Shown: positions 1-64,000 of the stretch, one piece after another
Numbering within the stretch: the first letter of the stretch is position 1
How the letters are laid out: every line of letters begins with the position of its first letter
Virus record (IMG/VR): IMGVR_UViG_3300025689_000001
Coordinates: 1-64,000 of that record
Reading direction: 5' to 3' (one strand)
DNA from: a virus
Lineage: Duplodnaviria > Caudoviricetes
Length of the DNA stretch: 64,000 nt
Translations under genes and position numbers: made by a program
Notes under the pieces: generated by a model
Seen by the model: only the letters and a program-made list of their open reading frames with translations
The model's database searches: none
Told to the model about the DNA's origin: nothing

Positions 1-2225
1 TGGCCATAGTCACCACCAACGCACAACACAACACCAGCAGCATTGAAGTTGCAGTAATCAGGTACTTGACTTTGACTACTTGCTATATCACCATTTCCAG
101 GATACAACACCCAATCAAATCCGCTAACATTTGACTAATCAAAATCCTGAATATAATTTGATACATTAGCTCTTCGTCCAACTAATACTGCACCAGATGC
201 GCTATAACTATCTGAATAATTCTCAAAGTCCTCAAAGCAATAAATACCCTCTCCAGCATTATTATTTTCGTCAGGTCCAAAAGTAATTCCATCACACCAA
301 TCTAATACATTGCCCCAAGGGTCTTCAATATATCTATATTGAACTCCAACTCCATATGTTGTTTTTGAAGCCTACATAGTTCCAGTATGATATGGCATAG
401 CATCTGTAGACCCAGTATTTTCCTTTGAACTGCTATTACCACAATTACAGCCAATCATTGACTATGTATTCCAGTTGGCAAATTCAACAAGATATAACAT
501 CCAAATTGTTATCCAAAGACTAAAATCGAGTTGATGATATCCGCTTCCTATTGCTGCCTAATTAGTTCTCGCTGTTGCTCTGGTAATATTTGCAATCGGA
601 ATTACACCACTTGTTGATTTATAATTACTGTCAGAATGATAACGTCCAATATAAACATAGTCTTGTTCAGGATATGAGCCTCTTGCTCTATGTGCGGGAC
701 TTACATTAAAACCAGCCCTTGGAGCATCGGCAATCTAAATTGAAAGTTTTGAATTTGTTTTCTCAATTTTATACCAAAATTTTGGAATTTTAACAACCTC
801 ATTCCCATCAACTGTTTCTCTCACCATTCCATTCCAAGGATAAAGATTATCAAATGGTGAGCCACAATCTTCAGCACTCATACCATTATTTACATATGGT
901 ACTGGATTAGTAAACTCTGCCGCGGCACCTGTTCTTGATAAAGTTTGACCAGTTAATCCCCATTCAACACCATAAACATTATCAAAAGTTAATTCAACAT
1001 CATAAATTTTAGATGTTGTAAAGTTAATTATTTTACTAATGACTTTTCCATTTAAAGAAGCAGAGAAAGTCCATTTACCATATGAAGGAATTAACATCTT
1101 AAGAGAAGTCTATTCCATTGTGGCAGTAAGAGTTATTGCTCCATTTGTTGCAGTTATTATTGCGCCGCTATCCGCGGTAATGTTTATACTTGGATAAGTA
1201 ATTGCTGCAAGTTCATCAATTGCCGCCTAAGTATTAGTTGCTTCGAGATGAGATGTGGTATTATCATAAGAAATTTCGGATGCAGTAGTTGGAATTGTAG
1301 GTTTGTTTTTAATGTAATCATCTTTAGAATTATCTGCCTAATTCCAATCAGATTGAATATTGACCTCTGCACCTTCAGCAATACCAGCAAGCTTTGTTTT
1401 TTCGACTGTAGTATAGTCATTAGTTGAAAGTCCCTTGCCTGTTTCTTTATCAACCTTGTTATTGAGAGCAGCTTCAACATCGCTAAAGCTATCAATATTT
1501 GTTCCATCTTTAATATTTACAATATCGTTTTTATTAGTCTCAATCTGAGCAACTTTTATACTGTTTATTCCACTATTTACAGCAGCAAGTTGTTCTGTTG
1601 TAAGAGCCGATTGCTTGCCATTCCAAGTTGACTTTTCAGTATCACTAACAGCCCTATGTGTACTATCATAGTTGATATATGCTGGATTCAACTTATTACT
1701 TTCTGAAAGCTCTGTCTATAAACCAGAAACAAGGTCGGCAATACTAAACTCGACTGTATTACCATTTTGTAAAGTAAGAACGACTTTCTTTGTCTAACTA
1801 TCATAAGAACCATCTACGACAACGCTCTCTAAAGGTAAATCTATTGTTTGCGTTGTACCTAAGTTATCTCCATTCTGGTCTTTAAGTTGACCTGTAATAA
1901 CAAAAGTCTAACTATTAATTGTAAGATTAAGCGCTGTTGCATATTTAATCGTATTAGGAAGAGCTGATACGTCTGCCGCTGTCGTTGGGACAATAATATT
2001 TACCGTACCCTCAACTGGTATAATATTTGTACCATTTTTCTAAATAGTTGTTATTGGCACTGTTGGTATATCTGCTATGTCAGCTTTGTTCGCAAGAGCA
2101 TTTTCAACATCAGAAAAGCTATCAAGCGTTTCTCCGTCTTTAATAGCAGCAATCTCAGCCCTTGCAATTTTATCTTCCGATACGCCTCCACCTATGAAAG
2201 GATTAAATGTACCCATCATTTCCAT
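1..2225 (-). CDS. Tail-fibre/receptor-binding protein with C-terminal C-type-lectin (DGR target-like) domain; 3' end outside window; TAG read-through
   Basis: ORFs 2040-2225, 1338-1691 and 735-1097 are one frame separated only by TAG (at least 10 in-frame TAGs). Fibre motif KGLSTNDYT...EVNIQSDWNQAD...YIKNKP; C-terminal YRYIEDPWGNVLDWCDG and DYCNFNAAGVVLCVGGDYG, typical of Mtd/CLec DGR targets. Confidence 0.8.
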
Positions 2226-2237
2226 TTATATCACCTC

Positions 2238-2534
2238 TTAAATAATGTAATAGATTGCGTCGCTAAAACTATTCTTAAAAGAAAGATAATGAACATTAGC
2301 TCCCCTTTCTCCATTGAATGGCGTAATAAAATTGCCGCCAGAAGGAACTTCCATAAGGTCCGAATCTGTCTGTCCATTAAGATAGAATTGCGTACCAGGT
2401 GCAGCCTCAAAACCAATGAATCTCAAAGGGGCACTAATCTTAATGCCATCTTTTGCTAAAGACTCCTTGATAAGAGAGACTACATTCTTGTTTGCAGGAA
2501 TGCCGCCCTGCGGTTTGAACATCTTGTAATCCAT
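2238..2534 (-). CDS. Hypothetical 98-aa protein (possibly virion-associated)
   Basis: ATG 2534 overlaps the TGA of the upstream gene (TGATG), GGAGG RBS, TAA stop. Confidence 0.7.
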   Translation of the reverse strand: MDYKMFKPQGGIPANKNVVSLIKESLAKDGIKISAPLRFIGFEAAPGTQFYLNGQTDSDLMEVPSGGNFITPFNGERGANVHYLSFKNSFSDAIYYII

Positions 2535-2800
2535 CAAATCGCCTCCTATGGAACTTCAGTTCCAATTTCATTAAATATCTCCTTTACTCTACTCAATTCC
2601 TCAGAGTTATCAATTAAAATTTTAATTGTTTCTCCCTACATAAAGCGTGAAGATAATATACCTATTAAAGATTTACCATTCACTCTTCTTTCATTTTCTC
2701 TATATAAAAAAATGCTTGAATTTATTTCTTTTAATGAGAATACTAAATTCGCTGCATTCCTTTCCAATAAATTATCATTGAGTTTGTATGCACAAGTCAT
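2534..2800 (-). CDS. HPr/Crh-like protein lacking His15, retaining the Ser46 motif; 2 in-frame TAG
   Basis: Translation MTCAYKLNDNLLERNAANLVFSLKEINSSIFLYRENERRVNGKSLIGILSSRFM[Q]GETIKILIDNSEELSRVKEIFNEIGTEVP[Q]EAI*; matches HPr pattern VNxKSxxGxxS...GxxIxI; AAGGAG RBS; TAG at 2636-2638 and 2546-2548. Confidence 0.75.
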
Positions 2801-2820
2801 TATCATCAACTCCTTATTAT

Positions 2821-2896
2821 ATTATAGCACTCTTTCCCTTCAAAAGTCAAGCGATTAAATGCAAATCTTGACTTTTTAAATTGATTATGATATAAT
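2821..2896. promoter_or_regulatory. Back-to-back divergent sigmaA-type promoters
   Basis: Minus: TTGACT 2850-2845, 18 nt, TG-C-TATAAT 2826-2821. Plus: TTGACT 2868-2873, 17 nt, TATAAT 2891-2896. Confidence 0.8.
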
Positions 2897-2930
2897 GAAA
2901 GTATCAAAGAAAAGGAGCGTGAAACACACG

Positions 2931-3842
2931 ATGTTAAATATTGAAATGTCTGAGCGTATTAAAAAACTCAGAGCAATAAATCATTTTAATTTTGTTGGTC
3001 CTTTCTTTAATGATAAATAGAAGGACGCAGACTTTTCTATTGGAAGTGCAATCAGAGAAATAATTACAAGATATGATTATGAAATAAAACATAATTATAC
3101 ATTTGTAATTAAGTATGACAAAGATATCTATTCGTTTTTGGCTTACCGTATGATTTACGGCGCCGGCTCTGTTTTACAGAGAAACATTGATATTAAAATT
3201 CTCGGTAATGTTGACACTCCAGAAGAGAAAGAATTCTTTAAGGATATCCCAGTAATAGGCTATCGTAAAGCACGAAAGTTGAAGAAGGTTGTCTTCGTAA
3301 CTGGCTATCATCCTATTTATAATGTAATTGACCTAAACTCTTACTCTAAGACTTTTATTGAAATCTTCAATCCGATTGAAAGGTTTTTACCTGATTCACT
3401 CACAATGGCACAAGAGTTTTATCTTAAGCCAGAAAGTAAATTATGGAGTCTTTTCCTTGAAACAAGAGAGGACAATTATCTTGATTCAGATTGGGAAGAA
3501 GTAATTGACAAGACAGTTCCAATTGTTATTTTTAAACTCGAAGGTAATGAGAATGATTTTCCTGTTTTCAACTTCATTTTGAAATCCTCAAAGGAAGGCA
3601 ACATTCATATGTATGTTGTTGAAAATAAAGAAGCGGCAAAGTTCATTACCGATAATTTAAGAATTTATGTTGATACTCGCAATGTTCCTTCTGAATTAAA
3701 TATTATAAATAATGAAGAATATATTGATATGGTAAATAAATTCGCACTTAATTCAAAAAATGAAATTATAAATGAAATTCATTTCTTTGATAAGAATACA
3801 TTACCTCAGGAGGAAGATGAAGATGAAAATAGCGATTGTTAA
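2931..3842 (+). CDS. Hypothetical protein (303 aa), one in-frame TAG
   Basis: ATG 2931 after AAGGAG, in frame with ORF 3138-3842 through TAG 3018-3020. Confidence 0.7.
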
Positions 3843-4332
3843 TGGGCGTGGAGCGTCAGGTAAAACTACATTTGAAACAATGGTGCAGAAGATTGCCGCG
3901 GCAAGAGGAAAGAAAGTAAAAGTCATTTCTACTATTACATATGTAAAGGAAGTTGCAAAGCTGTTCGGTTGGGACGGAGGTAAGACTCCAGAGGATAGAC
4001 GATTCCTTTCAGACCTTAAGGATGCCCTCACTCGTTGGAAGGACCTTCCATATCAGAAGGTCAAGGGCTTCATTGAGATTTATGAATAGAGTGATACCAA
4101 CCTCTTATTTATCGATTGCCGCGAGCCTGAAGAGATTGCAAGGTTTGTTAACGACTACGGCGCACTTACAATTCTTGTTCAGCGTGGAGAGTTTGAATTA
4201 CTCGGTAACCATGCAGACGATAATGTTATGAATTATCAGTACGATGTTGTAATTGATAATAATAGAGGGCTTGACGAGTTAATGCAGGAAGCTACTATTT
4301 TTGAAGAGACTTTTGTGGAGGAAGAAGAATGA
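3823..4332 (+). CDS. Deoxynucleoside monophosphate kinase (P-loop), one in-frame TAG
   Basis: GRGASGKTT P-loop; after TAG 4087 continues LFIDCREPEE...NHAD...YDVVIDNN; AGGAGG RBS; TGA 4330-4332. Confidence 0.75.
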
Positions 4333-4646
4333 TTAAAGTTATCCAGTATAGTGTAGGAAAAGGTAAGGGTCGCGGTTGGGAAGTCGTATTTAAGGGCGAC
4401 AATAAACCCCTTAAAAAATATGAAAGACTTTGCCTTGGTTTTAAAGATGAAAATGGCAAATGGGTTGTTTTTGAAGTTGAAAATAAAACAACTAAAATTA
4501 ATGGTATGATTAAGGAATATATCTACGAAGCAAGTTTTCTTGGTTATTGTCCAGATACTACCATTGAACTTGATAAAGTTGACTTTGACTGGATTACTGA
4601 CAAAGAAGTTATAAGAGAAGCAGGAAAACAGGCTTGTTATACTTGA
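4329..4646 (+). CDS. Hypothetical protein
   Basis: ORF with ATGA overlap to the previous gene. Confidence 0.6.
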   Translation: MIKVIQYSVGKGKGRGWEVVFKGDNKPLKKYERLCLGFKDENGKWVVFEVENKTTKINGMIKEYIYEASFLGYCPDTTIELDKVDFDWITDKEVIREAGKQACYT

Positions 4647-4671
4647 CATTTTGAAAAAATTATTTTATAAT
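4643..4671 (+). promoter_or_regulatory. sigmaA-type promoter upstream of ligase
   Basis: TTGACA-17-TATAAT. Confidence 0.75.
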
Positions 4672-4695
4672 AATAATAGAAAATGAAAAGGAGAA

Positions 4696-5820
4696 ATGTG
4701 CATGGAAATTATAATTGATGGTTTTGACTTTTGGAATATGACCCCTCAGAAATATTACGCTTTCACTGCCGCATTCAAAGGTGATAAGAAAGCAAAAGCA
4801 AAAGAGCTTGTAATGTCAAATCGTTATCTCGGTGCCCGTAAGATGGATGGCGCTTGGAATATGATTATTCGTGACATGGACGGCAACTTCCACATGAGAA
4901 GCCGCACAGAGTCTGTCAATGGCGGCTATCAGGACAAGGCAGAATGGGTTCCTCATATCTGTGATGAACTTCGTTCTATTCCTAACGGTACTGCTCTTGT
5001 AGGAGAAATCTACTTCCCTGATAACGAAGGTAGCCGCAAGGTTACATCTGTATTAAATTGTCTTAAGGATAAGTGTCTTGAAAGACAGTTTAAGAACGGT
5101 AAACTTCATTTCTATATTTTTGATGTAGTTGCTTGGGGCGGTAAGTCTCTTATCGACGAACCTTTCTCTACGAGAACAACTTATGTAAACCTTGAAATGT
5201 TTAAAGACCTTGGCTTTGTTGAAACTGCTCAGTATCTAATGGGTGAAGACCTTTGGAATCTTTACGGTCAGGTTATTGCGGCAGGCGGTGAAGGTATCGT
5301 TATTACTCGTGAGGATTGCAAATATCTTTGTGGCAAAAGAACAGCGTGGATGACTCTTAAGATGAAGAAGGAACTTGAAGATACAATCGACGCATTTATC
5401 GACGGTGACTACAAAACTGCAACCCGTCTTTATACCGGTAAGGAAATCCAGACTTGGACCTTCTGGGAGAACGCAAAGACAGGTGAAAAGTTCAATACTT
5501 GTATGTTTGAAGATTACAAAAACGGCGTTCCTGTTGAACCAGTTACGAAGCCTTACTTCTACCATTGGGCAAGTGCAGTATCTTTCTCTGTAAAAGATAA
5601 TGGTAAAACTCGTCACATCGCTTGGATTAGCGGTATTACTGATGAATTGAAGAAAGAAATTGTAACAAATCCTAATAAGTGGATTGGCAAGGTTGCAGAA
5701 CTTACAGCAATGGAAATCGAGCATATCGACAATGATTACACTCTCCGTCACGGCAAAATTGAAAAATGGCGTGATGATAAGAGAGCCGATGATTGCGAGT
5801 TCAGTCAGCTCACTAAGTAA
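4696..5820 (+). CDS. ATP-dependent DNA ligase
   Basis: KMDG adenylation motif, VGEI, FYIFD, EGIV, LKMK, C-terminal LRH..WRDDK; no TAG. Confidence 0.9.
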   Translation: MCMEIIIDGFDFWNMTPQKYYAFTAAFKGDKKAKAKELVMSNRYLGARKMDGAWNMIIRDMDGNFHMRSRTESVNGGYQDKAEWVPHICDELRSIPNGTALVGEIYFPDNEGSRKVTSVLNCLKDKCLERQFKNGKLHFYIFDVVAWGGKSLIDEPFSTRTTYVNLEMFKDLGFVETAQYLMGEDLWNLYGQVIAAGGEGIVITREDCKYLCGKRTAWMTLKMKKELEDTIDAFIDGDYKTATRLYTGKEIQTWTFWENAKTGEKFNTCMFEDYKNGVPVEPVTKPYFYHWASAVSFSVKDNGKTRHIAWISGITDELKKEIVTNPNKWIGKVAELTAMEIEHIDNDYTLRHGKIEKWRDDKRADDCEFSQLTK

Positions 5821-5824
5821 AAGA

Positions 5825-5856
5825 TTAGACCATTATCCTTTTAAAACTACATTATA
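5825..5856 (+). promoter_or_regulatory. Candidate phage-specific (late) promoter TTAGA-N18-TACATTATA
   Basis: Same bipartite motif with the same 18-nt spacer at 8825 (+) and 56718 (-). Confidence 0.55.
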
Positions 5857-5912
5857 TTAGTAGAGGTAGGTTGAACCCTACCTCATTTTTTTTACAGTGA
5901 GGTGAAAAAGAA

Positions 5913-6953
5913 ATGCACGGCAGTTATGAATTTGAAACAGGGGTTCCATATCCTTATGATTTTGAGGCTCCATGCCAGACTCCGCCATCTATTCCAGTGC
6001 CAGGTTAGAGTCACTATCCTACTGATGATGATGGTCCTTGCGATACTCCTAAGTCTGTGCCGCCTTTCAAGCCAGAGCCAATTATCAGACCGCAGTTTGG
6101 ACCTACTCCAAACCCACCAGGAACATAGGAACCAGTTGAAATGAAGGTTCCTCGTATGCCATACCCTAAGAAACCAATATTCGCGCCAATTCCTCGCCAG
6201 CTACCACCAAAGCATACACAGGTACAGCCTCGCTGTTTTACTTGTAATCACTTTGAGATGTGTGGCTTCAAGAAAGATTATCTTAAGACGGTAACTTTAA
6301 TTCAAAATAGTCTTGGCGCACCACAGGCAAGTTATGAGATTACAGATAAGTATCTTATAATTCCAGAGTTTGTTGGATTCCCTCTCGCAGACGAAAGGAA
6401 ATATTTCCCTAAAGAGGTTGAGTTCAATAATACAGATAATAAAGGCTGCTTATTCCTTGCAAAGTTCAATGGTATTAACTATGTAAATGTAGTATACCTT
6501 GAAGGTCACCATTATATCCTCATTCAGTTGAAGTATAATAAGGAGACAGAACTTTACGAACTTAAGTCTTGTGAAGAAGCCTTTTACGGTGTTAAGTATG
6601 AGTTGGCAGACAAATCTCTTGAAGAAATTCAGCTTGGTCTTATTGAATGGAGAGAGATGATTGTAAATGCTCAGAAGCCACCACCACCACCAAGAAAAGA
6701 CATTATTAACACTACTCATTTCTCAGCCAATTTAAATTGTGATATGTATGACTGGAATAAGGAAACTCCAGAAGAAGCAATTCACAGATTGGCAAAGCAA
6801 TTCCCATATGGAATTCCTATTGATGAAGAAGCTAATAAATACTATCATGTTGCTACTTTCCATATCGAGCAGGGAGAAGTTCCATTATCTCCATACTTCC
6901 CGCCTAAGCCACCAAAGCCTAAGAGACCAGTTAAAAGATTCGGGGATATATAA
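5913..6953 (+). CDS. Proline-rich hypothetical protein (346 aa) with CxxC motif; 2 in-frame TAG
   Basis: ATG 5913 after GAGGTG, in frame with ORF 6141-6953 through two TAGs; Pro-rich termini, CFTCNHFEMC. Confidence 0.7.
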
Positions 6954-7345
6954 TGTCAAAAGGCGAAGAAAAAATTGAGAAACTTTTGCGTTCTCGTTTT
7001 ATCTCTTTTCAGAGAGAAGTAAGTTTCCCTGATTTAAAAAGTTTAAAAGGTAATTTACTTAGGTTTGACTTTGCGGTTTTTAAAGGAAAATAGTTAGTAT
7101 GCTTGATAGAATTTGACGGTGAATAGCATTTTCACAGAGTCCCATATTTTCAAAAAACAATTTCTGAATTTAAACAGACTCAAGAGTGGGATAGGCGTAA
7201 AAACGCATACTGTTTAAGGAAGAGGATACCTTTGATAAGAGTACCCTATTGGGATTACGATAATCTCACTTTTGAGTCTTTATTTACAAATCCTACTTAT
7301 AGAGTTTGTAATAAATATCACAATGATTTATTAAATCGGAGGTGA
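6953..7345 (+). CDS. PD-(D/E)XK-type (DUF559/DUF2726-like) endonuclease; 2 in-frame TAG
   Basis: MSKGEEKIEKLL...LRFDFAV...IEFDGE[TAG]HF...DRRKNAYC...IPLIRVPYW; TAATG overlap; TGA 7343-7345. Confidence 0.8.
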
Positions 7346-7350
7346 GATGA

Positions 7351-7845
7351 GTGGACGAAGTAATTATCGCAGCTATTGCCGCCGGCTTAGGTTCTGTTAT
7401 TACTATAGTCGGAAAGGTTATCGTAGATATTATAAAGGCGAAAAAGGAGCCTGACCAAAGTGATTTGGAACTTAAGGATGAATTGGAGAGAGAGAAGGAG
7501 AAAAATGAAGCGGCTATCGAAGCATTTACTAATTTTGGAAAAGAGATAAAAAGTTCTGTTGAGGACTTAAAGAATGATTTAACGCAGAAGATTGAAGACG
7601 TGAACAAGAGATTGGACGATATGGATAAAAGAATTGAGGACTATCGTGAGGAAACACGTGAGATAAATAAATCTGCTATTAGACATTCAATAACCGAGAT
7701 TTATTTTGAGCATTGTGATAGCAAAACATTGGATATGAGAACTAAGGAGGACCTATGCTCACTATATAATGCTTATAGTAGTATAGGAGGTAACTCTTTT
7801 GCTCATGAGTTATATGAAGAAATGATGACGTGGCAAGTTAAATAA
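7351..7845 (+). CDS. Holin-like membrane protein (N-terminal TM, coiled coil, LYxAY...GGN domain)
   Basis: Hydrophobic N-terminus VIIAAIAAGLGSVITIVG; C-terminal LYNAYSSIGGNSFAHELY resembles Firmicute phage holin-annotated proteins. Confidence 0.55.
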   Translation: MDEVIIAAIAAGLGSVITIVGKVIVDIIKAKKEPDQSDLELKDELEREKEKNEAAIEAFTNFGKEIKSSVEDLKNDLTQKIEDVNKRLDDMDKRIEDYREETREINKSAIRHSITEIYFEHCDSKTLDMRTKEDLCSLYNAYSSIGGNSFAHELYEEMMTWQVK

Positions 7846-7879
7846 TACTTATATGAGGGCAGGCAACTACCCTCTTTTC

Positions 7880-7908
7880 TTGACTTTTTATAAAAAATAT
7901 GATATTCT
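7880..7908 (+). promoter_or_regulatory. sigmaA-type promoter
   Basis: TTGACT-17-(TG)TATTCT. Confidence 0.6.
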
Positions 7909-7939
7909 TATTATAGAATTAAATGAAAGGAGAATTCAT

Positions 7940-8251
7940 ATGAGTGATTCACTTTTAAAATGTAAGCATTGTAAATATGCAAGAAAAGCAGAGAACTCTG
8001 AATATGTAGGTTGCGCCGCCGCGGTTCGACAGGATAATGTTGACTGGTTTGAATTTTATAGGAGACGAGAAATAGCAACTGGTTGGGTTAATCTTAACTC
8101 CTATCCTGATGGCAACGGAGGCTTTGGAATGATTACCAATGGTATTCCCTGCTTTAAACTCGAAGATAAGTGTTCGCATTTTGAACTGAGAGAGAGAGGA
8201 GTGTACAAATGCCTGATTTTAAGATTTACACTGATGGCGCCGCAACAATGA
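7940..8251 (+). CDS. Cys-rich hypothetical protein
   Basis: ATG 7940 after AAGGAG; CKHC...C...C...C. Confidence 0.6.
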   Translation: MSDSLLKCKHCKYARKAENSEYVGCAAAVRQDNVDWFEFYRRREIATGWVNLNSYPDGNGGFGMITNGIPCFKLEDKCSHFELRERGVYKCLILRFTLMAPQQ

Positions 8252-8784
8252 GAAAGGTTAACGGTGAGTATGTCCGTGAAGCCGGTGGTTGGGGATATGC
8301 CATTCTTGATGAGAATGATGAAGAAGTAATGACAGCCTATGGCGGCGAAAATATGACCACGAATAATGCGATGGAGTTAACAGCAATTCGTAATGGTCTC
8401 CGTAAGTTTCTTTCATTCGGTTATACTGGTAAGACAGTTGAAGTTTATTCTGACTCTGCATACTGTATCAACATTTTTACTTCTTGGATAAACAGCTGGA
8501 AAGCAAATGGCTGGACCAGAGGTAAGAAGCACGAGCCTATTGAGAATGTTGAGATTATTAAGGATATTGAAACAATCCTTGAAAATATCAAGAGACGTTT
8601 TTGCTCCGTTGAGTTCGTAAAAGTGCGTGGTCACGCAGGCGATAAGTGGAACGAGGTATGTGATAAACTTGCAGTAAAAGGTAAGATGGAAGATGCTTGT
8701 CACGGTATTGAAGTTGCATTATTCCTACTTCCCAAAACTGGAGAGCAACGTATTGCCGCAGACCTTGTGCCGGCAGAATGGTAA
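8209..8784 (+). CDS. rnhA: Ribonuclease HI
   Basis: YTDG, TNNAMEL, SDSAY, W..NGW, VRGHAG..NEVCDKLA motifs. Confidence 0.92.
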   Translation: MPDFKIYTDGAATMRKVNGEYVREAGGWGYAILDENDEEVMTAYGGENMTTNNAMELTAIRNGLRKFLSFGYTGKTVEVYSDSAYCINIFTSWINSWKANGWTRGKKHEPIENVEIIKDIETILENIKRRFCSVEFVKVRGHAGDKWNEVCDKLAVKGKMEDACHGIEVALFLLPKTGEQRIAADLVPAEW

Positions 8785-8824
8785 TAATAAAAATAGATGG
8801 TTCGACTCGAATGACGCAAAATTC

Positions 8825-8896
8825 TTAGAGTCCGACCATTATTTTTTTACTTTATAATTACCATATCTTGACTTTTTAAGTTTAAGGTGGTATAAT
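8825..8896 (+). promoter_or_regulatory. Tandem candidate late promoter and sigmaA promoter upstream of nrdH-nrdD
   Basis: TTAGA-N18-TACTTTATA 8825-8856; TTGACT 8868-17-TATAAT 8891-8896. Confidence 0.65.
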
Positions 8897-8929
8897 TATT
8901 ATAGAATAAATAAAAAGGAGTGAAGGACT

Positions 8930-9160
8930 ATGGAAGTTACACTTTATTCAACGGGCTGTCCCAAGTGTAAGGTATTAAAAAAGAAGCTCGAAGCGGCTAA
9001 TATTAACTACACGGAAGTGACAGATACGGACAAGGTTTATCAGATTTGCAAGAGTACTGGTTTCGATAGCGTACCGATTATTGCAATTGAAGATGGACAC
9101 ATTCTTGACTTTAACAGAGCAATCGCTTGGGTAAAACAGGTAGGTGATAACAATGCCTAA
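8930..9160 (+). CDS. nrdH: NrdH/glutaredoxin-like redoxin
   Basis: 76 aa, YSTGCPKC active site, SVP cis-Pro motif, adjacent to RNR. Confidence 0.8.
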   Translation: MEVTLYSTGCPKCKVLKKKLEAANINYTEVTDTDKVYQICKSTGFDSVPIIAIEDGHILDFNRAIAWVKQVGDNNA

Positions 9161-12100
9161 TATTGGTAGAAAGAATAAGAATTTTACGACACAGTGGAAT
9201 AAGTTACAGAATGAGTATGGTACAGAACTTGCATACCTTAATGGTTTTGGTGATGACCAGCTTTCTCTTGGTGAGTTTATTGACAACTTTGTTGATGAGC
9301 CGGTTGTAGCAGATAGCTCTATTGACTCAAACAGTAACGTAAGAAGAAAGGATATTGTAACACTTCTTTCAGAAATGCCTAAGCCTCATAGAAAGGTTAT
9401 GGCTTTTTAGAAGATTTATTATGAAATGTAGAAAGCATATGGCTTTAAGGCTGCTAACGAATGGCTTCGCCGCGACTGGACGGGAGAAATCTATATACAC
9501 GACGGAGATACAGCAACCTTTAAGTCTTATTGTTTTGCGTATGATTTAAAGGATTTGGCTGAGAAGGGACTTTATTTCCTTGGCGATACCTTCAATGCTA
9601 AGCCACCAAAGCACCTTACAACTTTTGTAGACTTCATAAAAGAGTTTATTAACTTTGCAAGTAATAGAACTTCGGGTGAATTTGCTGCGCCCATATGTTT
9701 CTTTTCTGCTAATCAGCAGGGTCGCATTTGCGGCTAACGGGGGAGGCTAAGTGAATGAATAATTCATATGTTAGTCCCGTGGGAATCATTAGAAAAGACA
9801 TCTACATTATTAGAAATGATATTAACACTAAGGTATATATAGGACAATCCTTAGATTCTGAACAGAGATTCAAATCTCATTGTAAGGGAGACTACGATAA
9901 TTCTTTAATTGATAAGGCAATTCAAAAATATGGATAGGAGCATTTCTGGTTTGAGATTCTTGAATCTCAAATAGAAAACTATAATGAAAGAGAACAATAT
10001 TGGATAAAATATTATAATTCATTAAAACCCTTTGGATATAATATTTTAAAAGGAGGAGAAACTCCACCAATACATTATGGCGATAATCATCCAAATGTAA
10101 AAATCTCAGACACGGATGTAGTCAAATTAAAACGAGACTTGTTAAAAACAGATATTTCATTATCTCAATTGGCAGATAAATATAGTATTTCAAAAAAACA
10201 AGTGTTAAGAATAAATCAAGGTATTAGTAGAGCATCTCTTAATGAAACTTATCCAATTAGAAAAAATCCAAATATGAATGGTAAATTGACAGAAGAAGAT
10301 GTAGATAATATCATAGATTTACTTAAATACACATATCGTTTTAATGGAGATATAGCGAGAGAATATAATGTTGAAGTTCATACTATATCAAAAATCAATA
10401 ATGGTATTATTCATCATCGAAATAACATTCAATATCCAATTCGTAATTGGAAAAGTTCTGGAATAAATTTATTTACTTATGAACAAGTAACTGAAATTAT
10501 TGAAGCCTTGTTAAAAACTAAAGAAAGTATTCAGTCTTTAGCAAAAAAATATAATGTAGATAGACGTGCTATTGAAAACATTAATCGTGGCACATCCAAA
10601 AAATATTTTCGAGAAGGACTGTCCTATCCTTTACGAAAATTCTAATGAAGCCTGTATCGACTATCCACGCTAAGTGGAGTACTCCTGCTATTGATACGCA
10701 GGGGGACAGAGAAACACTGCGACAAAGGTCGTAGGAAAATCCAGTCAGTTCCTATGGAAACATAGGAGTTCCGACGGCAGTCGGATTACCTAACCTTATT
10801 CCCTATATGTATTACTTCTGGAAAGAGGACCAGAAGAAAGCCTACTTCGGCATTACTGAATGGGACGAGTATGCTTATCAAAACATTCAGAGATTTATCT
10901 ATGCCGTTAACCAACCATGCGTAAGGGATAGAATCTAATTAGAACTGTCCATTTATTACTTTTCCAGTAATCACTGGGGTCACTTAAATAGTGGCTAACG
11001 AGGGAGCCTGAAGCCCCTGTCGGGAGACATAGGTATGGTAATCTCGTGGGAATCATTTAATTGCTCTAATAAAATAAATTAAAGGAGGTGAATAGATGGA
11101 AAAATATATTTATATAATTACAAATAATATCAACAATAAAGTTTATATTGGTCAATCCAATGACCCTAAATATAGATTTAATCAACATTGCCGCCCTAAT
11201 AATGATAATAGTTTAATAGATTTAGCTATACAAAAATATGGTAAAGAACATTTTACTATGTCAATATTAGAAGGTCCAATAAAAAATTATAATGAACGAG
11301 AAAAATATTATATACTTAAATATAATTCTTTAAGACCAAATGGCTATAATATTCTTGAAGGAGGAAATGAACCGCCTCTTTTTAAAGGTATTGAACATCC
11401 TGAAGCAAAATTTAAAACTAATATAGAATTAGAAAAAATTGTTTCAGATTTAAGATTTACAAAAAATAGTATAAGAGATATTGCGAAAAAATTTAATGTA
11501 TCTCCCTCTTGCGTAAGTGATATTAATTTAGGAAATACTTATTATAATTCAAATATTGAATATCCACTAAGAAAAAATCCTAATCCAACTGGCAAACTTG
11601 CTCAAGAAGATATTGAAGAAATTATCTATGCATTAAAGTTTAGTTATTTTTCTTATGAAGATATTGGAAAAAGATATGGAGTAGAGGGAAGGGCAATTTC
11701 AAGAATAAATAGTGGAACTTACCATAAGCAAGATAATATTTCTTATCCAATTAGACAATATCGGGCTACAAAAAACGCTGGTCAATTAACTTATCATCAA
11801 GTTTCAGAAATTATAGAGCTAATCTCTACGACAAAAATAAGTCTAAGGCAAATTGCATTACAATATAATGTAGCTCCAAATATAATAATTGGTATTAAAA
11901 ATGGTTCAACAAAAATGTATAGGAGAGATAATCTTATCTATCCACTTAGAGCAAATAATTAAATGAAGCCTGTATCGACTATCCTCGCGAAGAGGAGTAC
12001 CTCCGCTATTGATACGCGGGGGGAAAGAGTAATATTACTTTTAATTAAGTAATAAAAAATAGTCAGCGCATAATGAAAATTATGATAACGTGGGTCAGCA

Positions 12101-15100
12101 GTCTGCTTTTACAAATACATCTGTATTTGACAGAGAGTATCTTATGGCACTTTTCGGCGGAGCACAGTTCCCTAACGGTGAAGACATGGTTGACCACATT
12201 GATGGTATTATGGACTTCCAGAAACTTTATATGAAAGCTATGAGCGATATTCGTTCAGAGAATATGTTTACTTTCCCTGTTTCTACAATTTCACTTATAA
12301 GAAAGAATGGAGAGTTCCTCGACCCTGAGTTTGCGGAGTGGGCTATTGGACATAATATTAAATGGAGTGACTCAAACCTCTTTATTGATGATAATGTTTC
12401 AAGTCTTTCTAACTGTTGCCGCCTTAAGAGTGATATTCGTGACCTTGGGTATGTAATAAATGCCCTATTATCCCTTTACCAGTAATCTCTGGGGTATACT
12501 TTAAAGTATGCTAACGGGGAAACCTGAAGCCCTGTCGTGAGACATAGGTATGGCAATCCCGTGGGAAGTCTTTTCATCTATAATTTCTCTCAGCTAGAGA
12601 GGTGATATAGTGAAGAAAAGCATTTATGTAATTAAAAATAAAATTAATAATAAAGTTTATGTAGGTCAAGCAATAGACCCACAACGTAGATTTATAGCTC
12701 ATTTATCAAGAGCTAAAACAAATGTTGATAACTCTCCTATTCATGATGCAATAGAAGCATTAGGTAAAGAAAACTTCTATTATGAAATTTTAGAAAAAGA
12801 TATTGAAGATTATAATGAAAAGGAGAAATATTGGATAAAAAAATTGAATTGTAAACTTCCTAATGGATATAATTTGACAGATGGTGGCGAAGAACCACCA
12901 ACGTTTTATGGAGAAAATCATCCAAGAAGCGTTATACTTGATGAAACAGTATATAATATTATTGATGATTTAAAATGGAGTAAATTAACACAAGTACAAA
13001 TTGCAGAAAAATATGATGTTAATACACAAATGATTACTTCAATTAATAATGGTATAACTCATAAAATGGATTATGTTGATTATCCAATTAGAAAAGGAAC
13101 ACCATATCATTTATTACCAGAAGAGGTTGATAATATACAATGGTTATTACTTAATAGGGAATTTACAATAAAGACTATTGCAGAATACTTTCATGTATCG
13201 GAAGGAACAATAAAACACATAAATGCTGGAAGAAATTATAAAAATTCTGCTCTATCTTATCCTTTAAAAACAGGTAGAGCAAAAGGTGAAAAGGAACCTG
13301 TATCGACTATCCTCGCCAAGAGGAGTACACTTACTATTGATACGTAAGTGGAAATGGGGATATGCTTACACAGGATATGTAAGTATAAGAGATAGTCAGT
13401 GCCCACAGAAATGTGGGATTACATGATTTTAATTCCATCGGTGGTACTGCTTTGAAGGTTGGTTCTGTTAAGGTTAATACAATTAATCTTGCAAGACTTG
13501 CACTTGATACAAACACAAAAGAAGAGTATCTTGAAGAGCTGAAGGCAAGAACACTTTGCGTTGTTCGTTCACTTCATGTTGTCCGCCATATCATTGAAAG
13601 AAACGTTGAGAAAGGATTGCTTCCTAATTTCTCATATGGTCTTATTGATTTTGAACACCTTTATAATACAATCGGTTTCATTGGTATCTATGAGACAATG
13701 AAGAAGTTCGGTTGCACATATCAGGACAAACTCGGCAACACCTATTACACTCAGGAAGCCGCAGACTTCGGCAAGAAGATTTTCGATACCATGAGAGAGG
13801 TTGCTGATAAGTTTCTTGAGGAAGGCGGCTATGATTATAAGATTAACACAGAGCAGATTCCTAAACATCACTGGGAATGCGTGGCATAACGTCAAATAAA
13901 CCACGAAAAATAAAAAGTTCCACTAATTGACTTGGAGTTCTTTATAAGTTAGCGTTTCTTATAAAGATAACAGGGCGCAAGCGTAATGGTAGCGTGAACG
14001 ACTAAATGTGGAACCTCCAAATTGACTGAAAATATTGGAGATGCGATAGTCTGAACTCACTTATATATTGAAGAGTGAGAGAAATGGTCAAGAGTAAAGA
14101 CTCTTTAAAGAAGAACCATTTCCGCCAAATATATAAAGGAGTTGAAATGAAATGGATATATTAAATAGTTCAGGCTTTAAAATTGGAGTCGCTAAAATTG
14201 ATGGGGATTTAATTATCATAAATAATAATAATAAACCACTTTTAATTATAGAAGACGATTTAGAACTAATTCAAAAAATCAAAAATAAAGATGAAAGTGG
14301 TTTTGAAATATTGTTTAATAAATATTATCTCTTGATAGGAGAAATCGCCGCCCTTTATAATATGACTTATTCTACTACAAGAAAACATATGATAAAAATG
14401 GGCATTGATACAAAATCTAAAGCAGGACGCAGAAATTCGTCTTATGGAAAAACTTTTTCAGATGAACGAAAAGCAAAAATTGGTGCCGCGTCAAAAGGCA
14501 GAAAAATTACTCCCTATGAAAGGACTCCAGAAATTAAAAATAAGATTTCTGAAAGTTTATTAAAATATTATTCAGAGCATGAAGTTAGCGAAGAAACAAG
14601 AATAAAATTATCTCAAGCGTGGAAAGATGGCAAGTATGAAAATGCCAATATGGGACGTGGATATAATGGATTCTTTTACTCTATTAAAAATAATAAAAAA
14701 TTCTTTTTCAGAAGTTTGTTAGAACTATGTTATTTGATACAAATAGAAAACAATAAAGATATTTCTTTTTATGATATTGAACCATTTCAAATTAAACTAC
14801 CTAATAATCATCATTATACTCCAGACGTATTTTTAAATGGAGAAATTTTAATTGAATTAAAACCTAAAAAGCATTTATTATATGAAGATGAAGAAAGATT
14901 TAATTTAGAGGTATCTTCCGCAGAAGAATATTGCAAAAAACATAATTTAACTTTTAAAGTTATTTATGATGAAGATTTAGGTTTTAGAAGTGATAAATTT
15001 AAAAGATGGTTATTAAATAATAAAGAAGATTTAAGTAAATATCAAATTACTTTTTCTTCTAAAGATATTTGGTCATAAAAGTAACAGATTGGGTGAAAAC

Positions 15101-15580
15101 GCCGCTGCTAAGTTAATGAAGAAGGACCAGTTCTTCTATCCTGATGCTGATATTTACGATTTGCCGCTTTACGGTAATCAGTTCATGCCACTTGGTATTA
15201 AGGCTACTTTACAGGAAAGAGTTCGTGTTCAAGCTATGTTTGACGGATTCTGCAATGGTGGCTCAATTCTTCATGCGAACATTGATGCTCCATTCAAGAA
15301 CTATGAAACTGCAAGACAGATGGTTGAATATATCGCAGACCAGGGCGTAACCTATTTCGCATTCAATACAAAGATTCAGGCTTGCGAAGACAACCACTCT
15401 TTCTATGGAACTACTTGTCCTATTTGCGGTAAGCCTATTGCAACAGAGTATACTCGTGTCGTTGGTTTCTTAACTCCTGTTAAGACTTGGACAAAGGCAA
15501 GAAAGGCAGAGTATAAGATGAGAAGATGGGAGAAGATTAAATATGACCCTACTAACACCACAAGAGAGGGAGAGGATTAA
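9153..15580 (+). CDS. nrdD: Class III anaerobic ribonucleotide reductase, 5 exons (9153-9677, 10777-10929, 12093-12450, 13426-13862, 15092-15580), 653 aa spliced, 2 in-frame TAG in exon 1
   Basis: Junctions restore NRTSG|AVGLPN, RD|GQQSAFTN, DLG(Y)FNSIGG, EQIP|GENAA; SNCCRL finger loop; C-terminal Zn site and YTRVVGFL glycyl-radical motif; exon total 1962 nt, in frame. Confidence 0.93.
9678..10776 (+). mobile_element. Group I intron nrdD-I1
   Basis: 5' exon ends in U, intron ends in G; IGS CTGC-GCCC pairs 3' exon GCAG and 5' exon GGGT; core GCTAACGGGG, CCCGTGGGA, CGACTAT, AGTC. Confidence 0.9.
9755..10645 (+). CDS. Intron-encoded GIY-YIG homing endonuclease with 3 HTH-like repeats; 1 TAG
   Basis: DIYII...VYIGQS; TAG 9935-9937 joins ORFs 9755-9937 and 10139-10645; three IN.G...YP(I/L)R repeats. 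Confidence 0.88.
10930..12092 (+). mobile_element. Group I intron nrdD-I2
   Basis: GGAT| pairs IGS GTCC, 3' exon GGT pairs ACT; ends ...ACGTG; same core motifs as I1. Confidence 0.9.
11096..11962 (+). CDS. Intron-encoded GIY-YIG homing endonuclease with 3 repeats
   Basis: YIYII...VYIGQS, RF.QH, E..YI, GYN; three YP(L/I)R repeats. Confidence 0.9.
   Translation: MEKYIYIITNNINNKVYIGQSNDPKYRFNQHCRPNNDNSLIDLAIQKYGKEHFTMSILEGPIKNYNEREKYYILKYNSLRPNGYNILEGGNEPPLFKGIEHPEAKFKTNIELEKIVSDLRFTKNSIRDIAKKFNVSPSCVSDINLGNTYYNSNIEYPLRKNPNPTGKLAQEDIEEIIYALKFSYFSYEDIGKRYGVEGRAISRINSGTYHKQDNISYPIRQYRATKNAGQLTYHQVSEIIELISTTKISLRQIALQYNVAPNIIIGIKNGSTKMYRRDNLIYPLRANN
12451..13425 (+). mobile_element. Group I intron nrdD-I3
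   Basis: Splits the Tyr codon T|AT; IGS AAAT-GCCC pairs both exons; P7 GACTA/TAGTC; ends in G. Confidence 0.9.
12610..13347 (+). CDS. Intron-encoded GIY-YIG homing endonuclease with 2 repeats; 3' end runs into P7
   Basis: SIYVI...VYVGQA; two IN.G...YP repeats; last codons overlap CCTGTATCGACTAT. Confidence 0.88.
   Translation: MKKSIYVIKNKINNKVYVGQAIDPQRRFIAHLSRAKTNVDNSPIHDAIEALGKENFYYEILEKDIEDYNEKEKYWIKKLNCKLPNGYNLTDGGEEPPTFYGENHPRSVILDETVYNIIDDLKWSKLTQVQIAEKYDVNTQMITSINNGITHKMDYVDYPIRKGTPYHLLPEEVDNIQWLLLNREFTIKTIAEYFHVSEGTIKHINAGRNYKNSALSYPLKTGRAKGEKEPVSTILAKRSTLTIDT
13863..15091 (+). mobile_element. Group I intron nrdD-I4 (different core type, HEG 3' of P7)
   Basis: ATTCCT| pairs IGS GGGAAT, 3' exon GGTGA pairs TCACT; GAACGACTAA...GATAGTCTG core; HEG looped out by CCAAATAT/ATATTTGG. 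Confidence 0.88.
14152..15078 (+). CDS. Intron-encoded endonuclease, NUMOD3-like repeats plus TnsA-like PD-(D/E)XK domain
   Basis: FSDERKAKIG, SEETRIKLS repeats; FRSLLE...YTPD...IELKP. Confidence 0.75.
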   Translation: MDILNSSGFKIGVAKIDGDLIIINNNNKPLLIIEDDLELIQKIKNKDESGFEILFNKYYLLIGEIAALYNMTYSTTRKHMIKMGIDTKSKAGRRNSSYGKTFSDERKAKIGAASKGRKITPYERTPEIKNKISESLLKYYSEHEVSEETRIKLSQAWKDGKYENANMGRGYNGFFYSIKNNKKFFFRSLLELCYLIQIENNKDISFYDIEPFQIKLPNNHHYTPDVFLNGEILIELKPKKHLLYEDEERFNLEVSSAEEYCKKHNLTFKVIYDEDLGFRSDKFKRWLLNNKEDLSKYQITFSSKDIWS

Positions 15581-15806
15581 TAAGCTATGTGAGGAGGCAG
15601 CAACTTAGCTGCCTTCTCCTTTAACTCCTCCAGAGAAAATTGAGATAAATGTAAAGTATGAAATATCGCCGCAAGACTTAGAGGTATTAAGAGATATATT
15701 CGGTCAGATATATGAAGATACTTTTGGGAGATATGACAATCCTAATATGTGGACTTTTGCGGAGTTTAAAAAGGAGAGTAATGATGGAAATAAAGAATCT
15801 AATTGA
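15543..15806 (+). CDS. Hypothetical 87-aa protein, one in-frame TAG
   Basis: ATG 15543 after GGAG; TAG 15606; TGA 15804-15806; fills the nrdD-nrdG gap. Confidence 0.5.
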
Positions 15807-16353
15807 TGAAGACTTTGTTCAATATAGAAAGCCATCAATGTTTATCGGTATGCCCCATTGTACTTTCAAATGTGATAAAGAGTGCGGCCGTAATGTTTGT
15901 CAGAATTCTGACCTTGCACTCGCGCCCACAATTGATATGAATTTAGTAGAAATAGCAACAAGGTTCTATGAAAATCCAATAACCAAGGCGGTTGTTTTTG
16001 GAGGACTCGAACCATTTGATGATTTCGATGATATGATTGAACTTATCAAGGTCTTTGAAGCTTTATACAAAACTTGTTTTGATATTAAAGAGATGCCTGA
16101 TATAGTTATCTATACAGGATACTATCCTCATGAGATTGAAAATTTGCTTCTAAGGCTTCAGAATGAAACAACCGAAGCAAAGATAATCGTGAAGTTCGGG
16201 CGTTTTATTCCTGATAGACCGAGCCGTTTTAGTACGAATCTTGGAGTGGAACTTGCAAGCGAAAATCAGTTTGCCGCTTGCTTGAGAAATGTTCACAATA
16301 TGGAGGCACTTAAAAAGGCTGGGTTTGAATTTAAGGAGCGAGGAAATATATGA
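15781..16353 (+). CDS. nrdG: Anaerobic RNR activating protein (radical SAM)
   Basis: CTFKCDKEC...CQN, VFGGLEP, IYTGY, VKFGRF, LASENQ; AAGGAG RBS before 15781/15784. Confidence 0.88.
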   Translation: MMEIKNLIDEDFVQYRKPSMFIGMPHCTFKCDKECGRNVCQNSDLALAPTIDMNLVEIATRFYENPITKAVVFGGLEPFDDFDDMIELIKVFEALYKTCFDIKEMPDIVIYTGYYPHEIENLLLRLQNETTEAKIIVKFGRFIPDRPSRFSTNLGVELASENQFAACLRNVHNMEALKKAGFEFKERGNI

Positions 16354-17240
16354 AGGATTTAATTATACTTGGAAATGGAATGGCAGGAATGACTGCCGCA
16401 TTATATGCAAAAAGAGCAAATCTTAATTTTGATATTATTGGAAAAGATAGCTATGACTTCGGACAGATTGGTAACGCAATTCTTGTTGAGAACTATCCCT
16501 GTTCAGAAAGTAAGAGCGGCTTTGATTTAGCAATGTCTCTCCATGACCAGCTTGAAGCCAATGGTGTTGAAATCAAGGAGCACGAAATAGAGGACATTTT
16601 TAAATTTGATGACTATTACCGTATCTATTGTGCAGACGGCGAATCATTTGAAACGAAAACTATTATCTATGCTTTGGGCGCAAATCATAGAGAATTAAAA
16701 ACTATTGACCAGAATGTCCCAGTACATTATTGTGCGCTTTGTGATGGAGCGTTATACAAAGATAAGCGTGTCGCAGTTATCGGCGGAGGAGATGTTGCTT
16801 TCACACAAGCAGAATATCTTTCAAAGATTTGTAAAGAAGTACGCATCTTAATGTGCGATAGTAATGTTACTGCTTCTCCTTCCACTTTTGAAAGAGTTTC
16901 AAAAATTCATAATGTTTACATAGATTATGATTGCCCTGTAACAAGAGTTACTAAAGATACGAATGGAGTTCTATGGATATGGTGTAAAGGAGTAAGAGGA
17001 CCAATATTTGCAGAAGGAATCTTTGTATCAATTGGAATGATTCCTAATACCTCTATTCTTCATTTTGTAAGTCTTACAGGGAATGGCTATATTCCTGCTG
17101 ATGAAACTGGTGTAACTGATTGCCCAGGTTTCTTCGCCGCCGGAGACGTTAGAACGAAAAAGGTTCGCCAAAGCATAACTGCCGCTTCTGACGGAGCGAA
17201 TGCGGTTCAGTCTGTAATAGACTATTTAAAGAGTCACTAA
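16350..17240 (+). CDS. trxB: Thioredoxin reductase
   Basis: GxGxAG FAD motif, YCALCDG redox CxxC, VIGGGD, GFFAAGDVR. Confidence 0.9.
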   Translation: MKDLIILGNGMAGMTAALYAKRANLNFDIIGKDSYDFGQIGNAILVENYPCSESKSGFDLAMSLHDQLEANGVEIKEHEIEDIFKFDDYYRIYCADGESFETKTIIYALGANHRELKTIDQNVPVHYCALCDGALYKDKRVAVIGGGDVAFTQAEYLSKICKEVRILMCDSNVTASPSTFERVSKIHNVYIDYDCPVTRVTKDTNGVLWIWCKGVRGPIFAEGIFVSIGMIPNTSILHFVSLTGNGYIPADETGVTDCPGFFAAGDVRTKKVRQSITAASDGANAVQSVIDYLKSH

Positions 17241-17270
17241 TTGTATGGACCATATCGGAGATGATACTTT

Positions 17271-17480
17271 ATGAATAAATGTGATTTTTGTATTTGTAAA
17301 ACTTGTGCCATTGCTTATTATAATGGCGGAGCGCCAGGATGCGGAGATTGCTGGCTTTGTGAAGGAACACCAAATTAGCATGGAGTAACGGCTTGTCATG
17401 AATATTACAACCCAACTCCACGCGAGAGAAAACCAAGTCCATACGATGAAATAAAAGGTGAGAAAGAAAGTCAAGAGTAA
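17271..17480 (+). CDS. Small Cys-rich protein (69 aa, 8 Cys), one in-frame TAG
   Basis: MNKCDFCICKTC...GCGDCWLCEGTPN[TAG]HGVTACHEYY; GGAG RBS; TAA 17478-17480. Confidence 0.65.
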
Positions 17481-17483
17481 TTC

Positions 17484-17512
17484 TTGACTTTTCTTTTATT
17501 TTATGGTAAAAT
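17484..17512 (+). promoter_or_regulatory. sigmaA-type promoter whose -35 is the 3' arm of an inverted repeat
   Basis: AAAGTCAAGAG-TAAT-TCTTGACTTT; TTGACT-17-(TG)TAAAAT. Confidence 0.65.
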
Positions 17513-17544
17513 AAAGTATAGAAAAATGAAAAGGAGTGGATATA

Positions 17545-18126
17545 ATGGAAAAGTCTTGGTGTGTTTATAAACATGCTCTTCCAGATGGGCGATGTTATAT
17601 TGGATAGACTTGTGATATAGCAACCCGATGGAAACCAAGCGCCTACAAAAATTGTGTAAAGTTTTATTCTGCCATTTAGAAATATGGGTGGGAAAATTTT
17701 AATCACGAAATATTAGTAGATAATCTTACACTTAAAGAGGCTAATCATTTAGAAGAAGAATATATTAAAAAATATAATTCAATTGAAAAAGGCTTTAATT
17801 TAAATAGCGGTGGAGAAAATAAATTACATTCGCAAGAAACTAAAAATAAAATGAGCCAAACAAGAAAAGGAATATCTCATTCATAGGAACATAATGAAGC
17901 TATTTCTAATGCTCTTATGGGAAAGAAGAAAACTCCTGAACATATACGCAATAATCAATTAGCTCAACACCGAAAGCCAGTTGAGTGTATTGAAACAGGA
18001 GAAAAATATGAAAGTTTATCTGATGCCGAGCGGAAAACAGGAATTTTAGGAGAGACAATAAGTAGATGCTGTAGAGGTAAACAGAAAACTGCAAGCGGCT
18101 TTCATTGGAGGTTTATAAATGAGTAA
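17545..18126 (+). CDS. Free-standing GIY-YIG homing endonuclease with NUMOD3/NUMOD1 domains; 2 TAG
   Basis: CVYKH...CYIG[TAG]T, AI[TAG]KYGW, GFN, HSQETKNKMS, KPVECIETG...KTASGFHWRF. Confidence 0.88.
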
Positions 18127-19966
18127 TTATAATATTGATAATATTCAACATTTAAATACCCGTGAAGCTATGAGAGCTAAAATACCCATGTATCTTGGTT
18201 CTGATACCACAGACGGTATTTATCAAGCCTTAAAAGAAATTATAAATAATTCTACTGATGAGGCTCTTGTTGGTTACGGCAAGGAAGTTGACATACTTCT
18301 TAACGAAGAAACCAATGAAGTTACTGTTAGAGATTATGGTCGTGGAGTTCCTTTTGGAATAAAAGATGGTCGTAATATTCTTGTTGCAATTTATACTGAA
18401 AGTCACACTGGTGGAAAATTTGACAAAGGCGCATATAAAAATAGCTCAGGACTTAATGGTATTGGTGGAACAGCAGTTTGTATGAGCTCTTCAAAATTTA
18501 TTGTCAAATCTGAAAGAGATAATACTGCTGCAATAGCTTATTTTGAAGAAGGCATACTTAAAGATTATAAAGAAATACCTTATGAAGGTAATACTACTGG
18601 TACTACTGTAACTTTTATACCAGATAAAAAGGTCTTTATTAATGATACTGAAGGATTCTCTTATGAAAGAATTTGTGATGAAATTAAGAACATCGCATAT
18701 CTTAACAAGGGAATCAAGTTTATTGTTGAAACTACTCAGGGAAGGAAAAAGGAATTCTATTCTGAAAACGGTATTGCTGATTTCATTAAGGATAAGGTAA
18801 AGAATCCTCTTATGAATGCTCCCATCATCGCATCTGCAAAAGACGAAACCGATGAGCTGGAAATTGCGTTTATGTGGACTGCTGACCCAACACAGGAATA
18901 CGTTTTCGTAAATGGTCTTTATTGTCCATTTGGCGGCTCTCCTGTAACTGGTGCAAAGACAAAGATTACTACAAAGATTAAGGCTTTAAGTGGTAAGTCT
19001 TTTGACCCTGAACTTATCCGTAAAGGACTTGTATTTGCAATTAACTGTAAGGTAGCAAATCCTTCTTTCGCAAACCAGACAAAGAGCAAGATTAACAACC
19101 CTAATCTTCGTACTCTTGCATCAGAAGCATTTGATAAAGGACTGTCAGAGTTCGCAAATCTTCCTGAGTGTGCCGCATTAATTGAGTCTCTTGAAAAGTT
19201 CCAGAAAGCTGAAAAAGCTGCTGACGCAATCAGAGAGAAGATTCTTAATGCCGCAAAAGAAGTAAGTGAAATGAGAACTAAGAAGGGCATGATTCTTAGT
19301 AAGGTAAGTGATGCCAAAGTTCTTGGAGAAAATTCTCGTCTCCTTATCTGTGAGGGTAAATCTGCAAGCGGTTCTGCAAAGAAAGGTAGAGATAAAGACC
19401 TTCATGGTATCTTTGAAGCTCGTGGTAAGATTATTAACGGATTAAGCTGTTCTGAAGATAAGTTCCTTGATAACGATGAAATTAAACAGCTCCAGGTTGC
19501 AGTTGGTTTTGACTATGGTAAGCCATTCAATCCGAAGAAAGCAAGATACGGTTATATCGACTTCTTCGTTGACCCTGATGTCGATGGTCTTCATATCTTC
19601 TTACTTGGTCTTGTTGCTATTTGGAAGATTTGTCCAGATTTCGTAAGACAGGGAAGAGTAGGTTGGTTCCATGCTCCTCTTTTCATCGTGGAGAATAAGG
19701 GTAAACAGACATATTTCTACACTGACGAAGATTACAACGAGAGAGGAAGAAAACTCCCCGGTAATGTAAGACGTGTAAAGGGTCTTGGTTTGCTTGAAAA
19801 GAGAGAACTCCGTGAAGCAATTTTCGATTGCCCTGAAGCACATGAAGTTTTTGAATATACTCCCGAAGCTATGGAAGCTCTTGAAGCACTTATGGGTGCA
19901 GACGTTGGACCTAAGAAAGAGTTCATTTTCGAGCATATTGACTTCAGCAAGTATGGTGAAATGTAA
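18119..19966 (+). CDS. gyrB: Type IIA topoisomerase subunit B (GyrB/ParE)
   Basis: EIINNSTDE, DYGRGVP, HTGGKF, SSGLNGIG, ICEGKSA, RGKIIN, DPDVDG, KGLG. Confidence 0.9.
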   Translation: MSNYNIDNIQHLNTREAMRAKIPMYLGSDTTDGIYQALKEIINNSTDEALVGYGKEVDILLNEETNEVTVRDYGRGVPFGIKDGRNILVAIYTESHTGGKFDKGAYKNSSGLNGIGGTAVCMSSSKFIVKSERDNTAAIAYFEEGILKDYKEIPYEGNTTGTTVTFIPDKKVFINDTEGFSYERICDEIKNIAYLNKGIKFIVETTQGRKKEFYSENGIADFIKDKVKNPLMNAPIIASAKDETDELEIAFMWTADPTQEYVFVNGLYCPFGGSPVTGAKTKITTKIKALSGKSFDPELIRKGLVFAINCKVANPSFANQTKSKINNPNLRTLASEAFDKGLSEFANLPECAALIESLEKFQKAEKAADAIREKILNAAKEVSEMRTKKGMILSKVSDAKVLGENSRLLICEGKSASGSAKKGRDKDLHGIFEARGKIINGLSCSEDKFLDNDEIKQLQVAVGFDYGKPFNPKKARYGYIDFFVDPDVDGLHIFLLGLVAIWKICPDFVRQGRVGWFHAPLFIVENKGKQTYFYTDEDYNERGRKLPGNVRRVKGLGLLEKRELREAIFDCPEAHEVFEYTPEAMEALEALMGADVGPKKEFIFEHIDFSKYGEM

Positions 19967-19969
19967 TAT

Positions 19970-19998
19970 TTGACTTTACTTTTAAAATGTGATATAAT
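19970..19998 (+). promoter_or_regulatory. sigmaA-type promoter upstream of gyrA
   Basis: TTGACT-17-(TG)ATATAAT. Confidence 0.75.
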
Positions 19999-20019
19999 TT
20001 TAATATAAGGAGTGATAAG

Positions 20020-22416
20020 ATGAAAATGAATTTAAAGGACAGAGTTGAACAGAGCTTTGGTACCTATGCCGCAATGGCAATTCAGCATCGTGCTATCTTC
20101 GATGTGCGTGACTGTTTAAAGCCATCACAGCGTATGGGTATGTATTCTCAGGTTCTTGATAAAATTACATATAAACACGCACATAAGAAAACTCACTTGA
20201 GTATCGTATCTGCCATGAAACATTTCTATGTTCATGGCGATGCGGCTATGGCGGGTGTTCTTTGTCGTATGGGTAGTCCTATCAGCATGAGATATCCTAT
20301 TGAAGATACTATCGGTAATATGGGTACTTATGCTCATTTGGATGACTTCGCCGCTCCCCGTTATACTGAAATGAGATTAAGTAAAATGGGAACAAAGATG
20401 GTTGAAGGCATTGATAAGGAAAGTATTGATATGTGGTTCGATAACTTCGATAACACAGAACAGTTCCCTGCCGTACTTCCATCTCTCGGATATTATAATA
20501 TCGTAAATGGTACAACTGGTATTGCGGTAGGTATGGCAAGTAGTATTCCTCAGTTCAATCTTCGTGAGGTTAATGAAGCAATGATTAAGTTGCTTTGGAA
20601 TCCTGACATTGATTTTGATGAAATCTATTGCGCTCCTGACTTTGCTACTGGCGGTACAATTCTTAATGCAGATGAAGTTAAGGAGTCTTTAAGAGTTGGT
20701 AGAGGCAAGTCTGCGATTATTCGCGGCTCAATTGAGTATGATGATAAAGAAAATGCACTTCAGGTTACAGAAGTACCTTATGGTGTTGCAACTAATCGTA
20801 TCTTCAATGAGTTGGGTGGACTTTTCAATCCCGACCCTAACAGTAAGTCTTTGAAGAAAATCCCCACAACAGCTTGCGCAGGTATTAAGAGATTCACTGA
20901 CTCTTCTGAGGAAATTGTTGATATTACCGTTTGGCTTGAAAAGGGAGCAATCCCTGCAAACGTTATGCGTAATCTGTATAAGTATACAGCAATTCAGAGT
21001 TACTTCCCAATCAATATGACGATGCTTGATAACGGTACTCGTCCTAAAGTATTTGGTTGGAAGGAAGCACTTCAGGCGCATCTTGACCATGAGATTGTTG
21101 TAAGAACAAAGATGCACGAATACGACATAAGAAAGATTGACGAAAGACTTCCTATTGTTGAAGCTATCTGTCTTGCATTGGCAAATGTTGATGAAGTTGT
21201 AGCTATCATCAGAGGAGCATCTAATACAGCAGACGCAAAGACAAAGTTAATCGCACGTTTCGGTTATACTGATGCTCAGGCAAAAGCTGTCGTTGATATC
21301 AAGCTTGGTCGTTTAGCTACACTTGAAATTCAGTCTTTTGAGGACGAGAAAGAGCAGTTAAGAAAAGACAGAGAGTATCATGTTCTTGCCCTTAATGATA
21401 AGGATACGCTTTACAAGGAAATTGAAAATGACCTACGTGAAGTAGCAAACGCATACGGCGATGAAAGAAGAACAAGACTCATGAACCTTGATTACAAGGG
21501 CGAAGGTGATGAAACAGAAGTTATCGAAAAGAAAGAACTTCTTCTTCACTTCACAAATCTCGGTAATATCTATACTCAGACTTCTTCTACTCTTACTACA
21601 ACCCATCGCGGCGGTAAGGGCTCAAAGATAAAGATGCAGGATAATGAGGTCATCACCAAAACTATTGCTGACGACAACTTGGGTTATCTTCTTCTTTTCT
21701 CAAACAAGGGAAAAGTTTATAGGAGTGCTATTGCAGATTTACCTGTAGATGCAAAGATAAATACCGTTCAGATGTTTGAGTTCGAGCCAGGTGAAAGAAT
21801 TACTACTATAACTACAATATCTCGCCGCGAGGCTACTGACTTTATCGTATTCGTTACTAAAAATGGTATGGTAAAGAAGACTGTATTTGACGAGTATAAC
21901 TTTAAGAAGGGTAAGTCTCTCAAGGCTATCAACCTCAAGGACGATGACGAAGTCATTGCCGTTCATCCAGTAAATAGAGAACCTATCGGAATCTTGACTT
22001 TTAACGGCAATTTTGTTATAATAAATACAGAAAAGATAAATGCTATCGGTAGAGTTGCCGCAGGTGTCTGTGGTATTAAACTCAATGAAGGCGATAGAGT
22101 TATCGATTCTAAGGTAATTAGCGGTAAGTATCTTATGACAGCAACTGCAAATGGACTTGTAAAGAAAGCTGAACTTTCTGAGTTCCCTGAGTGTACTCGT
22201 GGCACAAAGGGCAAGAAGATTTCTGGAGTTCGTAAAGATGACAGAGTAGTTAAATTCTTGACTTTATCTCAGGATTGTGATATAATTGTTATATCAACTC
22301 GTGGCTTAATCAAAATTAAGTCAGATGAGCTTAAGGTTGCTTCAAGAGACGCGACCGGTGTCACTGGAATGAAGATTCCTGAAGGAGCGAAAGTTGTGGA
22401 TTTGGCGAAAGCCTAA
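20020..22416 (+). CDS. gyrA: Type IIA topoisomerase subunit A (GyrA/ParC) with beta-pinwheel CTD
   Basis: DCLKPSQR, HGD, AAPRYTE catalytic Tyr, NGTTGIAVGMA, PDFATG; CTD repeats and HRGGKG GyrA-box-like motif. Confidence 0.9.
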   Translation: MKMNLKDRVEQSFGTYAAMAIQHRAIFDVRDCLKPSQRMGMYSQVLDKITYKHAHKKTHLSIVSAMKHFYVHGDAAMAGVLCRMGSPISMRYPIEDTIGNMGTYAHLDDFAAPRYTEMRLSKMGTKMVEGIDKESIDMWFDNFDNTEQFPAVLPSLGYYNIVNGTTGIAVGMASSIPQFNLREVNEAMIKLLWNPDIDFDEIYCAPDFATGGTILNADEVKESLRVGRGKSAIIRGSIEYDDKENALQVTEVPYGVATNRIFNELGGLFNPDPNSKSLKKIPTTACAGIKRFTDSSEEIVDITVWLEKGAIPANVMRNLYKYTAIQSYFPINMTMLDNGTRPKVFGWKEALQAHLDHEIVVRTKMHEYDIRKIDERLPIVEAICLALANVDEVVAIIRGASNTADAKTKLIARFGYTDAQAKAVVDIKLGRLATLEIQSFEDEKEQLRKDREYHVLALNDKDTLYKEIENDLREVANAYGDERRTRLMNLDYKGEGDETEVIEKKELLLHFTNLGNIYTQTSSTLTTTHRGGKGSKIKMQDNEVITKTIADDNLGYLLLFSNKGKVYRSAIADLPVDAKINTVQMFEFEPGERITTITTISRREATDFIVFVTKNGMVKKTVFDEYNFKKGKSLKAINLKDDDEVIAVHPVNREPIGILTFNGNFVIINTEKINAIGRVAAGVCGIKLNEGDRVIDSKVISGKYLMTATANGLVKKAELSEFPECTRGTKGKKISGVRKDDRVVKFLTLSQDCDIIVISTRGLIKIKSDELKVASRDATGVTGMKIPEGAKVVDLAKA

Positions 22417-22934
22417 TCCTTGACTTTTCTTCAAAAATGTGATATACTTTATATAGAAAGTTAAGGAGGAGATACCAATGACTCTTGAAGAAAAAAGAGC
22501 TATTATTTCTCAGAATAAAGACCCGACTGTTGCAGCGATAACTTCTGTTATTGATACTCATTATAATCTTCTTGCTCCAGTTACTACTGATAAGCAGGAA
22601 CTTATTGAGGATTCTTTCAAAGACAAGAGGCCTCTTAACTTTGCAAGAGGTCTTAAAACTGATGTACAGAAGTATGAAGAAGTTCTTATGAAAGTTAAAA
22701 AGAACGAAGAGCTATCCGCTAAGGATATTGCGTACATTGGTATTTGTTACGACTTTTGTGCAAAAAGAGCTGAACAGCAGTTAGTATCTATTGCAAAAGC
22801 TAAAGAGCTTTGTATTGATATGGCTGAGAAGTTAAGTTCTAATGTAAATGAATCTGCTGCGGCAGAGAATATGCGTAAATTGATTCAGAAGTATGATTCA
22901 AAAACTTGACTTTCAATCAATTATATGATATACT
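21994..22934 (+). promoter_or_regulatory. Four tandem sigmaA-type promoters (two inside gyrA)
   Basis: TTGACT-17-TATAAT at 21994/22017 and 22258/22281; TTGACT-17-TATACT at 22420/22443 and 22906/22929; all have extended -10 TG. Confidence 0.7.
22478..22909 (+). CDS. Hypothetical protein
   Basis: ORF with AGGAGG RBS. Confidence 0.7.
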   Translation: MTLEEKRAIISQNKDPTVAAITSVIDTHYNLLAPVTTDKQELIEDSFKDKRPLNFARGLKTDVQKYEEVLMKVKKNEELSAKDIAYIGICYDFCAKRAEQQLVSIAKAKELCIDMAEKLSSNVNESAAAENMRKLIQKYDSKT

Positions 22935-23009
22935 AATTATAGTAAAAAAAATAGCGAGCCTAAGCTATTTTTTATATAAATTAAATTTACTTTAAGGAGT
23001 GATGTTAAA

Positions 23010-23303
23010 ATGGCAACTAAGAAGACTGGTGTAATGACAGCAAATTCAAGAAAGGTATTCGATTACCTCAAGGGAAATGGCGTAGGCGTTAAGTTTACTC
23101 ATAAGGAAGTAGCAGACGCACTCGGCTTCGAGACAACTGCCGCAGTTGTAGGTTCTGTTACAGGTCTCGTAAATAAGGGCTATGCTGTTCGTGAGAAGGA
23201 GAGCCGCACTGTTGACGGTAAGGAGAAGGAAGTTTCTGTATTCTACCTTACTCAGGAGGGCGCAGACTTCGACCCTGATGCTGTTACAGCAGACGCTGAG
23301 TAA
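23010..23303 (+). CDS. Small winged-helix DNA-binding protein
   Basis: KEVADALG...SVTGLVNKGY...YLTQEG wHTH pattern; strong RBS; biased codon usage. Confidence 0.65.
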   Translation: MATKKTGVMTANSRKVFDYLKGNGVGVKFTHKEVADALGFETTAAVVGSVTGLVNKGYAVREKESRTVDGKEKEVSVFYLTQEGADFDPDAVTADAE

Positions 23304-23398
23304 TTTAACGTCGGCGTAAAGAAATTGGCGGAACATTGAGTTCCGCCGATTTCCTAATTCACTTTGTTAAAAATGTTATTTATTGGAGGAATTTATTT

Positions 23399-24328
23399 AT
23401 GTTGAATATTAAAGAAGCGCAGAGTACTAATGTTGTTGAGATTTCTGGAATTCTTAGCTAGCTTGAAGTTGAGCAGAAGAAGACTGCCGATGGCAGAAAC
23501 TATGCATCAGCTAAGGCTACAATTAAGGTGGACCAGGAAATCGGCGGAAAGATGGTTGAGAACGAGATTCCTATTAAGCTTTTCTCTATGGAGCTTAAGT
23601 CTGACGGCAAGGTAAGCAAGATTTACACAGGTATTCTTGAGATGAGAGATAAGTTTACTTCTCTTGCAGCTCTTCCTGATGACGAGAAGGATAAGGCTTC
23701 TAAGGTTGTTATTACTTCTGGTCAGCTTAAGGAGAACATCTGGGTTGACCCTAACAGCGGTCAGGTAAGAACTGGTTTTGAAATCGACTCTAACTTCATG
23801 AACGCTCCTCGTCAGGGTGCCGAGTTTGAGCCAAGTGCAAGATTTGAGCTTTCTGGTGTTATCATGGATACCACAAGAGAGACAGATGCAAACCAGGAAG
23901 AGACTGGTAGACTTAAGGTTAAGGTTGCTGTTGTTGGCTGGACAGGTAAGGACGGCGTAACAAGAGTTGACGTAATCGACCTTATCGCTGCATCTGATAG
24001 TGCAGTAAACTTTATCGAGAGCAACTGGGAAAAGGGCGATACTGTTAACATTAACGGTGCAATCAGCTTCAACCAGTCAACTAAGGTATGGTATGAAGAG
24101 CAGGGCTTCGGTGAGCCTATCAAGAGAACTAAGACTCAGACTCGTAAGGAGCTTATCATCCTCGGTGGTTCTCCAAGTGGTCTTGAGGAAGAGTATTCTT
24201 ACGATGCTAACGACATCAAGGCTGGTCTTGCAGCTCGTGCCGCAAGAGTTGAGGAGCAGAAGGAAAAGGGCAACAAGCCTAAGACTCAGAAGAGAGCTTC
24301 CTTTGACGATGTAAACCCTGGTTTCTAA
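23399..24328 (+). CDS. ssb: Single-stranded DNA-binding protein (tandem OB-like), TAG at codon 21
   Basis: ATG 23399 after GGAGG, in frame through TAG 23459; acidic/aromatic tail FDDVNPGF; upstream of Sak4. Confidence 0.6.
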
Positions 24329-24367
24329 TAACCAGGGCGACCATCAATATAAAGGAGGGATTGAATA

Positions 24368-25330
24368 ATGGCAATTGATTTATTGGCACTTGAACCTCAG
24401 ACAATAAGTAGAAACCTTAAAGGTAAGTACGCAATGTTCTATGGCTTGCCGGGCGTTGGTAAGACAAGTCTTGCGGCACAGTTCCCAAAGGTTCTTATTG
24501 CAGGATTTGAGATGGGTACTAATGCTCTTAATAACGTATATGTTCAGCCTATTAAAGGTTGGAATGACTGGAAACAGGTTGTTGGACAGCTTGTACGTAA
24601 GAAAGAGTTGCAGGATAAGTTTGAGAGTATCGCAATTGATACAGCCGATTCCGCATGGGATTTGTGCGTAAAATACATTTGCGGTCAGGAAGGAGTTGAA
24701 AAGCTTGGCGATATTCCTTGGGGTCAGGGTTATGACATGGCTAAGAAAGAATATCAGTCAACATTCAGAGATTTAACTTTTGCAGGTTACGGTCTGATTT
24801 TCATTTCACACTCAACTGAGAAAACTCTTAAGGACGAGAAAGAAGAAGAATATCAGCAGATTGCCCCCGCTTTACCACAGAGACCTTACGATATTGTAAA
24901 CAAGATGGTTGACGTTATTGGTTACATTCGTGAGATTAAGGATGAAGCGTCCGGCGAAAGAAAGAGATTTATTTTCTTCAGAGGCGACGACAGATTCTTC
25001 GCAAAGTCTCGTTTCAAGTATATTGTTCCTCGTGTTGAATTCAGCTACGATAATATCGTAAATGCAATTTTCGACGCTATCGATGAGGAAGTTAAGCATT
25101 CTGGCGGCGAAGCTTCAGATGAAGTTAATCCTTATGTTGTAAAGACATTTGATGATTTAATGAATGAAGCTAAGGAGCTGTGGGGTGCAGTAGTTCAGAA
25201 CGAAAAGGCTAAGGAAGCATCTGATATCCTCGAAGAGGAATTTGGAAAACCCACAAGATTTTCTGAAATTTTACCAGAGCAGATTGAAGGTCTTAAGAAT
25301 GTTCTGATTAAGATTAAAGAAATACTTTAA
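24368..25330 (+). CDS. AAA_24 / Sak4-like recombinase
   Basis: GLPGVGKT, IAIDT, WGQGY, LIFISH, AKSRF. Confidence 0.8.
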   Translation: MAIDLLALEPQTISRNLKGKYAMFYGLPGVGKTSLAAQFPKVLIAGFEMGTNALNNVYVQPIKGWNDWKQVVGQLVRKKELQDKFESIAIDTADSAWDLCVKYICGQEGVEKLGDIPWGQGYDMAKKEYQSTFRDLTFAGYGLIFISHSTEKTLKDEKEEEYQQIAPALPQRPYDIVNKMVDVIGYIREIKDEASGERKRFIFFRGDDRFFAKSRFKYIVPRVEFSYDNIVNAIFDAIDEEVKHSGGEASDEVNPYVVKTFDDLMNEAKELWGAVVQNEKAKEASDILEEEFGKPTRFSEILPEQIEGLKNVLIKIKEIL

Positions 25331-25335
25331 CGCAA

Positions 25336-25365
25336 GTGGGGAAGATTTATCTTCCCCATTTTTTT
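25336..25365 (+). terminator. Intrinsic terminator
   Basis: GTGGGGAAGAT-TT-ATCTTCCCCAT followed by a T-run. Confidence 0.8.
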
Positions 25366-25375
25366 ATAAGCGAGG

Positions 25376-26608
25376 TTGAGAAAATTGAACGGAAGTATTA
25401 AAATTTTGGACACAAATGTTCTCTTAGACTATCCACAGATTGTTACAAATCCAAAGGAGTACTGGGTTATTCCTATGGCAGTCCTTGTGGAGATTGACGG
25501 TCTGAAGTATCATAAGAGCCCCGAAGTAGCTCAGAAAGCTCGCAAGGCGGCAGTTTATATTGCCAAAAATATGGCTAACATCGAATGGGATTTAACACAG
25601 GACTATTCCAGAGATGTGGACTCTGTACTATTGGATATTACTCGTAAGAGAAATGCTACACTTGTTACAAATGATGTTGCTCTTAAAGTAAGAGCAGAAG
25701 TCGCAGGAATTGATGTTGAAGGCTACAGCTGGAAAGATGATTATTGCGGTATTGTCTACTTGAATGTTGATGATTTGTCTTTCGACGAATATAACGAAAT
25801 TCTTGGTAGACTTATGCCGGATGGTTTCTATGAGACTGATGATTACAATTTCAGTATCAATGAATATCTTATCGTTCCGCCGCCACATGAAGATGCTTCA
25901 CTCGGTGATACCAGTGTCTTCAAATATGATGGTGCTCGTTTCCATTTAATCAGAGGTAAGGCAATCAAGAATGAATGGCTTGGAGAAATCTTCCCAAGAA
26001 ATCCCGAGCAGATTTGCCTTGTAGATGCTTTGCTTAGTGACGTTCCTATCATTTATGCAGGTGGACATTTTGGAACAGGTAAAACTTTCCTCACTCATAA
26101 CTATGCAATTGGACAGCTTGAGAAAGAGAAAATTAAGAAAATCATCTACGTTCCTAACAACTCTTACACACAGAACACTATGGAGCTTGGTGCGTTACCT
26201 GGCGACCTGATGGAAAAAATTCTTCCTTCAATTGGACCTCTTGTTGATTTGGTTGGTATTGACCAGATAAATAGATGGATTTCAGAAGATAAGTTGGAGA
26301 TTGTTCCTGTCGCTTATATCAGAGGACGTAACTTTGATGATGCTATTGTTCTTGTAAGTGAAGCTGAGAACCTCACAGAGGAACATATTAAGCTATTACT
26401 TGCTCGTTGCGGCAAGAATACAAAAATCTTCTTTGACGGAGATATTCATCAGGCGGATAGTGCAATCTTTAAGGACAGAAATGGTTTAAAGCTGTTGCTC
26501 AAACTTCATGAAAGTCTTGAATTCGCTCCGTTGTTTGCTACTGTTCAGCTTATTACAATCGAAAGAAGTATCGTAGCTGGTGCTGCCGACTTTCTTGATA
26601 ATATCTAA
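25376..26608 (+). CDS. phoH: PIN-PhoH protein
   Basis: ILDTNVL...EID...D...TNDVAL PIN domain; PRNPEQ, GTGKT, GALPG, IRGRNF, EAEN, DGDIHQ.D. Confidence 0.88.
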   Translation: MRKLNGSIKILDTNVLLDYPQIVTNPKEYWVIPMAVLVEIDGLKYHKSPEVAQKARKAAVYIAKNMANIEWDLTQDYSRDVDSVLLDITRKRNATLVTNDVALKVRAEVAGIDVEGYSWKDDYCGIVYLNVDDLSFDEYNEILGRLMPDGFYETDDYNFSINEYLIVPPPHEDASLGDTSVFKYDGARFHLIRGKAIKNEWLGEIFPRNPEQICLVDALLSDVPIIYAGGHFGTGKTFLTHNYAIGQLEKEKIKKIIYVPNNSYTQNTMELGALPGDLMEKILPSIGPLVDLVGIDQINRWISEDKLEIVPVAYIRGRNFDDAIVLVSEAENLTEEHIKLLLARCGKNTKIFFDGDIHQADSAIFKDRNGLKLLLKLHESLEFAPLFATVQLITIERSIVAGAADFLDNI

Positions 26609-26645
26609 GGATGGCGGCTTCATGCCGCCGTTCCTATTTTAATTC

Positions 26646-26674
26646 TTGACTTCTGAATTAAAATATGGTATAAT
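26646..26674 (+). promoter_or_regulatory. sigmaA-type promoter upstream of the replisome cluster
   Basis: TTGACT-17-(TG)GTATAAT. Confidence 0.75.
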
Positions 26675-26706
26675 TATTATAGAGATTAAGAAAAGGGTGA
26701 TAGCCA

Positions 26707-27426
26707 ATGGGAAAGAAAATTGATGAAGCTGTAATTGAGCAGATTCCTGTTTTATATGAGGAAGTAAAAAGTAAAGCAGAAGTTGCCAGACGACTCGGTA
26801 TCAGTGCGGCTTCGGTTAATAAATATCTTGCAATTTATAATGGTGCGCCAGTTGAAGTCGTAGCCAAGAAAAGGGTTAAAGTCGATGAAGAAATGATTGC
26901 AAAGATAAATGAACTTTATAAAAGTTGTAAAAATATGGCGCAGGTCGCAAAAGAACTTGGCATATCTCCGACAACAGTTAAGAATCATCTTAATGAGGAA
27001 AACCTTAAACTTAAGGAAAGAGTAAATGATGACCGTGATGCTTTGTGGTTTTATATTCATCGTTTATTTGGTCCCGACACAGATGGAAAACCAGTAAGTG
27101 ATTGGAACGTAACTCAGATGATGAAGTTCAATCGAATGGGAATGAATTATAAGTCTCAGCTTTTGACACTGAAATATTTCTATGAGATTGAGAAGAATCC
27201 TGTTCAGGAGAAATATAAGACAATTGGTATTATCCCTTATATTTATGACAAGGCGGCATTGTATTATAAAAGTCAGGAAAGGAAAAGAATCGAGGTTGAG
27301 GAAGCTATCGAGAAACAGCTTGAACAAGACAGAATCGAAATCAAGTATAATCCCAGTGATTATATTGGTACGAAAAAGAAAAAGAAAATGATTGACCTTG
27401 ACCAGATTGTGGGTGATGCTGAATGA
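26707..27426 (+). CDS. Tandem-HTH protein upstream of helicase (putative helicase loader/initiator)
   Basis: Two HTHs (EVARRLGIS, QVAKELGIS); LKYFYEI...IGIIPYIY; position before dnaB as in SPbeta-like modules. Confidence 0.55.
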   Translation: MGKKIDEAVIEQIPVLYEEVKSKAEVARRLGISAASVNKYLAIYNGAPVEVVAKKRVKVDEEMIAKINELYKSCKNMAQVAKELGISPTTVKNHLNEENLKLKERVNDDRDALWFYIHRLFGPDTDGKPVSDWNVTQMMKFNRMGMNYKSQLLTLKYFYEIEKNPVQEKYKTIGIIPYIYDKAALYYKSQERKRIEVEEAIEKQLEQDRIEIKYNPSDYIGTKKKKKMIDLDQIVGDAE

Positions 27427-29129
27427 TAAAAATTGACCGCCATACGGTAATTCAAATTCTTGGCGGATTGATGAATCGTCCAGATTTTTTAAATGATGTA
27501 GATAAGTATAGATTTGAATTGAGTGATTTTCCAACTTCACTTGATAAGTTTATCTTTTCTGCAATCAACAATTTGTATAATAATGGAGATGGAGCAAGTA
27601 ACATTCGTTCCATTGACATTATCAATTATTTGAAAGGAAATGCTCTCGCCGCCGAACTGATGGAAAAAGAAAATGGCGAAGTTTATTTATAGGATTGTGA
27701 GACGGCAGGAGAGCCAGCAAACTTTAATTATTACTACAATAAGTTTAAGAAGTTAAACTTCTTGAAAGATTTGCAAAAAAATAGTGGTAGAGATATCAGC
27801 GACATTTATTGTGAAGATATTCTCAATCCGAACTACGCAGAAATTAATGAGAGATTTGAACAAATGACTGTTGAGGATATTCTCAATAAGCTGAAAATGG
27901 AACTTAACAGTTATGAGAGCAAATTTGTATTAAAAAGTGTAGTTGAAGAGTCAAAAGCTGTTGATGGTATTGAACAGCTTATCATTAACTTACAGCAGAA
28001 GCCAGAGATTGGCTGTAAACTTCAAGGCGATATTATTAACTCTATAACTCGCGGCGGAAGAAAAGGTAAACTTTATATCCGTTCAGCAGGTTCTGGTGTT
28101 GGTAAAACTCGTTCAATGGTTGGAGATGCTTGTAATATTGCATATCCAATTCGTTTTGACAGAAAGAAAAATAAATGGGTTTCAACAGGCAGTTGTGAAA
28201 AGGTTCTGTATGTAATGACAGAGCAGGACCCTGATGAAATCAAGACCATGATACTCGCATATCTTACAGGATATAATGAAGAAATTTTCTTGTATGGTAC
28301 ATATGGTGAAAAGGAAATGCCTCGTATTCAGCAGGCAATTGACATCATGAAGAAGTATGAGGGGAATATGTTGTTTGCTCATATGCCTGACCCTTGTGCT
28401 TCAGCCGTAAAGAATTTGTTCAGAAGATATAATATTCAGCATGGTGTTGAGAATATTTTCTACGATTACATCTTCTCTTCTCCTGCTATGCTTAATGAGT
28501 ATCGTGACCTAAAACTTCGTGAAGATGTTTGCCTTAGATTGTTCACAACAACATTGAAGAATCTCGCTGTTGAGCTTAACGCTTTTATTATGACCTCAAC
28601 ACAGGTTAGTAACGATGACGATGAAAAAGGCGGATTTAGAGATTTCAAAAATGTTCAAGGTTCAAAGGCGATTGTTAACCTTGCAGACTTTGCTTGTGTT
28701 ATGTCTCGTCCAACTAAGGCAGAATTGCAAGAACTTGCAGGATTCTCTGGTTCATTCTCATTTGTTCCGAATCTTGTCACAGACATTTATAAGAATCGTC
28801 GTGGTAGATGGAATATGGTAAGAATTTGGTCCAGAAATGATTTGGGCTGTTGCCGTAAGGAAGATTTGTTCGTAACAACAGTTGACATGAAACCAATTAA
28901 AGAGTTCCAAGTTATTCAGTTTGATTCTACAGCATATGGAGATTTCACTGAGTTATGTGACCTTTATAATGAAGGAATCGTGTCAGATGGTGTTTATGAA
29001 GAATTCTATTCCACTTCAGATATCAAGCCAGAAGATTTAGTTATTGATTCCGCCGCGGCATTTGAAGATGATGAAGATAATAAGAGAAGATTAAGCGAAA
29101 AAGATTTTTCTGATTTTTTAACCTTTTAA
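27423..29129 (+). CDS. dnaB: Replicative DNA helicase, one in-frame TAG
   Basis: ORFs 27423-27692 and 27762-29129 joined by TAG 27690; SAGSGVGKT, FYDY, STQV, GSKAI..LAD, KNRRG. Confidence 0.88.
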
Positions 29130-29140
29130 GGAGTGATTAA

Positions 29141-30199
29141 GTGAGCGATTTAAAAGACTTAATGAATAGTCTGACTAATGAAGAAATCATTGATATAATG
29201 ACAAAACTTGGTGCAGACAGATTCGAAGAAAAAGGAAACGCAATAATCTTCCCAACGATTTGTCATAATCATGATTCTGCTGATGCAAGTATGAAGTTAT
29301 ATTATTATCCTAAAACTCATACTTTCCATTGTTATACTGAATGTTGCTGTACTTTCAATATTATTGAAATGTTTAAAAAGCGATATGAGTTATTAAATGT
29401 TCAGTATGATTTTTTCAAGGATATTGTTTTAAAGATTGGTGGAGGAGCTGGTCGACCAAAAGAGTATGAATCTTTCTACCAGCCATACCAATCAATTTAT
29501 ACTAAAGAAAATCATAATGCTGAAGTTAATATTCCTATTCTTAATAAGGGGTTATTGAATGTTTATACATTCTATCCTACCGTTGAGTGGTTAGAAGATG
29601 GAATTAGCGAAGAAGCAATGAAGATATATAATATTCTCTATTCAATTCAAGAGAACAAAATCATTATTCCTCATTACGATATTGAAGGAAACTTAATCGG
29701 AATAAGAGGAAGAAGTCTTAATGAAGAAGATATTGCACTTGGTAAATATCGTCCAGTGTGTATCGAAGGAAAGATGTATAATCATCCTCTTCAATTTAAT
29801 CTTTATGGATTGAATTTTGTAAGAGAGAATATAAAGAAATATAAGACGGCGATTGTCGCAGAGTCCGAGAAAAGTTGTTTGCAATATTCAACAATGTTCG
29901 GATAGGACAAGAATATAGTCGTCGCCGCCTGTGGTAGTACGTTTCATAAATATCAGCTTGATTTGTTAATTAAGTGTGGAGCAGAGAGAGTTTTGATAGC
30001 CTTTGATAAAGAAGGTAAGACTTGGGAAGAGAAAGAGAAATATTTTGCAAAGCTAAAAGGTATTTGTGAGAAATATAAAAACTACTGCACAATGGGTTTT
30101 GTCTATGATAATAGTAATCTACTAAAACTGAAGCAGTCTCCTTTTGACTGCGGACCAGAAGTAGCGACTAAATTAATATCAAAAGGAGTCTGGTTATAA
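29141..30199 (+). CDS. dnaG: DNA primase, one in-frame TAG
   Basis: TICH...CYTEC Zn finger, GIRGR, LYGL, ESEKS then [TAG 29903] ACG...IAFD TOPRIM. Confidence 0.85.
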
Positions 30200-30200
30200 A

Positions 30201-32033
30201 ATGAAGTATATTAAAAAAACGAGTAAGGATATTACTCAGGATTTCAGTCACAATTTACTTATTGACAGAGGTATCTTGAAAGAAGGAGAGAATACTGATT
30301 GGTATTTTAAGCCTACTTCCGATAATCTTCTTGACCCGCTTGGTCTTGACCATATGGAAGAGGGAGCAAAGCTGCTGTTAAAGCATTTGAAGAATGGAAG
30401 CCGCATTCGTCTTTATGTTGACTGCGATGTTGATGGTTTTACATCTTCTGCTTTGTTTATCAATTATTTTAATGACTTTTTGAAGAAAAAGTATCCTGAT
30501 GTTGAAATTTCCTATCATATCCCGGAAGGAAAGGAACATGGTTTACGTTCAGTTATGGACGAATTGGTTCACAATAAGATTTGTGATTTAATTATCCTTC
30601 CTGATAGTTCCTCAAATGATTATGATGAACATAAACAGCTTCATGAGATGGGTTACGATATTCTTGTTCTTGACCACCATGATGCAGACCATTATAGTGA
30701 AGACGCAATTGTTATTAACAATCAGCTGTCAAAAGATTATGAGAATAAGGCGTTAAGCGGCGTCGGTATTGTTTATAAGTTTATTAACTTCTTTGACTGC
30801 TATCGTTGGGAGGATTCTCCTGAGAGTAAAGAAGAAGAGGCTTTCATTGACCCTATCTTTGACCGATACCTTGACCTCGTTGCTCTTGGTGAAATCAGTG
30901 ATATGATGAATATGCAGACACCAGAGAATCGTTACATTTGTGACTATGGTCTTTCAGATATTCAGAATAGCTTATTTCGCGCGATTGTAAAGAAACAGTG
31001 TTATTCAATGTTTGGTATTTATGAAGCAGATTGGAATGATTCTTACTATAATAGTGGAGATGTTACACAGATTAAGGTTGCTTTCTATGTAACTCCGCTT
31101 ATCAATGCTCTTATTCGTGTCGGTACACAAAGCGAAAAAGAACAGCTTTTTGAAGGTTTTATTGACGGCGATAAAGTAATCCCCTCAACAAAGCGAGGGG
31201 CAAAGGGCGAAATGGAGACTATAGCGGAATAGGTAACTCGTAACTGCGTAAATGCTCGTTCAAGACAGAACAGAGAAAAGGACAAGGCAATTGAGCTTCT
31301 TGATATTCAGATTAGCAATAATTGTCTTGACGAAAATAAAATCCTCATTCTTAATGCTGATGACCTCAGTGTTTCAAATAACCTTACTGGTTTGATTGCA
31401 ATGGGTATCGCGGCGAAATATAAAAAGCCTACAATGCTTGGTAGAATCAGCCCTGACGGTTATTTAAAGGGTTCTATCAGAGGTAGAGAAGAAAGCGAGT
31501 TAAAGGACTTTAAGGGATTCCTTAAGGATAGTAACTATATGGACTTCGTTGAAGGTCATGCGAACGCCGCAGGATTCAGTATTAAGAATAGTGATATTGA
31601 TAAGTTATGCGAGTATGCAAATACAAAACTTGCTGATATTGATTTCAATGAAGGATTCTATGAAGCAGATTTTGTTATCCAGGGTAACTATTCAGAAATC
31701 ACTCCTCTTGTTCTTGATATCGGCGCACAGTAGAAGTTGTGGGGACAGACAAGTGATGAGCCAGTTATTATCGTTGAGAATATCACAATTCCTAAGTCTC
31801 AAATTCAGACAATCGGTTCAAAGAAGGATACCGTTAAATTTGTATTCAATGGTATGACTTATATGATTTTTAAGGCACAAAGTATTATTGACCAGATTTT
31901 TGAAACTCCTGGCGATACTCTTAACATTACTTGTGCCGGCAGAGCAAATATTAACACATGGGGCAATAGAGTTACTCCGCAGATTTATGTTGACGAAATC
32001 GAAATAAAGGAGAGTTCTATCTATGACTTCTGA
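30201..32033 (+). CDS. recJ: RecJ-like ssDNA exonuclease, two in-frame TAG
   Basis: DCDVDG, HG, LDHH, INN, SGVG, ISDMM, INA, GSIRG, GHANAAG; TAG 31230 and 31731. Confidence 0.88.
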
Positions 32034-32217
32034 TAAAGATATGGTTGAAATTACAGTCGGAAAGGGTGGGCAGTACGAAGCCCACCTCGACGTCGATGAT
32101 AAAACAAGTTTTGTAATTAAGGACATAACTAATGTTAGATTTTTTGACTCAGTAAAACAAGAATGGATTGATATTGATTATAAAGGTCCAGTATCTTTGA
32201 ATTATAAGGAGGAATAA
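32023..32217 (+). CDS. Hypothetical small protein
   Basis: ORF overlapping the recJ stop, AAGGAG RBS. Confidence 0.55.
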   Translation: MTSDKDMVEITVGKGGQYEAHLDVDDKTSFVIKDITNVRFFDSVKQEWIDIDYKGPVSLNYKEE

Positions 32218-32236
32218 AAAATGGGAGAACTTTGTA

Positions 32237-32944
32237 ATGTCTAAAAGAATAGATTTAACTAATTAGACATTTGGTGATTGGTATGTTATTGATTTTAATA
32301 AAGAACGAAGTAATAATCATGGCTCTTATTGGAATTGTAAATGTCTTAAATGTGGACTAATAAAAGCAGTACGTTCTACCAATTTGCGCTCGGGTGCCTC
32401 AACAAGTTGTGGCTGTAAATCTTCTTAGATAAGAATTGGAGACAGGTTTGGATTTTTAGAAGTCATTTCCTTAGATGAAGAACGAAGTGGTTAGGGAAAA
32501 GGCAGATATTGGTCTTGTTATTGCCATAATTGTGGCAGCACGCATTCAATTGATGCTTCAAATCTAAATAGAGGAAATGCATTAAGTTGCGGCTGTATTA
32601 AAATGTCTAAAGGAGAATATAAAATTGAATAGTGGCTTAAAAGTCATAATATTAAATTTCACAAACAATATTATTTTGAAGACTTAAAACCTAATAATTA
32701 TCCTTTAAAATTTGACTTTGCTATTTTTAATCCGAATATAATACTAATAGAATATTAGGGCAAGTAGCATTATGAGCCAATAGATTTTTATGGTGGAATA
32801 GAAGGGTTATAGAAATAGCAATTAAGAGATAATCAAAAAAGGGAATATTGTTTATCACACAATATTCCTCTATATGAAATTTCTTATAAAGATAATATTA
32901 GTAAATTGGAGGAATGTATTTATGGAAATAATGAAACAAACTGA
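32237..32944 (+). CDS. Free-standing endonuclease: two Cys-rich (WxCxC..CG...SCGC) repeats plus DUF2726-like PD-(D/E)XK domain; 8 in-frame TAG
   Basis: IDLTN[TAG]TFG, SKGEYKIE[TAG]WL, LKFDFAI, IEY[TAG]GK[TAG]HY, RD..KREYC; TGA 32942-32944; absent from the standard-code ORF track. Confidence 0.85.
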
Positions 32945-33119
32945 TGAGATACGTGTTGATACTTATGAAGAAGCTAAGGAGTTAATTGAAAAATTTAAAT
33001 CTGATGCTAAAAAAGAAGGATATGATATAATTAGTAGCGCCGCGACTCTTAAAGAAAAAAAATCTAAAGGCGAAGTAATTGATTCATACTATATTGTTAA
33101 AATAGTTAAAAGATGGTAA
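32922..33119 (+). CDS. Hypothetical 65-aa protein
   Basis: ATG 32922 after GGAGG; KEKKSKGEVIDSYY. Confidence 0.6.
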   Translation: MEIMKQTDEIRVDTYEEAKELIEKFKSDAKKEGYDIISSAATLKEKKSKGEVIDSYYIVKIVKRW

Positions 33120-33307
33120 AAGGACAAGGACTGATGGATGAAGTCTGCCGCGGCTTAGCTGGTGAGATAAGTTTTGAAGAATCCGTTCGCAGACAAACAA
33201 ACATCTTGGAATATGAGATAATGCAAGCCATTAAAGAAAAATTGGAGGGATATATCAATGAAATTCCACATGGACGAAAAGGAGAGCTACAAAAAGAAAA
33301 TCGATAA
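33113..33307 (+). CDS. Hypothetical small protein
   Basis: ORF overlapping the previous stop. Confidence 0.45.
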   Translation: MVKGQGLMDEVCRGLAGEISFEESVRRQTNILEYEIMQAIKEKLEGYINEIPHGRKGELQKENR

Positions 33308-33404
33308 GATGAAGGAAGATATGGCTCGCCGCAATAAGGAAATTCAGAAAGAGTGCGAAAAGAAGAAAAAACAGTAAGGTTGAAAAAGTCAGGGCTTAAA
33401 AGTC

Positions 33405-33433
33405 TTGACTTTTTCTTTATTTTATGATATAAT
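33405..33433 (+). promoter_or_regulatory. sigmaA-type promoter upstream of dnaE
   Basis: TTGACT-17-(TG)ATATAAT; -35 is the 3' arm of inverted repeat AAAAAGTCAGG...CTTGACTTTTT. Confidence 0.75.
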
Positions 33434-33511
33434 ATATATAGAAAGATAAAAGAAATATTAAAAATGAATATCCCTGCATAGTTGCTCGGCGATATTGATT
33501 GGAGGTATATA

Positions 33512-36500
33512 ATGGATATTAAGACACTCAAAAGATTTGACGGTCATTCCCATAGCATGTTTTCAAACTTCCGTTTGATTGACTCAATAAACAGACCAAA
33601 GGATATGATTCTTAAGGCATATGAACTTGGTATGTCAGGTATTGCACTAACAGACCATGAAACAGTTGCTGGTCATGTCGAATGGTTGAAGTGTGAAAAG
33701 GAACTGAAGAAAACTGGCAAAATTCCAGAGGACTTCAAGTGCGCTTGTGGCAATGAGATTTATCTTGTAGATGACCGTACAAATATTGAAAGATATTGGC
33801 ACTACATTCTCATCGCTAAGAACACAGAAGGACACAGGGCGTTGAGAGAATTAAGTTCAACGGCTTGGTATAATGGATTTAATTCTCGTGGTATGATGCG
33901 TGTTCCTACTGAAAAGGCAGAACTTGAAGCAATCGTTAGAAAGTATCCGAACACTTTGATTGCAACAACTGCGTGTCTTGGCGGTGAGTTTCCTCATTTT
34001 GTGGCGGAGTTAGTTAAGGCAGAACAAGCTCATGATGAAAATGAGATTCGCAAGTGGAAGATGGAAATTCATAAGTTCATGACTTGGAATATTGATTTGT
34101 TTGGTGATGATTTCTATATTGAAATCGCTGCCGCAAATGTGAAGGACCAGATTCGCTTTAATGAAAGAGTTAAAAGCATCGCTACCTACTACAAGAGAAA
34201 AGTTGTAATCGGTTCAGATGCACATTATCTTACTGCAAAGGAGCGTCCTGTTCATAAGGCTTATCTTAACTCAAAAGATGGTGAACGTGAGGTTGATGGT
34301 TTCTATACTTTCGCTCATATGATGGATAATGAAGAAGCATATGGAAATCTTAGCATGACTTTCTCTGAGGAAGAGTTCGCAGAGTTTTGTGCAAACTCAA
34401 TGGAAATTTATGATAAGATTGGTACTTATGATATTTTCAGAAAGCCAATCATTCCGAGAGTTGAAGTTGTACCAAAGGATTGTCCAGTAACTCCTGATTG
34501 GATTTGGAAGGATGATTGTCCGGTACTTACACAACTTATTCAGAGTGATAATGTACAGGAAAAGTATTGGGTAACAGAATGTTTACTCAGTATGATTGAT
34601 AAAGGACTTTTTGGAAAAGAGAATTATATGATTGTTCTTGAAACAGAAGCAAGAGTAATTAAGGTTGTTGGAGAGAAACTCGGTAACTGTCTGTACGAGT
34701 ATTTTAATACTTTCCAACATATGATTAACTTATTCTGGGATTGCGGTTCAATCGTAGGTCCTGGACGTGGTTCAGCAGTTTGTTTCTTAAGTAACTATCT
34801 TCTTGGAATAACTCAGCTTGACCCATTGAAGTGGGGACTTAAGTATTGGAGATTAACTTAATTTAAAGGTCTCCCTATATAGCGATATATAGAAAAATAA
34901 CTCCGTGAACGTTTAGCAAACGGTGTCGACTTTACTATTGGAACCGTAGGAAATGACGGTTAAAAAGTCGGCTAACAGGGAAGAGTCTTTATTCGTTAAA
35001 GAGAATCCTGTGCCAAGCTACTTAAATATTGGAGAGCCAATATTTAAGATGAAGGTGAAACGACTATCGAAAAGCATATTTAAATATGAACTGAGTAGAG
35101 TAGGATGGAGATGCTACCATCTGAAGCGCGGAGGCTCTCATAATATATCATATTAAAGAGGTGATAATTATGGGATATATTTATAAAATAGAAAATAATA
35201 TTAACCATAAAGTTTATATTGGACAAACAATTAAATTTTATGAAGAACGTTTTAAATAGCATAAGGTAAATTATACGAAAGAATATTTTTCATAGTTGGC
35301 ATTATATAAGGCATTTAATAAATATGGAATTGAAAATTTTACTTTCTTACCCATTGAAGAAGTTGCAAATGAACTTTTAGATGAGAGAGAAAAATATTGG
35401 ATTTCATTTTATGATAGCTATTATAATGGTTATAATTCTACTTTAGGAGGAAGATTAGTAGAATTATATGAGTGGGATGTTGATAAAATTATTGAAAGAT
35501 ATATGGTTTTAAAATCAGCTCGCAAGGTTGCAGAAGAAATCGGATGCGACCATTCAACTATTGATAGAATTTTAAATGAAAACAAAATTAAACGCTTTAC
35601 TTTAAAAGACCAAAGAGTTTATAACAATGTTGTTATTGAAAATGAAAAAGAAAGATATTTTTTCAAAGATAATCGAGAATGTGCAATTTTTCTTATTGAA
35701 AAAGGTTATAGTAAATCAAAAAATATTGATTATATATCTCATGTAATAAGAAAATCTATTAAACAAAATAAATATTATTTAGGTTTTAGAATATATTGTG
35801 AGAGCAAGATATAGTCTACACCCCTGGTGACAGGGGATTAATGTGTTTTAAATGAAGAGCGTGTAGAACTGCCTAAACTTTAATATTGGGCAGTATAAAA
35901 TGGGTGAACGCATTCAGCGGTGTCTTCTTAATTGAAGGCTAACGGTAGAAGTTGAATAAGGCAATGCGCGAAGCAGCTTCGTAAGAGAGACTACGGTCCT
36001 GAAAAGGATAGCAGTTGATACCGTGCTAAGTTAAACTTTATCTATTTTTCTGGAAAAGTTGAAGATTTATCTCATTCTAATACTTTATAACTGAGGTGAT
36101 AGAATGGAAAGAGAAATCAAAAACTTTCCCGGGTATACAATAACTGATGATGGAAAAGTTATCAGTTACAAATTTAAAAAGCCAAGAGTAATGAAAACTT
36201 GGTATCAAAAATCTGGATATGAAAATATTAAACTATGTAAAGATAATGTAACTTATCATTTCTTAATTCATAGATTGGTTGCAGAAGCTTTTATTCCAAA
36301 TCCAAATAATTTACCTGAAGTGAATCATAAAGATAAAAGTAGACAAAATAATCGAGTAGAGAACTTGGAGTGGAGTAATAGAGCAGATAATCTTTATGAT
36401 AGTTATAGTACAATGACTGCTACAAGAAATTTTAGAGAATGTATCTTAATAAGAGAGAAAGACAATGCTGAAATTAAATCTTTTCAATCTGTTAAAGCGG

Positions 36501-39500
36501 CAGCAGAATATGCAAATGAAGAATTTGGTTGTAGTATTAGTGGAATGAGAAAAAATTATAAATCCAGAGGATATAGATTAGAGTTTAAAAAGTGTAACGA
36601 CTAAATTGAGATTATAAAATCTCTAAAAGGATGGAGATGAATACCATTCCGTAGTGCCCATTATGGACAAAAGTCCTAAAGAGATAGTCTATTCCCCTAA
36701 TAAATATCGGGAAACCGAGGGTGTAAAAAGGATATTGATATTGACCTTACTCCTTCAAAGAGAGCTGCTGTTTTCGCCGCCCTTCGTAAGGAGCGTGGAG
36801 AGCTCAACGTTATTCAGGTTTGTACTTATGGTACAGAAGGTACTCGTTCTGCAATTGCCGCCGCTTGTCGTGGTTATCGCTCAGAGTGGTATCCCGATGG
36901 TATTGATACAGATACAGCACAGTATCTTAGCTTGTTGATTCCTCAGGAGCGTGGACTTCTCTGGTCAATTCATGATGCCGTTTATGGTAATGAGGAAAAG
37001 GGCAGGGCTCCTATCGCAGCTTTGGTAAATGAGCTTGATAAGTATCCCGGTCTTCTTGAGATAATCGAGTCTATTGATGGGTCGAAGAAAAAACTGGCCC
37101 TTAAACACCTTTTCCATTAATCAATGGGGTTAAGATTTAATCTTAGCTAACGGGGAAGCCTGAAGCTCCTGTCGTGAGACATAGGTATGGTAATCCCGTG
37201 GGAAAAACTTTTCTTCACGATTTTATTGAAGAGTATTTATCATTTTATTACCTTATTAATGAGAGGTGATAATAATGAATTATATATATGGTTATCAAAA
37301 TAAAATAACAGGTAAATGGTATGTAGGACAAACTTCTAAGTCTATTGAAGAAAGACATAGATTACATTTATCTTCTGCTTATCATGAAACTTGTAATGAT
37401 TATAATTGCTTATTCCATAAAAAAATTAGAGAATATGGTATTGAAAATTTTGAATTAGTTCTATTAGAACAGGTTATTGACAAATCTTTATTAGACGAAA
37501 GAGAGCAATATTGGATAAAAGAAAAGAAGTCTTTTGTTAGAGACAACGGATATAATTTAACAACTGGCGGCCAACAAAGAAAAAATAATGAAGACTATCA
37601 AGATATCCGTCAAACGTTTTCCAGTGAAGAAATTCAGGAAGTATATCGTCTAATAAGAGATGAAAACATCAAACTTACAGATATAGCAAATAAATATGAT
37701 GTTTCTTTAAGTTTAATTTGTATGATTAATTCTGGTAAAAAATATCATAATGATAATTTAATCTACCCTTTAAGAAAACAAAACATTAAAATTTCTGAAG
37801 AAATTGTCGATGAAATAATTTCTTTATTAAAAGAAAATAAAGGTAATGCAGAAATTGCTAAGATTTATGGAATAAATGAAGATGTGGTTTATAGGATTAA
37901 TAAAGGTTTAGCACATAAAAGAGATATTGATTATCCAATTAGACAAAACAGTAGTAAAAAGCAAGAGCTTATTGATAGAGCAAATACAATTAAATCTTTA
38001 TTAAAAGAAAATAAACTTAATAATAGACAAATTGCTGATTTAGTAGGATGCGATCCGTCTGTTGTATCTAATATAAATTATGGAAAAAATTATTATGATA
38101 ATACTCTTGAATATCCGTTAAGAAAAAGTTAAACCTGTATCGACTATCTCTGGTGAGACAGAGAGTAGGGACACTATTGATACGTGTCGCCACGGAGGCA
38201 ACAATGTGGCTGAGAACCGAAATGGGGTTATTAGTATTTTATACTAATTAAAAGATAGTCAGGGCTTGATTGAAAAATCAAGATAACCGTAGTTAATAAG
38301 AGAGGACAGCACGCATCTGGTGTTATTCTTTATAACGATTCTCCATTTGAAACTGGCGCAATTATGAGAAGTCCGAACGGAGATTTGACAACACAATATT
38401 CTCTTCACGAAGCAGAGGAACTTGGAGACGTTAAGTATGACTTCCTTGTAACTGAAATTTGTGATAAGCTCACAATTGCAATCAGTTTGCTTCAGAAGGA
38501 TAATTTAATTGACCCAACCCTGAACTTAAGAGAGGTTTATAATAAGTATCTTCATCCTGACGTTCTTGACCTTAAGGACCAGAAGATTTGGGATGCACTT
38601 AGTAACGGTACGGTTCTTGATGTATTCCAGTTCAGTACGGGCGTTGGTCTTGCAACTGCAAAGCAGGTTAAGCCGCAGAATCCTACTGATATGCTTAACG
38701 CAAATGCGTCGACATTGGCGCTTACACACTTTACCTTTAATCAAAGGGGTTAAGATTTAATCTTAGCTAACGGGGAAGCCTGAAGCCCCTGCCGGGAGGC
38801 ATAGGTATGGTAATCCCGTGGGAAATATTGATTCACCTCATAGGAGGTGATAGAATGCATTTAATATATTGTTATACAAATTTAATCAATAATAAAAAGT
38901 ATATTGGACAAACAAATAACTTAAAAAGAAGAATAAAATAGCATAAAGATGATTCTTTTACTAATTATAGTGAAGCAAGATATAATCAATTAATTCATCG
39001 AGCTATTAGAAAGTATGGTTTAGATAATTTTGAAATAAGCGTCTTAGAAGATAATATCTCTACGGAATTAATTGATGAAAAAGAGAAATATTATATAAAT
39101 AAATATAATACAATAGCTCCAAATGGATACAATTTAACAGAGGGTGGAATGGCAAACAAAACTGCTCCAGTTCCCTCTAAATATGAAGATGTTTTTATGA
39201 TGATAGTAGAAGAATTAAAAGGAGCGAAAAGCCTTAAAGAAATTGCAGGACAATTTAATATGTCTTATTCTTATTTAAGTGATATAAATAACGGAACAAG
39301 ATTATTTCATGAAAATATAGTTTATCCAATAAGAAAAAGTTCAAATTCTCCAAGTAAAGAAGATTATTAGATTATTATTGATATGATAGAAAATACAAAT
39401 TTATCTTGTGCTAAAATAGCTCAATAGTTAAATTTAAATGCTGCAACGGTTAGAAAAGTAAATAATGGATAGATTAAAAAAGTGGTTAATTTATTTCCTG

Positions 39501-42500
39501 AAAAGACTTTTCCGCTAAGAAAGGTGAATCAATAAACCTGTAGAGACTATCTCTGGTTAGACAGAGAGTAGGTTTACTATTGATACGTAAATCAAAATGG
39601 TGTGCCGTAAGGTAAAAGATAGTCCAGACCACAAACAGTTGCCCAGCTGGTAGAGAAATCTATAGTGGTATGTAATGAGACTTATGGGTGAGCCTGGAGA
39701 GGAAAGACCTCTCAATAGATATTGCCGTCTTAAGGAAGATATGAGAGCATGGTACATGGAGGCAAAAGATGCTGGTCTTACAGAAGAGCAGATTAAAACT
39801 CTTGAACCATATTATCTTCCTAACTGTGGAGTTCCTTCTTCACAGGAAGACATGATGGAAATCTGTATGGACGAAAAGATTGCAAACTTTAGTCTTTCTG
39901 AAGCAAATGCGACAAGAAAGATAGTTGCAAAGAAGAAAATGGACCAGATTCCTGCTCTTCACGAGAAGTTTGTAAATGCTTGTCCGACAAAGAGATTTGG
40001 AGAATATGTATGGAAGACAACAATGGGTCCTCAGATGGGATAAGTAACGATTGTCCTATCAAATACCCTTTCTTCTTATCAGAAGGGTTCTAATTTATTA
40101 GAGCTAACGGTTGAACCCAACACTTATAGATAGAACAAAAAGCTATCTGTAAGAAGGGCAATCCCGTGGGAATCATCTTATGGATAGTAATAAATGGAGT
40201 TGATATAATGTATTACATTTATTGCTATAAAAATAAAATTAATGGACATAAATATGTTGGACAAACAAACAACATAAAAAGAAGAATTAATGAACATAAA
40301 AGCGCCGCCTTCAATGAAAATAGCGGTGATTATGATTTATTATTTCATAAAAAATTAAGACAATATGGAATAGATAATTTTGAAATAGTTATTTTAGAAG
40401 AAATTGACTCAAATGACCAGACTGTAGTTGATGAAAGAGAACAGTTTTGGATTAAATTTGAAAATAGTTTTGTTAGAAATGGTAAAGGATATAATCTAAC
40501 AGAAGGCGGTCAGTTCTCTAAGACAGTTAATAAAAAAATATCTTTGGAAGATGCAAAAGAAATTCAGCAAATGATATTAAAAGGTAAATCATATGAAGAT
40601 ATTCAAAATAAATATAATATCTGTCCAAGTTATATTACAATGATAAATCAAGGGAATTATTTCTATGACAAAGATTTAAGTTACCCTCTTCATAAATATT
40701 ATAAATCAGATGATGATTATAATGAATTAATTGATTTACTTAAATATAGTGATTTATCATTAAAAGCTATTTCAGAAAAATTAGGTTTTGGATATTCAAC
40801 AGTCAAAAAGATTAATGAAGGTAGACTTAGAAAAGGCTTATCAGAAGAATATCCAATAAGAAAAAAGACCGTGTATGCAATAAAAGCAGATAGGGTTAAA
40901 GATTTATTATTAAACTCTACTTTAACTATTCCAGAAATAATGGTTGAGACTAAAGTAAGTCAAGAAACTGTTAGACGTATTAATATTGGTGAGTCACATC
41001 ATGACTCAAATTTAAACTATCCATTAAGATGAAGCCTGTATCGACTATCGCGGGTTAAGCCGCGAGTAGGGTGACTATCGATACGTCACTCGAAACGGGT
41101 ATTGGCGCTCCTAATAAGGAGCGAGTTAAGATATAGTCAGAGCCTATAGGAATATAGGATTACTCGATTCATTTGCAAAGCCTCATGCTCTTGCTTACTC
41201 ATTCGTTGGTATTCAGACTCTTTATCTTGCAACAACATATTCCGACATTTATTGGAATTGTGCTTGTTTGATTACAAATGCCGGCGGTGCGGATTTACTT
41301 GACACAGAAGATGTGGACAAGGAACTGGAAGAAATGGCAGAGCAGGATATTGAGGAAGTCGACGAAGACGAACTCATTGAAGCAATTAGTAAAAAGTATA
41401 AGAACAAGAGCGTTAACTATGGTAAGATTAGTGTTGCTCTTGGTAAGTCTAAAAAGGCAGGCATTAATGTTTTGCCGCCAGACATCAATAAATCAGACCT
41501 CATCTTTAAGCCAGATGCAGAGCGTAATGCAATCATTTATGGTTTGAAGGGTATCGACAGAATTGGTACAAGCCTTGTTTATGAAATCATGGAAAATCGT
41601 CCTTATACTTCTCTTGAAGATTTTACTAATAAGGTAAAAGTTAATAAAACTCAAATGGTTTCCTTAATTAAGGCAGGTGCATTTGACAATATTTATGGTG
41701 ACAGAGAAAAGACAATGGACTCTTATCTTGAACTCATTGCAGATAAGAAAAAGCGTATCACTTTGCAGAATATGACAATGTTGTATAATAAAGGTCTTAT
41801 TCCAGAAGAGCTTTCGTTTGAAGCAAAGGTTTATAACTTTACTAAGTATATTAGAAAGTTCAAACAGGGAGATTATTATTATCTCAATCATATTGCAATG
41901 AGATTCTTTATGGAGAATTATGACACAGATGTGCTTGTAGATATGGTAATTGACGGTGAAGATAATCACGCTTTAATTAAGCAGTCAACATGGGATAATA
42001 CCTATGATAAGGCAATGAATCCAGTAAGAGCATGGATGAAAGCAAATCAGGAAGAAATTCTTAGCACATTGAACAGAAGTCTTTTCGAAGATGTTCGTAA
42101 CAAGTATGCTCTTGGTTCGATTGATAAATGGGATATGGACGCCCTTGGTACATATTGCCACAATCATGAACTTGCAAATCTCAATAAGAGAGCATATGGA
42201 ATTGTAGATTTCGAGAGTCTTGACCCTGAGCCAGTAATTGCGTCTGAGTTCACAACAAAGGACGGCGGCGTAATTAGAATGTATGAAATTTCAAGAATCT
42301 GCGGAACTGTTATTGATAAGGATAAGAATAAGAGTACAGTAGTTCTCTTAACTCCTACAATGCAGGTTGTAAACGTAAAGGTTTGGAAAAATCAATACGC
42401 AAAGTGGGATAGACAAATTAGTAGAAAGAATCCTGATGGTACTAAGACAGTTATTGAGAAGAGCTTCTTCGCAAGAGGTAATAAACTGATTATAACTGGT

Positions 42501-42635
42501 ATTCGTCGTGATGATGATTTTGTACCTAAGAAGTATAAGAGTACTGCTCTTCCTCTCTTTGAGAAAATTGAGGAGATGGACGAAGAAGGATTCATCACAA
42601 AGTCTACAACAGAACGTGCGGAGGTAGAGGAGTAA
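33512..42635 (+). CDS. dnaE: DNA polymerase III alpha (C-family), 6 exons (33512-34853, 35846-35874, 36731-37082, 38290-38709, 39673-40041, 41167-42635), 1326 aa spliced
   Basis: PHP HSH/TDH/SDAH, GPGRGSA; junctions restore YWR(F)LNEERVELP|DIDID, IDG(L)VNKRGQHASG, NA(L)MRLM, MG(Y)SFAKPHALAYS; exon total 3981 nt, in frame, no TAG. Confidence 0.93.
34854..35845 (+). mobile_element. Group I intron dnaE-I1 (HEG in P8 region)
   Basis: GGAGAT| pairs IGS GTCTCC, 3' exon TTTTAAAT pairs ATTTAAAG; CGACTAT...AAGATATAGTC; ends in G. Confidence 0.9.
35170..35841 (+). CDS. Intron-encoded GIY-YIG homing endonuclease; 3 TAG (the last lies in the P7 strand)
   Basis: GYIYKI...VYIGQT, RFK[TAG]H, GYN, HTH; TAG 35812 read-through gives TAA 35839-35841. 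Confidence 0.85.
35875..36730 (+). mobile_element. Group I intron dnaE-I2, inserted immediately before the catalytic DIDID
   Basis: ACTGCCT| pairs IGS GGGCAGT, 3' exon GATATTG pairs TAATATT; GACTA/GATAGTC; ends in G. Confidence 0.9.
36104..36604 (+). CDS. Intron-encoded NUMOD4-HNH homing endonuclease
   Basis: FPGYTITDDGKV, IHRLVAEAFIPNP, VNHKD...NN.VENLEW. Confidence 0.9.
   Translation: MEREIKNFPGYTITDDGKVISYKFKKPRVMKTWYQKSGYENIKLCKDNVTYHFLIHRLVAEAFIPNPNNLPEVNHKDKSRQNNRVENLEWSNRADNLYDSYSTMTATRNFRECILIREKDNAEIKSFQSVKAAAEYANEEFGCSISGMRKNYKSRGYRLEFKKCND
37083..38289 (+). mobile_element. Group I intron dnaE-I3
   Basis: Splits Leu T|TA; IGS AACTG-GCCC pairs both exons; conserved core; ends in G. 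Confidence 0.9.
37275..38132 (+). CDS. Intron-encoded GIY-YIG homing endonuclease with 3 repeats
   Basis: YIYGY...WYVGQT, GYN, three IN.G...YP(L/I)R repeats. Confidence 0.9.
   Translation: MNYIYGYQNKITGKWYVGQTSKSIEERHRLHLSSAYHETCNDYNCLFHKKIREYGIENFELVLLEQVIDKSLLDEREQYWIKEKKSFVRDNGYNLTTGGQQRKNNEDYQDIRQTFSSEEIQEVYRLIRDENIKLTDIANKYDVSLSLICMINSGKKYHNDNLIYPLRKQNIKISEEIVDEIISLLKENKGNAEIAKIYGINEDVVYRINKGLAHKRDIDYPIRQNSSKKQELIDRANTIKSLLKENKLNNRQIADLVGCDPSVVSNINYGKNYYDNTLEYPLRKS
38710..39672 (+). mobile_element. Group I intron dnaE-I4
   Basis: Splits Leu T|TA; IGS CATTG-GCGC pairs both exons; core nearly identical to I3; ends in G. Confidence 0.9.
38855..39535 (+). CDS. Intron-encoded GIY-YIG homing endonuclease with 2 repeats; 4 TAG
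   Basis: LIYCY...KYIGQT, RIK[TAG]H; TAG 38939, 39368, 39425, 39470; TAA 39533-39535. Confidence 0.85.
40042..41166 (+). mobile_element. Group I intron dnaE-I5
   Basis: Splits Tyr T|AT; GGGAT pairs GTCCT; CCTGTATCGACTAT...AAGATATAGTC; ends in G. Confidence 0.88.
40208..41032 (+). CDS. Intron-encoded GIY-YIG homing endonuclease with 3 repeats
   Basis: YIYCY...KYVGQT, GYN, repeats ending YPLH/YPIR/YPLR. Confidence 0.9.
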   Translation: MYYIYCYKNKINGHKYVGQTNNIKRRINEHKSAAFNENSGDYDLLFHKKLRQYGIDNFEIVILEEIDSNDQTVVDEREQFWIKFENSFVRNGKGYNLTEGGQFSKTVNKKISLEDAKEIQQMILKGKSYEDIQNKYNICPSYITMINQGNYFYDKDLSYPLHKYYKSDDDYNELIDLLKYSDLSLKAISEKLGFGYSTVKKINEGRLRKGLSEEYPIRKKTVYAIKADRVKDLLLNSTLTIPEIMVETKVSQETVRRINIGESHHDSNLNYPLR

Positions 42636-43552
42636 TGGCAACAATTGGTTTATATGATATAGACCTGCATCACGGGAAGGCTTTTTCAATAAGCCTTCCT
42701 CTCATGTAGGCTTACGCAAGGCTTAAATCAGAAGGACATTAGGTTATTATGATGAAGCCTTATGAAAAGACAGGAAGATACAATCAGATTTTTTACTTTA
42801 AAGATAATCCAAAATTGGAGGTTCCGAAGAAACTTGTCATTAATCAGGATAAAGGAAAATTTTGTGGTTTTGGCTTTTATGGAACTTCTGGCATCTCTTC
42901 AAAGACAATGGAGTACGCTCCTTCATTCGAACCTTATGACTTATTCAGCAACAAGATTAAAAACCTGACTCTGTATAAGTCAATCAGAAACAATAGTATA
43001 ATTGATTGGAGAGAGAAAAATTTTGCGGGGGCTAAAGGTGGAGCAGCAATAACCTACGTTACCGATAGAAACTTCCTTGATGAAGAAGACTGGGAAGAAA
43101 TCTTTGACCACTATGACAACAATATTGATTTCATTCATAGCTTAAAAGTTGATAAATCTGAAGAAGATAAGATGTTTAAACTTCTTAAAAAGCCATATGG
43201 CAATCATACAAGAATAGTTGTTCCTTGGCAGATAGACGCAGATAAGCTGATTTATCTATCGACCTGCCGCGGCATCGTTTTTAATATCAGTGACGCTATG
43301 AAATTAACGGCACAAATACTTATTTCAAAGATACTTGATATAAAACTTCCAATATATTCAACATATGAAACCGACCCGTTTATACTTGATTTAATTCACT
43401 GGAATAATGCAGGAAGAATTTCTTTCAAAGAATTTCTCGGAATCAACTGGGACCCGAATAAATACATCACATTTCCATATCGGTTAATGCTCCAGCAAGA
43501 CCCCACAAAAATCACATATGATGAATTGTGTGAGGAATATTTCGTAAAGTGA
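42635..43552 (+). CDS. Hypothetical protein with N-terminus resembling phage radical-SAM-associated proteins; 2 TAG
   Basis: TAATG overlap with dnaE; MATIGLYDID...LPLM[TAG]AY...GH[TAG]V in frame with ORF 42749; no CxxxCxxC seen. Confidence 0.55.
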
Positions 43553-43557
43553 GATTC

Positions 43558-43586
43558 TTGACTTTACTAATCAATTATGTTATAAT
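43558..43586 (+). promoter_or_regulatory. sigmaA-type promoter
   Basis: TTGACT-17-(TG)TTATAAT. Confidence 0.75.
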
Positions 43587-43609
43587 TATAATATAAAGGA
43601 GGGATTGAT

Positions 43610-43777
43610 ATGGATTATACAAACTTTTCGTTAGATGTTTTGAAGTTCGAACTCGAAAAGAAAGAAAAAGAACTTCTTAATGAATCGCTCAATTTATTCA
43701 CCTACAATCCTCGAATCTCTGAACTCACGAAAGAGATTAAGGAATTATAGGAAGAAATCGACAAGAGGGAGGACTAA
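43610..43777 (+). CDS. Small coiled-coil protein, one TAG
   Basis: MDYTNFSLDVLKFELEKK...KEL[TAG]EEIDKRED*, AGGAGG RBS. Confidence 0.55.
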
Positions 43778-43781
43778 ATAA

Positions 43782-44531
43782 ATGGCAGAACCAATTAAAA
43801 TTGACCTTTGCGGAGAGAATGGTAAGTTAAAGTCTAAGGAAGATTTTCTCAAAGATATGGAGAAACTTTACACCGAACTCGGTGGAAAAGAAAATGGTCC
43901 TTGCTACATGGATTTATTTACTGCTCCAGAAAATAGCTTCAGTCCTGATGATGTTCTTGATAGACAGCAGTTTATTGAACGTAAACTTTACATCGACGAG
44001 ATTAACGGTGAACTTGCGTAGTATGTTCTTGAACGTATTCAGTTCTGGAATTCTGAAGACGCTTTCGATGAGACTCCAGTTGAGGAAAGAATCCCAATTC
44101 AGGTTTATATCAACTCGCCCGGTGGCGAACTTATTGCAACCCTTCAGATTGTTGATGCGATAAGAAATTCTAAGACTCCTGTTTATACAATTGCAACAGG
44201 TTCAGCTTATAGCGGTGGCTTCTTCATTTGTATCGCAGGACATAAACGTATGGCATATCCTAATGCTTCATTCCTTTTCCATGAAGGTAGTACAGTTATT
44301 GCAGGTAATGCCGATAGAGTTGACCAGAACCATAAGTTCTATGTTTATCAGCGTAAGCAGTTAAGGAATCTTGTTCTTAGTACAACAAAGATTTCTAAGA
44401 AACTGTACGAAGAGCAGAAAGATAGAGACTGGTGGTTCGATGTTAAGAAAGCTATTGAACTCGGTGTTGTTGATGAAATTTGCAATGATGTAAACGGAGG
44501 TTTATACGAAGATGAAGACAACGAAGATTGA
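43782..44531 (+). CDS. clpP: ClpP-family serine protease, one in-frame TAG
   Basis: After TAG 44019: YINSPGG, AYSGG (catalytic Ser), FLFHE (His), DWWF...A.ELGVVD. Confidence 0.88.
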
Positions 44532-45327
44532 GGAACTTTTTGCAGGAGTTCCAAATAAAGACGGCTTTGATACAATGATGCAATTTGTTCAATTGCCTGA
44601 CGAACAGTTTGACCAGCTGTGGCCCAGCTTCAAACAGAGCTTCATGGATATTATTAAGTCAGAGAAGTTCCAGAGAGAGCAGAAAGAGGCTCTTACTCTT
44701 GTTCCAGGTGTCACAAGTGAAACACTGAAGGAGGAAAAGGAATACTACGAGGAAATCATTCACGATATTTCTCAGGAGCCCGACCTCTCAGAAAACAAGA
44801 AGGAGTTCTTTGTACTTTTGTTTAATGCTCTTGCAGACATTCATGAGTAGCTTCTTACAAGCGGAAGAACATAGGTTGAAGTTAAAATTACAAAGCTCAA
44901 TCCAGATGCAGTAATTCCTCAGTATGCTCATCCTACAGATGCAGGAGCTGATATTTCAGCAGTTGAGGAAGTTACAATTCAGCCTGGCGAAACAAAGATT
45001 GTTAAGACCGGTATCGCAATTGCGATTCCTGCTGGCTATGAAGTTCAGGTTAGACCTCGTTCTGGTCTTAGTGTAAAGACTAGGTTAAGAATTCCTAATA
45101 CTCCCGGTACTATCGACACAGAGTATCGCGGCGAAATTGGAGTTCCTATTTGGAACGCAGGTGATACCCCCTATGTTATTGAAAAGGGAATGAAAATTGC
45201 TCAGATGTTGATTGCTCCTACTCCAATGATTAAGTGGAATGAGGTTGCAACAGTAGATGAGCTGGGAACCACTTCTCGCGGCAATGGTGGTTTCGGAAGT
45301 ACAGATAAGGCGGCAAACACAGGATGA
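44512..45327 (+). CDS. dut: Trimeric dUTPase with ~120-aa N-terminal extension; 2 TAG
   Basis: AGAD, RPRSGL, GTIDTEYRGEI, IAQ, RGNGGFGST motifs all lie after TAG 44848 and a second TAG; TGA 45325-45327. Confidence 0.88.
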
Positions 45328-45332
45328 TTTAA

Positions 45333-46052
45333 GTGGCTAAACTTAAATATGAAGATATAAAAGCAGAAGTGGAGTTAGAGGGTTGGAAACTTCTCTCTGA
45401 CTCCTATACCAATTTAAAAACTCAAATGAATTTCATGTGCCCCAACGGACATGAAAATTACTTTACAATGGAATACTGGCGCCGCCATAAGCAGTGTCCA
45501 ATTTGTAAGAGTAACAAGTATTATCAGATGAATGATTCTGCTCCGAAAAGTAAGGGCTTTAGAATCTTAGCTTTCGACCAAGCAAGTATTACAAGTGGTT
45601 GGTCCGTTTTTGATGATGAAGAATTAATCAAGTTCGGTCATTGGGAATCTGATGGCTCTCATAGCACAGAAAGAATTATGAAGACCAAGCAATGGGTTGC
45701 TTCAATGATTCAGATGTGGAAGCCTGACTTAGTAGTATTTGAAGATATTCAATTACAAGTTTTCGATGGTGGAGAGCAAGTAGTAACCTTTAAGAAACTC
45801 GCTCATTTACAGGGCGTTCTTAAGAACTATTGTTATGAAAATGGCAAGATTTATAAAATCGTGCCGCCTGCCACATGGAGAGCTTTTAACGAAGTTAAGG
45901 GAAGAAGCAGAAATGATAAGAAAAAGAGTGCATAGCTGATTGTTAAATCGCTTTATGATGTTAATGTAACACAAGATGAAGCAGATGCCGTTTTAATTGG
46001 TCGTTGGGCGGCTAATGATAGAAAACGAAATGCTATGGTATAGTTTGGATAA
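45333..46052 (+). CDS. RuvC-like Holliday junction resolvase with N-terminal Zn ribbon; 2 TAG
   Basis: CPNGH...CPIC; ILAFDQ, VVFED, and catalytic DEADA downstream of TAG 45933; TAA 46050-46052. Confidence 0.8.
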
Positions 46053-46055
46053 ACG

Positions 46056-46090
46056 AAAAACCCCTCACAATTGTGAGGGGTTCTTTTTAT
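46056..46090. terminator. Bidirectional intrinsic terminator between the convergent replication and tail arms
   Basis: A-run, CCCCTCACAA/TTGTGAGGGG palindrome, T-run. Confidence 0.85.
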
Positions 46091-46464
46091 TTTATGAAGG
46101 GTTCGAGAAGCTCAAGCTCTCCAAGAGTTAAACCGAGAGGTTCGAGTTCATCAAGTGAGAAGTAAATATCAGGGAGAGTGATTTGTCTATTATTTATTTC
46201 TATAATTTTTAAACCACATTCTTCAACGCATTCTTCTTTAATCTTGAAGCCGCCGTCCTTGTTGACGATGAATTGACCATCTTCATTTTTTTCAGCGTAC
46301 TGTTTAAGAAGAAGGAACTACTATTCATTGATTAACTCCTCTTCTTCTCGAATTACTTTTGATATTTTAATGAACTTGTATTGAGTATTAATATCAAAAG
46401 TCTTCTCTTTTATTTTGTCAATTATTTTTGATAATTCCTTTAATCTCTCTGTTGAACAAATCAT
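46087..46464 (-). CDS. Small tail-region protein (DUF1617-like), tandem TAG TAG
   Basis: MICSTERLKELS...INE[TAG][TAG]FLLLKQYAEKNEDG...LELLEPFIK*; TAATG overlap with the upstream gene. Confidence 0.7.
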
Positions 46465-49400
46465 TATCGTACTCCTCCTATTTCAAATAGGTCTCCAAGT
46501 TTAACCCAGTTATCATCTGAGCCAGACGTTTCTGAGGTTGTTGCATAAGATTGGATTTTTACCTTTAAATCTGCTGCATACTCTTCTACAGTAGCTGCTC
46601 CACCAGGAGTATTTATTTTCACACTAGGACGTTTCCAATCAATATTATGCACATGGTCATGGAATCCTTCAATTCCTCCGACTGCCGCTTCAATTTCTCC
46701 TCTCATATTATTCACTGCACCGTCAATTGCTTCATAAATAGGACCACTACTATTACTAATTTCATTAGCAATATATTCATCAAGTTTCCAATGAGTATTT
46801 GGGTCAACGATAGAGCTGAAGCTAATAAATAAGTTTCCATTTGAATCAACCAACATTTTTGCATCAGGAATAGTTATTTTATCTGAAAGGTTAGTTGCAT
46901 CTGTTTCTCCTCCGATAGTACCTCCGAAAGAAACTGTACCATCTTTAGTAACTGCAAATAAATTACTTACTTTATCTCCATTCTGAACACAACATACTAA
47001 CAATCTTTGATTACCATTTCCAGTTGCATTACCATCATTCATACTTGGATTGTTTAAATATAAACCTACTGTTGAATCGACCGATGTTGGCGTTCCGCCA
47101 CCAGCTTCCCTACTCGCATATGTTCCTTCAGGTAATACATACACTATTTTAGCTTTCTTAATAAGAACATTTCCTGTTTCTTCCCAATAATAGAGTGTCT
47201 AAGTCGTTCCGTTTCCATATACTGGAGCAGCGGTTGAATCTACACCATTATAAAAAGTGATAGAAGTATTTGCAGTAAAATCTCCTCCATTATTGATGAA
47301 ATATTTCTTAGTATTATTTCCATGTATATCTCCGATATTGAAATAATAATTAGTAACAGTTTGACCGCTTCTATTAACACTAATTCCATATTTTGTTAAA
47401 ACTTTCTAACTTATATGACTTTCATCAGTACCAAGATAAACATTTGTAAGAGGAACTGTTGTTACTCCACTCTTTGTATAAGTAGTTACACTGGAATCTC
47501 TTCTAATTTCAATAGAAGTCTTATCAGGCTCATTACCAAATAAGTATGTTGCAATTAAGTCATTAGTAAACTCATTTCCAGTAGCATTAAAGTAATATGT
47601 TGTAATCTACGTCTCTTCGTCAGTTTCACTGGATGTGTGCCAATTAGGAATTTCTTTTGGTGTAGCATAGCCGAAACTTCCATAAGTAAGAGGTTTTACC
47701 TTATCAGTAAACTTATCACCGCCAGATTTCTATACTGCAAGAGTATTACTTACCATCATTTCGCCAATAAGTTTAATGATTGCGCTTTCTCTATCACCGT
47801 CAGAAGAGGCCGTTGTTTGGAAGATTGGCTCTCCATTATTATTATAAAGATAGAAACCAATTTCATCTCCAAGAGTGTCTTCTCCAGAAATTTCTCCACC
47901 ATTCTCATTATTAAATGAATAACCTGCTCTTAATTTGATATTACCATCTGCTACAATACTCAATCCATACTTATTAAATATTGCCGCGTCATTGATATTC
48001 TTTGCATCTGTTGTAAGAGCCTATGGGTCACGATAAGCTACGATACCATCTTTATCCCATGAGAAGTAAACATAAGCGCTATCAGCAATTCTTATCTTAC
48101 CCGCATCAAGAGTACCAACCTTAATATAGTCGGCATTAATACCACTTGGTCCTACACCAACACTCCAATGCTATCCTCCATCGTTTGAGAAGAATAATCC
48201 TTGTCCGTTAAGAACATATTTATTGGCGTGGTTGTTAATATCACTACCGCTTGTACCGGTATTGTCAACCTAAATATTATTCTCGTCAGTGTCAAGAAGC
48301 GTTAAGTCATTAGTATCAAGTGCGCCTTGTAAACTTGAATTAGTAATGTTTTGAAGTGAAGTGAAGTTTGATGAACGCTTGTAAATATTTTCATTATAGG
48401 TTAATGATTGAACTGAAGCAGTAACTTGCTGGAACAAATCTTGAAATGATGTAGTAAAGTTCTATACTGAAATAGTATCTTTACTTGGGTCATCAAGTCC
48501 TTCTTGAACCGCAGAAATAAGAACTTTTAGTCTATTAGGGAAGCCTGTATGCTTGTTAATTCCAAACATTCCGATATCTTCAACATAAGTAGTATCGGCT
48601 AAATCAAAGTCATAGATATCTTCATATTCTTCACTCAATGGCGCAAGGTCAATTACACTAATAGTATAACTAACTTTTGGTATCGCACCGTCTGCCGCGA
48701 CATCAAGAGCTCCGAAATAGTAAGCATTATCACTAAGATAATTGCTATCAGACCAAGTACCTTCTTTTAAGTATGGTTCATACTTCTTATAGAAAGCGGT
48801 AGAAATCTGGTTGATAAGTTTAAGATAACTTGCTCTCTCACGTTTCCACTGTTGGATTTGTAAATACTCTCTATTGAATTGACCAAGAATACCTGTAGTA
48901 TAAGAATGTAAGTCAATCCAATATTTTCTGCTTTCTTCCAAGTCTTTAATATGGTTAAAGAATTCGATTGCAGTTACTTCAGTTCCAGGCGCAGGCGGCC
49001 ATGAGTTATGGTCGAAACAGTCTTCTTTCCATACATCTTCATTCAAGTCACACTCTCTATTTGTATAGAAAGTTGAATAAATGAGCTGGGTTAGAATAGC
49101 TTCCTGCTCTGCAAGTTTTACTTTGAAATTTAAGTAAGCCTATTGAGTTTCATACTCTCCAGTAGTTGAATACATATTCTTGTATTTATCAAGCTGTTTT
49201 CTTATCTTCAAAATCTGCTCTTGAGCAGTTATAATGCCTTGATAATTAACTTCCAAATTAGCCTGCAATTCTGTGAAAGAAGCATCTTGTAAATTGATAA
49301 TCTTATTTGAAAGTTCGTCATAACGAGTATTATAATAACCAAGCTACTGTAAGAAACCTGAAGGAATTTCGTCGGGATTATCCTTAATACTCTTCTCATT

Positions 49401-52400
49401 AGGAGTGATACCATAAAGGTCTTGTTCTACTTCGTCGCCGTCAAGCATTCCCTTCGCGATATAGTAGCTCATATCAATGATAAAACTATCTTTTGATGGG
49501 TTATCTTCAGCGGTCTTAATTGAACATAAACCAGTTTTTGAAAGGTCACTATCTACATCAAGAACATAGAGTTTAGTAACAATTTTATCACTAACAATAC
49601 TTCTACTAATGTCTTTAAGATTCTTTTCATATCTAAAACCAATCTTATTCTCTTTACCCTTTTCTCTAATATAGAAAACCTTTTTAAGGTATTCGTCATT
49701 TTCATCCTTAATCACTGAACCATTAGACTTGTGTTCAATATAGAATTGAGGATAAACTTCAAATACTTTACTTGTCTGCTGTATAATATTGAAACGATTA
49801 GATTTGTTAATACTCAAAGTACGGATGCGTCTATCATGCTTTTCAGTAGGAAATCTAAAAGGACAATAGCCAAATTTCTGATAGAAACAAGTATGTCCAT
49901 TTCCATACTTACAGTCATGTTCTGTTAAATCAGCTTCTTTATCATAATAACTACATTTGTTTAAATCAATATAGTTTGTTTGGATTTCATAATCATCTTC
50001 TGTATACGCCGCGGCATCAAGAGGTAATACATCTTTACCAATCTTATCAGGGTCACTACTGATGAATGCCTTTGCTCCCATTGTATCATAGTATTCTGGC
50101 TCTTCATCTTTTGTCTTTAATCTTTGAATATAATAGTGCTGGTAACCGTAAGTTGAACCAAGCATAATATCGTCTTCAAAAATAATCATGTTTCTGATAT
50201 TGATTTGGTTTTCAACATCTTTGTCATAGAACGTATTAATAGTTCTCTCATATGCGCCTTTATCAATAACAGAAGTCTTCTTGGGTGCCCAGAACAAGTT
50301 TCTGCCGCTGTAACGATATTGTAACTTTCCATTTGTATTTGGAAAAGCATCTATACCTTTTGTGTATGCTTCAAAAAGATAAAGTCTTAAAAGAACAATT
50401 TTCTTTGCTGAAGAAATTACAAAGTAAGGATTTTCAATATCTTTCTTAGTCTTAAAAAGAATATAACGTGTATCAAGAGTTTCTGGAATAATGAGATTTT
50501 TCTTTTCGTCATTAAGATTCTCTGGCATAGAAGTGTGGTCTATAATTATATCTCCATTTGGTCCACAGTCAAATACAAGCTGATTTTCTTCTGATATTGT
50601 ATATTCTCCATCAGAGATAAGCGCGCCCTTACCAATTTTTATTTTGAAATCGGTATCAAAACAAGCAGAAACACCGAGACAATAGATTTTATCTTTCTCA
50701 ATTTTCTTGTCCTGTCCAATAATACCAAAGTTTACAATTTCTTGTCCATTGTTTGCAGAAATATCGCCGTCTTTTGAATCTGTCTTTGCATCTTTTAGCT
50801 CTACTTTGTTATCAGCTTCCCTGTATTCCCAAGAAGCAGTTTCAACAGTGTAATGTACTTTTCCAGTATTATCAGGAGCAATATAATCTGCTTCTTTTGT
50901 ATCAGTTATTTTTACAATAGAAAGCAAAGCTCTTTGCACAGCGTCGCCTTTTGCAAATAAGAACTTATAATCGTTTCCACTCTTAAAGTAATAATTAAGA
51001 CCAATGCCATAGATGTTGATAAAACCTTGAGAAGCCCTTAATGGAGCAATAAGATTATCCATAACACGAGTCTTCATTGTGCATTCGCTAATCTCTGACC
51101 ATTTACGACTATTGGTAGAAGAAAAGCTGAAACGCATATTATCTACGGCTGCACTACTTGGATTATTAGGTCCAGCTTGTCCTTCTTTAGGAACTACCTA
51201 AAAAATCTCTGCCGCTTTCACCGCCGCAGGCTGATATACTAAAGCAGAAGTTGAAATGCTTTCCTCATCTTCTGATTTTGAAACTCCTCTATGTGTTACA
51301 GTAGGAGTAATAAAGATGCTGTTTTCAAGAAGATAAGACATAGGAGACCAACCATCTGTAGAATCCATATCTGTACCATTCTGTACAAGGTTACGGGCGA
51401 GCTGCGGAATTATCTGACGTGTTTCAAGTTTTGAACATACACGATAAGATTGTTCATTTTTAGTTTTTTCTCCAACCTAATATTCCCAGTCTTCGCTACT
51501 ATACTCATTAGCAAAATCATCTGCATGAGCATTATAGACTGTTGTATACTGGTCAATCTCTTCGGAAATATTTACTTCTGTTCTATTTGTAATAGAAAAC
51601 TTCTTGCCTTTAACAATACTATTCTCATTTACATCACAAAGATAGCCGTCATAAGTAACATACTTATTTCCAAGAGAATCAACGTTATTCTCTTTATCGC
51701 TCTTATATTTAAAAGTATGACTGATTGAAGGAGCTTGAACATCCGCAGAACCAAGAGCCTCAGCTTGAACAAGTCTTGTATCTTCAAATATATACCATTT
51801 ATTTCCTTGAACTGCATTATTCCAATCAGCGAGAGTCATGAAGAAAGTATAATCTTTGTTCATAATAACTCCGCCGTCATCGAGTTCTAATATACCAGTT
51901 TTTGGAATTGCATAGAACTGAATGATAGTTCTTGGGTCAACAGACTGAGGAGCAAGAATTAGTTTTCCGTCTACTGCGATTGTAGTTTCGGTCGCCGCCC
52001 TGTCATACTTAAGTTTATCAGTAAAATTAGGCTCTTCCTCTGTACCATAGCAGAAGCCAAGGCATGAATAAGGAACATAAATATATCCATCATTTGGAAT
52101 GTCAGTATGATATTCTTTTGTAAGAGCGTTGCGAACCGTGCCGCCTTCAACATATTCATCCCAGAAGTAGCCGCGTGCCAAATCATCACTTAATTCAACT
52201 GGACGAGAATCTCCTGTGAAAACATTTTCCACAAAGTCTGTTCCTGTCTTTTCTTTGATTTTATCACGCTGTTCCTATTCAAGTTCGAAGTTTAACTTGT
52301 AGCCGTTAATACTGCCGCCGAAGCAACTAATTGGAATACGGTAAAGTTTCTCTTCTTTATATTCAGTAAAATCACCCCAGTTATTTTCGGGATGATACTG

Positions 52401-52880
52401 CCAAATACTATCTTCAAGAGTTTCTTCTGTAAATACACCAATTTCTTCGACGTTATTATTAAGTTCGGTATCATAAGTAATACCATAACCATTTCTTGAA
52501 AGCTCGTCGATAAAAGCATCAGTACAAGTAAATGATTTCATATAACTCTTAAACTGCTTTTTATCGTCAACCTTTTTAACAAAGAACTCAAACCATCTAT
52601 CTTTGTAGAAAAGTTTGAGCTTAGTCTCAGGAGCAACTAAGTCAGCAAATTCATTGCGGACAAAATCTCCTTTTAAAGAATCGAAATATCTATCAGGCAA
52701 CTGGAAAGTAAGGGTATTAGTACCCTTAATTTCCCTTTTAAGCACAATGTTAGTTGCCTTGCCTGGATAAGACATGTCGTGGGCGCCAATAATGACACCC
52801 TTTTCTTCAATTTTAGAATTGCTTCCATTGAGCTTTTCTACCCAAACGGAAAGCTCATATGGTCTTTTCTAAATTGCCAT
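46464..52880 (-). CDS. Large tail/baseplate minor structural protein (~2138 aa), many TAG
   Basis: Six ORF-track fragments in one frame from ATG 52880 (RBS GAGGTG) to TAA 46464; TAG is codon 4; FRYEKNLKDISR, VGPSGINADYIKVGTLD phage tail motifs. Confidence 0.8.
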
Positions 52881-52893
52881 TGTCTCACCTCAC

Positions 52894-55800
52894 TTAATAG
52901 TACAAAGGTGTATATTTAATCTGTAATCTATTTAACATATCTGCTACTGCCCAATAAAGTGGAGGGAAGTTTGCCCATACATAGTTACAAGCATACCACC
53001 ACCAGTCGCTAATATCATTGTTAATACAACGAAGCGGACGACCAGTTATGTCAAAATCATCAAGGTCAGGACCATGTCCTCCAGTCTTATCAGGGTCAGT
53101 CCAAACGCCACGGTTTACTGTCCAAGTATAATATGGAGCGATACTTGACCAAATACTGTTTATGATTTTTAAGAACGCATATTCGCCATCATTCTTATAT
53201 TTCTTAAACAAACTTATCGCAAAATAATTATACCACTCAGAACTTTCATGGAACTAAAGCTGACTCTCATACCAAACTTTAAATTTAAGCAGTTCATCTA
53301 CTGGGTCTTCAGTACCACTTATATCATCGTGACTATCCTCATATCCTTCTAAGTTTTCCTCTGGAATAATATTTTTTACAATGCTTTCTTTTGGATAAAC
53401 TGCGAAGAACTCTTCTCTTGCTAAATCATAGACATAATCATAAAGCTGTTGAACTTCACGCTTATTTCTATTTAAATCGCCGCCATAGCCCCAATCATAA
53501 AGTCTTGCGTCTTCCCAACGTTTGCCGCCCCAAAGGGACTCATCAACAACTGGCTCAACACAAATCAATGACCAGCCAGGAGGAAGTTTAAACCATTTAC
53601 CCTGTGTAATAGCATCATTCATAACAACCTTATTTGGCTTGTATACAAACTCCATACCATAAGGATTTGCAGTAGTATAAAGCATACGGTTATCAGTATT
53701 GAGATAATAATAATCATCAAGAAGGTCATTAATATATCCACCAACACCGATTGTGTTATCAAGAGTATTAATTAACTTTGAATAGATACCTGTTTCGATA
53801 AGATACTGTCTATCTGTATCAGTATACTGTCTACGAGAACCCGTAAATACTTTATCAGTTCCTTCACCAACTGCTTCTAAGAATTGTCTTGCAGTTTCTA
53901 CACCAGATAACGCCATTTGGTCAATTTCAATGTAGTCGTTAGTCATCCATTCTGGCATTTTATATCCATTAAAGACGTCATTAGCGTAATCCAAATCTCT
54001 CATATCTGAATTGATAAATTCAGAAGGATGATTGATATAGCTGTCAATGAACTGGTCAATCATTTCTTCTTCAGTTGGCTTATAATGGTTAGGTCTTTCG
54101 CTGTAATCAAGAGAAGACCACCAATCACCATAGGTCTTTTTCAAGATTGGAGTAAACTCTTTAAGTAACATTTTTAAGGTTTTCCAATAAAGTTCATATT
54201 CTTCCTCTTCAGTAATGCAACCTGCGAGCAATTCTTCATATCTGTTAGCAAGCTCAATTCCTCTCTCGAAATCAAGGTCTTTATAAATCTCTCTATATGC
54301 ATTGCCGCGGTCTGGTGCATTTTTAACGACACCCTCTGTGCTGATATCTGCGAACATTCTAATGAAATTAACAAGAGGATTATTTATGTCTTTAACATGG
54401 ATTTCTTCTTTGCCGTCTTCGTTTGTAACTTTAACCAATACGTCTTTTGCAAGTTCTCCATATCTTAAATCAGCAACCCAGTCTCCAGTAGGAAGTCTAT
54501 CTCCTCTCCACTGAATTGTCTGCCAATAGAAAAGTTTAATATAGTGTCCAAGTTTCTGACGAGGAATCGGTTCAACATAATAACAATGATGAGGATGTGC
54601 TTTTCCAAGTCCTGCGAGAGTTAATGCTGGAATAAGCTATTGCCATGCTTCATCATCTAAATGTAAATTAAAAGCTATTTTATCAGATTGAATTCCAGGG
54701 TCGACATAATTGTCAAGCTCTGCTGGTGTCAACTCATTAAAGGGTTTATCTGGATAAACATAGTTTTTATCGCCCCATCTTTTATCAGCTGGCATTATTC
54801 CCATTCGTAAAGCAGCAATTAATTCTTCTTTTGTATAGAAAGAATTAATCTCTGCATGTGACCCAGGTTTTCTAATCGGTGGTAAAGAATCAAAATCAAT
54901 ATCACCATTTTCAAAAGCCTCAATTATTTCGTGCATATTAACTTTTCTTCTCTTGAAATACTTAGTGCCATATTTATAAGGCTCGTTATCTGCCGCTTCA
55001 TAAGTAGTAAGTCCGCACCAATCGACAGCATTTTCAATGTTTAATCTTTCAACGTTAAAACGTCTAATTCTAAACTTCGTGCCGCCGCGGCAAGACCAGA
55101 AACTTCTCTTATTTTCGTCAAAACGAATTTCCCACTCAACAGGAAGGTCACCTGGATTGTACACAAGCATACGAGAACCAATCATAGCTCTGCCACTGTT
55201 AAAACCGAGGTCCATATTGATAAAATCGGTTTTTGAATACTGTGGCAAATACATAAGCTCCTAATCATAATCAAGAGTAGGAGTATAAAGAAGTTTTGCG
55301 GTACTCTCCCATTCAGGTACGTTATCCCAATAGCTTCTTACATCGATAAGAGATTTTTCACCATCAGGTGTGTCAAAGAATAACTCACCTGCAACAACCT
55401 GGTCGTATGTAGGGAAACCCGTTTTCCAAGGCGTTTTATCATTAGGCTCCCAGCTTCTTCCCAAACGGTTTCTATGAGTTTTATCTCTGAACTTATGAGC
55501 GTTAATATGAGTCTCTGTTGTGCCGCCCTCGTAATCGCTTGGATTTGTATTGTAATGATAGTTAATATCCTCGGGTAAATGACGAACATCAACAGAATCT
55601 TTCTTACTCTTAACGAAAGTATTGTCACTATATGCTTCTTGGATAATACACTGTGGAGGGTTAAGAGTATAATAATCTGCCGCCCTTACAACATATTTGT
55701 CAAAGCCAAAAGCATATGGAAAATAACAAATAAAAACGAGTTTACCAGTACCTTTATAAACTCTTTCACCAGACTCTTTATCAGTAAAACAAAGAGACTT

Positions 55801-56136
55801 AAATTCAGGTTTTGATTTAATCTTCGCTCTCCAAGTCTTGTATGGCTCTTCATCGAAAACTAAATCCTATAACTTATCTGTCGCAAATAGCTATCTAATC
55901 TTTCTGTAAATCTATTCAGAAACATTATCAAAAGCCAAGTTACAAGTAATCTCTCTGTTTTTATAAACAGAACCAAAATAGTACTGTCCATCGCTGCCAG
56001 GAACATCAAGTGTAGTGTCCGTAGGAGCAGGAAGGATTCTTGGCTCATATCTATCAGAGGTACTTACGACTTCCAAATGTAAGTCACTTGTGTGAATCTT
56101 ACCAAAACGGAAGCCCTAAAAGTCTTTAATTCTCAT
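52894..56136 (-). CDS. Distal tail protein (Dit)-like with large insertions (~1080 aa), several TAG
   Basis: N-terminus DF[TAG]GFRFG.IHTSDL...VPGSDGQYYFG, LVFDEEPYK, C-terminal IKYTPLYY; four ORF fragments in one frame. Confidence 0.78.
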
Positions 56137-56623
56137 TATTTATCACCCTCTCCCAATGATAACCAGCAAAGGTCTTCTATCTTCCGCTTAGACAAGAACT
56201 AATATTACTCATATTTTTATATCCATAAAATTCTGAAGCAGCTTTTTGACTTTCAAAAATTTGACCGGTTTCTACACATCTTACTTTATTTTCATTTTTC
56301 TTCGCACGACGGTCAATGCCCGTACCATAATTTATATTTTCTTTACAAGTCATCCATTCTAAATTCTATAAATTATTATTTAATTTATTTTCATCTTTAT
56401 GATTAACCTACATTTCTTTATATTTTTCGTGGGGATTAAAGATCATTAAAACTAAACGATGAACACGATGAGCAATCGTTCTTCCATCTTTACGGAGTTT
56501 AACTTCATAGTATCCATCTTTAGTAACACATGGCTTAAGATATTTTTTCCTATGATAGGTATAAATTTGACCTTCATCGGTAACTGCATATTTACCTTCA
56601 TATCCTGGAATGTCCTTTATCAT
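56126..56623 (-). CDS. Free-standing NUMOD4-HNH homing endonuclease; TAG read-through
   Basis: IPGYEGKY, VHRLV, EM[TAG]VNHKDENKLNN, NLEW, KTFAGYHW; TAA 56126-56128. Confidence 0.85.
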
Positions 56624-56645
56624 TTTCTTCACCTCACTTTTCTTT

Positions 56646-56718
56646 ATTATACCCGAAATTACGGGTAAAGTCAAGCTCTTATCTATTATAATGTAAAAAT
56701 TAGCTGCTCTTGCTCTAA
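56646..56718 (-). promoter_or_regulatory. Candidate late promoter (56718-56687) followed by a sigmaA promoter (56674-56646)
   Basis: TTAGA-N18-TACATTATA, then TTGACT-17-TATAAT. Confidence 0.65.
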
Positions 56719-56748
56719 TAAAGAAAGGGGCTTAGTTACCTAAGCCCC
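56719..56748 (-). terminator. Intrinsic terminator after endolysin
   Basis: GGGGCTTAG-GTAA-CTAAGCCCC followed by TTTCTTTA on the minus strand. Confidence 0.8.
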
Positions 56749-56753
56749 AGTCT

Positions 56754-57470
56754 TCACATTCTCAACGCTCTCTTAGTTGCCGGACCACAAAGTTCATCGA
56801 CTTCTAAACCATTCTCAAATTGGAATGCGAGAAGTCCACCAAGAGTAATTTTACCAAATGCGCCGTCGATTTCATTTTTTCTCAGATAGCCTCTGCCTGA
56901 AAGTTTTGACTGCATTTCCTTTACATCATCGCCATGCATGCCTTTCTTAATGGTACGAGTAGGAGTTGGTGTAGGAGTTGGAGTATCACCAGGCAGATAA
57001 ATAAATCCTAAGAATTTATATCCGTTGCCAGCACCCCAGTTGCCATTGCCTTTCTTGCGTTTTGTCGTCCAGAAAGCATTCTTGCATTTATAGCCTGACT
57101 CAGATGTAAGAATAGAGCCATCGTCATAAATCTCTTCTACTACAGCTACATGACCTGCGGCAGAGCCAATTCCTTCCCAAACAATTACTGCACCAAACTG
57201 AGGTTCAGTACCAACTTTAAGACCTTGAGAAATTGCTACTGAATAGAAATTCTCGGCATTAACAGGAAGAAGATGAGTCATTTTGGTATCACCAATAATC
57301 TCATTAAATCTTCCAAAAGCATATCCTACACAGTTGTGAAGTACGTTACAATCTGGGTCAGTAGGATTTCCAACAATGGCGGTTGACCAGCCGCCTTTTG
57401 CCTTGGTAATATAATATTTATTACCAGCTTCAGGTTTAGTTAAACGCGGAGTGAATGTCATGTTACTCAC
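56754..57470 (-). CDS. Endolysin: CHAP domain, Pro-Thr linker, peptidoglycan-binding domain
   Basis: NCVGYA...GHVAVVE...SES, PTPTPTPT, G.DVKEMQ..L...DG.FG..T...FQ...GL.VD..CGP.T; no TAG. Confidence 0.85.
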   Translation of the reverse strand: MSNMTFTPRLTKPEAGNKYYITKAKGGWSTAIVGNPTDPDCNVLHNCVGYAFGRFNEIIGDTKMTHLLPVNAENFYSVAISQGLKVGTEPQFGAVIVWEGIGSAAGHVAVVEEIYDDGSILTSESGYKCKNAFWTTKRKKGNGNWGAGNGYKFLGFIYLPGDTPTPTPTPTRTIKKGMHGDDVKEMQSKLSGRGYLRKNEIDGAFGKITLGGLLAFQFENGLEVDELCGPATKRALRM

Positions 57471-57510
57471 CTCTTAAAAGGGTAAGGGTGCCGCCGGAGC
57501 GGCACCAAGC

Positions 57511-60500
57511 TTAATTGAGTTGCTGTTGAAGGATTACGTTTGTACCCTCAGGACGTGCAACATCTACGATTTCGTCCTTAACTCTCTGAATCATTTCGTC
57601 AATATCAGTATCAGAAGAGATATGGTCAATGTTCAGATTTATTTCTACGCTTACGTCGCCACCATTATTAGTAACGACTGAAGCGTTATCAGTGTCTCTA
57701 TCCATCCAAGGAATGTCGGCAAGGATTTTAGCTGCTTCACCGATACGAGCTGTGTCTTCTGAATTCAAGAATGCTTCAGGTCTTTCTGGAGAACCGTCAA
57801 CCCAAGCTGGACCAGTGTAGTTAACAAGTCCACCTTCTTTGTACTTAAATACAGAAGTAAGTGTAGCATCTGCGGCAATAAGTCTTTCTTTAATCTTGTT
57901 ATAAAGTTGATAAGAATTAAGAGGAGTTGAGCTGTTACCATCAGTAGTAGATAGTCCAAGTGCAGCTGTTACCTGTTGTAATTCTTCTAACTCATTGCCT
58001 CGATAAAGTTTTTGAATATATGAAGCAAGTTGACCATGAGTAGTTGAGCTATTTGCACCAAAGGCAATAGTACCATTTTCAACGCTACCATTGCTATTAA
58101 TACTATATACCATTCCATCCATAGTATCCTTTAAATTAACCCAATCTACAAGCTATCCACTTGCTGGGCCAACATATGTACTTTCAGCTCCATCGAAGGT
58201 ATCTTCATAACCCAAATCTCCTCCACCTGAACTCTGTGCTGCTTGTGCATCTCTAAGGGCCTGTGCAGCTGTATTTGCTGCCGCAGCGCACTCATTGAGT
58301 TTATTAATTGCTTCTTGAAGAGCCTGTTTTGCAGAATCGATTGACTCTTCTGCTTTTCTCATATCCTCTTCAAAAGCAGCAGTGGTTTCGTTATAAGAAC
58401 GAATAACTTCTGTGCTAAAGGTTTCTGCTGTTTCAGCAACAATCGTGCCGACTTCTTCACCAGTAATTGTCATTGTATCAATGATGAAATCACCAGTTTC
58501 AGATGCACTATCCATTGCTTGCATTGCCATATATTCACTTGCAGCAGTATAGGTCTCTCCATATTCTTGGAGCTTAACTTGCTGTTGAGCAAGAGTCATC
58601 ATTGAATACTCTTCTGAAAGACTTGAAAGGAATTGAGCATAGTCCTCTGCTGATTCGAATGAACCTGCAAGACTTTCTGCCTATGTATTCCAGTAAAGAG
58701 TATTATCAAGCAAGGCTTCTTTGAGTTCCATTTCTGAATCTCTAAGCTCTTGCTGAGATTCGTAAAGTTCTGAAAGTCCATCGATAACTTCATCAATTGC
58801 TTCATCAAGTAATGACTCTCTATCTTGTTGTACTTCTTTTTCAAGTTGACGAGTTTCAAGTTCATTAGCGCCAGATGTATCTCTCTGCATCAATGAAAGT
58901 TTCTTTTCTTTCTGTGCTAAATCTTCGTATTTATTTTCCTTATCTCTTAACTATCTCTATTTATCAATTGCGTCCTAAAGAGCATCAAGATAATCATCAT
59001 CAGCATCTTTCATTGCATCGTACTTATCTTTAAGAGCATCAACCTCTTCTTGATATTGCGCCTTAAGAGCTTCTGCAATCTCAGTCTCCATTGCGGCGTA
59101 ATTATTGAGAGCAGTTTTTCTTTGTTCTTGTAATTCCTTTTCTGCCTTACGAACATTGCCTTCAGATTTAAGAAGTTCATCTCTATATTTATTATAATTA
59201 GAAACCTACTCTTCAAGGAGGTCTTTAATATCGTCAGTGAACTTAGCTTCATTAATAAGACGTTGGTCAATAATATACTTACCAGTTCTGTTATCTTTAC
59301 GAGCATAGTCACCAAAGTTAACATTAGTAGTTTGACCAGTTTCTCTATTAGTGTAAGCGTAGTTACCATTTTCAATCATATCGGCATAATTTTTCAATCC
59401 TGCCTAAATGACCTATTGTTTAGCTGTTTCTTCTGCGACCAAGTTATGAGTTGCATTTGCATAACGCTGAAGTGCAACAGTTGAGTCTTCGATAGACTTA
59501 GAATCAGCAAGTAAGTCCTTAGAACGAGAAATTTCATCGTTAAATGAATTAATTGCTTCATCATAATTATATAAATAGTCAAGTGAAGACTTACGGTTAT
59601 CCTTACCATAAAGAAGGTCATTATATTCTTTAAGAGCTTCATTTAATTTCTCTTGTTTTTCAGCTACGTCCTCTTGAGCCTTAGCCAAATCTTCTAATGC
59701 CTATTCATGGTCTTTTGTTGCATCAGCAACACTTTTAACCTTTTCTTCGTCTGGGAGATAAGAGTCTCTCATCGTAGAGAGTTCTCTTAACGCAGCTTTT
59801 ATTTTATTTTGTGTTTCAAGATACTCTTTAGACCCCGGCTTAATTGAATTGAGACCGCTTTGATATTCAGCAATTTGATTATTAATGTCTTTTAACTTAT
59901 CTGCATATTCTGAATTGATATTGTTAATTTCTTCAGTAGTTTCCGCCCTCTGAGCTCTATAGATATCGAGAGCTTTATCTGCATAAGTTTTAGCCCATCC
60001 AGATAAATTCATATTATATTGCTGCTGTCTCGTAATTAAGATATCTTGTTCTGCCGCGAGTCTCTGTTTAGTAGCAATAAGTAAATCTCTTTCAGCAATA
60101 ATTGAATCTCTCTATATTTTTAATTCATCTATTTTAGCTTGTGTTTCTTTATTTGCTACTTCAAGAATTGCATCAGCATTATTTAGCTGATTTTTAAATT
60201 CCTAAGTAAGTTTTTCTTCATTAAGAATAACTTTGCCATCGTCTGTAAAGTCTAAAAATTCAGATGCTTCAAGACCAAGTTCAGCAAGTGCTTTTTCTAC
60301 CTCTTGAGACTGTGTAAATGAGATAAAGCCATCTTTAAGTTGAGAGGTAATTGCACTACTTAAATCACTATATCCCTTAACCCATTTTTCAAGTCCTTCT
60401 TCAATACTATCTGTTATTGAATCAACAACGTCTTGTGATTTAACTCCGAAGGAAGCAATACCAGCCTTTGTAGCTTCTGTTACGAATTTGTCAGCAAGTT

Positions 60501-63500
60501 TTTTCGCTTCTTCTTCATCAAGTGTTTCTTCCAAGATTTCAAGTATCTAATCTTGGTACTGAGAGAAATTAGTTAAATCAATTTCATCCCAAGGTATTTG
60601 CATCATAGCTAAAATCTAATTCTTTGTTAAGTCTTCATTTTCAGCAAGAGTTGACATTAAAGAATTAGTAAAGGTATCTGCACCAATTTTAGCATGTTCA
60701 CTTAGTTTTGAAAATGCGTCATCTAATTTCGTAAGTTCGTTCTATGTCCAGCCGTCCAGTGACCCTTCTGCTATACCCGTATTTGCCGCAACAGTAGTTA
60801 TTTTTTCTTGTAAACTCTTAATAGCATCATCAACAGCAGTTCCAGCGTAGGCTTTTCCACTGTCTGTTTCCATACTATTCTAAAGAGTAGTTTTTGCTCT
60901 ATTAAGACCATCTACTGTTAAATCATTCATTGAAGAATAAAATTCTTCAACTGCCGTCTATTCTTCTTCTGTTAATTTAGCAAGTTCTGCTTGTCTTTGT
61001 TCGTAAATTTGTTGATATGCTTCATCGAAATATTGTAATGTATCGGTATACTTTTTCCATTTTTCGTCATCTTTACGTGCATCATTCCACCCACTGGAGG
61101 TGAGTTTTTCCAAATCTAATCCTTGCTCATCAATCATAGAATTGATTCTTTCAAAAACATCTTGAACCTTTACACCGTTACTATCAATTTCTTTTACTGT
61201 TTCTGACCAAGTTTTTAAATTATCAGCACCAAATAAACCATGAATTTCTTCTGCATATTTTTCCATGTCAGAAGCATTATCAAAACCTTGTCCATTTGAT
61301 ATGCCAGCATTAAATAGTTTTTCTGCCATATCATTTATTTCTGACTGAGATGGCATTGAGGCTTCCATCATACCTGCCATGAAATCTGCGACTGATTTTG
61401 AAACATCAAACTCACTCTCAATCATACTTGCTCTTTGTGCATGACGACGCTATTTATTTAAGTCTAACTCATCATCTCTAACTTCTTCTTGCTTTTTAAT
61501 AAAATTATCATTACTTTCGATATATTCTTTAAGATAAAGTGCATTTGCATTTGTAGATTCTTCAAAGGTATCTCCCATATATTCCATACCCTAAAAAATC
61601 TAACGCATATCTGCACCCTGTTGTTGAATAGACTCTAAGAAATAACCAAAATCTGAAACATCTTCATAAGAAGCATTATATTTCTTATAACGCTTTAAGC
61701 TCTCTATTATATCATTGATATCTTCTTCACTCAAAGAATTTATATCATGGTCACCAAAATAGTCTTTAATCCAATCTCCAAAAGAGCCTTCTTCATAAGC
61801 GTAAGTTTCAGCATCATATATGCTAAATTTCTTATTATTAAGTTTGGCAATTGCATCCTAATAAATTGAAGCATTTTCAGTGTCTACTTTAAACTGAGCA
61901 TTTGTAACATCCTCATCAGCATTTATAAGTGCAAGCTGAGCAACATAATCATTTCGATTTGCTTCTTTAGCTGCCAAATTAGCTTTTTTAATTATGTCAT
62001 CCCACAGAGTATTTTGAGTAACCAATTCTTTAGTTATTTCATTATAGCTTACGACAACTGAAGGAAGCTCATCTCTAATCTGCTATACTAATTCTTCATA
62101 ACGATTCTGTTCCTCAGTAGTTCTCACTACTTTATTAGCAAGCTCTTCATATTCTTCTTTTAACTCTTTTGCTGCAGTGGCTTCTTTTTCAGCATTAGTT
62201 TTGCTTTCTTTTGACTGAACAGCAATCTTATTGGCTTCTTCTGCCGCTTTTTTAGCGTCTTCAAGCTCTTCCTAAGCAGTTTTCTTACCAGCTTTTGCAT
62301 TTTTAATTAAAAAAGAAACTAAAACAACCAGACCGGTAATTGCTGCCGCGATAGCAACAACAATTGCGCCGATACCGGCGGTACCAGTAATAAAACCAGT
62401 GGTTAATCCTCCACCGACTGCAAGGCCAGTAGCTTCAGCTGCGGCTGCCTAAGTAACTCCACCGGCAGTAATTGCTGCTGTCTCAGCTGCTTGTTCCGCC
62501 GTAACTGCTGCGACTCTTTCTGCTCCACCTTTTAGTTGAAGTTTTGTTAACTATTTCTAATGAACTCTTGCAAGAACTTCTTGCAAAGCAAATTGCGCCG
62601 CCATTACAGTTAATTGAATAGACATCATTTTAAGAACATCAATTGCATCTGCTCCAGAAGCTATCATAGCAAAAGCAGAAATTGCAGCCTGTCCTACTGC
62701 GGCGAAGCCTTGTCTCATACCTTCAAGTCTTGCTTGGTTCTAATTAAACTGTTTAATTACAGCATCTGCATTTTGTAGCTCTGTTGCCATTTCTCGTGCT
62801 TTTTGACCATTTGCACCGAAAGTCTACAACATCTATTTTGCAGCCTTATCTGCTTCTTGTTCGCTTAAACCAACGTCACGACCAGCCTAAGCAAGTGCAT
62901 GGTATGAGTTTAACATACCATTCATCTTAGAAGTATCAACTTGCTGAAGAATATTTACTCCGCCATTCTTTGCAAGCATCTTATTAGAATCATTTACAAG
63001 AGTTGTAATTTGATTTTTTGTTTGTAATGCTGCTTTATAGTCAATTGCAGTAGGTATTTGAACACCTTTCTTTAATACTTTATTAAATCCTGTCAGTATC
63101 TTAGTACCAGCTAATGTACCAATACTTGAAAGTATATTAATAGAACTCTTTAATGTAGTAAAGAATGTTGAAATAAATGATTTTGCTGCCCAAATAGCAA
63201 CTGGACCTAAAACAATTAAACGCTTCCATTTAATATTCTAAACTTTATCTAAGAATACTCCTAAACTATCAATTAAGCCTTTAAATACATCACTATTAAG
63301 AATGTTAACTCTAAATTCTTCCCATTTAGTATTTAACTGATTAAGTTTGTATTCCATAGTGTCAGCATATTTAGCGAACTGTTCATCAGCTTTTCCTTCT
63401 GACTCTGCGGCAATATCCATCAATTCAGCTGTTCTTTCATAGTTGTCCATCATAGCGATGAAACGAGACTGCTGACGTGAACCTGCGGCAATAGTAGCTA

Positions 63501-64000
63501 CATAACGCTGAGTATTTCTATCAAGGCTATCCCACTTTTGACTTAATTCAAGGAATACATCATCAAGGTTTCTGAACTGTCCATCAACATCTTTTAATTC
63601 AACACCAACCGATTTTAATGCCTTATCAACTTTGTTGTAATCCAAATCTTCAAACTCAGAGTCTGCTGTACCAGCAATATTCTCTTTTAACTCAGTAAAT
63701 CTTGCAATAATAGTCTTTAAAGATGTACCAATGTTCTCAGCAGATTCCTAAGTTGTTTCAATCATCTGAGTAAGGAATGTAGATGTGTTTTCAAATGACA
63801 TACCAGCAGAATTAGCAATTGATGCTGTTCTTGCCATAGCTTGTGCAATATCATCAACAGATGCTGCGGCGTGAGCTGCAAGGTTTGAATAAACATCAGT
63901 TACTCGTCCACCTTCGTCCATTTCCATTTTGAAACCACGAATAGCAGATGTCATTTCCTGAGTAGCTGTTTCAAAATCATTACCTGCTAAAGTAGCAAGT
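57511..64000 (-). CDS. Tape measure protein (5' end outside window), many TAG
   Basis: At least 10 ORF fragments in one frame over ~6.5 kb; TP901-like core AMARTASIANSAGMSFE...ETT[TAG]ESAENIGTSLKTIIARF; TM segment; C-terminal YKEGGLVNYTGPAWVDG. Confidence 0.88.

Follow-up and report, generated by a model that had tools for sequence, protein, structure and literature searches.

GIY-YIG homing endonucleases are known almost wholly from two enzymes, I-TevI and I-BmoI. In both, the arm combines a zinc finger, a single isolated helix and one helix-turn-helix (HTH). Both are encoded by intron-borne genes inside a gene of nucleotide metabolism or replication (for I-TevI, the td intron of phage T4), and in this they resemble the six enzymes described here. 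A further likeness is a nuclease tethered to an extended arm of several parts that include an HTH (PMC1564403, PMC3943268, PMC3664794). That such a nuclease is linked to an arm made of DNA-binding modules is the textbook view of phage homing endonucleases, embodied in the NUMOD concept (PMC1564403, PMC3943268). NUMODs are small DNA-binding modules that follow a GIY-YIG or HNH nuclease in differing combinations (PMC1564403), a plan that the present enzymes share.

The window is the whole stretch of DNA that was analysed, positions 1-64,000 of IMGVR_UViG_3300025689_000001, an uncultivated phage of the Caudoviricetes with a full genome of 122,745 bp. A near-identity search of GenBank phages with the region 9000-14000 gave no match. 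Within the window lie six homing endonuclease genes (HEGs) that we take, with a probability of about 0.8, to encode I-TevI-type GIY-YIG homing endonucleases with a modular HTH arm, carried in introns (probably group I) of the host genes nrdD and dnaE.

Host genes and insertions

The two host genes lie on the plus strand. The gene nrdD (9144..15580) encodes an anaerobic ribonucleotide reductase and is divided into five exons (the first ending at about 9684, then 10777-10929, 12093-12452, about 13428-13862 and 15092-15580). Its first three insertions (about 9685-10776, 10930-12092 and about 12453-13427) each hold one of the six HEGs, and the fourth (13863-15091) carries a different endonuclease ORF. 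The gene dnaE (33464..42635), of the Pol III alpha type, has matched exons at 33515-34855, 36731-37081, 38289-38708, 39672-40040 and 41169-42632; the other three HEGs lie in the insertions 37082-38288, 38709-39671 and 40041-41168, and a further insertion (34856-36730) is treated apart from these. Compared with intron-less relatives, the four nrdD insertions and the three HEG-bearing dnaE insertions are precise. An earlier sequence-only reading had placed the six enzymes at six unrelated sites, which holds: there are six different, precise insertions, three in each gene. Other genes in the window carry NUMOD3 (14152-15078) and NUMOD4 (36104-36604).

The insertions are probably self-splicing introns of group I. 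The group I criteria applied were a 5' exon ending in U, an intron ending in G and precise removal, and the letters at the approximate junctions are compatible with U...G. The Rfam group I intron model (RF00028) has no match in the window at its gathering score and none at E<=1 in either of the two host-gene regions. Among three ORF-less alleles of relatives, one (L090) matches RF00028 at 30.8 bits (E 1.3e-4; gathering score 50), the 5' end of the match overlapping exon sequence; a search of Rfam with the ORF-less alleles at L081 8572-8925 and L090 2133-2476 returned nothing at E<=1. Metatranscriptome contigs about 95% alike join 10929 to 12093, 12452 to 13428 and 13862 to 15092 exactly, but could be either spliced RNA or intron-less relatives and so do not speak for splicing; stretches left uncovered in the RNA runs carry no meaning.

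The six endonucleases and the genetic code

Six HEG ORFs had been listed from the sequence, starting at 9755, 11096, 12610, 37275, 38855 and 40208, and all are found there, on the plus strand. HEG 1 (9755..10645; 296 aa, with one TAG read as Q) consists of a GIY-YIG domain and three HTH modules (10100-10264, 10283-10447 and 10475-10639) inside nrdD insertion 1. HEG 2 (11096..11962; 288 aa), in insertion 2, likewise has a GIY-YIG domain and three modules (11411-11575, 11594-11758 and 11789-11953), and HEG 3 (12610..13347; 245 aa), in insertion 3, has a GIY-YIG domain and two (12931-13095 and 13108-13272). The three dnaE insertions contain, in order, HEG 4 (37275..38132; 285 aa; GIY-YIG and three modules, 37614-37778, 37782-37946 and 37962-38126), HEG 5 (38855..39535; 226 aa with four TAGs read as Q; GIY-YIG and two modules, 39173-39337 and 39359-39523) and HEG 6 (40208..41032; 274 aa; GIY-YIG and three modules, 40532-40696, 40700-40864 and 40868-41029).

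The starts, domains and repeats of these ORFs are as first read; under translation table 11, however, those at 9755 and 38855 are broken by one and four in-frame TAG codons, respectively, and are whole solely when TAG is a sense codon. TAG is evidently read as an amino acid by this phage, because its giant ORFs contain 14 and 31 TAG codons, its full genome holds two tRNA genes with the anticodon CTA (121331-121484), and in-frame stops in the nrdD and dnaE of relatives stand opposite Q in 53 of 71 informative cases.

Pfam PF01541 (GIY-YIG) scores above its cut-off in all six HEGs (E 2e-7 to 3e-13), as does NCBIfam TIGR01453, "group I intron endonuclease" (57.2-86.8 bits against a curated cut-off of 56.05 bits). 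The superfamily is marked by conserved Tyr, Tyr, Arg, His, Glu and Asn residues; R27, H31, E69 and N85 are invariant across 82 aligned relatives, and none of the six has lost its catalytic residues or scaffold. In Foldseek the predicted fold hits the catalytic domain of I-TevI (1mk0/1ln0; E 2e-4 to 7e-4), with 32-35% identity and a TM-score on the target of 0.68-0.76. The linker from the nuclease to the first unit is about 15-25 aa long and poorly conserved (pLDDT 63-77). A seventh GIY-YIG gene in the window (35161-35841) contains three TAGs, lacks the module and scores 59.5 bits against TIGR01453.

Structure of the repeated module

The motif [YF]P[LI][RHK] recurs 3, 3, 2, 3, 2 and 3 times in HEGs 1 to 6 at a spacing of 56-65 aa, marking a total of 16 modules. 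These align over 55 columns with a mean pairwise identity of 30%; conservation is complete at G41 and P52 and at least 90% at I38, N39 and Y51. The repeats are not due to chance: when the tested protein is left out of the profile, its modules still score 29-63 bits, and the best of 200 shuffled controls no more than 9 bits. No further copies occur in the six frames of the window or in the full 122,745-bp genome.

The repeats had been read as HTH units, and AlphaFold2 (AF2) models agree, predicting three helices per module with pLDDT 91-94 (91.4 for a whole protein, 93.7 for a single module). The helices, of 13, 7 and 9 residues, are followed by a non-helical tail. The pTM of 0.57 is consistent with units that move freely relative to one another. 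VIA gives Z 5.0-5.6 to sequence-reading HTHs (e.g., Sin and Tn3 resolvase, the bipartite domain of Tc3 transposase, Myb repeats and IstA), its matches as a whole forming a plateau of tied HTH folds at the same Z 5.0-5.6. Foldseek with a single module finds nothing at E<=0.001, and the module profile run against PDB sequences finds generic HTH and designed repeat proteins and no homing endonuclease. That the DNA-binding chain of I-TevI is missing from the Foldseek and VIA lists is uninformative.

Breadth of the family and domain libraries

A profile search with the module, proposed together with the sequence-only reading, matches 8,553 protein clusters at E<=1e-3 and 1,767 at E<=1e-10. Across the family the copy number ranges from 2 to 12 and the unit period has a median of 61 aa; the best 150 module-bearing clusters hold 3-12 matched stretches each, and GIY-YIG is present at E<=1e-6 in 57 of the 100 best module-bearing proteins scanned. 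The statement that the repeat matches no named NUMOD is upheld: no Pfam NUMOD match occurs in the six, though the same library, as a positive control, finds PF22635 (zinc finger), PF07460 (NUMOD3 helix) and PF20987 (the I-TevI DNA-binding HTH) in T4 I-TevI, none of which matches the six HEGs at E<=1. NUMOD1 (PF07453) also has no match in them at E<=1, with a model that is weak even on I-TevI itself (13.8 bits against a cut-off of 22.8), and a distant kinship of the module with NUMOD1 is conceivable. NUMOD1 and NUMOD3 are absent at E<=1e-6 among the 100 best module-bearing proteins.

PHROGs family 7168, "homing endonuclease", covers the enzymes along their full length: its profile aligns with HEG 2 (E 8e-36) and HEG 4 (E 1e-35) from position 1 to 274 of 284, and also matches HEG 3 and HEG 6 at E 1e-29 and 7e-32. 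PHROGs family 59 (HNH endonuclease) also matches the module region. On these sequence comparisons, the module is a common type in phage metagenomes, with thousands of clusters, and is without a domain model in Pfam or NCBIfam.

Mobility among relatives

The gene nrdD is a single ORF in 55 of 80 related loci and has at least one insertion in 26 of 80, and dnaE is without an insertion in 12 of 23. Of the 80 loci, 13 carry an insertion after nrdD residue 234, which holds a three-module HEG in 12 and no long ORF in one (L079); in most of the remainder this site is empty. Sites 186, 352 and 499 behave alike. The dnaE sites 577, 717 and 841 are occupied, empty or ORF-less among relatives, and where relatives have introns without an ORF at the HEG 4 and HEG 5 sites, these share 94-99% identity with the ends of the introns in the window. 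This presence/absence polymorphism at identical sites in otherwise collinear host genes marks the insertions as mobile (homing) elements. The number of units is constant at each site (4, 3, 4, 3 and 2 in nrdD; 3, 2, 3 and 3 in dnaE). One relative has up to six insertions in nrdD, with hot spots a few codons apart. The nrdD of Vibrio phage PWH3a-P1 is too distant for tblastn with the reference used; its insertion, judged by eye, lies near the CRL...GG loop.

The third helix and the target site

The residues named in the sequence-only reading as a variable recognition helix (KKQVLR, VHTISK, RRAIEN and so on) occupy module positions 32-37, in the predicted third helix. This helix behaves like a site-specific reader, being preserved in orthologues that share a site and close to random from one site to another. 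Across 30 diverged pairs from the same site, exposed residues of helix 3 are 49% identical (277/567) and those on the other surface 32% (376/1186), with 40% for the tail and 75% for the core. Comparisons between sites give 15% for exposed helix 3, 15% for the tail, 16% for the other surface and 52% for the core. Helix 3 exceeds the other surface in all six phylogenetically separate same-site pairs, which were chosen by eye, and some pairs at nrdD site 352 lack the excess (0.29 vs 0.31-0.33). The broad HEG 2 homologue group, assembled irrespective of insertion site, does not show helix 3 to be clearly more constrained than the other surface (within-group to family entropy ratios of 0.55-0.70 and 0.52-0.91), and specificity-determining positions sought inside that broad group give no clear signal. 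Family-wide, helix 3 is slightly more variable than the other surface (3.2-3.9 vs 2.8-3.5 bits). These comparisons fit a site-reading role for helix 3, and the site-linked conservation suggested by them is moderate and comes from few independent lineages.

Inheritance of the arrays and alternative readings

The proposal that new specificity arises by shuffling of repeats is not supported by the module tree, in which modules cluster by site and position. Built from 68 modules at nine sites, this tree requires 27 changes for the 27 groups defined by site and position, against a minimum of 26, and arrays would therefore have been inherited as whole units. The best-resolved paralogue pair, from nrdD sites 186 and 234, keeps its module order at different target sites. 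A module-order permutation test on 143 three-module proteins was set aside, being uninformative at low identity and biased by collinear-identity binning.

Two related ideas go further. In one, which is unlikely, the HTH-plus-YP(I/L)R unit would be a natural concatenable block, largely independent, each spanning about one turn of DNA, such that 2-12 units would specify about 20 to more than 100 bp by a code learnable from thousands of metagenomic enzyme/target pairs; if true, zinc-finger and TALE nucleases would have a counterpart that is compact, monomeric and built on HTHs. In the other, also an unlikely reading, the arm would be a programmable reader like a TALE or zinc-finger array, each unit reading a fixed sub-site through cipher residues and specificities arising by shuffling. 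The constant scaffold with a variable helix 3, the preservation of that helix site by site and the family range of 2 to 12 copies agree with such a reader, and there are two weak hints of reordering (HEG 2 and HEG 4 score best in reversed order, 306 vs 275, and unit 2 at dnaE852 groups with unit 1 at dnaE841, SH-aLRT 86). The 27 changes for 27 groups and the unchanged order in the site-186 and site-234 paralogues nevertheless speak against it, as do three further observations: at their variable positions, units of one protein resemble each other no more than randomly paired units do (12-17%), no hypervariable residue pair stands out from the many surface positions of similar variability, and nine sites are too few to derive a residue-to-base rule. 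A TALE-like cipher and independence of the units are not supported for this family.

It is very unlikely that the row of HTHs gives general affinity or serves another role (e.g., autorepression or folding of the intron RNA) while the nuclease and linker choose the site. In favour of such a role, I-TevI also represses its own gene, Pfam similarity of the modules to HTHs is weak, generic and mostly below cut-offs, and several C-terminal units at different sites share basic helices of the form T-I/V-K/R-K/R-I-N. Against it stand helix-3 conservation that is well above that of other surface within a site and not between sites, a fixed number of units at each site, and the shortness of the linker (about 15-25 aa), which is poorly conserved and modelled with low confidence (pLDDT 63-77). 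That the HEGs are decaying relics whose repeats are mere history is barely credible: the standard code does break two of the six, and among relatives L079 and L057 lack a long ORF at occupied sites, L081 and L090 have ORF-less introns and RNA-run contigs have internal deletions, but every interruption is a TAG, a sense codon in this phage, all six retain catalytic residues and scaffold, and orthologues about 50% identical keep full length and unit number.

The intron-borne homing endonuclease with a modular HTH arm is the reading developed here. Its domains, repeats, predicted fold and precise insertion sites are observed, as are the presence/absence polymorphism and the conservation of helix 3 by site, and we infer DNA contacts, footprint length, cleavage position and splicing. 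An N-terminal nuclease with one active site would be joined by a short flexible linker to a beads-on-a-string arm of two or three units of about 55 aa, each predicted to be a three-helix HTH followed by a structured tail of about 15 aa ending in Y-P-(I/L)-R. The third helix of each unit may lie in the major groove of the intron-less allele, successive units reading successive stretches of a long site (very roughly 20-35 bp), and the conserved tail may set the spacing of the units and perhaps touch the minor groove. The tethered nuclease would cut nearby, and repair of the broken allele would then copy into it the intron together with its HEG. New targets would be acquired mainly as the reading helices diverge while the array itself is conserved, and as whole units are gained or lost, not by free reshuffling.

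Comparison with known systems

The module arm is a common but unnamed variation on the I-TevI-type design, as opposed to a programmable DNA reader of a new kind. Each intron-borne copy reveals its own target in the flanking exons. The family therefore amounts to a large natural set of array/site pairs, from which one could learn how long sites are recognised by strings of HTHs and how to build nucleases that act as monomers. The nrdD data also illustrate the repeated colonisation of one phage gene.

In contrast to I-TevI, the six HEGs have no zinc finger, NUMOD3 helix or I-TevI-type DNA-binding domain, and their arm consists of two or three copies of one repeated HTH unit (up to 12 in relatives). 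Alignment of the module profile to I-TevI by hhalign gives a probability of 0.3%, and no I-TevI chain appears among PDB matches to the profile at E<=10. The module differs from NUMOD1 and NUMOD3 in its longer unit (about 55 aa), its own YP(I/L)R tail and the lack of a model match. The bipartite domain of Tc3 transposase, Myb R2R3 and the paired or double homeodomains are alike in setting three-helix HTHs in a row with extended linkers (VIA Z of 5.5 for 1u78/1tc3 and of 5.2-5.3 for the Myb repeats; Foldseek with the whole model lists 1u78, DUX4, POU and Pax8), but these are domains of transposases or transcription factors, and the fold matches are weak, tied and without a detectable sequence relationship. 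Zinc-finger arrays and TALE repeats share with the modules a repeated scaffold, variable DNA-facing residues and a variable copy number, whereas the arrays described here are inherited as blocks, and their units, of about 55-61 aa, would each span roughly one helical turn.

The Endonucleases and Their Repeated Module

All six ORFs named by the sequence-only reading of this DNA are present, and each encodes the GIY-YIG domain attributed to it. These homing-endonuclease genes (HEGs) begin at 9755, 11096, and 12610 within the anaerobic ribonucleotide reductase gene nrdD (HEG 1-3) and at 37275, 38855, and 40208 within dnaE, which is of the Pol III alpha type (HEG 4-6). Every one exceeds the curated cut-off of the NCBIfam model TIGR01453 ("group I intron endonuclease"). 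The repeat claimed for them is likewise borne out: on the C-terminal side of the GIY-YIG domain, [YF]P[LI][RHK] occurs 3, 3, 2, 3, 2, and 3 times, which defines 16 modules. These align over 55 columns at a mean identity of 30%, with G41 and P52 invariant and I38, N39, and Y51 nearly so. When profiles are built with one protein left out, the modules of that protein score 29-63 bits (200 shuffled sequences score at most 9 bits). No further copies occur elsewhere in the window or in the full genome.

Fold of the Module

In an AlphaFold2 model based on 82 aligned relatives (pLDDT 91.4), an I-TevI-like nuclease is followed by a linker of low confidence (pLDDT 63-77) and then by three module copies, each with helices of 13, 7, and 9 residues and a non-helical tail. 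The lone module is predicted to adopt the same fold (pLDDT 93.7), and for the predicted nuclease there is a match to the I-TevI catalytic domain (E 2e-4). As modeled, the module is a plain three-helix helix-turn-helix (HTH). VIA comparison places it on a plateau of Z 5.0-5.6 that includes GcrA, Sin, the Tn3 resolvase HTH, Tc3 transposase, Myb repeats, and IstA, and Foldseek returns no match to it at E<=0.001.

Pfam searches with the HEG sequences give weak matches only, scattered across many HTH families; whole-protein scores barely pass the cut-offs for HTH_11 (27.0 vs 25), Sigma70_r4 (24.3 vs 24.1), and HTH_7 (24.3 vs 23.8). No Pfam NUMOD model has a match in the six HEGs; the sequence-only reading had likewise not recognized the module as a named NUMOD. 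As a control, the same library detects I-TevI_DNA-bd, I-TevI_ZnF, NUMOD3, and, faintly, NUMOD1 in T4 I-TevI. Alignment of the module profile to I-TevI with hhalign has a probability of 0.3%. Among PHROGs families, 7168 ("homing endonuclease") spans whole HEG proteins, and 59, an HNH family, has a match in the module region. A LysM match over the Pfam cut-off is spurious.

Helix 3 and the Insertion Site

Family-wide, the module has a conserved scaffold (L14, I24, A25, Y28, I35, I38, N39, G41, Y51, P52, I/L53, and R54), and variability is among the highest at positions 32, 33, 36, 37, and 40, though only slightly above that of other surface positions. A sharper test is limited to enzymes of known target, with orthologues from relatives at five of the nine sites (a site number denotes insertion after that residue). 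Across 30 diverged pairs that share a site, residues are identical at 49% of exposed helix-3 positions (277/567), 40% of tail positions (289/728), 32% of other surface positions (376/1186), and 75% of core positions. Between sites the corresponding values are 15%, 15%, 16%, and 52%. Helix 3 exceeds the other surface in all six pairs picked by eye as phylogenetically separate; some nrdD-352 pairs have no helix-3 excess. The higher identity within a site than between sites indicates that helix 3 is not generally constrained, and that it is constant where the target is constant. By these comparisons helix 3 appears to act like a recognition helix, the effect being moderate and drawn from few lineages.

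Evolution of the Arrays

A tree was built from 68 distinct modules representing nine sites. Its 27 groups, defined by site and position in the array, require 27 changes, against a minimum of 26, which implies that arrays are inherited as blocks. The nrdD-186 and nrdD-234 enzymes are paralogues whose modules follow a common order and whose targets differ; in the tree, unit 2 pairs with unit 2 (SH-aLRT 93) and unit 3 with unit 3 (SH-aLRT 81). Retargeting of these paralogues was accompanied by divergence within a fixed module order. Arrays span 2-12 units, with a constant number at each site, and units have clearly been gained and lost. Hints of changed order are weak, and the deep nodes of the 55-column tree are unresolved. 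The earlier proposal that new specificity arises by repeat shuffling is not supported, given blockwise inheritance and the conserved order of the paralogues, and neither is a TALE-like reading.

Host Genes and Insertions

The exons of nrdD and dnaE were set by comparison with intron-less relatives. The nrdD boundaries lie at ~9684, 10777-10929, 12093-12452, ~13428-13862, and 15092, and the gene carries four insertions with no loss of coding sequence; the dnaE exons are 33515-34855, 36731-37081, 38289-38708, 39672-40040, and 41169-42632. Among related loci, nrdD is a single ORF in 55 of 80 and has at least one insertion in 26 of 80, and dnaE is free of insertions in 12 of 23. Identical insertion sites recur sporadically among distant relatives, and at the HEG 4 and HEG 5 sites there are ORF-less introns 94-99% identical to the intron ends of the window. 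An Rfam search of the window yields no intron match; one ORF-less allele, from the related locus L090, has a sub-threshold match to RF00028 (30.8 bits, E 1.3e-4). The junction letters are compatible with a U...G pattern. Metatranscriptome contigs contain exact joins at three nrdD junctions, which may derive from intron-less relatives.

Two dnaE introns (37082-38288 and 38709-39671) have paralogous cores: a 111-nt stretch at the 5' end is 91% identical, and a 56-nt stretch close to the 3' end is 89% identical. Intron and endonuclease units have therefore multiplied within dnaE. Insertion hot spots are found at nrdD residues ~228 and 234 (the 10929/12093 region) and at dnaE residues 841, 843/844, and ~850 (the 40040/41169 region), where conserved motifs (NQPCVRD|G in nrdD; GPQMG|YSF|AKPHALA|YSFVG in dnaE) contain distinct intron and endonuclease lineages separated by only a few codons.

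Other endonucleases occupy the same two genes. The fourth nrdD insertion (13863-15091), whose site is also occupied in the related loci L003 and L020, encodes a different enzyme, a 308-aa ORF (14152-15078) in which a NUMOD3 motif accompanies a TnsA-like endonuclease N-terminal domain. The first dnaE gap (34856-36730; 1,875 nt) holds a seventh GIY-YIG gene, which lacks the module (35161-35841), and an HNH gene with NUMOD4 (36104-36604). Relatives hold only one or the other of these, at dnaE residue ~450 or ~460-462, an arrangement that would fit two adjacent introns. In L003, a close relative, nrdD has six insertions (residues 120, 186, 234, 352, 499, and 556); the first four carry module-type GIY-YIG genes, and the ORFs at 499 and 556 lack both modules and GIY-YIG motif in the same scan. 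In public runs, the region 9100-15600 is found at 100% identity in activated sludge, from which this DNA may derive, and a 130-kb pig-gut contig covers the nrdD region completely, its four insertions included, at ~94% identity.

Recoding of TAG

The window takes in the first 64 kb of an IMG/VR virus record 122,745 bp long, with no near relative found among GenBank phages. TAG is a sense codon in this phage: on the minus strand, one giant ORF (46464-52880) contains 14 in-frame TAGs and another (57511-63954) contains 31. Two tRNA genes with the anticodon CTA lie outside the window (genome 121331-121484). In relatives, stop codons within the nrdD and dnaE reading frames line up with glutamine in 53 of the 71 informative cases. 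Taken together, these features identify TAG as glutamine in this phage. Under the standard bacterial code (table 11), TAG codons interrupt HEG 1 (one) and HEG 5 (four), and both genes are intact under the phage's own code. The seventh GIY-YIG gene is also recoded (three TAGs), unlike HEG 2, 3, 4, and 6. In-frame stops of this kind have been proposed, in a preprint, to postpone endonuclease production to late infection (10.1101/2021.08.26.457843). Immediately upstream of dnaE is a 235-aa ORF (32237-32944) with eight in-frame TAGs, Cys-rich repeats, and no Pfam match.

Distribution of the Module

Among 1.84 billion representatives, the module profile matches 8,553 clusters at E<=1e-3, of which 1,767 also pass E<=1e-10, with 3-12 matched stretches per protein in the best 150 of the 8,553 clusters. 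The best 100 module-bearing proteins include 57 with GIY-YIG at E<=1e-6, one with an RNase_T domain, and none with a NUMOD. In a motif check of 149 proteins (median unit period 61 aa), 100 have the GIY...YIG pattern, 14 are mostly GIY-YIG proteins with a truncated N terminus, and 35 have almost nothing before the first unit; this last group may include fragments of recoded genes, like HEG 1 under table 11. For HEG 2 alone, at least 1,397 clusters are homologous; those that have a name are called "group I intron endonuclease" or "GIY-YIG nuclease family protein". The enzyme type also occurs in a cultured phage, Vibrio phage PWH3a-P1: its nrdD annotation is a joined CDS, and a three-unit enzyme is encoded in the insertion.

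Comparison with Known Homing Endonucleases

Neither Pfam nor NCBIfam has a model for this HTH unit. SMART has an "intron-encoded nuclease repeat". No account of arms built from one such tandemly repeated unit was found in the literature searched, and an earlier name for the unit is possible. The interest of the family is mainly that it provides a large natural data set pairing arrays with targets.

Phage homing endonucleases are ordinarily described as a nuclease tethered to a long arm of small DNA-binding modules, and GIY-YIG enzymes are classified by "different patterns of NUMODs" (PMC1564403, PMC3943268). The modular targeting arm of the sequence-only reading is supported as a mechanism but is ordinary in kind, rather than a new kind of system. 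In contrast to I-TevI, the HEG arm has no zinc finger, NUMOD3 helix, or I-TevI-type domain; instead, a single HTH unit that includes a conserved tail of its own is repeated in tandem.

Follow-up and report, generated by a model that had tools for sequence, protein, structure and literature searches.

How can a phage obtain an intact DNA polymerase from a gene in which introns make up 56% of the locus? The question is raised by dnaE (33512-42635, + strand; 9124 nt; six exons and five introns), located on a 122.7-kb contig of an uncultured phage with a CheckV completeness of ~75%; the window analyzed here comprises the first 64 kb of this contig, in which nrdD carries three further introns. An earlier note had interpreted the dnaE inserts as group I introns that carry one homing endonuclease gene apiece. 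The explanation that we favor, and regard as very probably correct, is that dnaE of this phage, which reads TAG as glutamine, contains five self-splicing group I introns equipped with homing nucleases, two of which may be delayed by recoding.

The polymerase frame and its exons

The gene would be transcribed as a ~9.1-kb pre-mRNA from a single near-consensus host-type promoter located 79 nt 5' of the start codon, which partly overlaps a terminator-like hairpin (33382-33415). The total count of promoter-like sites in the dnaE region is not above that of shuffled sequences, so that only this match and another one at 43558 stand out. The promoter and the exons are as follows (joins are marked by slashes below).

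33405..33433, + strand: near-consensus sigma-70/sigma-A promoter, TTGACT-17-TATAAT with TG, 11/12 hexamer matches
33512..34853, + strand: exon 1, 1342 nt, PHP domain followed by the first part of the Pol III alpha domain, ends ...YWR + U
35846..35874, + strand: exon 2, 29-nt micro-exon, completes F, then LNEERVELP
36731..37082, + strand: exon 3, 352 nt, begins DIDIDL
38290..38709, + strand: exon 4, 420 nt, ...VNKRGQHASG..., from the last part of the Pol III alpha domain into the finger domain
39673..40041, + strand: exon 5, 369 nt, finger domain
41167..42635, + strand: exon 6, 1469 nt with the TAA stop counted, YSFAKPHALAYS..., HHH_6 domain and C-terminal part

With all candidate joins scored against the intronless orthologue L007, the exons sum to exactly the 3981 of 9124 nt given in the earlier note, and the spliced frame encodes 1326 aa without an internal stop. 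The Pfam domains PF02811 (PHP), PF07733 (DNA_pol3_alpha), PF17657 (finger), and PF14579 (HHH_6) follow in this order over successive exons and identify the product as a bacterial-type DNA polymerase III alpha (DnaE, C family), in which DIDIDL of exon 3 would hold the catalytic aspartates by analogy with E. coli DnaE. Judged by its dN/dS of 0.09-0.14, the spliced frame is under strong purifying selection. Alignment to intronless dnaE genes, a check that the earlier note had suggested, revealed orthologues that are collinear and gap-free at all five junctions. The joins rebuild conserved motifs that are collinear with intronless relatives (YWR/FLNEERVELP/DIDID, IDG/LVNKRGQHASG, NANA/LMRLMG, and PQMG/YSFAKPHALAYS), as had been proposed, but GQHASG has to be removed from the list of restored motifs: it is encoded entirely by exon 4, with five residues between it and the join.

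Four of the five joins split a codon after its first base, and the upstream frame reaches a TAA 2-44 nt inside each intron. Given the 29-nt piece, the mid-codon joins, and the early TAA in every intron, the exons cannot act as separate genes, so that an intact polymerase requires all five excisions; the dependence of polymerase output on five splicing events is supported to this extent. In intronless relatives, the same 27-29 nt of the exon 2 region are uninterrupted, and here this exon provides the partner both for P10 of I1 and for P1 of I2.

Ribozyme anatomy of the inserts

The introns, their guide sequences, and their helices were located as follows.

34854-35845, + strand: intron I1, 992 nt, terminal G 35845; guide GUCUCC 34869-74 (P1) and AUUUAAAG 34861-68 (P10); P3 34901-07/35127-33; P7 35062-67/35811-16; P8 35134-39/35800-05; P9 35821-36
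35875-36730, + strand: intron I2, 856 nt, terminal G 36730; guide GGGCAGU 35888-94 (P1) and UUAAUAUU 35880-87 (P10); P3 35899-905/36656-62; P7 35988-93/36685-90; P8 36665-76; P9 36694-721
37083-38289, + strand: intron I3, 1207 nt, terminal G 38289; guide GCCC 37097-100 (P1) and AACUG 37092-96 (P10); P3 37104-09/38224-29; P4 37150-55/37194-99; P7 38142-48/38254-60; P7.1 38147-64; P7.2 38170-88; P8 38228-51; P9 38265-82
38710-39672, + strand: intron I4, 963 nt, terminal G 39672; guide GCGC 38718-21 (P1) and CAUUG 38713-17 (P10); P3 38725-30/39599-604; P4 38770-75/38814-19; P7 39545-51/39618-24; P7.1 39550-67; P7.2 39573-91; short P8 39604-13
40042-41166, + strand: intron I5, 1125 nt, terminal G 41166; guide GUCCUAUC 40053-60 (P1), weak P10 at 40049-51; P3 40062-68/41097-103; P7 41043-48/41133-38; P7.1 41049-64; P7.2 41071-89; P8 41105-23; P9 41143-58

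At each of the five junctions, the top-scoring join, or one tied for the top, closes the exon with U and the intron with G, and P1, the pairing of the guide with the 5' exon, comprises 6, 7, 4, 4, and 8 bp in I1-I5, each time anchored on a U.G pair. The P10 pairing with the 3' exon (8, 8, 5, 5, and 3 bp) is weak only in I5. These results confirm the junction signals described before, including the clear 3' exon pairing of I1-I4 and the partial one of I5. In 2000 shuffles, the observed P1+P10 was reached 1, 0, 204, 55, and 27 times for I1-I5, which amounts to strong support when the five introns are combined. Counted against the group I reading were the P1 of just 4 bp in I3 and I4 and the 10% of shuffles that equal P1+P10 of I3. 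Between these two paralogous ribozymes, the guide covaries with the exon (GCCC/AACUG in I3 versus GCGC/CAUUG in I4).

In all five introns, P7 is built from the elements R (..GACUAUC..) and S (AAGAUAUAGUC), with the strands GACUAU(C)/(G)AUAGUC in I1 and I3-I5 and AGACUA/UAGUCU in I2, in agreement with the segments UUCAaAGACUA and AAGAUAUAGUC of the consensus of RF00028, the Rfam group I model. Covariation is uninformative for P7 because the helix is invariant. P3 has 5-7 bp in each intron, and the order P3(5') < P7(5') < P3(3') < P7(3') corresponds to an interlocking pseudoknot; both pairings, on whose presence the earlier note had made its interpretation depend, were thus located in all five inserts. 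Compensatory changes in P3 were found in relatives of I1 (CUCCGUG/CGCGGAG versus CUUUGUG/CGCAAAG in L015/L021), I2 (AAUGGGU/GCCCAUU versus AAUAGGU/GCCUAUU in L019/L004/L008), and I5 (AAUACCC/GGGUAUU versus AAUAUCC/GGAUAUU in L020), and also between I3 and I4. One or two hairpins intervene between the proposed 5' strand of P3 and J3/4-P4; this was counted against the assignment, as was the very short P8 of I4. P4-P6 with P/Q elements (ACGGGG/UCCCGU and equivalents) are present, in I2 with only the 5' strand located; P7.1, P7.2, and P8 occur in each intron and P9 in all except I4. Paired cells make up 99.3% of the P7-P7.1-P7.2-P8 core, in which 14 of 22 pairs show compensatory changes; none of 500 shuffles reached these values.

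Scanning with group I models, likewise recommended in the earlier note, gave a divided answer. The covariance model R1, which was trained on relatives only, matches I3 (51.3 bits, E 1.5e-9), I4 (64.6 bits, E 1.1e-12), and I5 (65.6 bits, E 6.7e-13). The gathering threshold of RF00028 (50 bits) was reached nowhere in the 64-kb window, whose scans were empty; the best score of this model, 23.8 bits (E 4e-4), came from an ORF-less I3 allele (L005:12966-13319; 96-99% identical; folding z = -4.2) that was aligned end to end, including P4, P5, and P6. Partial matches were obtained for I1 (35732-35837; 23 bits, E 5e-5) and for the 3' end of I2 (11.8 bits), and among the other ORF-less alleles the I2 type scored only 11.5 bits and the I5 type nothing. 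RF00028 recovered a canonical intron in the relative L020 with 78 bits as a positive control and found no match in the control loci of the Twort terminase, Romulus, and the SPO1-like Jayan polymerase; its reach is limited for this subtype and for introns with large ORFs. The identification of the inserts as group I introns is supported by every sequence-level criterion tested.

In the favored explanation, the five introns would be IA-like, with P7.1/P7.2, and self-splicing. The internal guide would align the splice sites through P1 with its U.G at the 5' site and through P10 with the 3' exon, and excision would proceed by two guanosine-dependent transesterifications that finish at the terminal G. 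The 1326-aa frame would be restored only once all five introns were removed, including the two around the 29-nt micro-exon. In I3 and I4, the upstream frame extends 38-44 nt into the intron and over the guide sequence, so that translating ribosomes could disturb folding, a point that was likewise counted against the explanation.

Homing endonuclease genes and TAG recoding

Each intron carries one nuclease gene, and the previously stated count of four GIY-YIG genes and one HNH gene was recovered with Pfam as four PF01541 matches (cut-off, 22.6 bits) and one HNH_3 + NUMOD4 protein.

35170..35814, + strand: GIY-YIG homing endonuclease gene of I1, two in-frame TAG (35257, 35293)
36104..36604, + strand: HNH homing endonuclease gene of I2, HNH_3 + NUMOD4, no in-frame TAG
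37275..38132, + strand: GIY-YIG homing endonuclease gene of I3, encodes 285 aa with repeated HTH modules, free of in-frame TAG
38855..39535, + strand: GIY-YIG homing endonuclease gene of I4, TAG at 38939, 39368, 39425, and 39470, ends at TAA
40208..41032, + strand: GIY-YIG homing endonuclease gene of I5, encodes 274 aa, free of in-frame TAG, PF01541 50.5 bits

The I2 protein matches PF13392 with 34.1 bits (cut-off, 24.8 bits), and its NUMOD4 score (PF07463; 19.7 bits) is under the cut-off of 23.4 bits; the I3 protein reaches 36.1 bits for PF01541. The genes are embedded in the P8 loop (L8) of I1, in a peripheral region after P7.1 of I2, and in the P6a loop of I3, where the last codons make up the P6a 3' strand; those of I4 and I5 are also located in P6a.

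In-frame TAG codons in two of the GIY-YIG genes were absent from the earlier note. The phage recodes TAG to glutamine (code 15): the phage has two tRNA(CUA) genes, giant late ORFs have 14-37 in-frame TAG each, and in-frame TAG coincides with the Gln that is invariant in the YIGQT motif as well as with CAG codons of orthologues. The nuclease genes of I1 and I4 are full-length only if TAG is read as Gln. Translated in this way, the I1 protein covers the whole PF01541 profile (32.7 bits), whereas its piece under code 11 (35296-35814) has no GIY-YIG match, and the I4 protein covers the full profile with 46.9 bits compared with 17.4 bits, below the cut-off, for the longest piece under code 11. Orthologues of the I1 gene have CAG at its TAG positions. 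This gene stops at TAG 35812, inside the P7 3' strand, or at TAA 35839-41 if that TAG, too, is translated.

When relatives with an intron-free dnaE co-infect the cell, each nuclease would cut that allele at the corresponding conserved polymerase motif, and the intron would be copied into the break during repair. Such homing would account for the patchy distribution of introns among relatives. The in-frame TAG codons imply that full-length product of two nuclease genes should need the phage tRNA(CUA), and the recoded nucleases may therefore lag behind the TAG-free polymerase.

Relatives, alternative explanations, and biological meaning

Among 80 related full-length dnaE loci, 57 are insert-free and none holds more than three inserts, and three is also the most introns found in the literature for one phage gene; the load of five, called very heavy in the earlier note, thus exceeds the highest number from both sources. 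Homologous introns occur independently at four of the five sites in other contigs, e.g., a 95% identical one at the I5 site of L013/L022 and an ORF-less allele of I2 in L004, and no insert was present at the I4 site in any relative examined. I3 and I4, with near-identical ribozymes, occupy look-alike sites (ATGGGT/TAGT and ATGCGT/TAAT). Sequences 87-96% identical to the 3' module of I2 occur at split genes of 233 Firmicute phage records, among them Twort and an SPO1-like phage.

An improbable alternative is that the introns descend from group I but at least one of them, most likely I4 or else I3, needs help from a phage or host protein, or that dnaE is dead and the host polymerase is used. The 4-bp P1 of I3 and I4, the minimal P8 of I4, the restriction of the I4 site to this contig and hence its possible recency, and the sub-threshold Rfam matches would fit a loss of unaided splicing, and a record that is ~75% complete does not establish viability. 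However, splicing yields an intact frame on which strong purifying selection acts, the I3/I4/I5-type cores are conserved with abundant compensatory changes, I4 equals I5 against the relatives-only model R1, and the I4 guide fits its own exons.

That the gene is instead fractured by free-standing endonuclease genes into separate pieces, which would act by subunit assembly or protein trans-splicing without RNA splicing, is very hard to reconcile with a 29-nt piece, with four of five joins past the first codon base, with exon pieces devoid of a 5' start codon, a ribosome-binding site, or intein motifs, and with the guide pairing, R/S elements, and terminal G of every insert, even though relatives have in-frame inteins within dnaE, and precedents exist both for phage genes interrupted by free-standing homing endonuclease genes and for fractured genes with split inteins (PMC2677866). 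It is equally hard to believe that repeated intron-like sequences led the assembler to insert extras into dnaE. The contig is a metagenomic assembly, and the ribozyme parts of I3 and I4 are ~90% identical over 111 + 56 nt, but each insert has unique flanks, its own exon-matched guide, and a different nuclease gene, the exon order is collinear with relatives, and four sites are occupied by homologous introns elsewhere.

The five self-splicing introns of the favored explanation resemble known systems. In T4 td, an IA2 intron holds the GIY-YIG gene of I-TevI in its P6a loop and has P/Q-like elements and an in-frame stop soon past the 5' splice site. The dnaE introns share the P/Q-like elements (..UAACGGGGAA.. 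/ ..AAUCCCGUG..) and the early stop, but T4 has one intron per gene and the standard code. With Twort-like, K-like, and SPO1-like Herelleviridae, the locus has in common the IA type, P7.1/P7.2, the location in conserved motifs of essential genes, and several introns per gene, and the sequence at the split genes of Twort, Romulus, and Jayan is ~92% identical to the I2 3' module. The phage is nevertheless unrelated to them; its closest GenBank DnaE is 39% identical, TAG encodes Gln, and the host gene is a C-family dnaE instead of a family-A polymerase, terminase, or nrd gene. Twort orf142 has three group I introns, compared with five here, and shows exon skipping (Landthaler & Shub 1999, as cited in PMC11878797). 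In Bastillevirinae, the DNA polymerase and TerL genes have ≤3 group I introns each, mostly IA2/IA3-like and mostly with HNH or GIY-YIG genes, and cDNA sequencing revealed exon skipping as well as a small internal exon flanked by two introns (Weglewska et al. 2025, PMC11878797); splicing has been verified experimentally there, whereas that of the five dnaE introns is predicted from sequence. Agate phages carry, within an early gene, a group I intron endonuclease that is enriched in recoded stops, and the authors proposed that recoding delays the nuclease to late infection (Borges et al., bioRxiv 10.1101/2021.08.26.457843). Their case concerns TGA-to-Trp and one intron, in contrast to TAG-to-Gln and two recoded nuclease genes out of five in one polymerase gene.

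It is conceivable, though doubtful, that the five nucleases jointly act as a multi-site weapon on intron-free relatives, with the TAG-containing ones awaiting the suppressor tRNA and selection maintaining the load. Each nuclease would then attack a different catalytic motif in the polymerase gene of a co-infecting competitor, the insert-free majority of relatives would be the targets, and the load would represent interference competition or marker exclusion beyond parasitic accumulation.

The five-intron dnaE is a record load of a familiar selfish element and not a new mechanism. With five introns versus three, it is the most intron-laden phage protein gene documented here, and standard gene callers would split this polymerase into about a dozen fragments. 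The phage clade offers a comparative series of intron-free, ORF-less (I2, I3), and differently occupied alleles, inteins, and a retargeted I3/I4 pair. It is therefore a natural system for studying the movement of group I introns to new sites, the coordination of successive splicing events on both sides of a 29-nt exon, and a possible role of stop-codon recoding in the timing of nuclease expression.

Exon structure and spliced reading frame of dnaE

Between 33512 and 42635, Pfam profiles place the domains PHP, DNA_pol3_alpha, finger, and HHH_6 in order on same-strand ORF pieces of the C-family polymerase gene dnaE, with GIY-YIG and HNH ORFs in between, and a near-consensus host-type promoter (33405-33433) lies ahead of the gene. 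With exon 1 as the query, 24 related IMG/VR loci were retrieved, 7 of which have an uninterrupted dnaE. All possible joins were scored against the intronless orthologue L007, which gave the following structure:

dnaE exons from join scoring against L007
33512-34853, + strand, exon 1 (followed by intron I1, 34854-35845)
35846-35874, + strand, exon 2, 29 nt (followed by I2, 35875-36730)
36731-37082, + strand, exon 3 (followed by I3, 37083-38289)
38290-38709, + strand, exon 4 (followed by I4, 38710-39672)
39673-40041, + strand, exon 5 (followed by I5, 40042-41166)
41167-42635, + strand, exon 6

The exons add up to 3981 nt, exactly the total given in the earlier note, and encode 1326 amino acids with TAA as the stop and no internal TAG codon. 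The 5' U and the terminal intron G that had been claimed for every junction recur here, since in the best or tied-best join the last exon base is U and the last intron base is G at all five junctions. No gaps occur at the junctions when the spliced protein is compared with intronless orthologues, and the joined protein reads (^ marks a junction) YWR^FLNEERVELP^DIDIDL, SIDG^LVNKRGQHASG, NANA^LMRLMG, and GPQMG^YSFAKPHALAYS; predicted ligated sequences are, e.g., ...TGGAGAT^TTTTAAATG... and ...CTGCCT^GATATTGAT.... The spliced DnaE is 68-84% identical to intronless orthologues at dN/dS values of 0.09-0.14 (reference ORF L023 was left out of this comparison), which indicates that selection acts on the spliced frame. 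Separate genes cannot account for the pieces: one of them is only 29 nt long, four of the five joins fall within a codon, after its first base, and the upstream frame reaches a TAA 2-44 nt inside each intron.

Group I features of the five introns

Searches of the window with the Rfam group I intron model RF00028 gave no group I match at the gathering threshold or at E <= 10, and a 271-nt slice of I2 gave none either. The same model also missed the split Twort terminase, the Romulus polymerase region, and the SPO1-like polymerase intron of Bacillus phage Jayan; the negative is therefore weak and was not counted against the introns. Over the whole genome, RF00028 gave two sub-threshold matches: the 3' end of I1 scored 23 bits (E 5e-5) and that of I2 scored 11.8 bits. 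Slice scans of alleles without an ORF yielded 11.5 bits for the I2 type (L004) and nothing for the I5 type (L020). Above the gathering score, the scanned sequences yielded a single match, a canonical group I intron of a related locus (L020:732-956; 78 bits, E 2e-18) that lies some 9 kb upstream of dnaE.

Given this weak negative, group I features were tested directly. U.G-anchored P1 and P10 pairings comprise 6 + 8 bp in I1, 7 + 8 in I2, 4 + 5 in I3, 4 + 5 in I4, and 8 + 3 in I5, and among 2000 shuffles of the first 60 nt of each intron, these values were equaled 1, 0, 204, 55, and 27 times, respectively. The ribozymes of I3 and I4 are about 90% identical, but their guide sequences differ and fit their own exons (I3, GCCC/AACUG with GGGU^UAGUU; I4, GCGC/CAUUG with GCGU^UAAUG), so that intron and exon covary. 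Every one of the five introns has an R element (..GACUAUC..) and an S element (AAGAUAUAGUC or AAGAUAGUC) that pair as P7, and both elements correspond to segments of the RF00028 consensus. A P3 of 5-7 bp between the segment just after P1 and the segment just 5' of P8 interlocks with P7 and shows compensatory changes in relatives, i.e., CUCCGUG/CGCGGAG in I1 versus CUUUGUG/CGCAAAG in L015, AAUGGGU/GCCCAUU in I2 versus AAUAGGU/GCCUAUU in L019, L004, and L008, and AAUACCC/GGGUAUU in I5 versus AAUAUCC/GGAUAUU in L020. One or two well-supported hairpins lie between the proposed 5' strand of P3 and J3/4-P4, an arrangement that may be non-standard for the subgroup. A canonical P3 with its 5' strand directly before GCUAAC/J3-4 (e.g., UCUUAGC/GCUGAGA in I3) was dropped, because I4 has the same 5' sequence without any partner and the corresponding segment of the I2 family forms a local hairpin in which both sides vary in concert (CUUC/GAAG versus ACAC/GUGU) while the distal region is unchanged.

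An alignment of seven I3/I4/I5-type cores, taken from relatives only, has 99.3% of its cells paired and changes on both sides in 14 of 22 pairs; none of 500 shuffles equaled it, and slid controls pair at 30-46%. This clean set served for the pair counts and for covariance model R1; a 20-sequence MAFFT alignment (A1), in which P7.2/P8 were misaligned between long and short forms, had been set aside and was replaced by constrained folds sequence by sequence and the seven-sequence alignment. All six R1 matches in the window are on the + strand:

Matches of covariance model R1
38134-38264, + strand, I3, 51 bits, E 1.5e-9
39537-39628, + strand, I4, 65 bits, E 1.1e-12
41035-41142, + strand, I5, 66 bits, E 6.7e-13
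10651-10750, 11969-12068, and 13297-13401, + strand, three sites in nrdD, 62-88 bits, E 4e-12 to 3e-18

A weak R1 match at 50896-51000 (+; 22 bits, E 0.012) lies where long ORFs run on the - strand and is probably spurious. Overall, the five-intron dnaE of the earlier note is real and its group I reading is right: by their sequence features, I1-I5 are group I introns, and they are predicted to self-splice.

Intron nuclease genes and the decoding of TAG

GIY-YIG genes are located in I1, I3, I4, and I5 and an HNH_3/NUMOD4 gene in I2, and each of the five has a ribosome-binding site of the GAGGTGAT type just upstream of its ATG. The gene of I1 lies within the P8 loop, its final codons doubling as P8 and P7 strands, and that of I2 occupies a peripheral region following P7.1. 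The genes of I3-I5 lie in the P6a loop, as does the nuclease gene of T4 td.

The nuclease genes of I1 (HEG1, 35170-35814) and I4 (HEG4, 38855-39535) contain in-frame TAG codons:

35257 and 35293, + strand, in-frame TAG of HEG1 (I1)
38939, 39368, 39425, and 39470, + strand, in-frame TAG of HEG4 (I4)

With TAG translated as Gln, both match the full GIY-YIG profile (HEG1, 32.7 bits; HEG4, 46.9 bits); under code 11, HEG4 reaches no more than 17.4 bits with its longest piece, short of the cut-off, and the tested HEG1 piece has no GIY-YIG match. An interpretation as pseudogenes was rejected, since the six internal stops are TAG without exception, no frameshifts occur, and the genome is TAG recoded. 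The source is a single contig of 122,745 bp (37% GC; "linear" in IMG/VR; about 75% complete according to CheckV) with nine tRNA genes, two of them with the anticodon CUA; the window covers its first 64 kb.

Features related to TAG recoding
genome 121331-121484, - strand, two adjacent tRNA(CUA) genes, beyond the window
46464-91454, - strand, late block, as many as 37 in-frame TAG per ORF

Late-block ORFs of 2141 and 2653 codons contain 14 and 37 in-frame TAG, respectively, and TAG is the only stop codon that interrupts them. When 18 GIY-YIG genes of this phage and related ones are aligned, TAG is found at the invariant Gln of YIGQT and swaps with CAG (Gln) between direct orthologues, and the dnaE of one relative has TAG where another has Gln. 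The tRNA(CUA) pair, the TAG-rich late ORFs, and TAG at Gln positions thus establish that the phage decodes TAG as Gln. TAG-bearing nuclease genes thus lie within a TAG-free polymerase gene behind a host-type promoter, and their TAG codons may time nuclease expression. A TGA-recoded intron nuclease with the same logic has been reported for an early gene of Agate phages (Borges et al., bioRxiv 10.1101/2021.08.26.457843), so the present case is a new instance and not a new idea.

In-frame TAG is far rarer in the + strand replication-gene block, including dnaE, than in the late block. The ORF adjoining dnaE upstream (32201-32944, +) has eight, unusually many for the early region, and gave no Pfam match when translated with TAG as Gln.

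Intron alleles and inteins in related loci

After a further scan that used exon 4 as the query, the sample comprised 80 full-length dnaE loci, with some contigs counted twice. No insert was scored in 57, one in 14, two in 8, and three in 1 (L039); L021 (refetched as L042), scored as two, has a 1927-nt double insert matching I1, the micro-exon, and I2, and hence three introns. Five is therefore the sample maximum. Homologous introns occupy four of the five window sites in other contigs, and further insert sites are found at aa 620, 843, and 964. The I4 site (aa 714) is occupied only in the window contig; I4 combines an I3-type ribozyme with a nuclease gene more similar to the one in I5, its target ATGCGT^TAAT resembles the I3 site ATGGGT^TAGT, and it looks like a recent move. 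Alleles without an ORF are known for I2 (L004, ~4066-4577) and I3 (L005:12966-13319). The latter, which is 354 nt long and shares 96-99% identity with I3 over the ribozyme parts, folds with z = -4.2, covers the whole RF00028 model in a slice search (23.8 bits, E 4e-4), and keeps the final codons of the nuclease gene (..NTLKYPLRKS*), indicating loss of this gene by internal deletion with retention of the ribozyme.

Sequences with 87-96% identity to the 3' module of I2 (~36681-36727) occur in 233 Firmicute phage records, where they lie in gaps that carry no annotation within split terminase, polymerase, and nrd genes. An identical P9 module is shared by the I2-type intron of the C-family polymerase and the SPO1-like intron of the Jayan family-A polymerase, and the 3' exon after each of the two introns starts with GATATTGA (36731-36745 in the window; L003:2547-2565 in Jayan), a hint that such introns have moved from one polymerase gene to an unrelated one at sites that look alike.

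In the window, the anaerobic ribonucleotide reductase gene nrdD (9135-15000, +) is also split, by three ribozymes of the I3/I4/I5 family:

9755-10642, 11078-11959, and 12541-13344, + strand, GIY-YIG genes, one in each nrdD intron

Together with the five in dnaE, the window has at least eight group I introns. Up to three introns have been described for polymerase and TerL genes of Bastillevirinae, where exon skipping and a small exon lying between two introns were also observed (PMC11878797), and a passage of the same source cites three introns in Twort orf142. Three is the largest count for one phage gene in the literature searched, in which papers on four, five, or six group I introns concerned organelle and eukaryote cases only. 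In its intron load, dnaE marks a quantitative extreme within a well-known phenomenon and does not represent a new type of system.

In-frame dnaE inserts of about 1.2 kb were also seen in relatives, at aa ~500 (L005:11498-12736, L006, L011:6047-7288, and L075) and at aa ~156 (L052). The former have Cys as their first residue and terminate in HN, with Cys as the next residue (C...HN^C), which marks them as inteins, and the insert at aa ~156 is counted among the inteins as well. This polymerase gene family hosts both inteins and introns.

Follow-up and report, generated by a model that had tools for sequence, protein, structure and literature searches.

The dnaE locus and its introns

The window, that is, the whole stretch of DNA that was analysed, corresponds to the initial 64 kb of an IMG/VR virus record of 122,745 bp with an estimated completeness of 75%. 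The DNA was obtained from activated sludge, and parts of the sequence recur in cattle-gut, pig-gut, and wastewater runs. A C-family DNA polymerase gene lies in pieces between positions 33482 and 42635 on the + strand, where Pfam recognized PHP, Pol III alpha NTPase, finger, and HhH domains. The order PHP, NTPase/palm with two catalytic Asp residues, finger, and HhH, as found by Pfam across the exons and by comparison with relatives and E. coli structures, is that of DnaE. The closest cultured relatives, with only ~35% identity, are Enterococcus, Staphylococcus, and Lactobacillus phages and the gut phage Phass-1, which is filed in the code 15 clade. The comparison set consisted of 80 related loci from viral contigs, kept out of 231 relatives found, together with two phage records, and contained 81 usable loci (L numbers below). 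The features at the 5′ part of the gene are the following:

dnaE exon 1: 33512–34853, + strand, PHP domain and start of the Pol III alpha NTPase domain (Pfam PHP; DNA_pol3_alpha profile 21–92)
Intron I1: 34854–35845, + strand, 992 nt, predicted group I, IA-type, with the nuclease ORF in the P8 loop and the terminal G at 35845
I1 internal guide: 34861–34874, + strand, P10 strand 34861–34868 and P1 strand 34869–34874 (predicted)
I1 nuclease gene: 35170–35841, + strand, GIY-YIG and HTH, stop codon TAA at 35839–35841
dnaE exon 2 (micro-exon): 35846–35874, + strand, 29 nt, encodes (F)LNEERVELP (from sequence reading and relatives)
Intron I2: 35875–36730, + strand, 856 nt, predicted group I, IA-type, with the nuclease ORF in the P6 loop and the terminal G at 36730
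I2 internal guide: 35882–35894, + strand, P10 strand 35882–35887 and P1 strand 35888–35894 (predicted)
I2 nuclease gene: 36104–36604, + strand, HNH with NUMOD4, I-HmuI-like, no in-frame TAG
dnaE exon 3: 36731–37080, + strand, opens with the catalytic DIDID; Pfam profile 103–179; colinear with residues 455–571 of the intronless relative L011

The micro-exon encodes a conserved active-site segment

Exon 1 is colinear with residues 1–445 of L011, and its final base, T (34853), is the first base of a Phe codon. Together with this base, the 29 nt of exon 2, which end in T, form ten codons (FLNEERVELP). The Pfam DNA_pol3_alpha profile halted at position 92 in exon 1 and restarted at position 103 in exon 3. 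Therefore, about ten residues are missing between these two exons. Exactly 30 nt separate the WR and DID codons in 68 of the 81 related loci, and three more loci (L007, L008, and L046) carry an intron only further downstream, so that the 30 nt are uninterrupted in 71 of 81. All relatives compared encode (F/Y)LNxERxEL(P/G) at this segment. Colinearity of the window exons with the unbroken proteins of L011 and L014 (1312 and 1314 amino acids, respectively) requires that the micro-exon be counted, and the end-to-end match of the window exons to these proteins is complete except for these ten residues and one junction codon.

A PDB search with exon 3 alone as the query gave no match, and L011 was used as the query instead. 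In the alignment of L011 to PDB 2HNH, the micro-exon segment corresponds to RFLNPERVSMP of E. coli Pol III alpha, which directly precedes the DFDVD motif of this enzyme. This motif contains the catalytic Asp401 and Asp403. When exon 1 is joined straight to exon 3, one extra base remains, which is a frameshift. By this comparison, 35846–35874 is a genuine dnaE exon, and if it were skipped, a conserved part of the active site would be lost along with the reading frame. The reading agrees with the first-pass annotation of this DNA, which had placed the junctions at 34853/34854, 35845/35846, 35874/35875, and 36730/36731, had located the micro-exon beside the catalytic aspartates (DIDID at the start of exon 3 aligns with E. 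coli DFDVD), and had expected dnaE to lose its frame upon exon skipping.

I1 and I2 are predicted to be complete group I ribozymes

Helices were placed by hand via their coordinates, and each intron was aligned with three homologues, giving four sequences per intron. The cores of both I1 and I2 contain P3, P4, P5, P7, P7.1/P7.2, P8, P9, P10, and the terminal G in canonical order, with P2 in I1. The extra helices between P7 and P3′ are P7.1 (36608–36623) and P7.2 (36629–36650) in I2, and P7.2 (35103–35122) in I1. Compensatory changes were observed in P3 of both introns (two adjacent pairs from C-G to U-A in I1, one pair from G-C to A-U in I2), and further ones in P2, P8, and P9 of I1. Core motifs are common to the two introns, and their P7 helices are identical. 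The cores of Twort, K-like, and Listeria phage introns match the 3′ core of I2 with ~92% identity. By their resemblance to the Twort and T4 td introns, both introns presumably belong to the IA2 subgroup.

In I1, the P1 helix is formed by 34848–34853 and 34869–34874 (6 bp with U·G at the splice site, −7.0 kcal/mol), and P10 by 34861–34868 and the first 8 nt of exon 2 (35846–35853, 8 bp). In I2, P1 is formed by nt 23–29 of exon 2 (35868–35874) and 35888–35894 (7 bp with U·G, −10.4 kcal/mol), and P10 by 35882–35887 and 36731–36736 (6 bp). P10 is energetically weak in these introns, as it usually is. The guide and the exon covary at the I2 site, where CCT (Pro) occurs with a matching guide and GGT (Gly) with a compensating guide (L051, L052, and L082). 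In addition, L104 and L105 carry a compensatory C-G to U-A exchange between exon and guide in I2 P1. The pairing coordinates uphold the earlier assignment of the two ends of the micro-exon to P10 of I1 and P1 of I2. In both introns, an in-frame TAA lies two codons past the 5′ splice site.

The Rfam group I model (Intron_gpI, RF00028; cmscan) gave no match in the window, and reached only 14.3 and 11.5 bits on ORF-less relatives, against a cutoff of 50. The same model found the Twort orf142 introns. RF00028 is weak on ORF-bearing IA introns, and its miss is a limit of the model for the introns described here. Because Rfam remained below the threshold, group I membership rests on the hand-built helices, few sequences, and the similarity to phage introns. 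On these grounds, I1 and I2 are each predicted to be a complete, self-splicing IA-type group I ribozyme with its own guide.

Homologues of I1 occupy the same site in L012, L018, L020, L074, and L096–L105, with the exception of L102. In L095 and L102, matches to the I1 3′-end pattern lie in other genes, and these two loci were set aside. The same I2 intron was found in L006, L009, L012, L018, L094, L104, and L105.

The regions of the micro-exon used by the two ribozymes, the I1 P10 segment (nt 1–8) and the I2 P1 segment (nt 23–29), lie at opposite exon ends, do not overlap, and are 14 nt apart. Cross-pairing energies were near zero, with −0.1 kcal/mol for exon 1 with the I2 guide and +0.9 kcal/mol for the I1 P10 strand with exon 3. 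Public runs labelled as RNA yielded an I1 fragment of 252 nt and otherwise only short stretches of intron cores, with no spliced junction among them. A contig from run X20 that joins 34849 to 36731 was considered as a cDNA and rejected, as it represents a different allele with synonymous differences in the 30 nt and is probably DNA.

Nuclease genes of I1 and I2 and TAG recoding

The I2 nuclease was recognized by Pfam (HNH_3 and NUMOD4) and by PHROG 59 (E 2e-37), and it matched I-HmuI (1U3E) with E 2e-9 over residues 3–149, nearly full length, with the match covering residues 4–148 of 1U3E. The last codons of its gene overlap the 5′ strand of P7. The I1 nuclease matched the catalytic domain of I-TevI (1MK0) with E 8e-12, and its PHROG matches are homing endonuclease families. 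Its reading frame contains TAG at 35257–35259 and 35293–35295, and a third TAG (35812–35814) lies inside the conserved core element. With the standard code, two stops cut the GIY-YIG domain, and only with TAG read as Gln was the full Pfam PF01541 match obtained (profile 1–78 of 78, 32.6 bits). The first-pass annotation had named a GIY-YIG enzyme in I1 and an HNH enzyme in I2; the Pfam and PDB matches bear out both classes, with the qualification that only the TAG=Gln reading leaves the I1 gene intact.

The first two TAG positions of the I1 gene align with Gln in paralogues, and TAG aligns with Gln at four positions across the nuclease alignment. The phage genome carries two tRNA-CUA genes (positions 121331–121484), and reading through TAG extends its longest frame from 1130 to 2653 amino acids. 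The suppressor tRNA-CUA genes and the TAG codons aligned with Gln are the two features by which a phage with TAG-to-Gln recoding (code 15) is recognized. Two of the five dnaE intron nucleases are affected, those of I1 and I4 (the I4 gene has four TAG codons), and intron nucleases of several relatives need the same TAG=Gln reading. The dnaE exons contain no TAG. To be expressed, the I1 nuclease gene would need the phage's own tRNA-CUA to suppress its amber codons (TAG=Gln), and this nuclease is probably made only while that tRNA is available.

Allele states and intron movement

The first-pass annotation had proposed that the co-occurrence of the two introns be checked in relatives. In this comparison, I1 and I2 were found together, each alone, and both absent, so that all four allele states occur. 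Intronless alleles are the majority; one of them, from run X20, is 95% identical to the window in the exons. I1 alone is present in L020, L074, and L096–L101, and in a cattle-gut contig (X4), where an I1 ~99% identical to that of the window is followed by the micro-exon and then by exon 3. I2 alone is present in L006, L009, and L094, and the I2 copies of L006 and L009 are 92–98% identical to the window I2. In these single-intron relatives, each intron sits at its own site with unchanged junctions. Both introns are carried by the window, L012, L018, L104, and L105, and at least four lineages are represented among the twin alleles. L104 has kept both ribozymes, and both of its nuclease genes are deleted. 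The I2 site is also occupied by introns of another, unrelated lineage, whose nuclease is a SegE-like GIY-YIG/NUMOD3 enzyme. This site is therefore a hotspot, because two unrelated intron lineages use it.

Between the twin alleles L012 and L105, I1 is 94% identical, whereas I2 is only 74–84% identical. This unequal divergence implies that I1 moved between alleles that already held I2. Given the four allele states, the two introns move independently and without mutual exclusion. The mutual blocking of their homing that had been envisaged at first is argued against by these unequal distances and by the number of twin lineages.

The alleles of the window and of L018, a divergent phage, showed the following identities:

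Exon 1, more than 150 nt upstream of the junction: 61% identity
Exon 1, last 150 nt: 87–92% identity
I1, exon 2, and the available part of I2: 98–99% identity

This profile, with its co-conversion gradient, is the best evidence that I1, micro-exon, and I2 are also transferred jointly. An identity scan in 30-nt bins over the exon flanks of the first 30 loci gave mosaic identity and no clear co-conversion tract, so that among these comparisons the direct one with L018 was the informative one. HNH-type I2 is present in 4 of 12 I1 carriers and in 2 of 76 I1-free alleles. The excess of twin alleles among I1 carriers (Fisher p ~0.003; 0.013 with L104 and L105 merged) is only suggestive, as it is confounded by shared ancestry and uneven sampling. 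The co-homing that had been suggested for the pair is partly supported by the highly similar block in L018, and an obligatory coupling is contradicted by the single-intron alleles.

Origin of the micro-exon

The micro-exon is very likely a remnant left between two separate mobile group I introns, each of which would remove itself and spread by its own nuclease. Two neighbouring conserved sites of the polymerase gene would have been invaded, one between WR and F and the other immediately before DID. I1 would pair with the end of exon 1 (P1) and with the first 8 nt of the micro-exon (P10), and I2 with the last 7 nt of the micro-exon (P1) and with the start of exon 3 (P10). Because each intron is predicted to be a complete ribozyme with its own internal guide, each would remove itself without the other, in either order, to give the product RFLNEERVELP-DIDID. 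I1 probably splices before I2, because I1 is transcribed ~850 nt before the I2 core is complete. At the DNA level, I1 would spread by its I-TevI-like GIY-YIG enzyme and I2 by its I-HmuI-like HNH nickase, both being predicted activities. Because the two sites are only 29 bp apart, repair tracts begun by either nuclease could also copy the neighbouring intron, so that the pair would be transferred sometimes as a block and sometimes singly.

Three other readings of the locus were weighed against this one. The stretch 34854–36730 could be a single composite intron (twintron) removed in one piece, with the micro-exon as intron sequence. Apart from the closeness of the two inserts, nothing speaks in favour of such an arrangement, which would shift the frame and eliminate a ten-residue motif that is present throughout the 81 relatives and conserved as far as E. 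coli DnaE. Each half also occurs alone at its own site, and the 29 nt vary across relatives in the codon-wise fashion of an exon. One-piece removal thus has practically no chance of being correct. Splicing of the two introns could instead be ordered or coupled, as the first-pass annotation had supposed, or the micro-exon could sometimes be skipped to down-regulate the polymerase, as in Twort orf142 and SIOphi. The shared core motifs and identical P7 helix of I1 and I2 would be compatible with this, skipping would indeed frameshift dnaE, and skipping is documented for adjacent phage group I introns (PMC11878797; for Twort, PMC3073962). However, the I1 and I2 guides differ, and the cross-pairings that skipping would draw on are close to zero in energy. 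In Twort, the guide regions at the start of the two introns flanking the 23-nt exon are almost identical, unlike those of I1 and I2, and it is because of this similarity that exons are skipped there. As for coupling, the two introns use non-overlapping ends of the micro-exon, and the single introns have unchanged junctions. Coupling was accordingly not borne out, and this whole group of RNA-level readings is highly improbable.

The remaining alternative concerns the DNA level, where I1, micro-exon, and I2 could form one composite mobile unit whose nuclease targets overlap or cooperate, so that the introns must move together. It would account for the L018 block, with its co-conversion gradient in an otherwise 61%-identical gene, and for the over-representation of twin alleles among I1 carriers. 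Trans-mobilisation of a neighbour is also known, as for T4 mobE and I-TevIII (PMC2790892). Against an obligatory unit, single-intron alleles outnumber twins and hold the closest relatives of each window intron (X4 for I1; L006 and L009 for I2), the two introns of L012 and L105 have diverged unequally, and L104 retains both ribozymes without either nuclease gene. Such a unit is improbable. A looser version of it, in which I1, micro-exon, and I2 are a loosely linked mobile module with two nucleases, is also rather unlikely. A break on either side, by the GIY-YIG enzyme upstream or by the HNH nickase downstream, would drag both introns into naive alleles, which would explain the twin-allele excess, and amber-gating of the I1 nuclease would make the two enzymes act at different times in an infection.

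Comparison with known systems

The layout is already known from other phages, and the locus described here is a clean and well-supported further example of it, not a new kind of element. Its natural allele series is unusually complete, with empty alleles, alleles with each intron alone, alleles with both, and one with both introns but with the nuclease genes deleted. Selfish introns have accumulated here where an essential polymerase gene is most conserved, and they have not destroyed the gene. The 29-nt exon would be shared by two ribozymes, which is possible because each takes a different end of it. The allele set offers a ready-made system for studying co-conversion and interference between neighbouring homing elements, and would also permit a test of stop-codon recoding as a timer of nuclease expression. 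For annotation, it matters that in uncultured phages exons and introns of this sort escape both gene callers and Rfam.

The nearest parallel is Twort orf142, in which three group I introns enclose a very short exon and exon skipping occurs (Landthaler and Shub 1999, as relayed in PMC3073962 and PMC11878797). In the Twort record (L091, 936–958), the exon between the second and third orf142 introns is 23 nt long. As at the locus analysed here, adjacent IA-type group I introns lie in one phage gene, and the Twort-family cores are those with ~92% identity to the core of the window I2. The two cases differ in the guides, which have nearly the same start in the neighbouring Twort introns and are unrelated and without cross-pairing in the window. 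They also differ in the host gene (a structural gene in Twort, dnaE here) and in that both window introns contain nuclease genes. In Bastillevirinae phages, several genes contain two or three introns, a small exon between two self-splicing introns was demonstrated by cDNA in phiNIT1, and exon skipping was described in SIOphi, according to PMC11878797. Those cases concern other genes in another phage lineage and are based on cDNA, whereas the window exon is known from DNA comparison.

The nucleases connect the locus to the SPO1 DNA polymerase intron (I-HmuI), which the I2 enzyme resembles nearly over its full length, and to the T4 td intron (I-TevI), with which the I1 enzyme shares the catalytic domain. 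In all of these, nucleases are encoded in group I introns of phage DNA-metabolism genes. In the window, unlike in SPO1 and T4 td, both nuclease types occur 29 bp apart in one gene. The C-terminal region of the I1 nuclease is an HTH, whereas I-TevI has a zinc finger and linker. A parallel for the recoded nuclease genes is provided by the TGA-recoded Agate phages, where an early-gene intron endonuclease contains in-frame recoded stops, which were proposed to delay the nuclease until late infection (Borges et al., bioRxiv 10.1101/2021.08.26.457843). In Agate phages it is TGA that is recoded, whereas in the window TAG is read as Gln in the I1 and I4 nucleases, and the host exons are without TAG.

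Very short exons left between independently inserted group I introns are also found in organelle genes, where exons of 3 bp and 1 nt are cited in PMC12308204. These mini-exons are mitochondrial and far smaller than the 29-nt exon of the window, and their splicing often depends on a maturase.

Introns and empty sites related to I2

The exact insertion site of I2, the group I intron that directly precedes the DIDID-encoding exon 3 of dnaE, is also used by a second lineage of group I introns, which is unrelated to I2. Introns of this lineage were located in four related dnaE loci:

L051, 1469-1805, second-lineage intron at the I2 site
L052, 8781-9117, second-lineage intron at the I2 site
L056, 2285-3450, second-lineage intron at the I2 site
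L082, 8769-9935, second-lineage intron at the I2 site

These introns are either ORF-less (337 nt) or carry a SegE-like GIY-YIG/NUMOD3 nuclease. Their P10 is long, and the guide varies in a compensatory manner with the exon codon (Pro or Gly).

The dnaE locus L013 (5879-5920) has the I2 site without an intron, but with six additional in-frame bases exactly at this position. These bases, AAACTT, insert Lys-Leu adjoining the catalytic aspartates and match the opening hexanucleotide of I2 exactly. AAACTT in L013 may be the footprint of an imprecise intron loss.

Another dnaE locus, L006 (4054-4577), contains the same I2 ribozyme as the window, with 96-98% identity at both ends. The position of the HNH gene is taken here by a short degenerate insert that resembles the beginning of a GIY-YIG gene, which suggests replacement of the nuclease gene inside one intron. 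In a distant dnaE on the reverse strand of L104 (about 5108-5932), twin introns flank a 29-nt exon just as they do in the window. In this locus, the nuclease genes are deleted from both introns, leaving I1 at about 465 nt and I2 at about 330 nt; L105, a near relative of L104, has kept both ORFs.

Further dnaE introns and TAG recoding

The window dnaE is additionally split by three downstream introns, each with a GIY-YIG nuclease gene (approximate coordinates):

37081-38288, intron I3
38709-39671, intron I4
40041-41168, intron I5

Yet another intron is inserted at codon 41 of exon 3 in L007, L008, L013, and L046; this site is empty in the window.

Judged from sequence, TAG is a Gln codon in the window phage. 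Two adjacent tRNA-CUA genes lie outside the window, at 121331-121484 of the whole genome record. The nuclease genes of I1 and I4 contain in-frame TAG codons, with Gln at the aligned positions of paralogues. Four read-throughs are required in the I4 gene, and the I1 gene contains the following:

35257-35259, in-frame TAG
35293-35295, in-frame TAG
35812-35814, in-frame TAG

Of these, the TAG at 35812-35814, which lies in the conserved core element, is where the I1 nuclease gene nominally stops. Reading through it would add 27 nt of translation and bring the ribosomes to no more than 4 nt from the 3' splice site.

Related introns outside dnaE

Elsewhere in the window, segments 11063-11155 and 12622-12674 resemble the I1 ribozyme end and the beginning of the nuclease gene that I1 carries (77-79% identity); they are presumably parts of introns in another gene. 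The conserved 3' end typical of I1-type introns, adjoining the same TTTAAAT exon start, was also observed in the contigs L095 (1791-1839) and L102 (1689-1738). The downstream frame in both is not dnaE, indicating that related introns occupy other genes.

The final about 55 nt of I2 (window 36676-36744) showed 90-95% identity to >200 phage records, with Staphylococcus, Listeria, Enterococcus, Bacillus, and Lactobacillus as hosts. This terminal core segment is very widely common to group I introns of Firmicutes phages.
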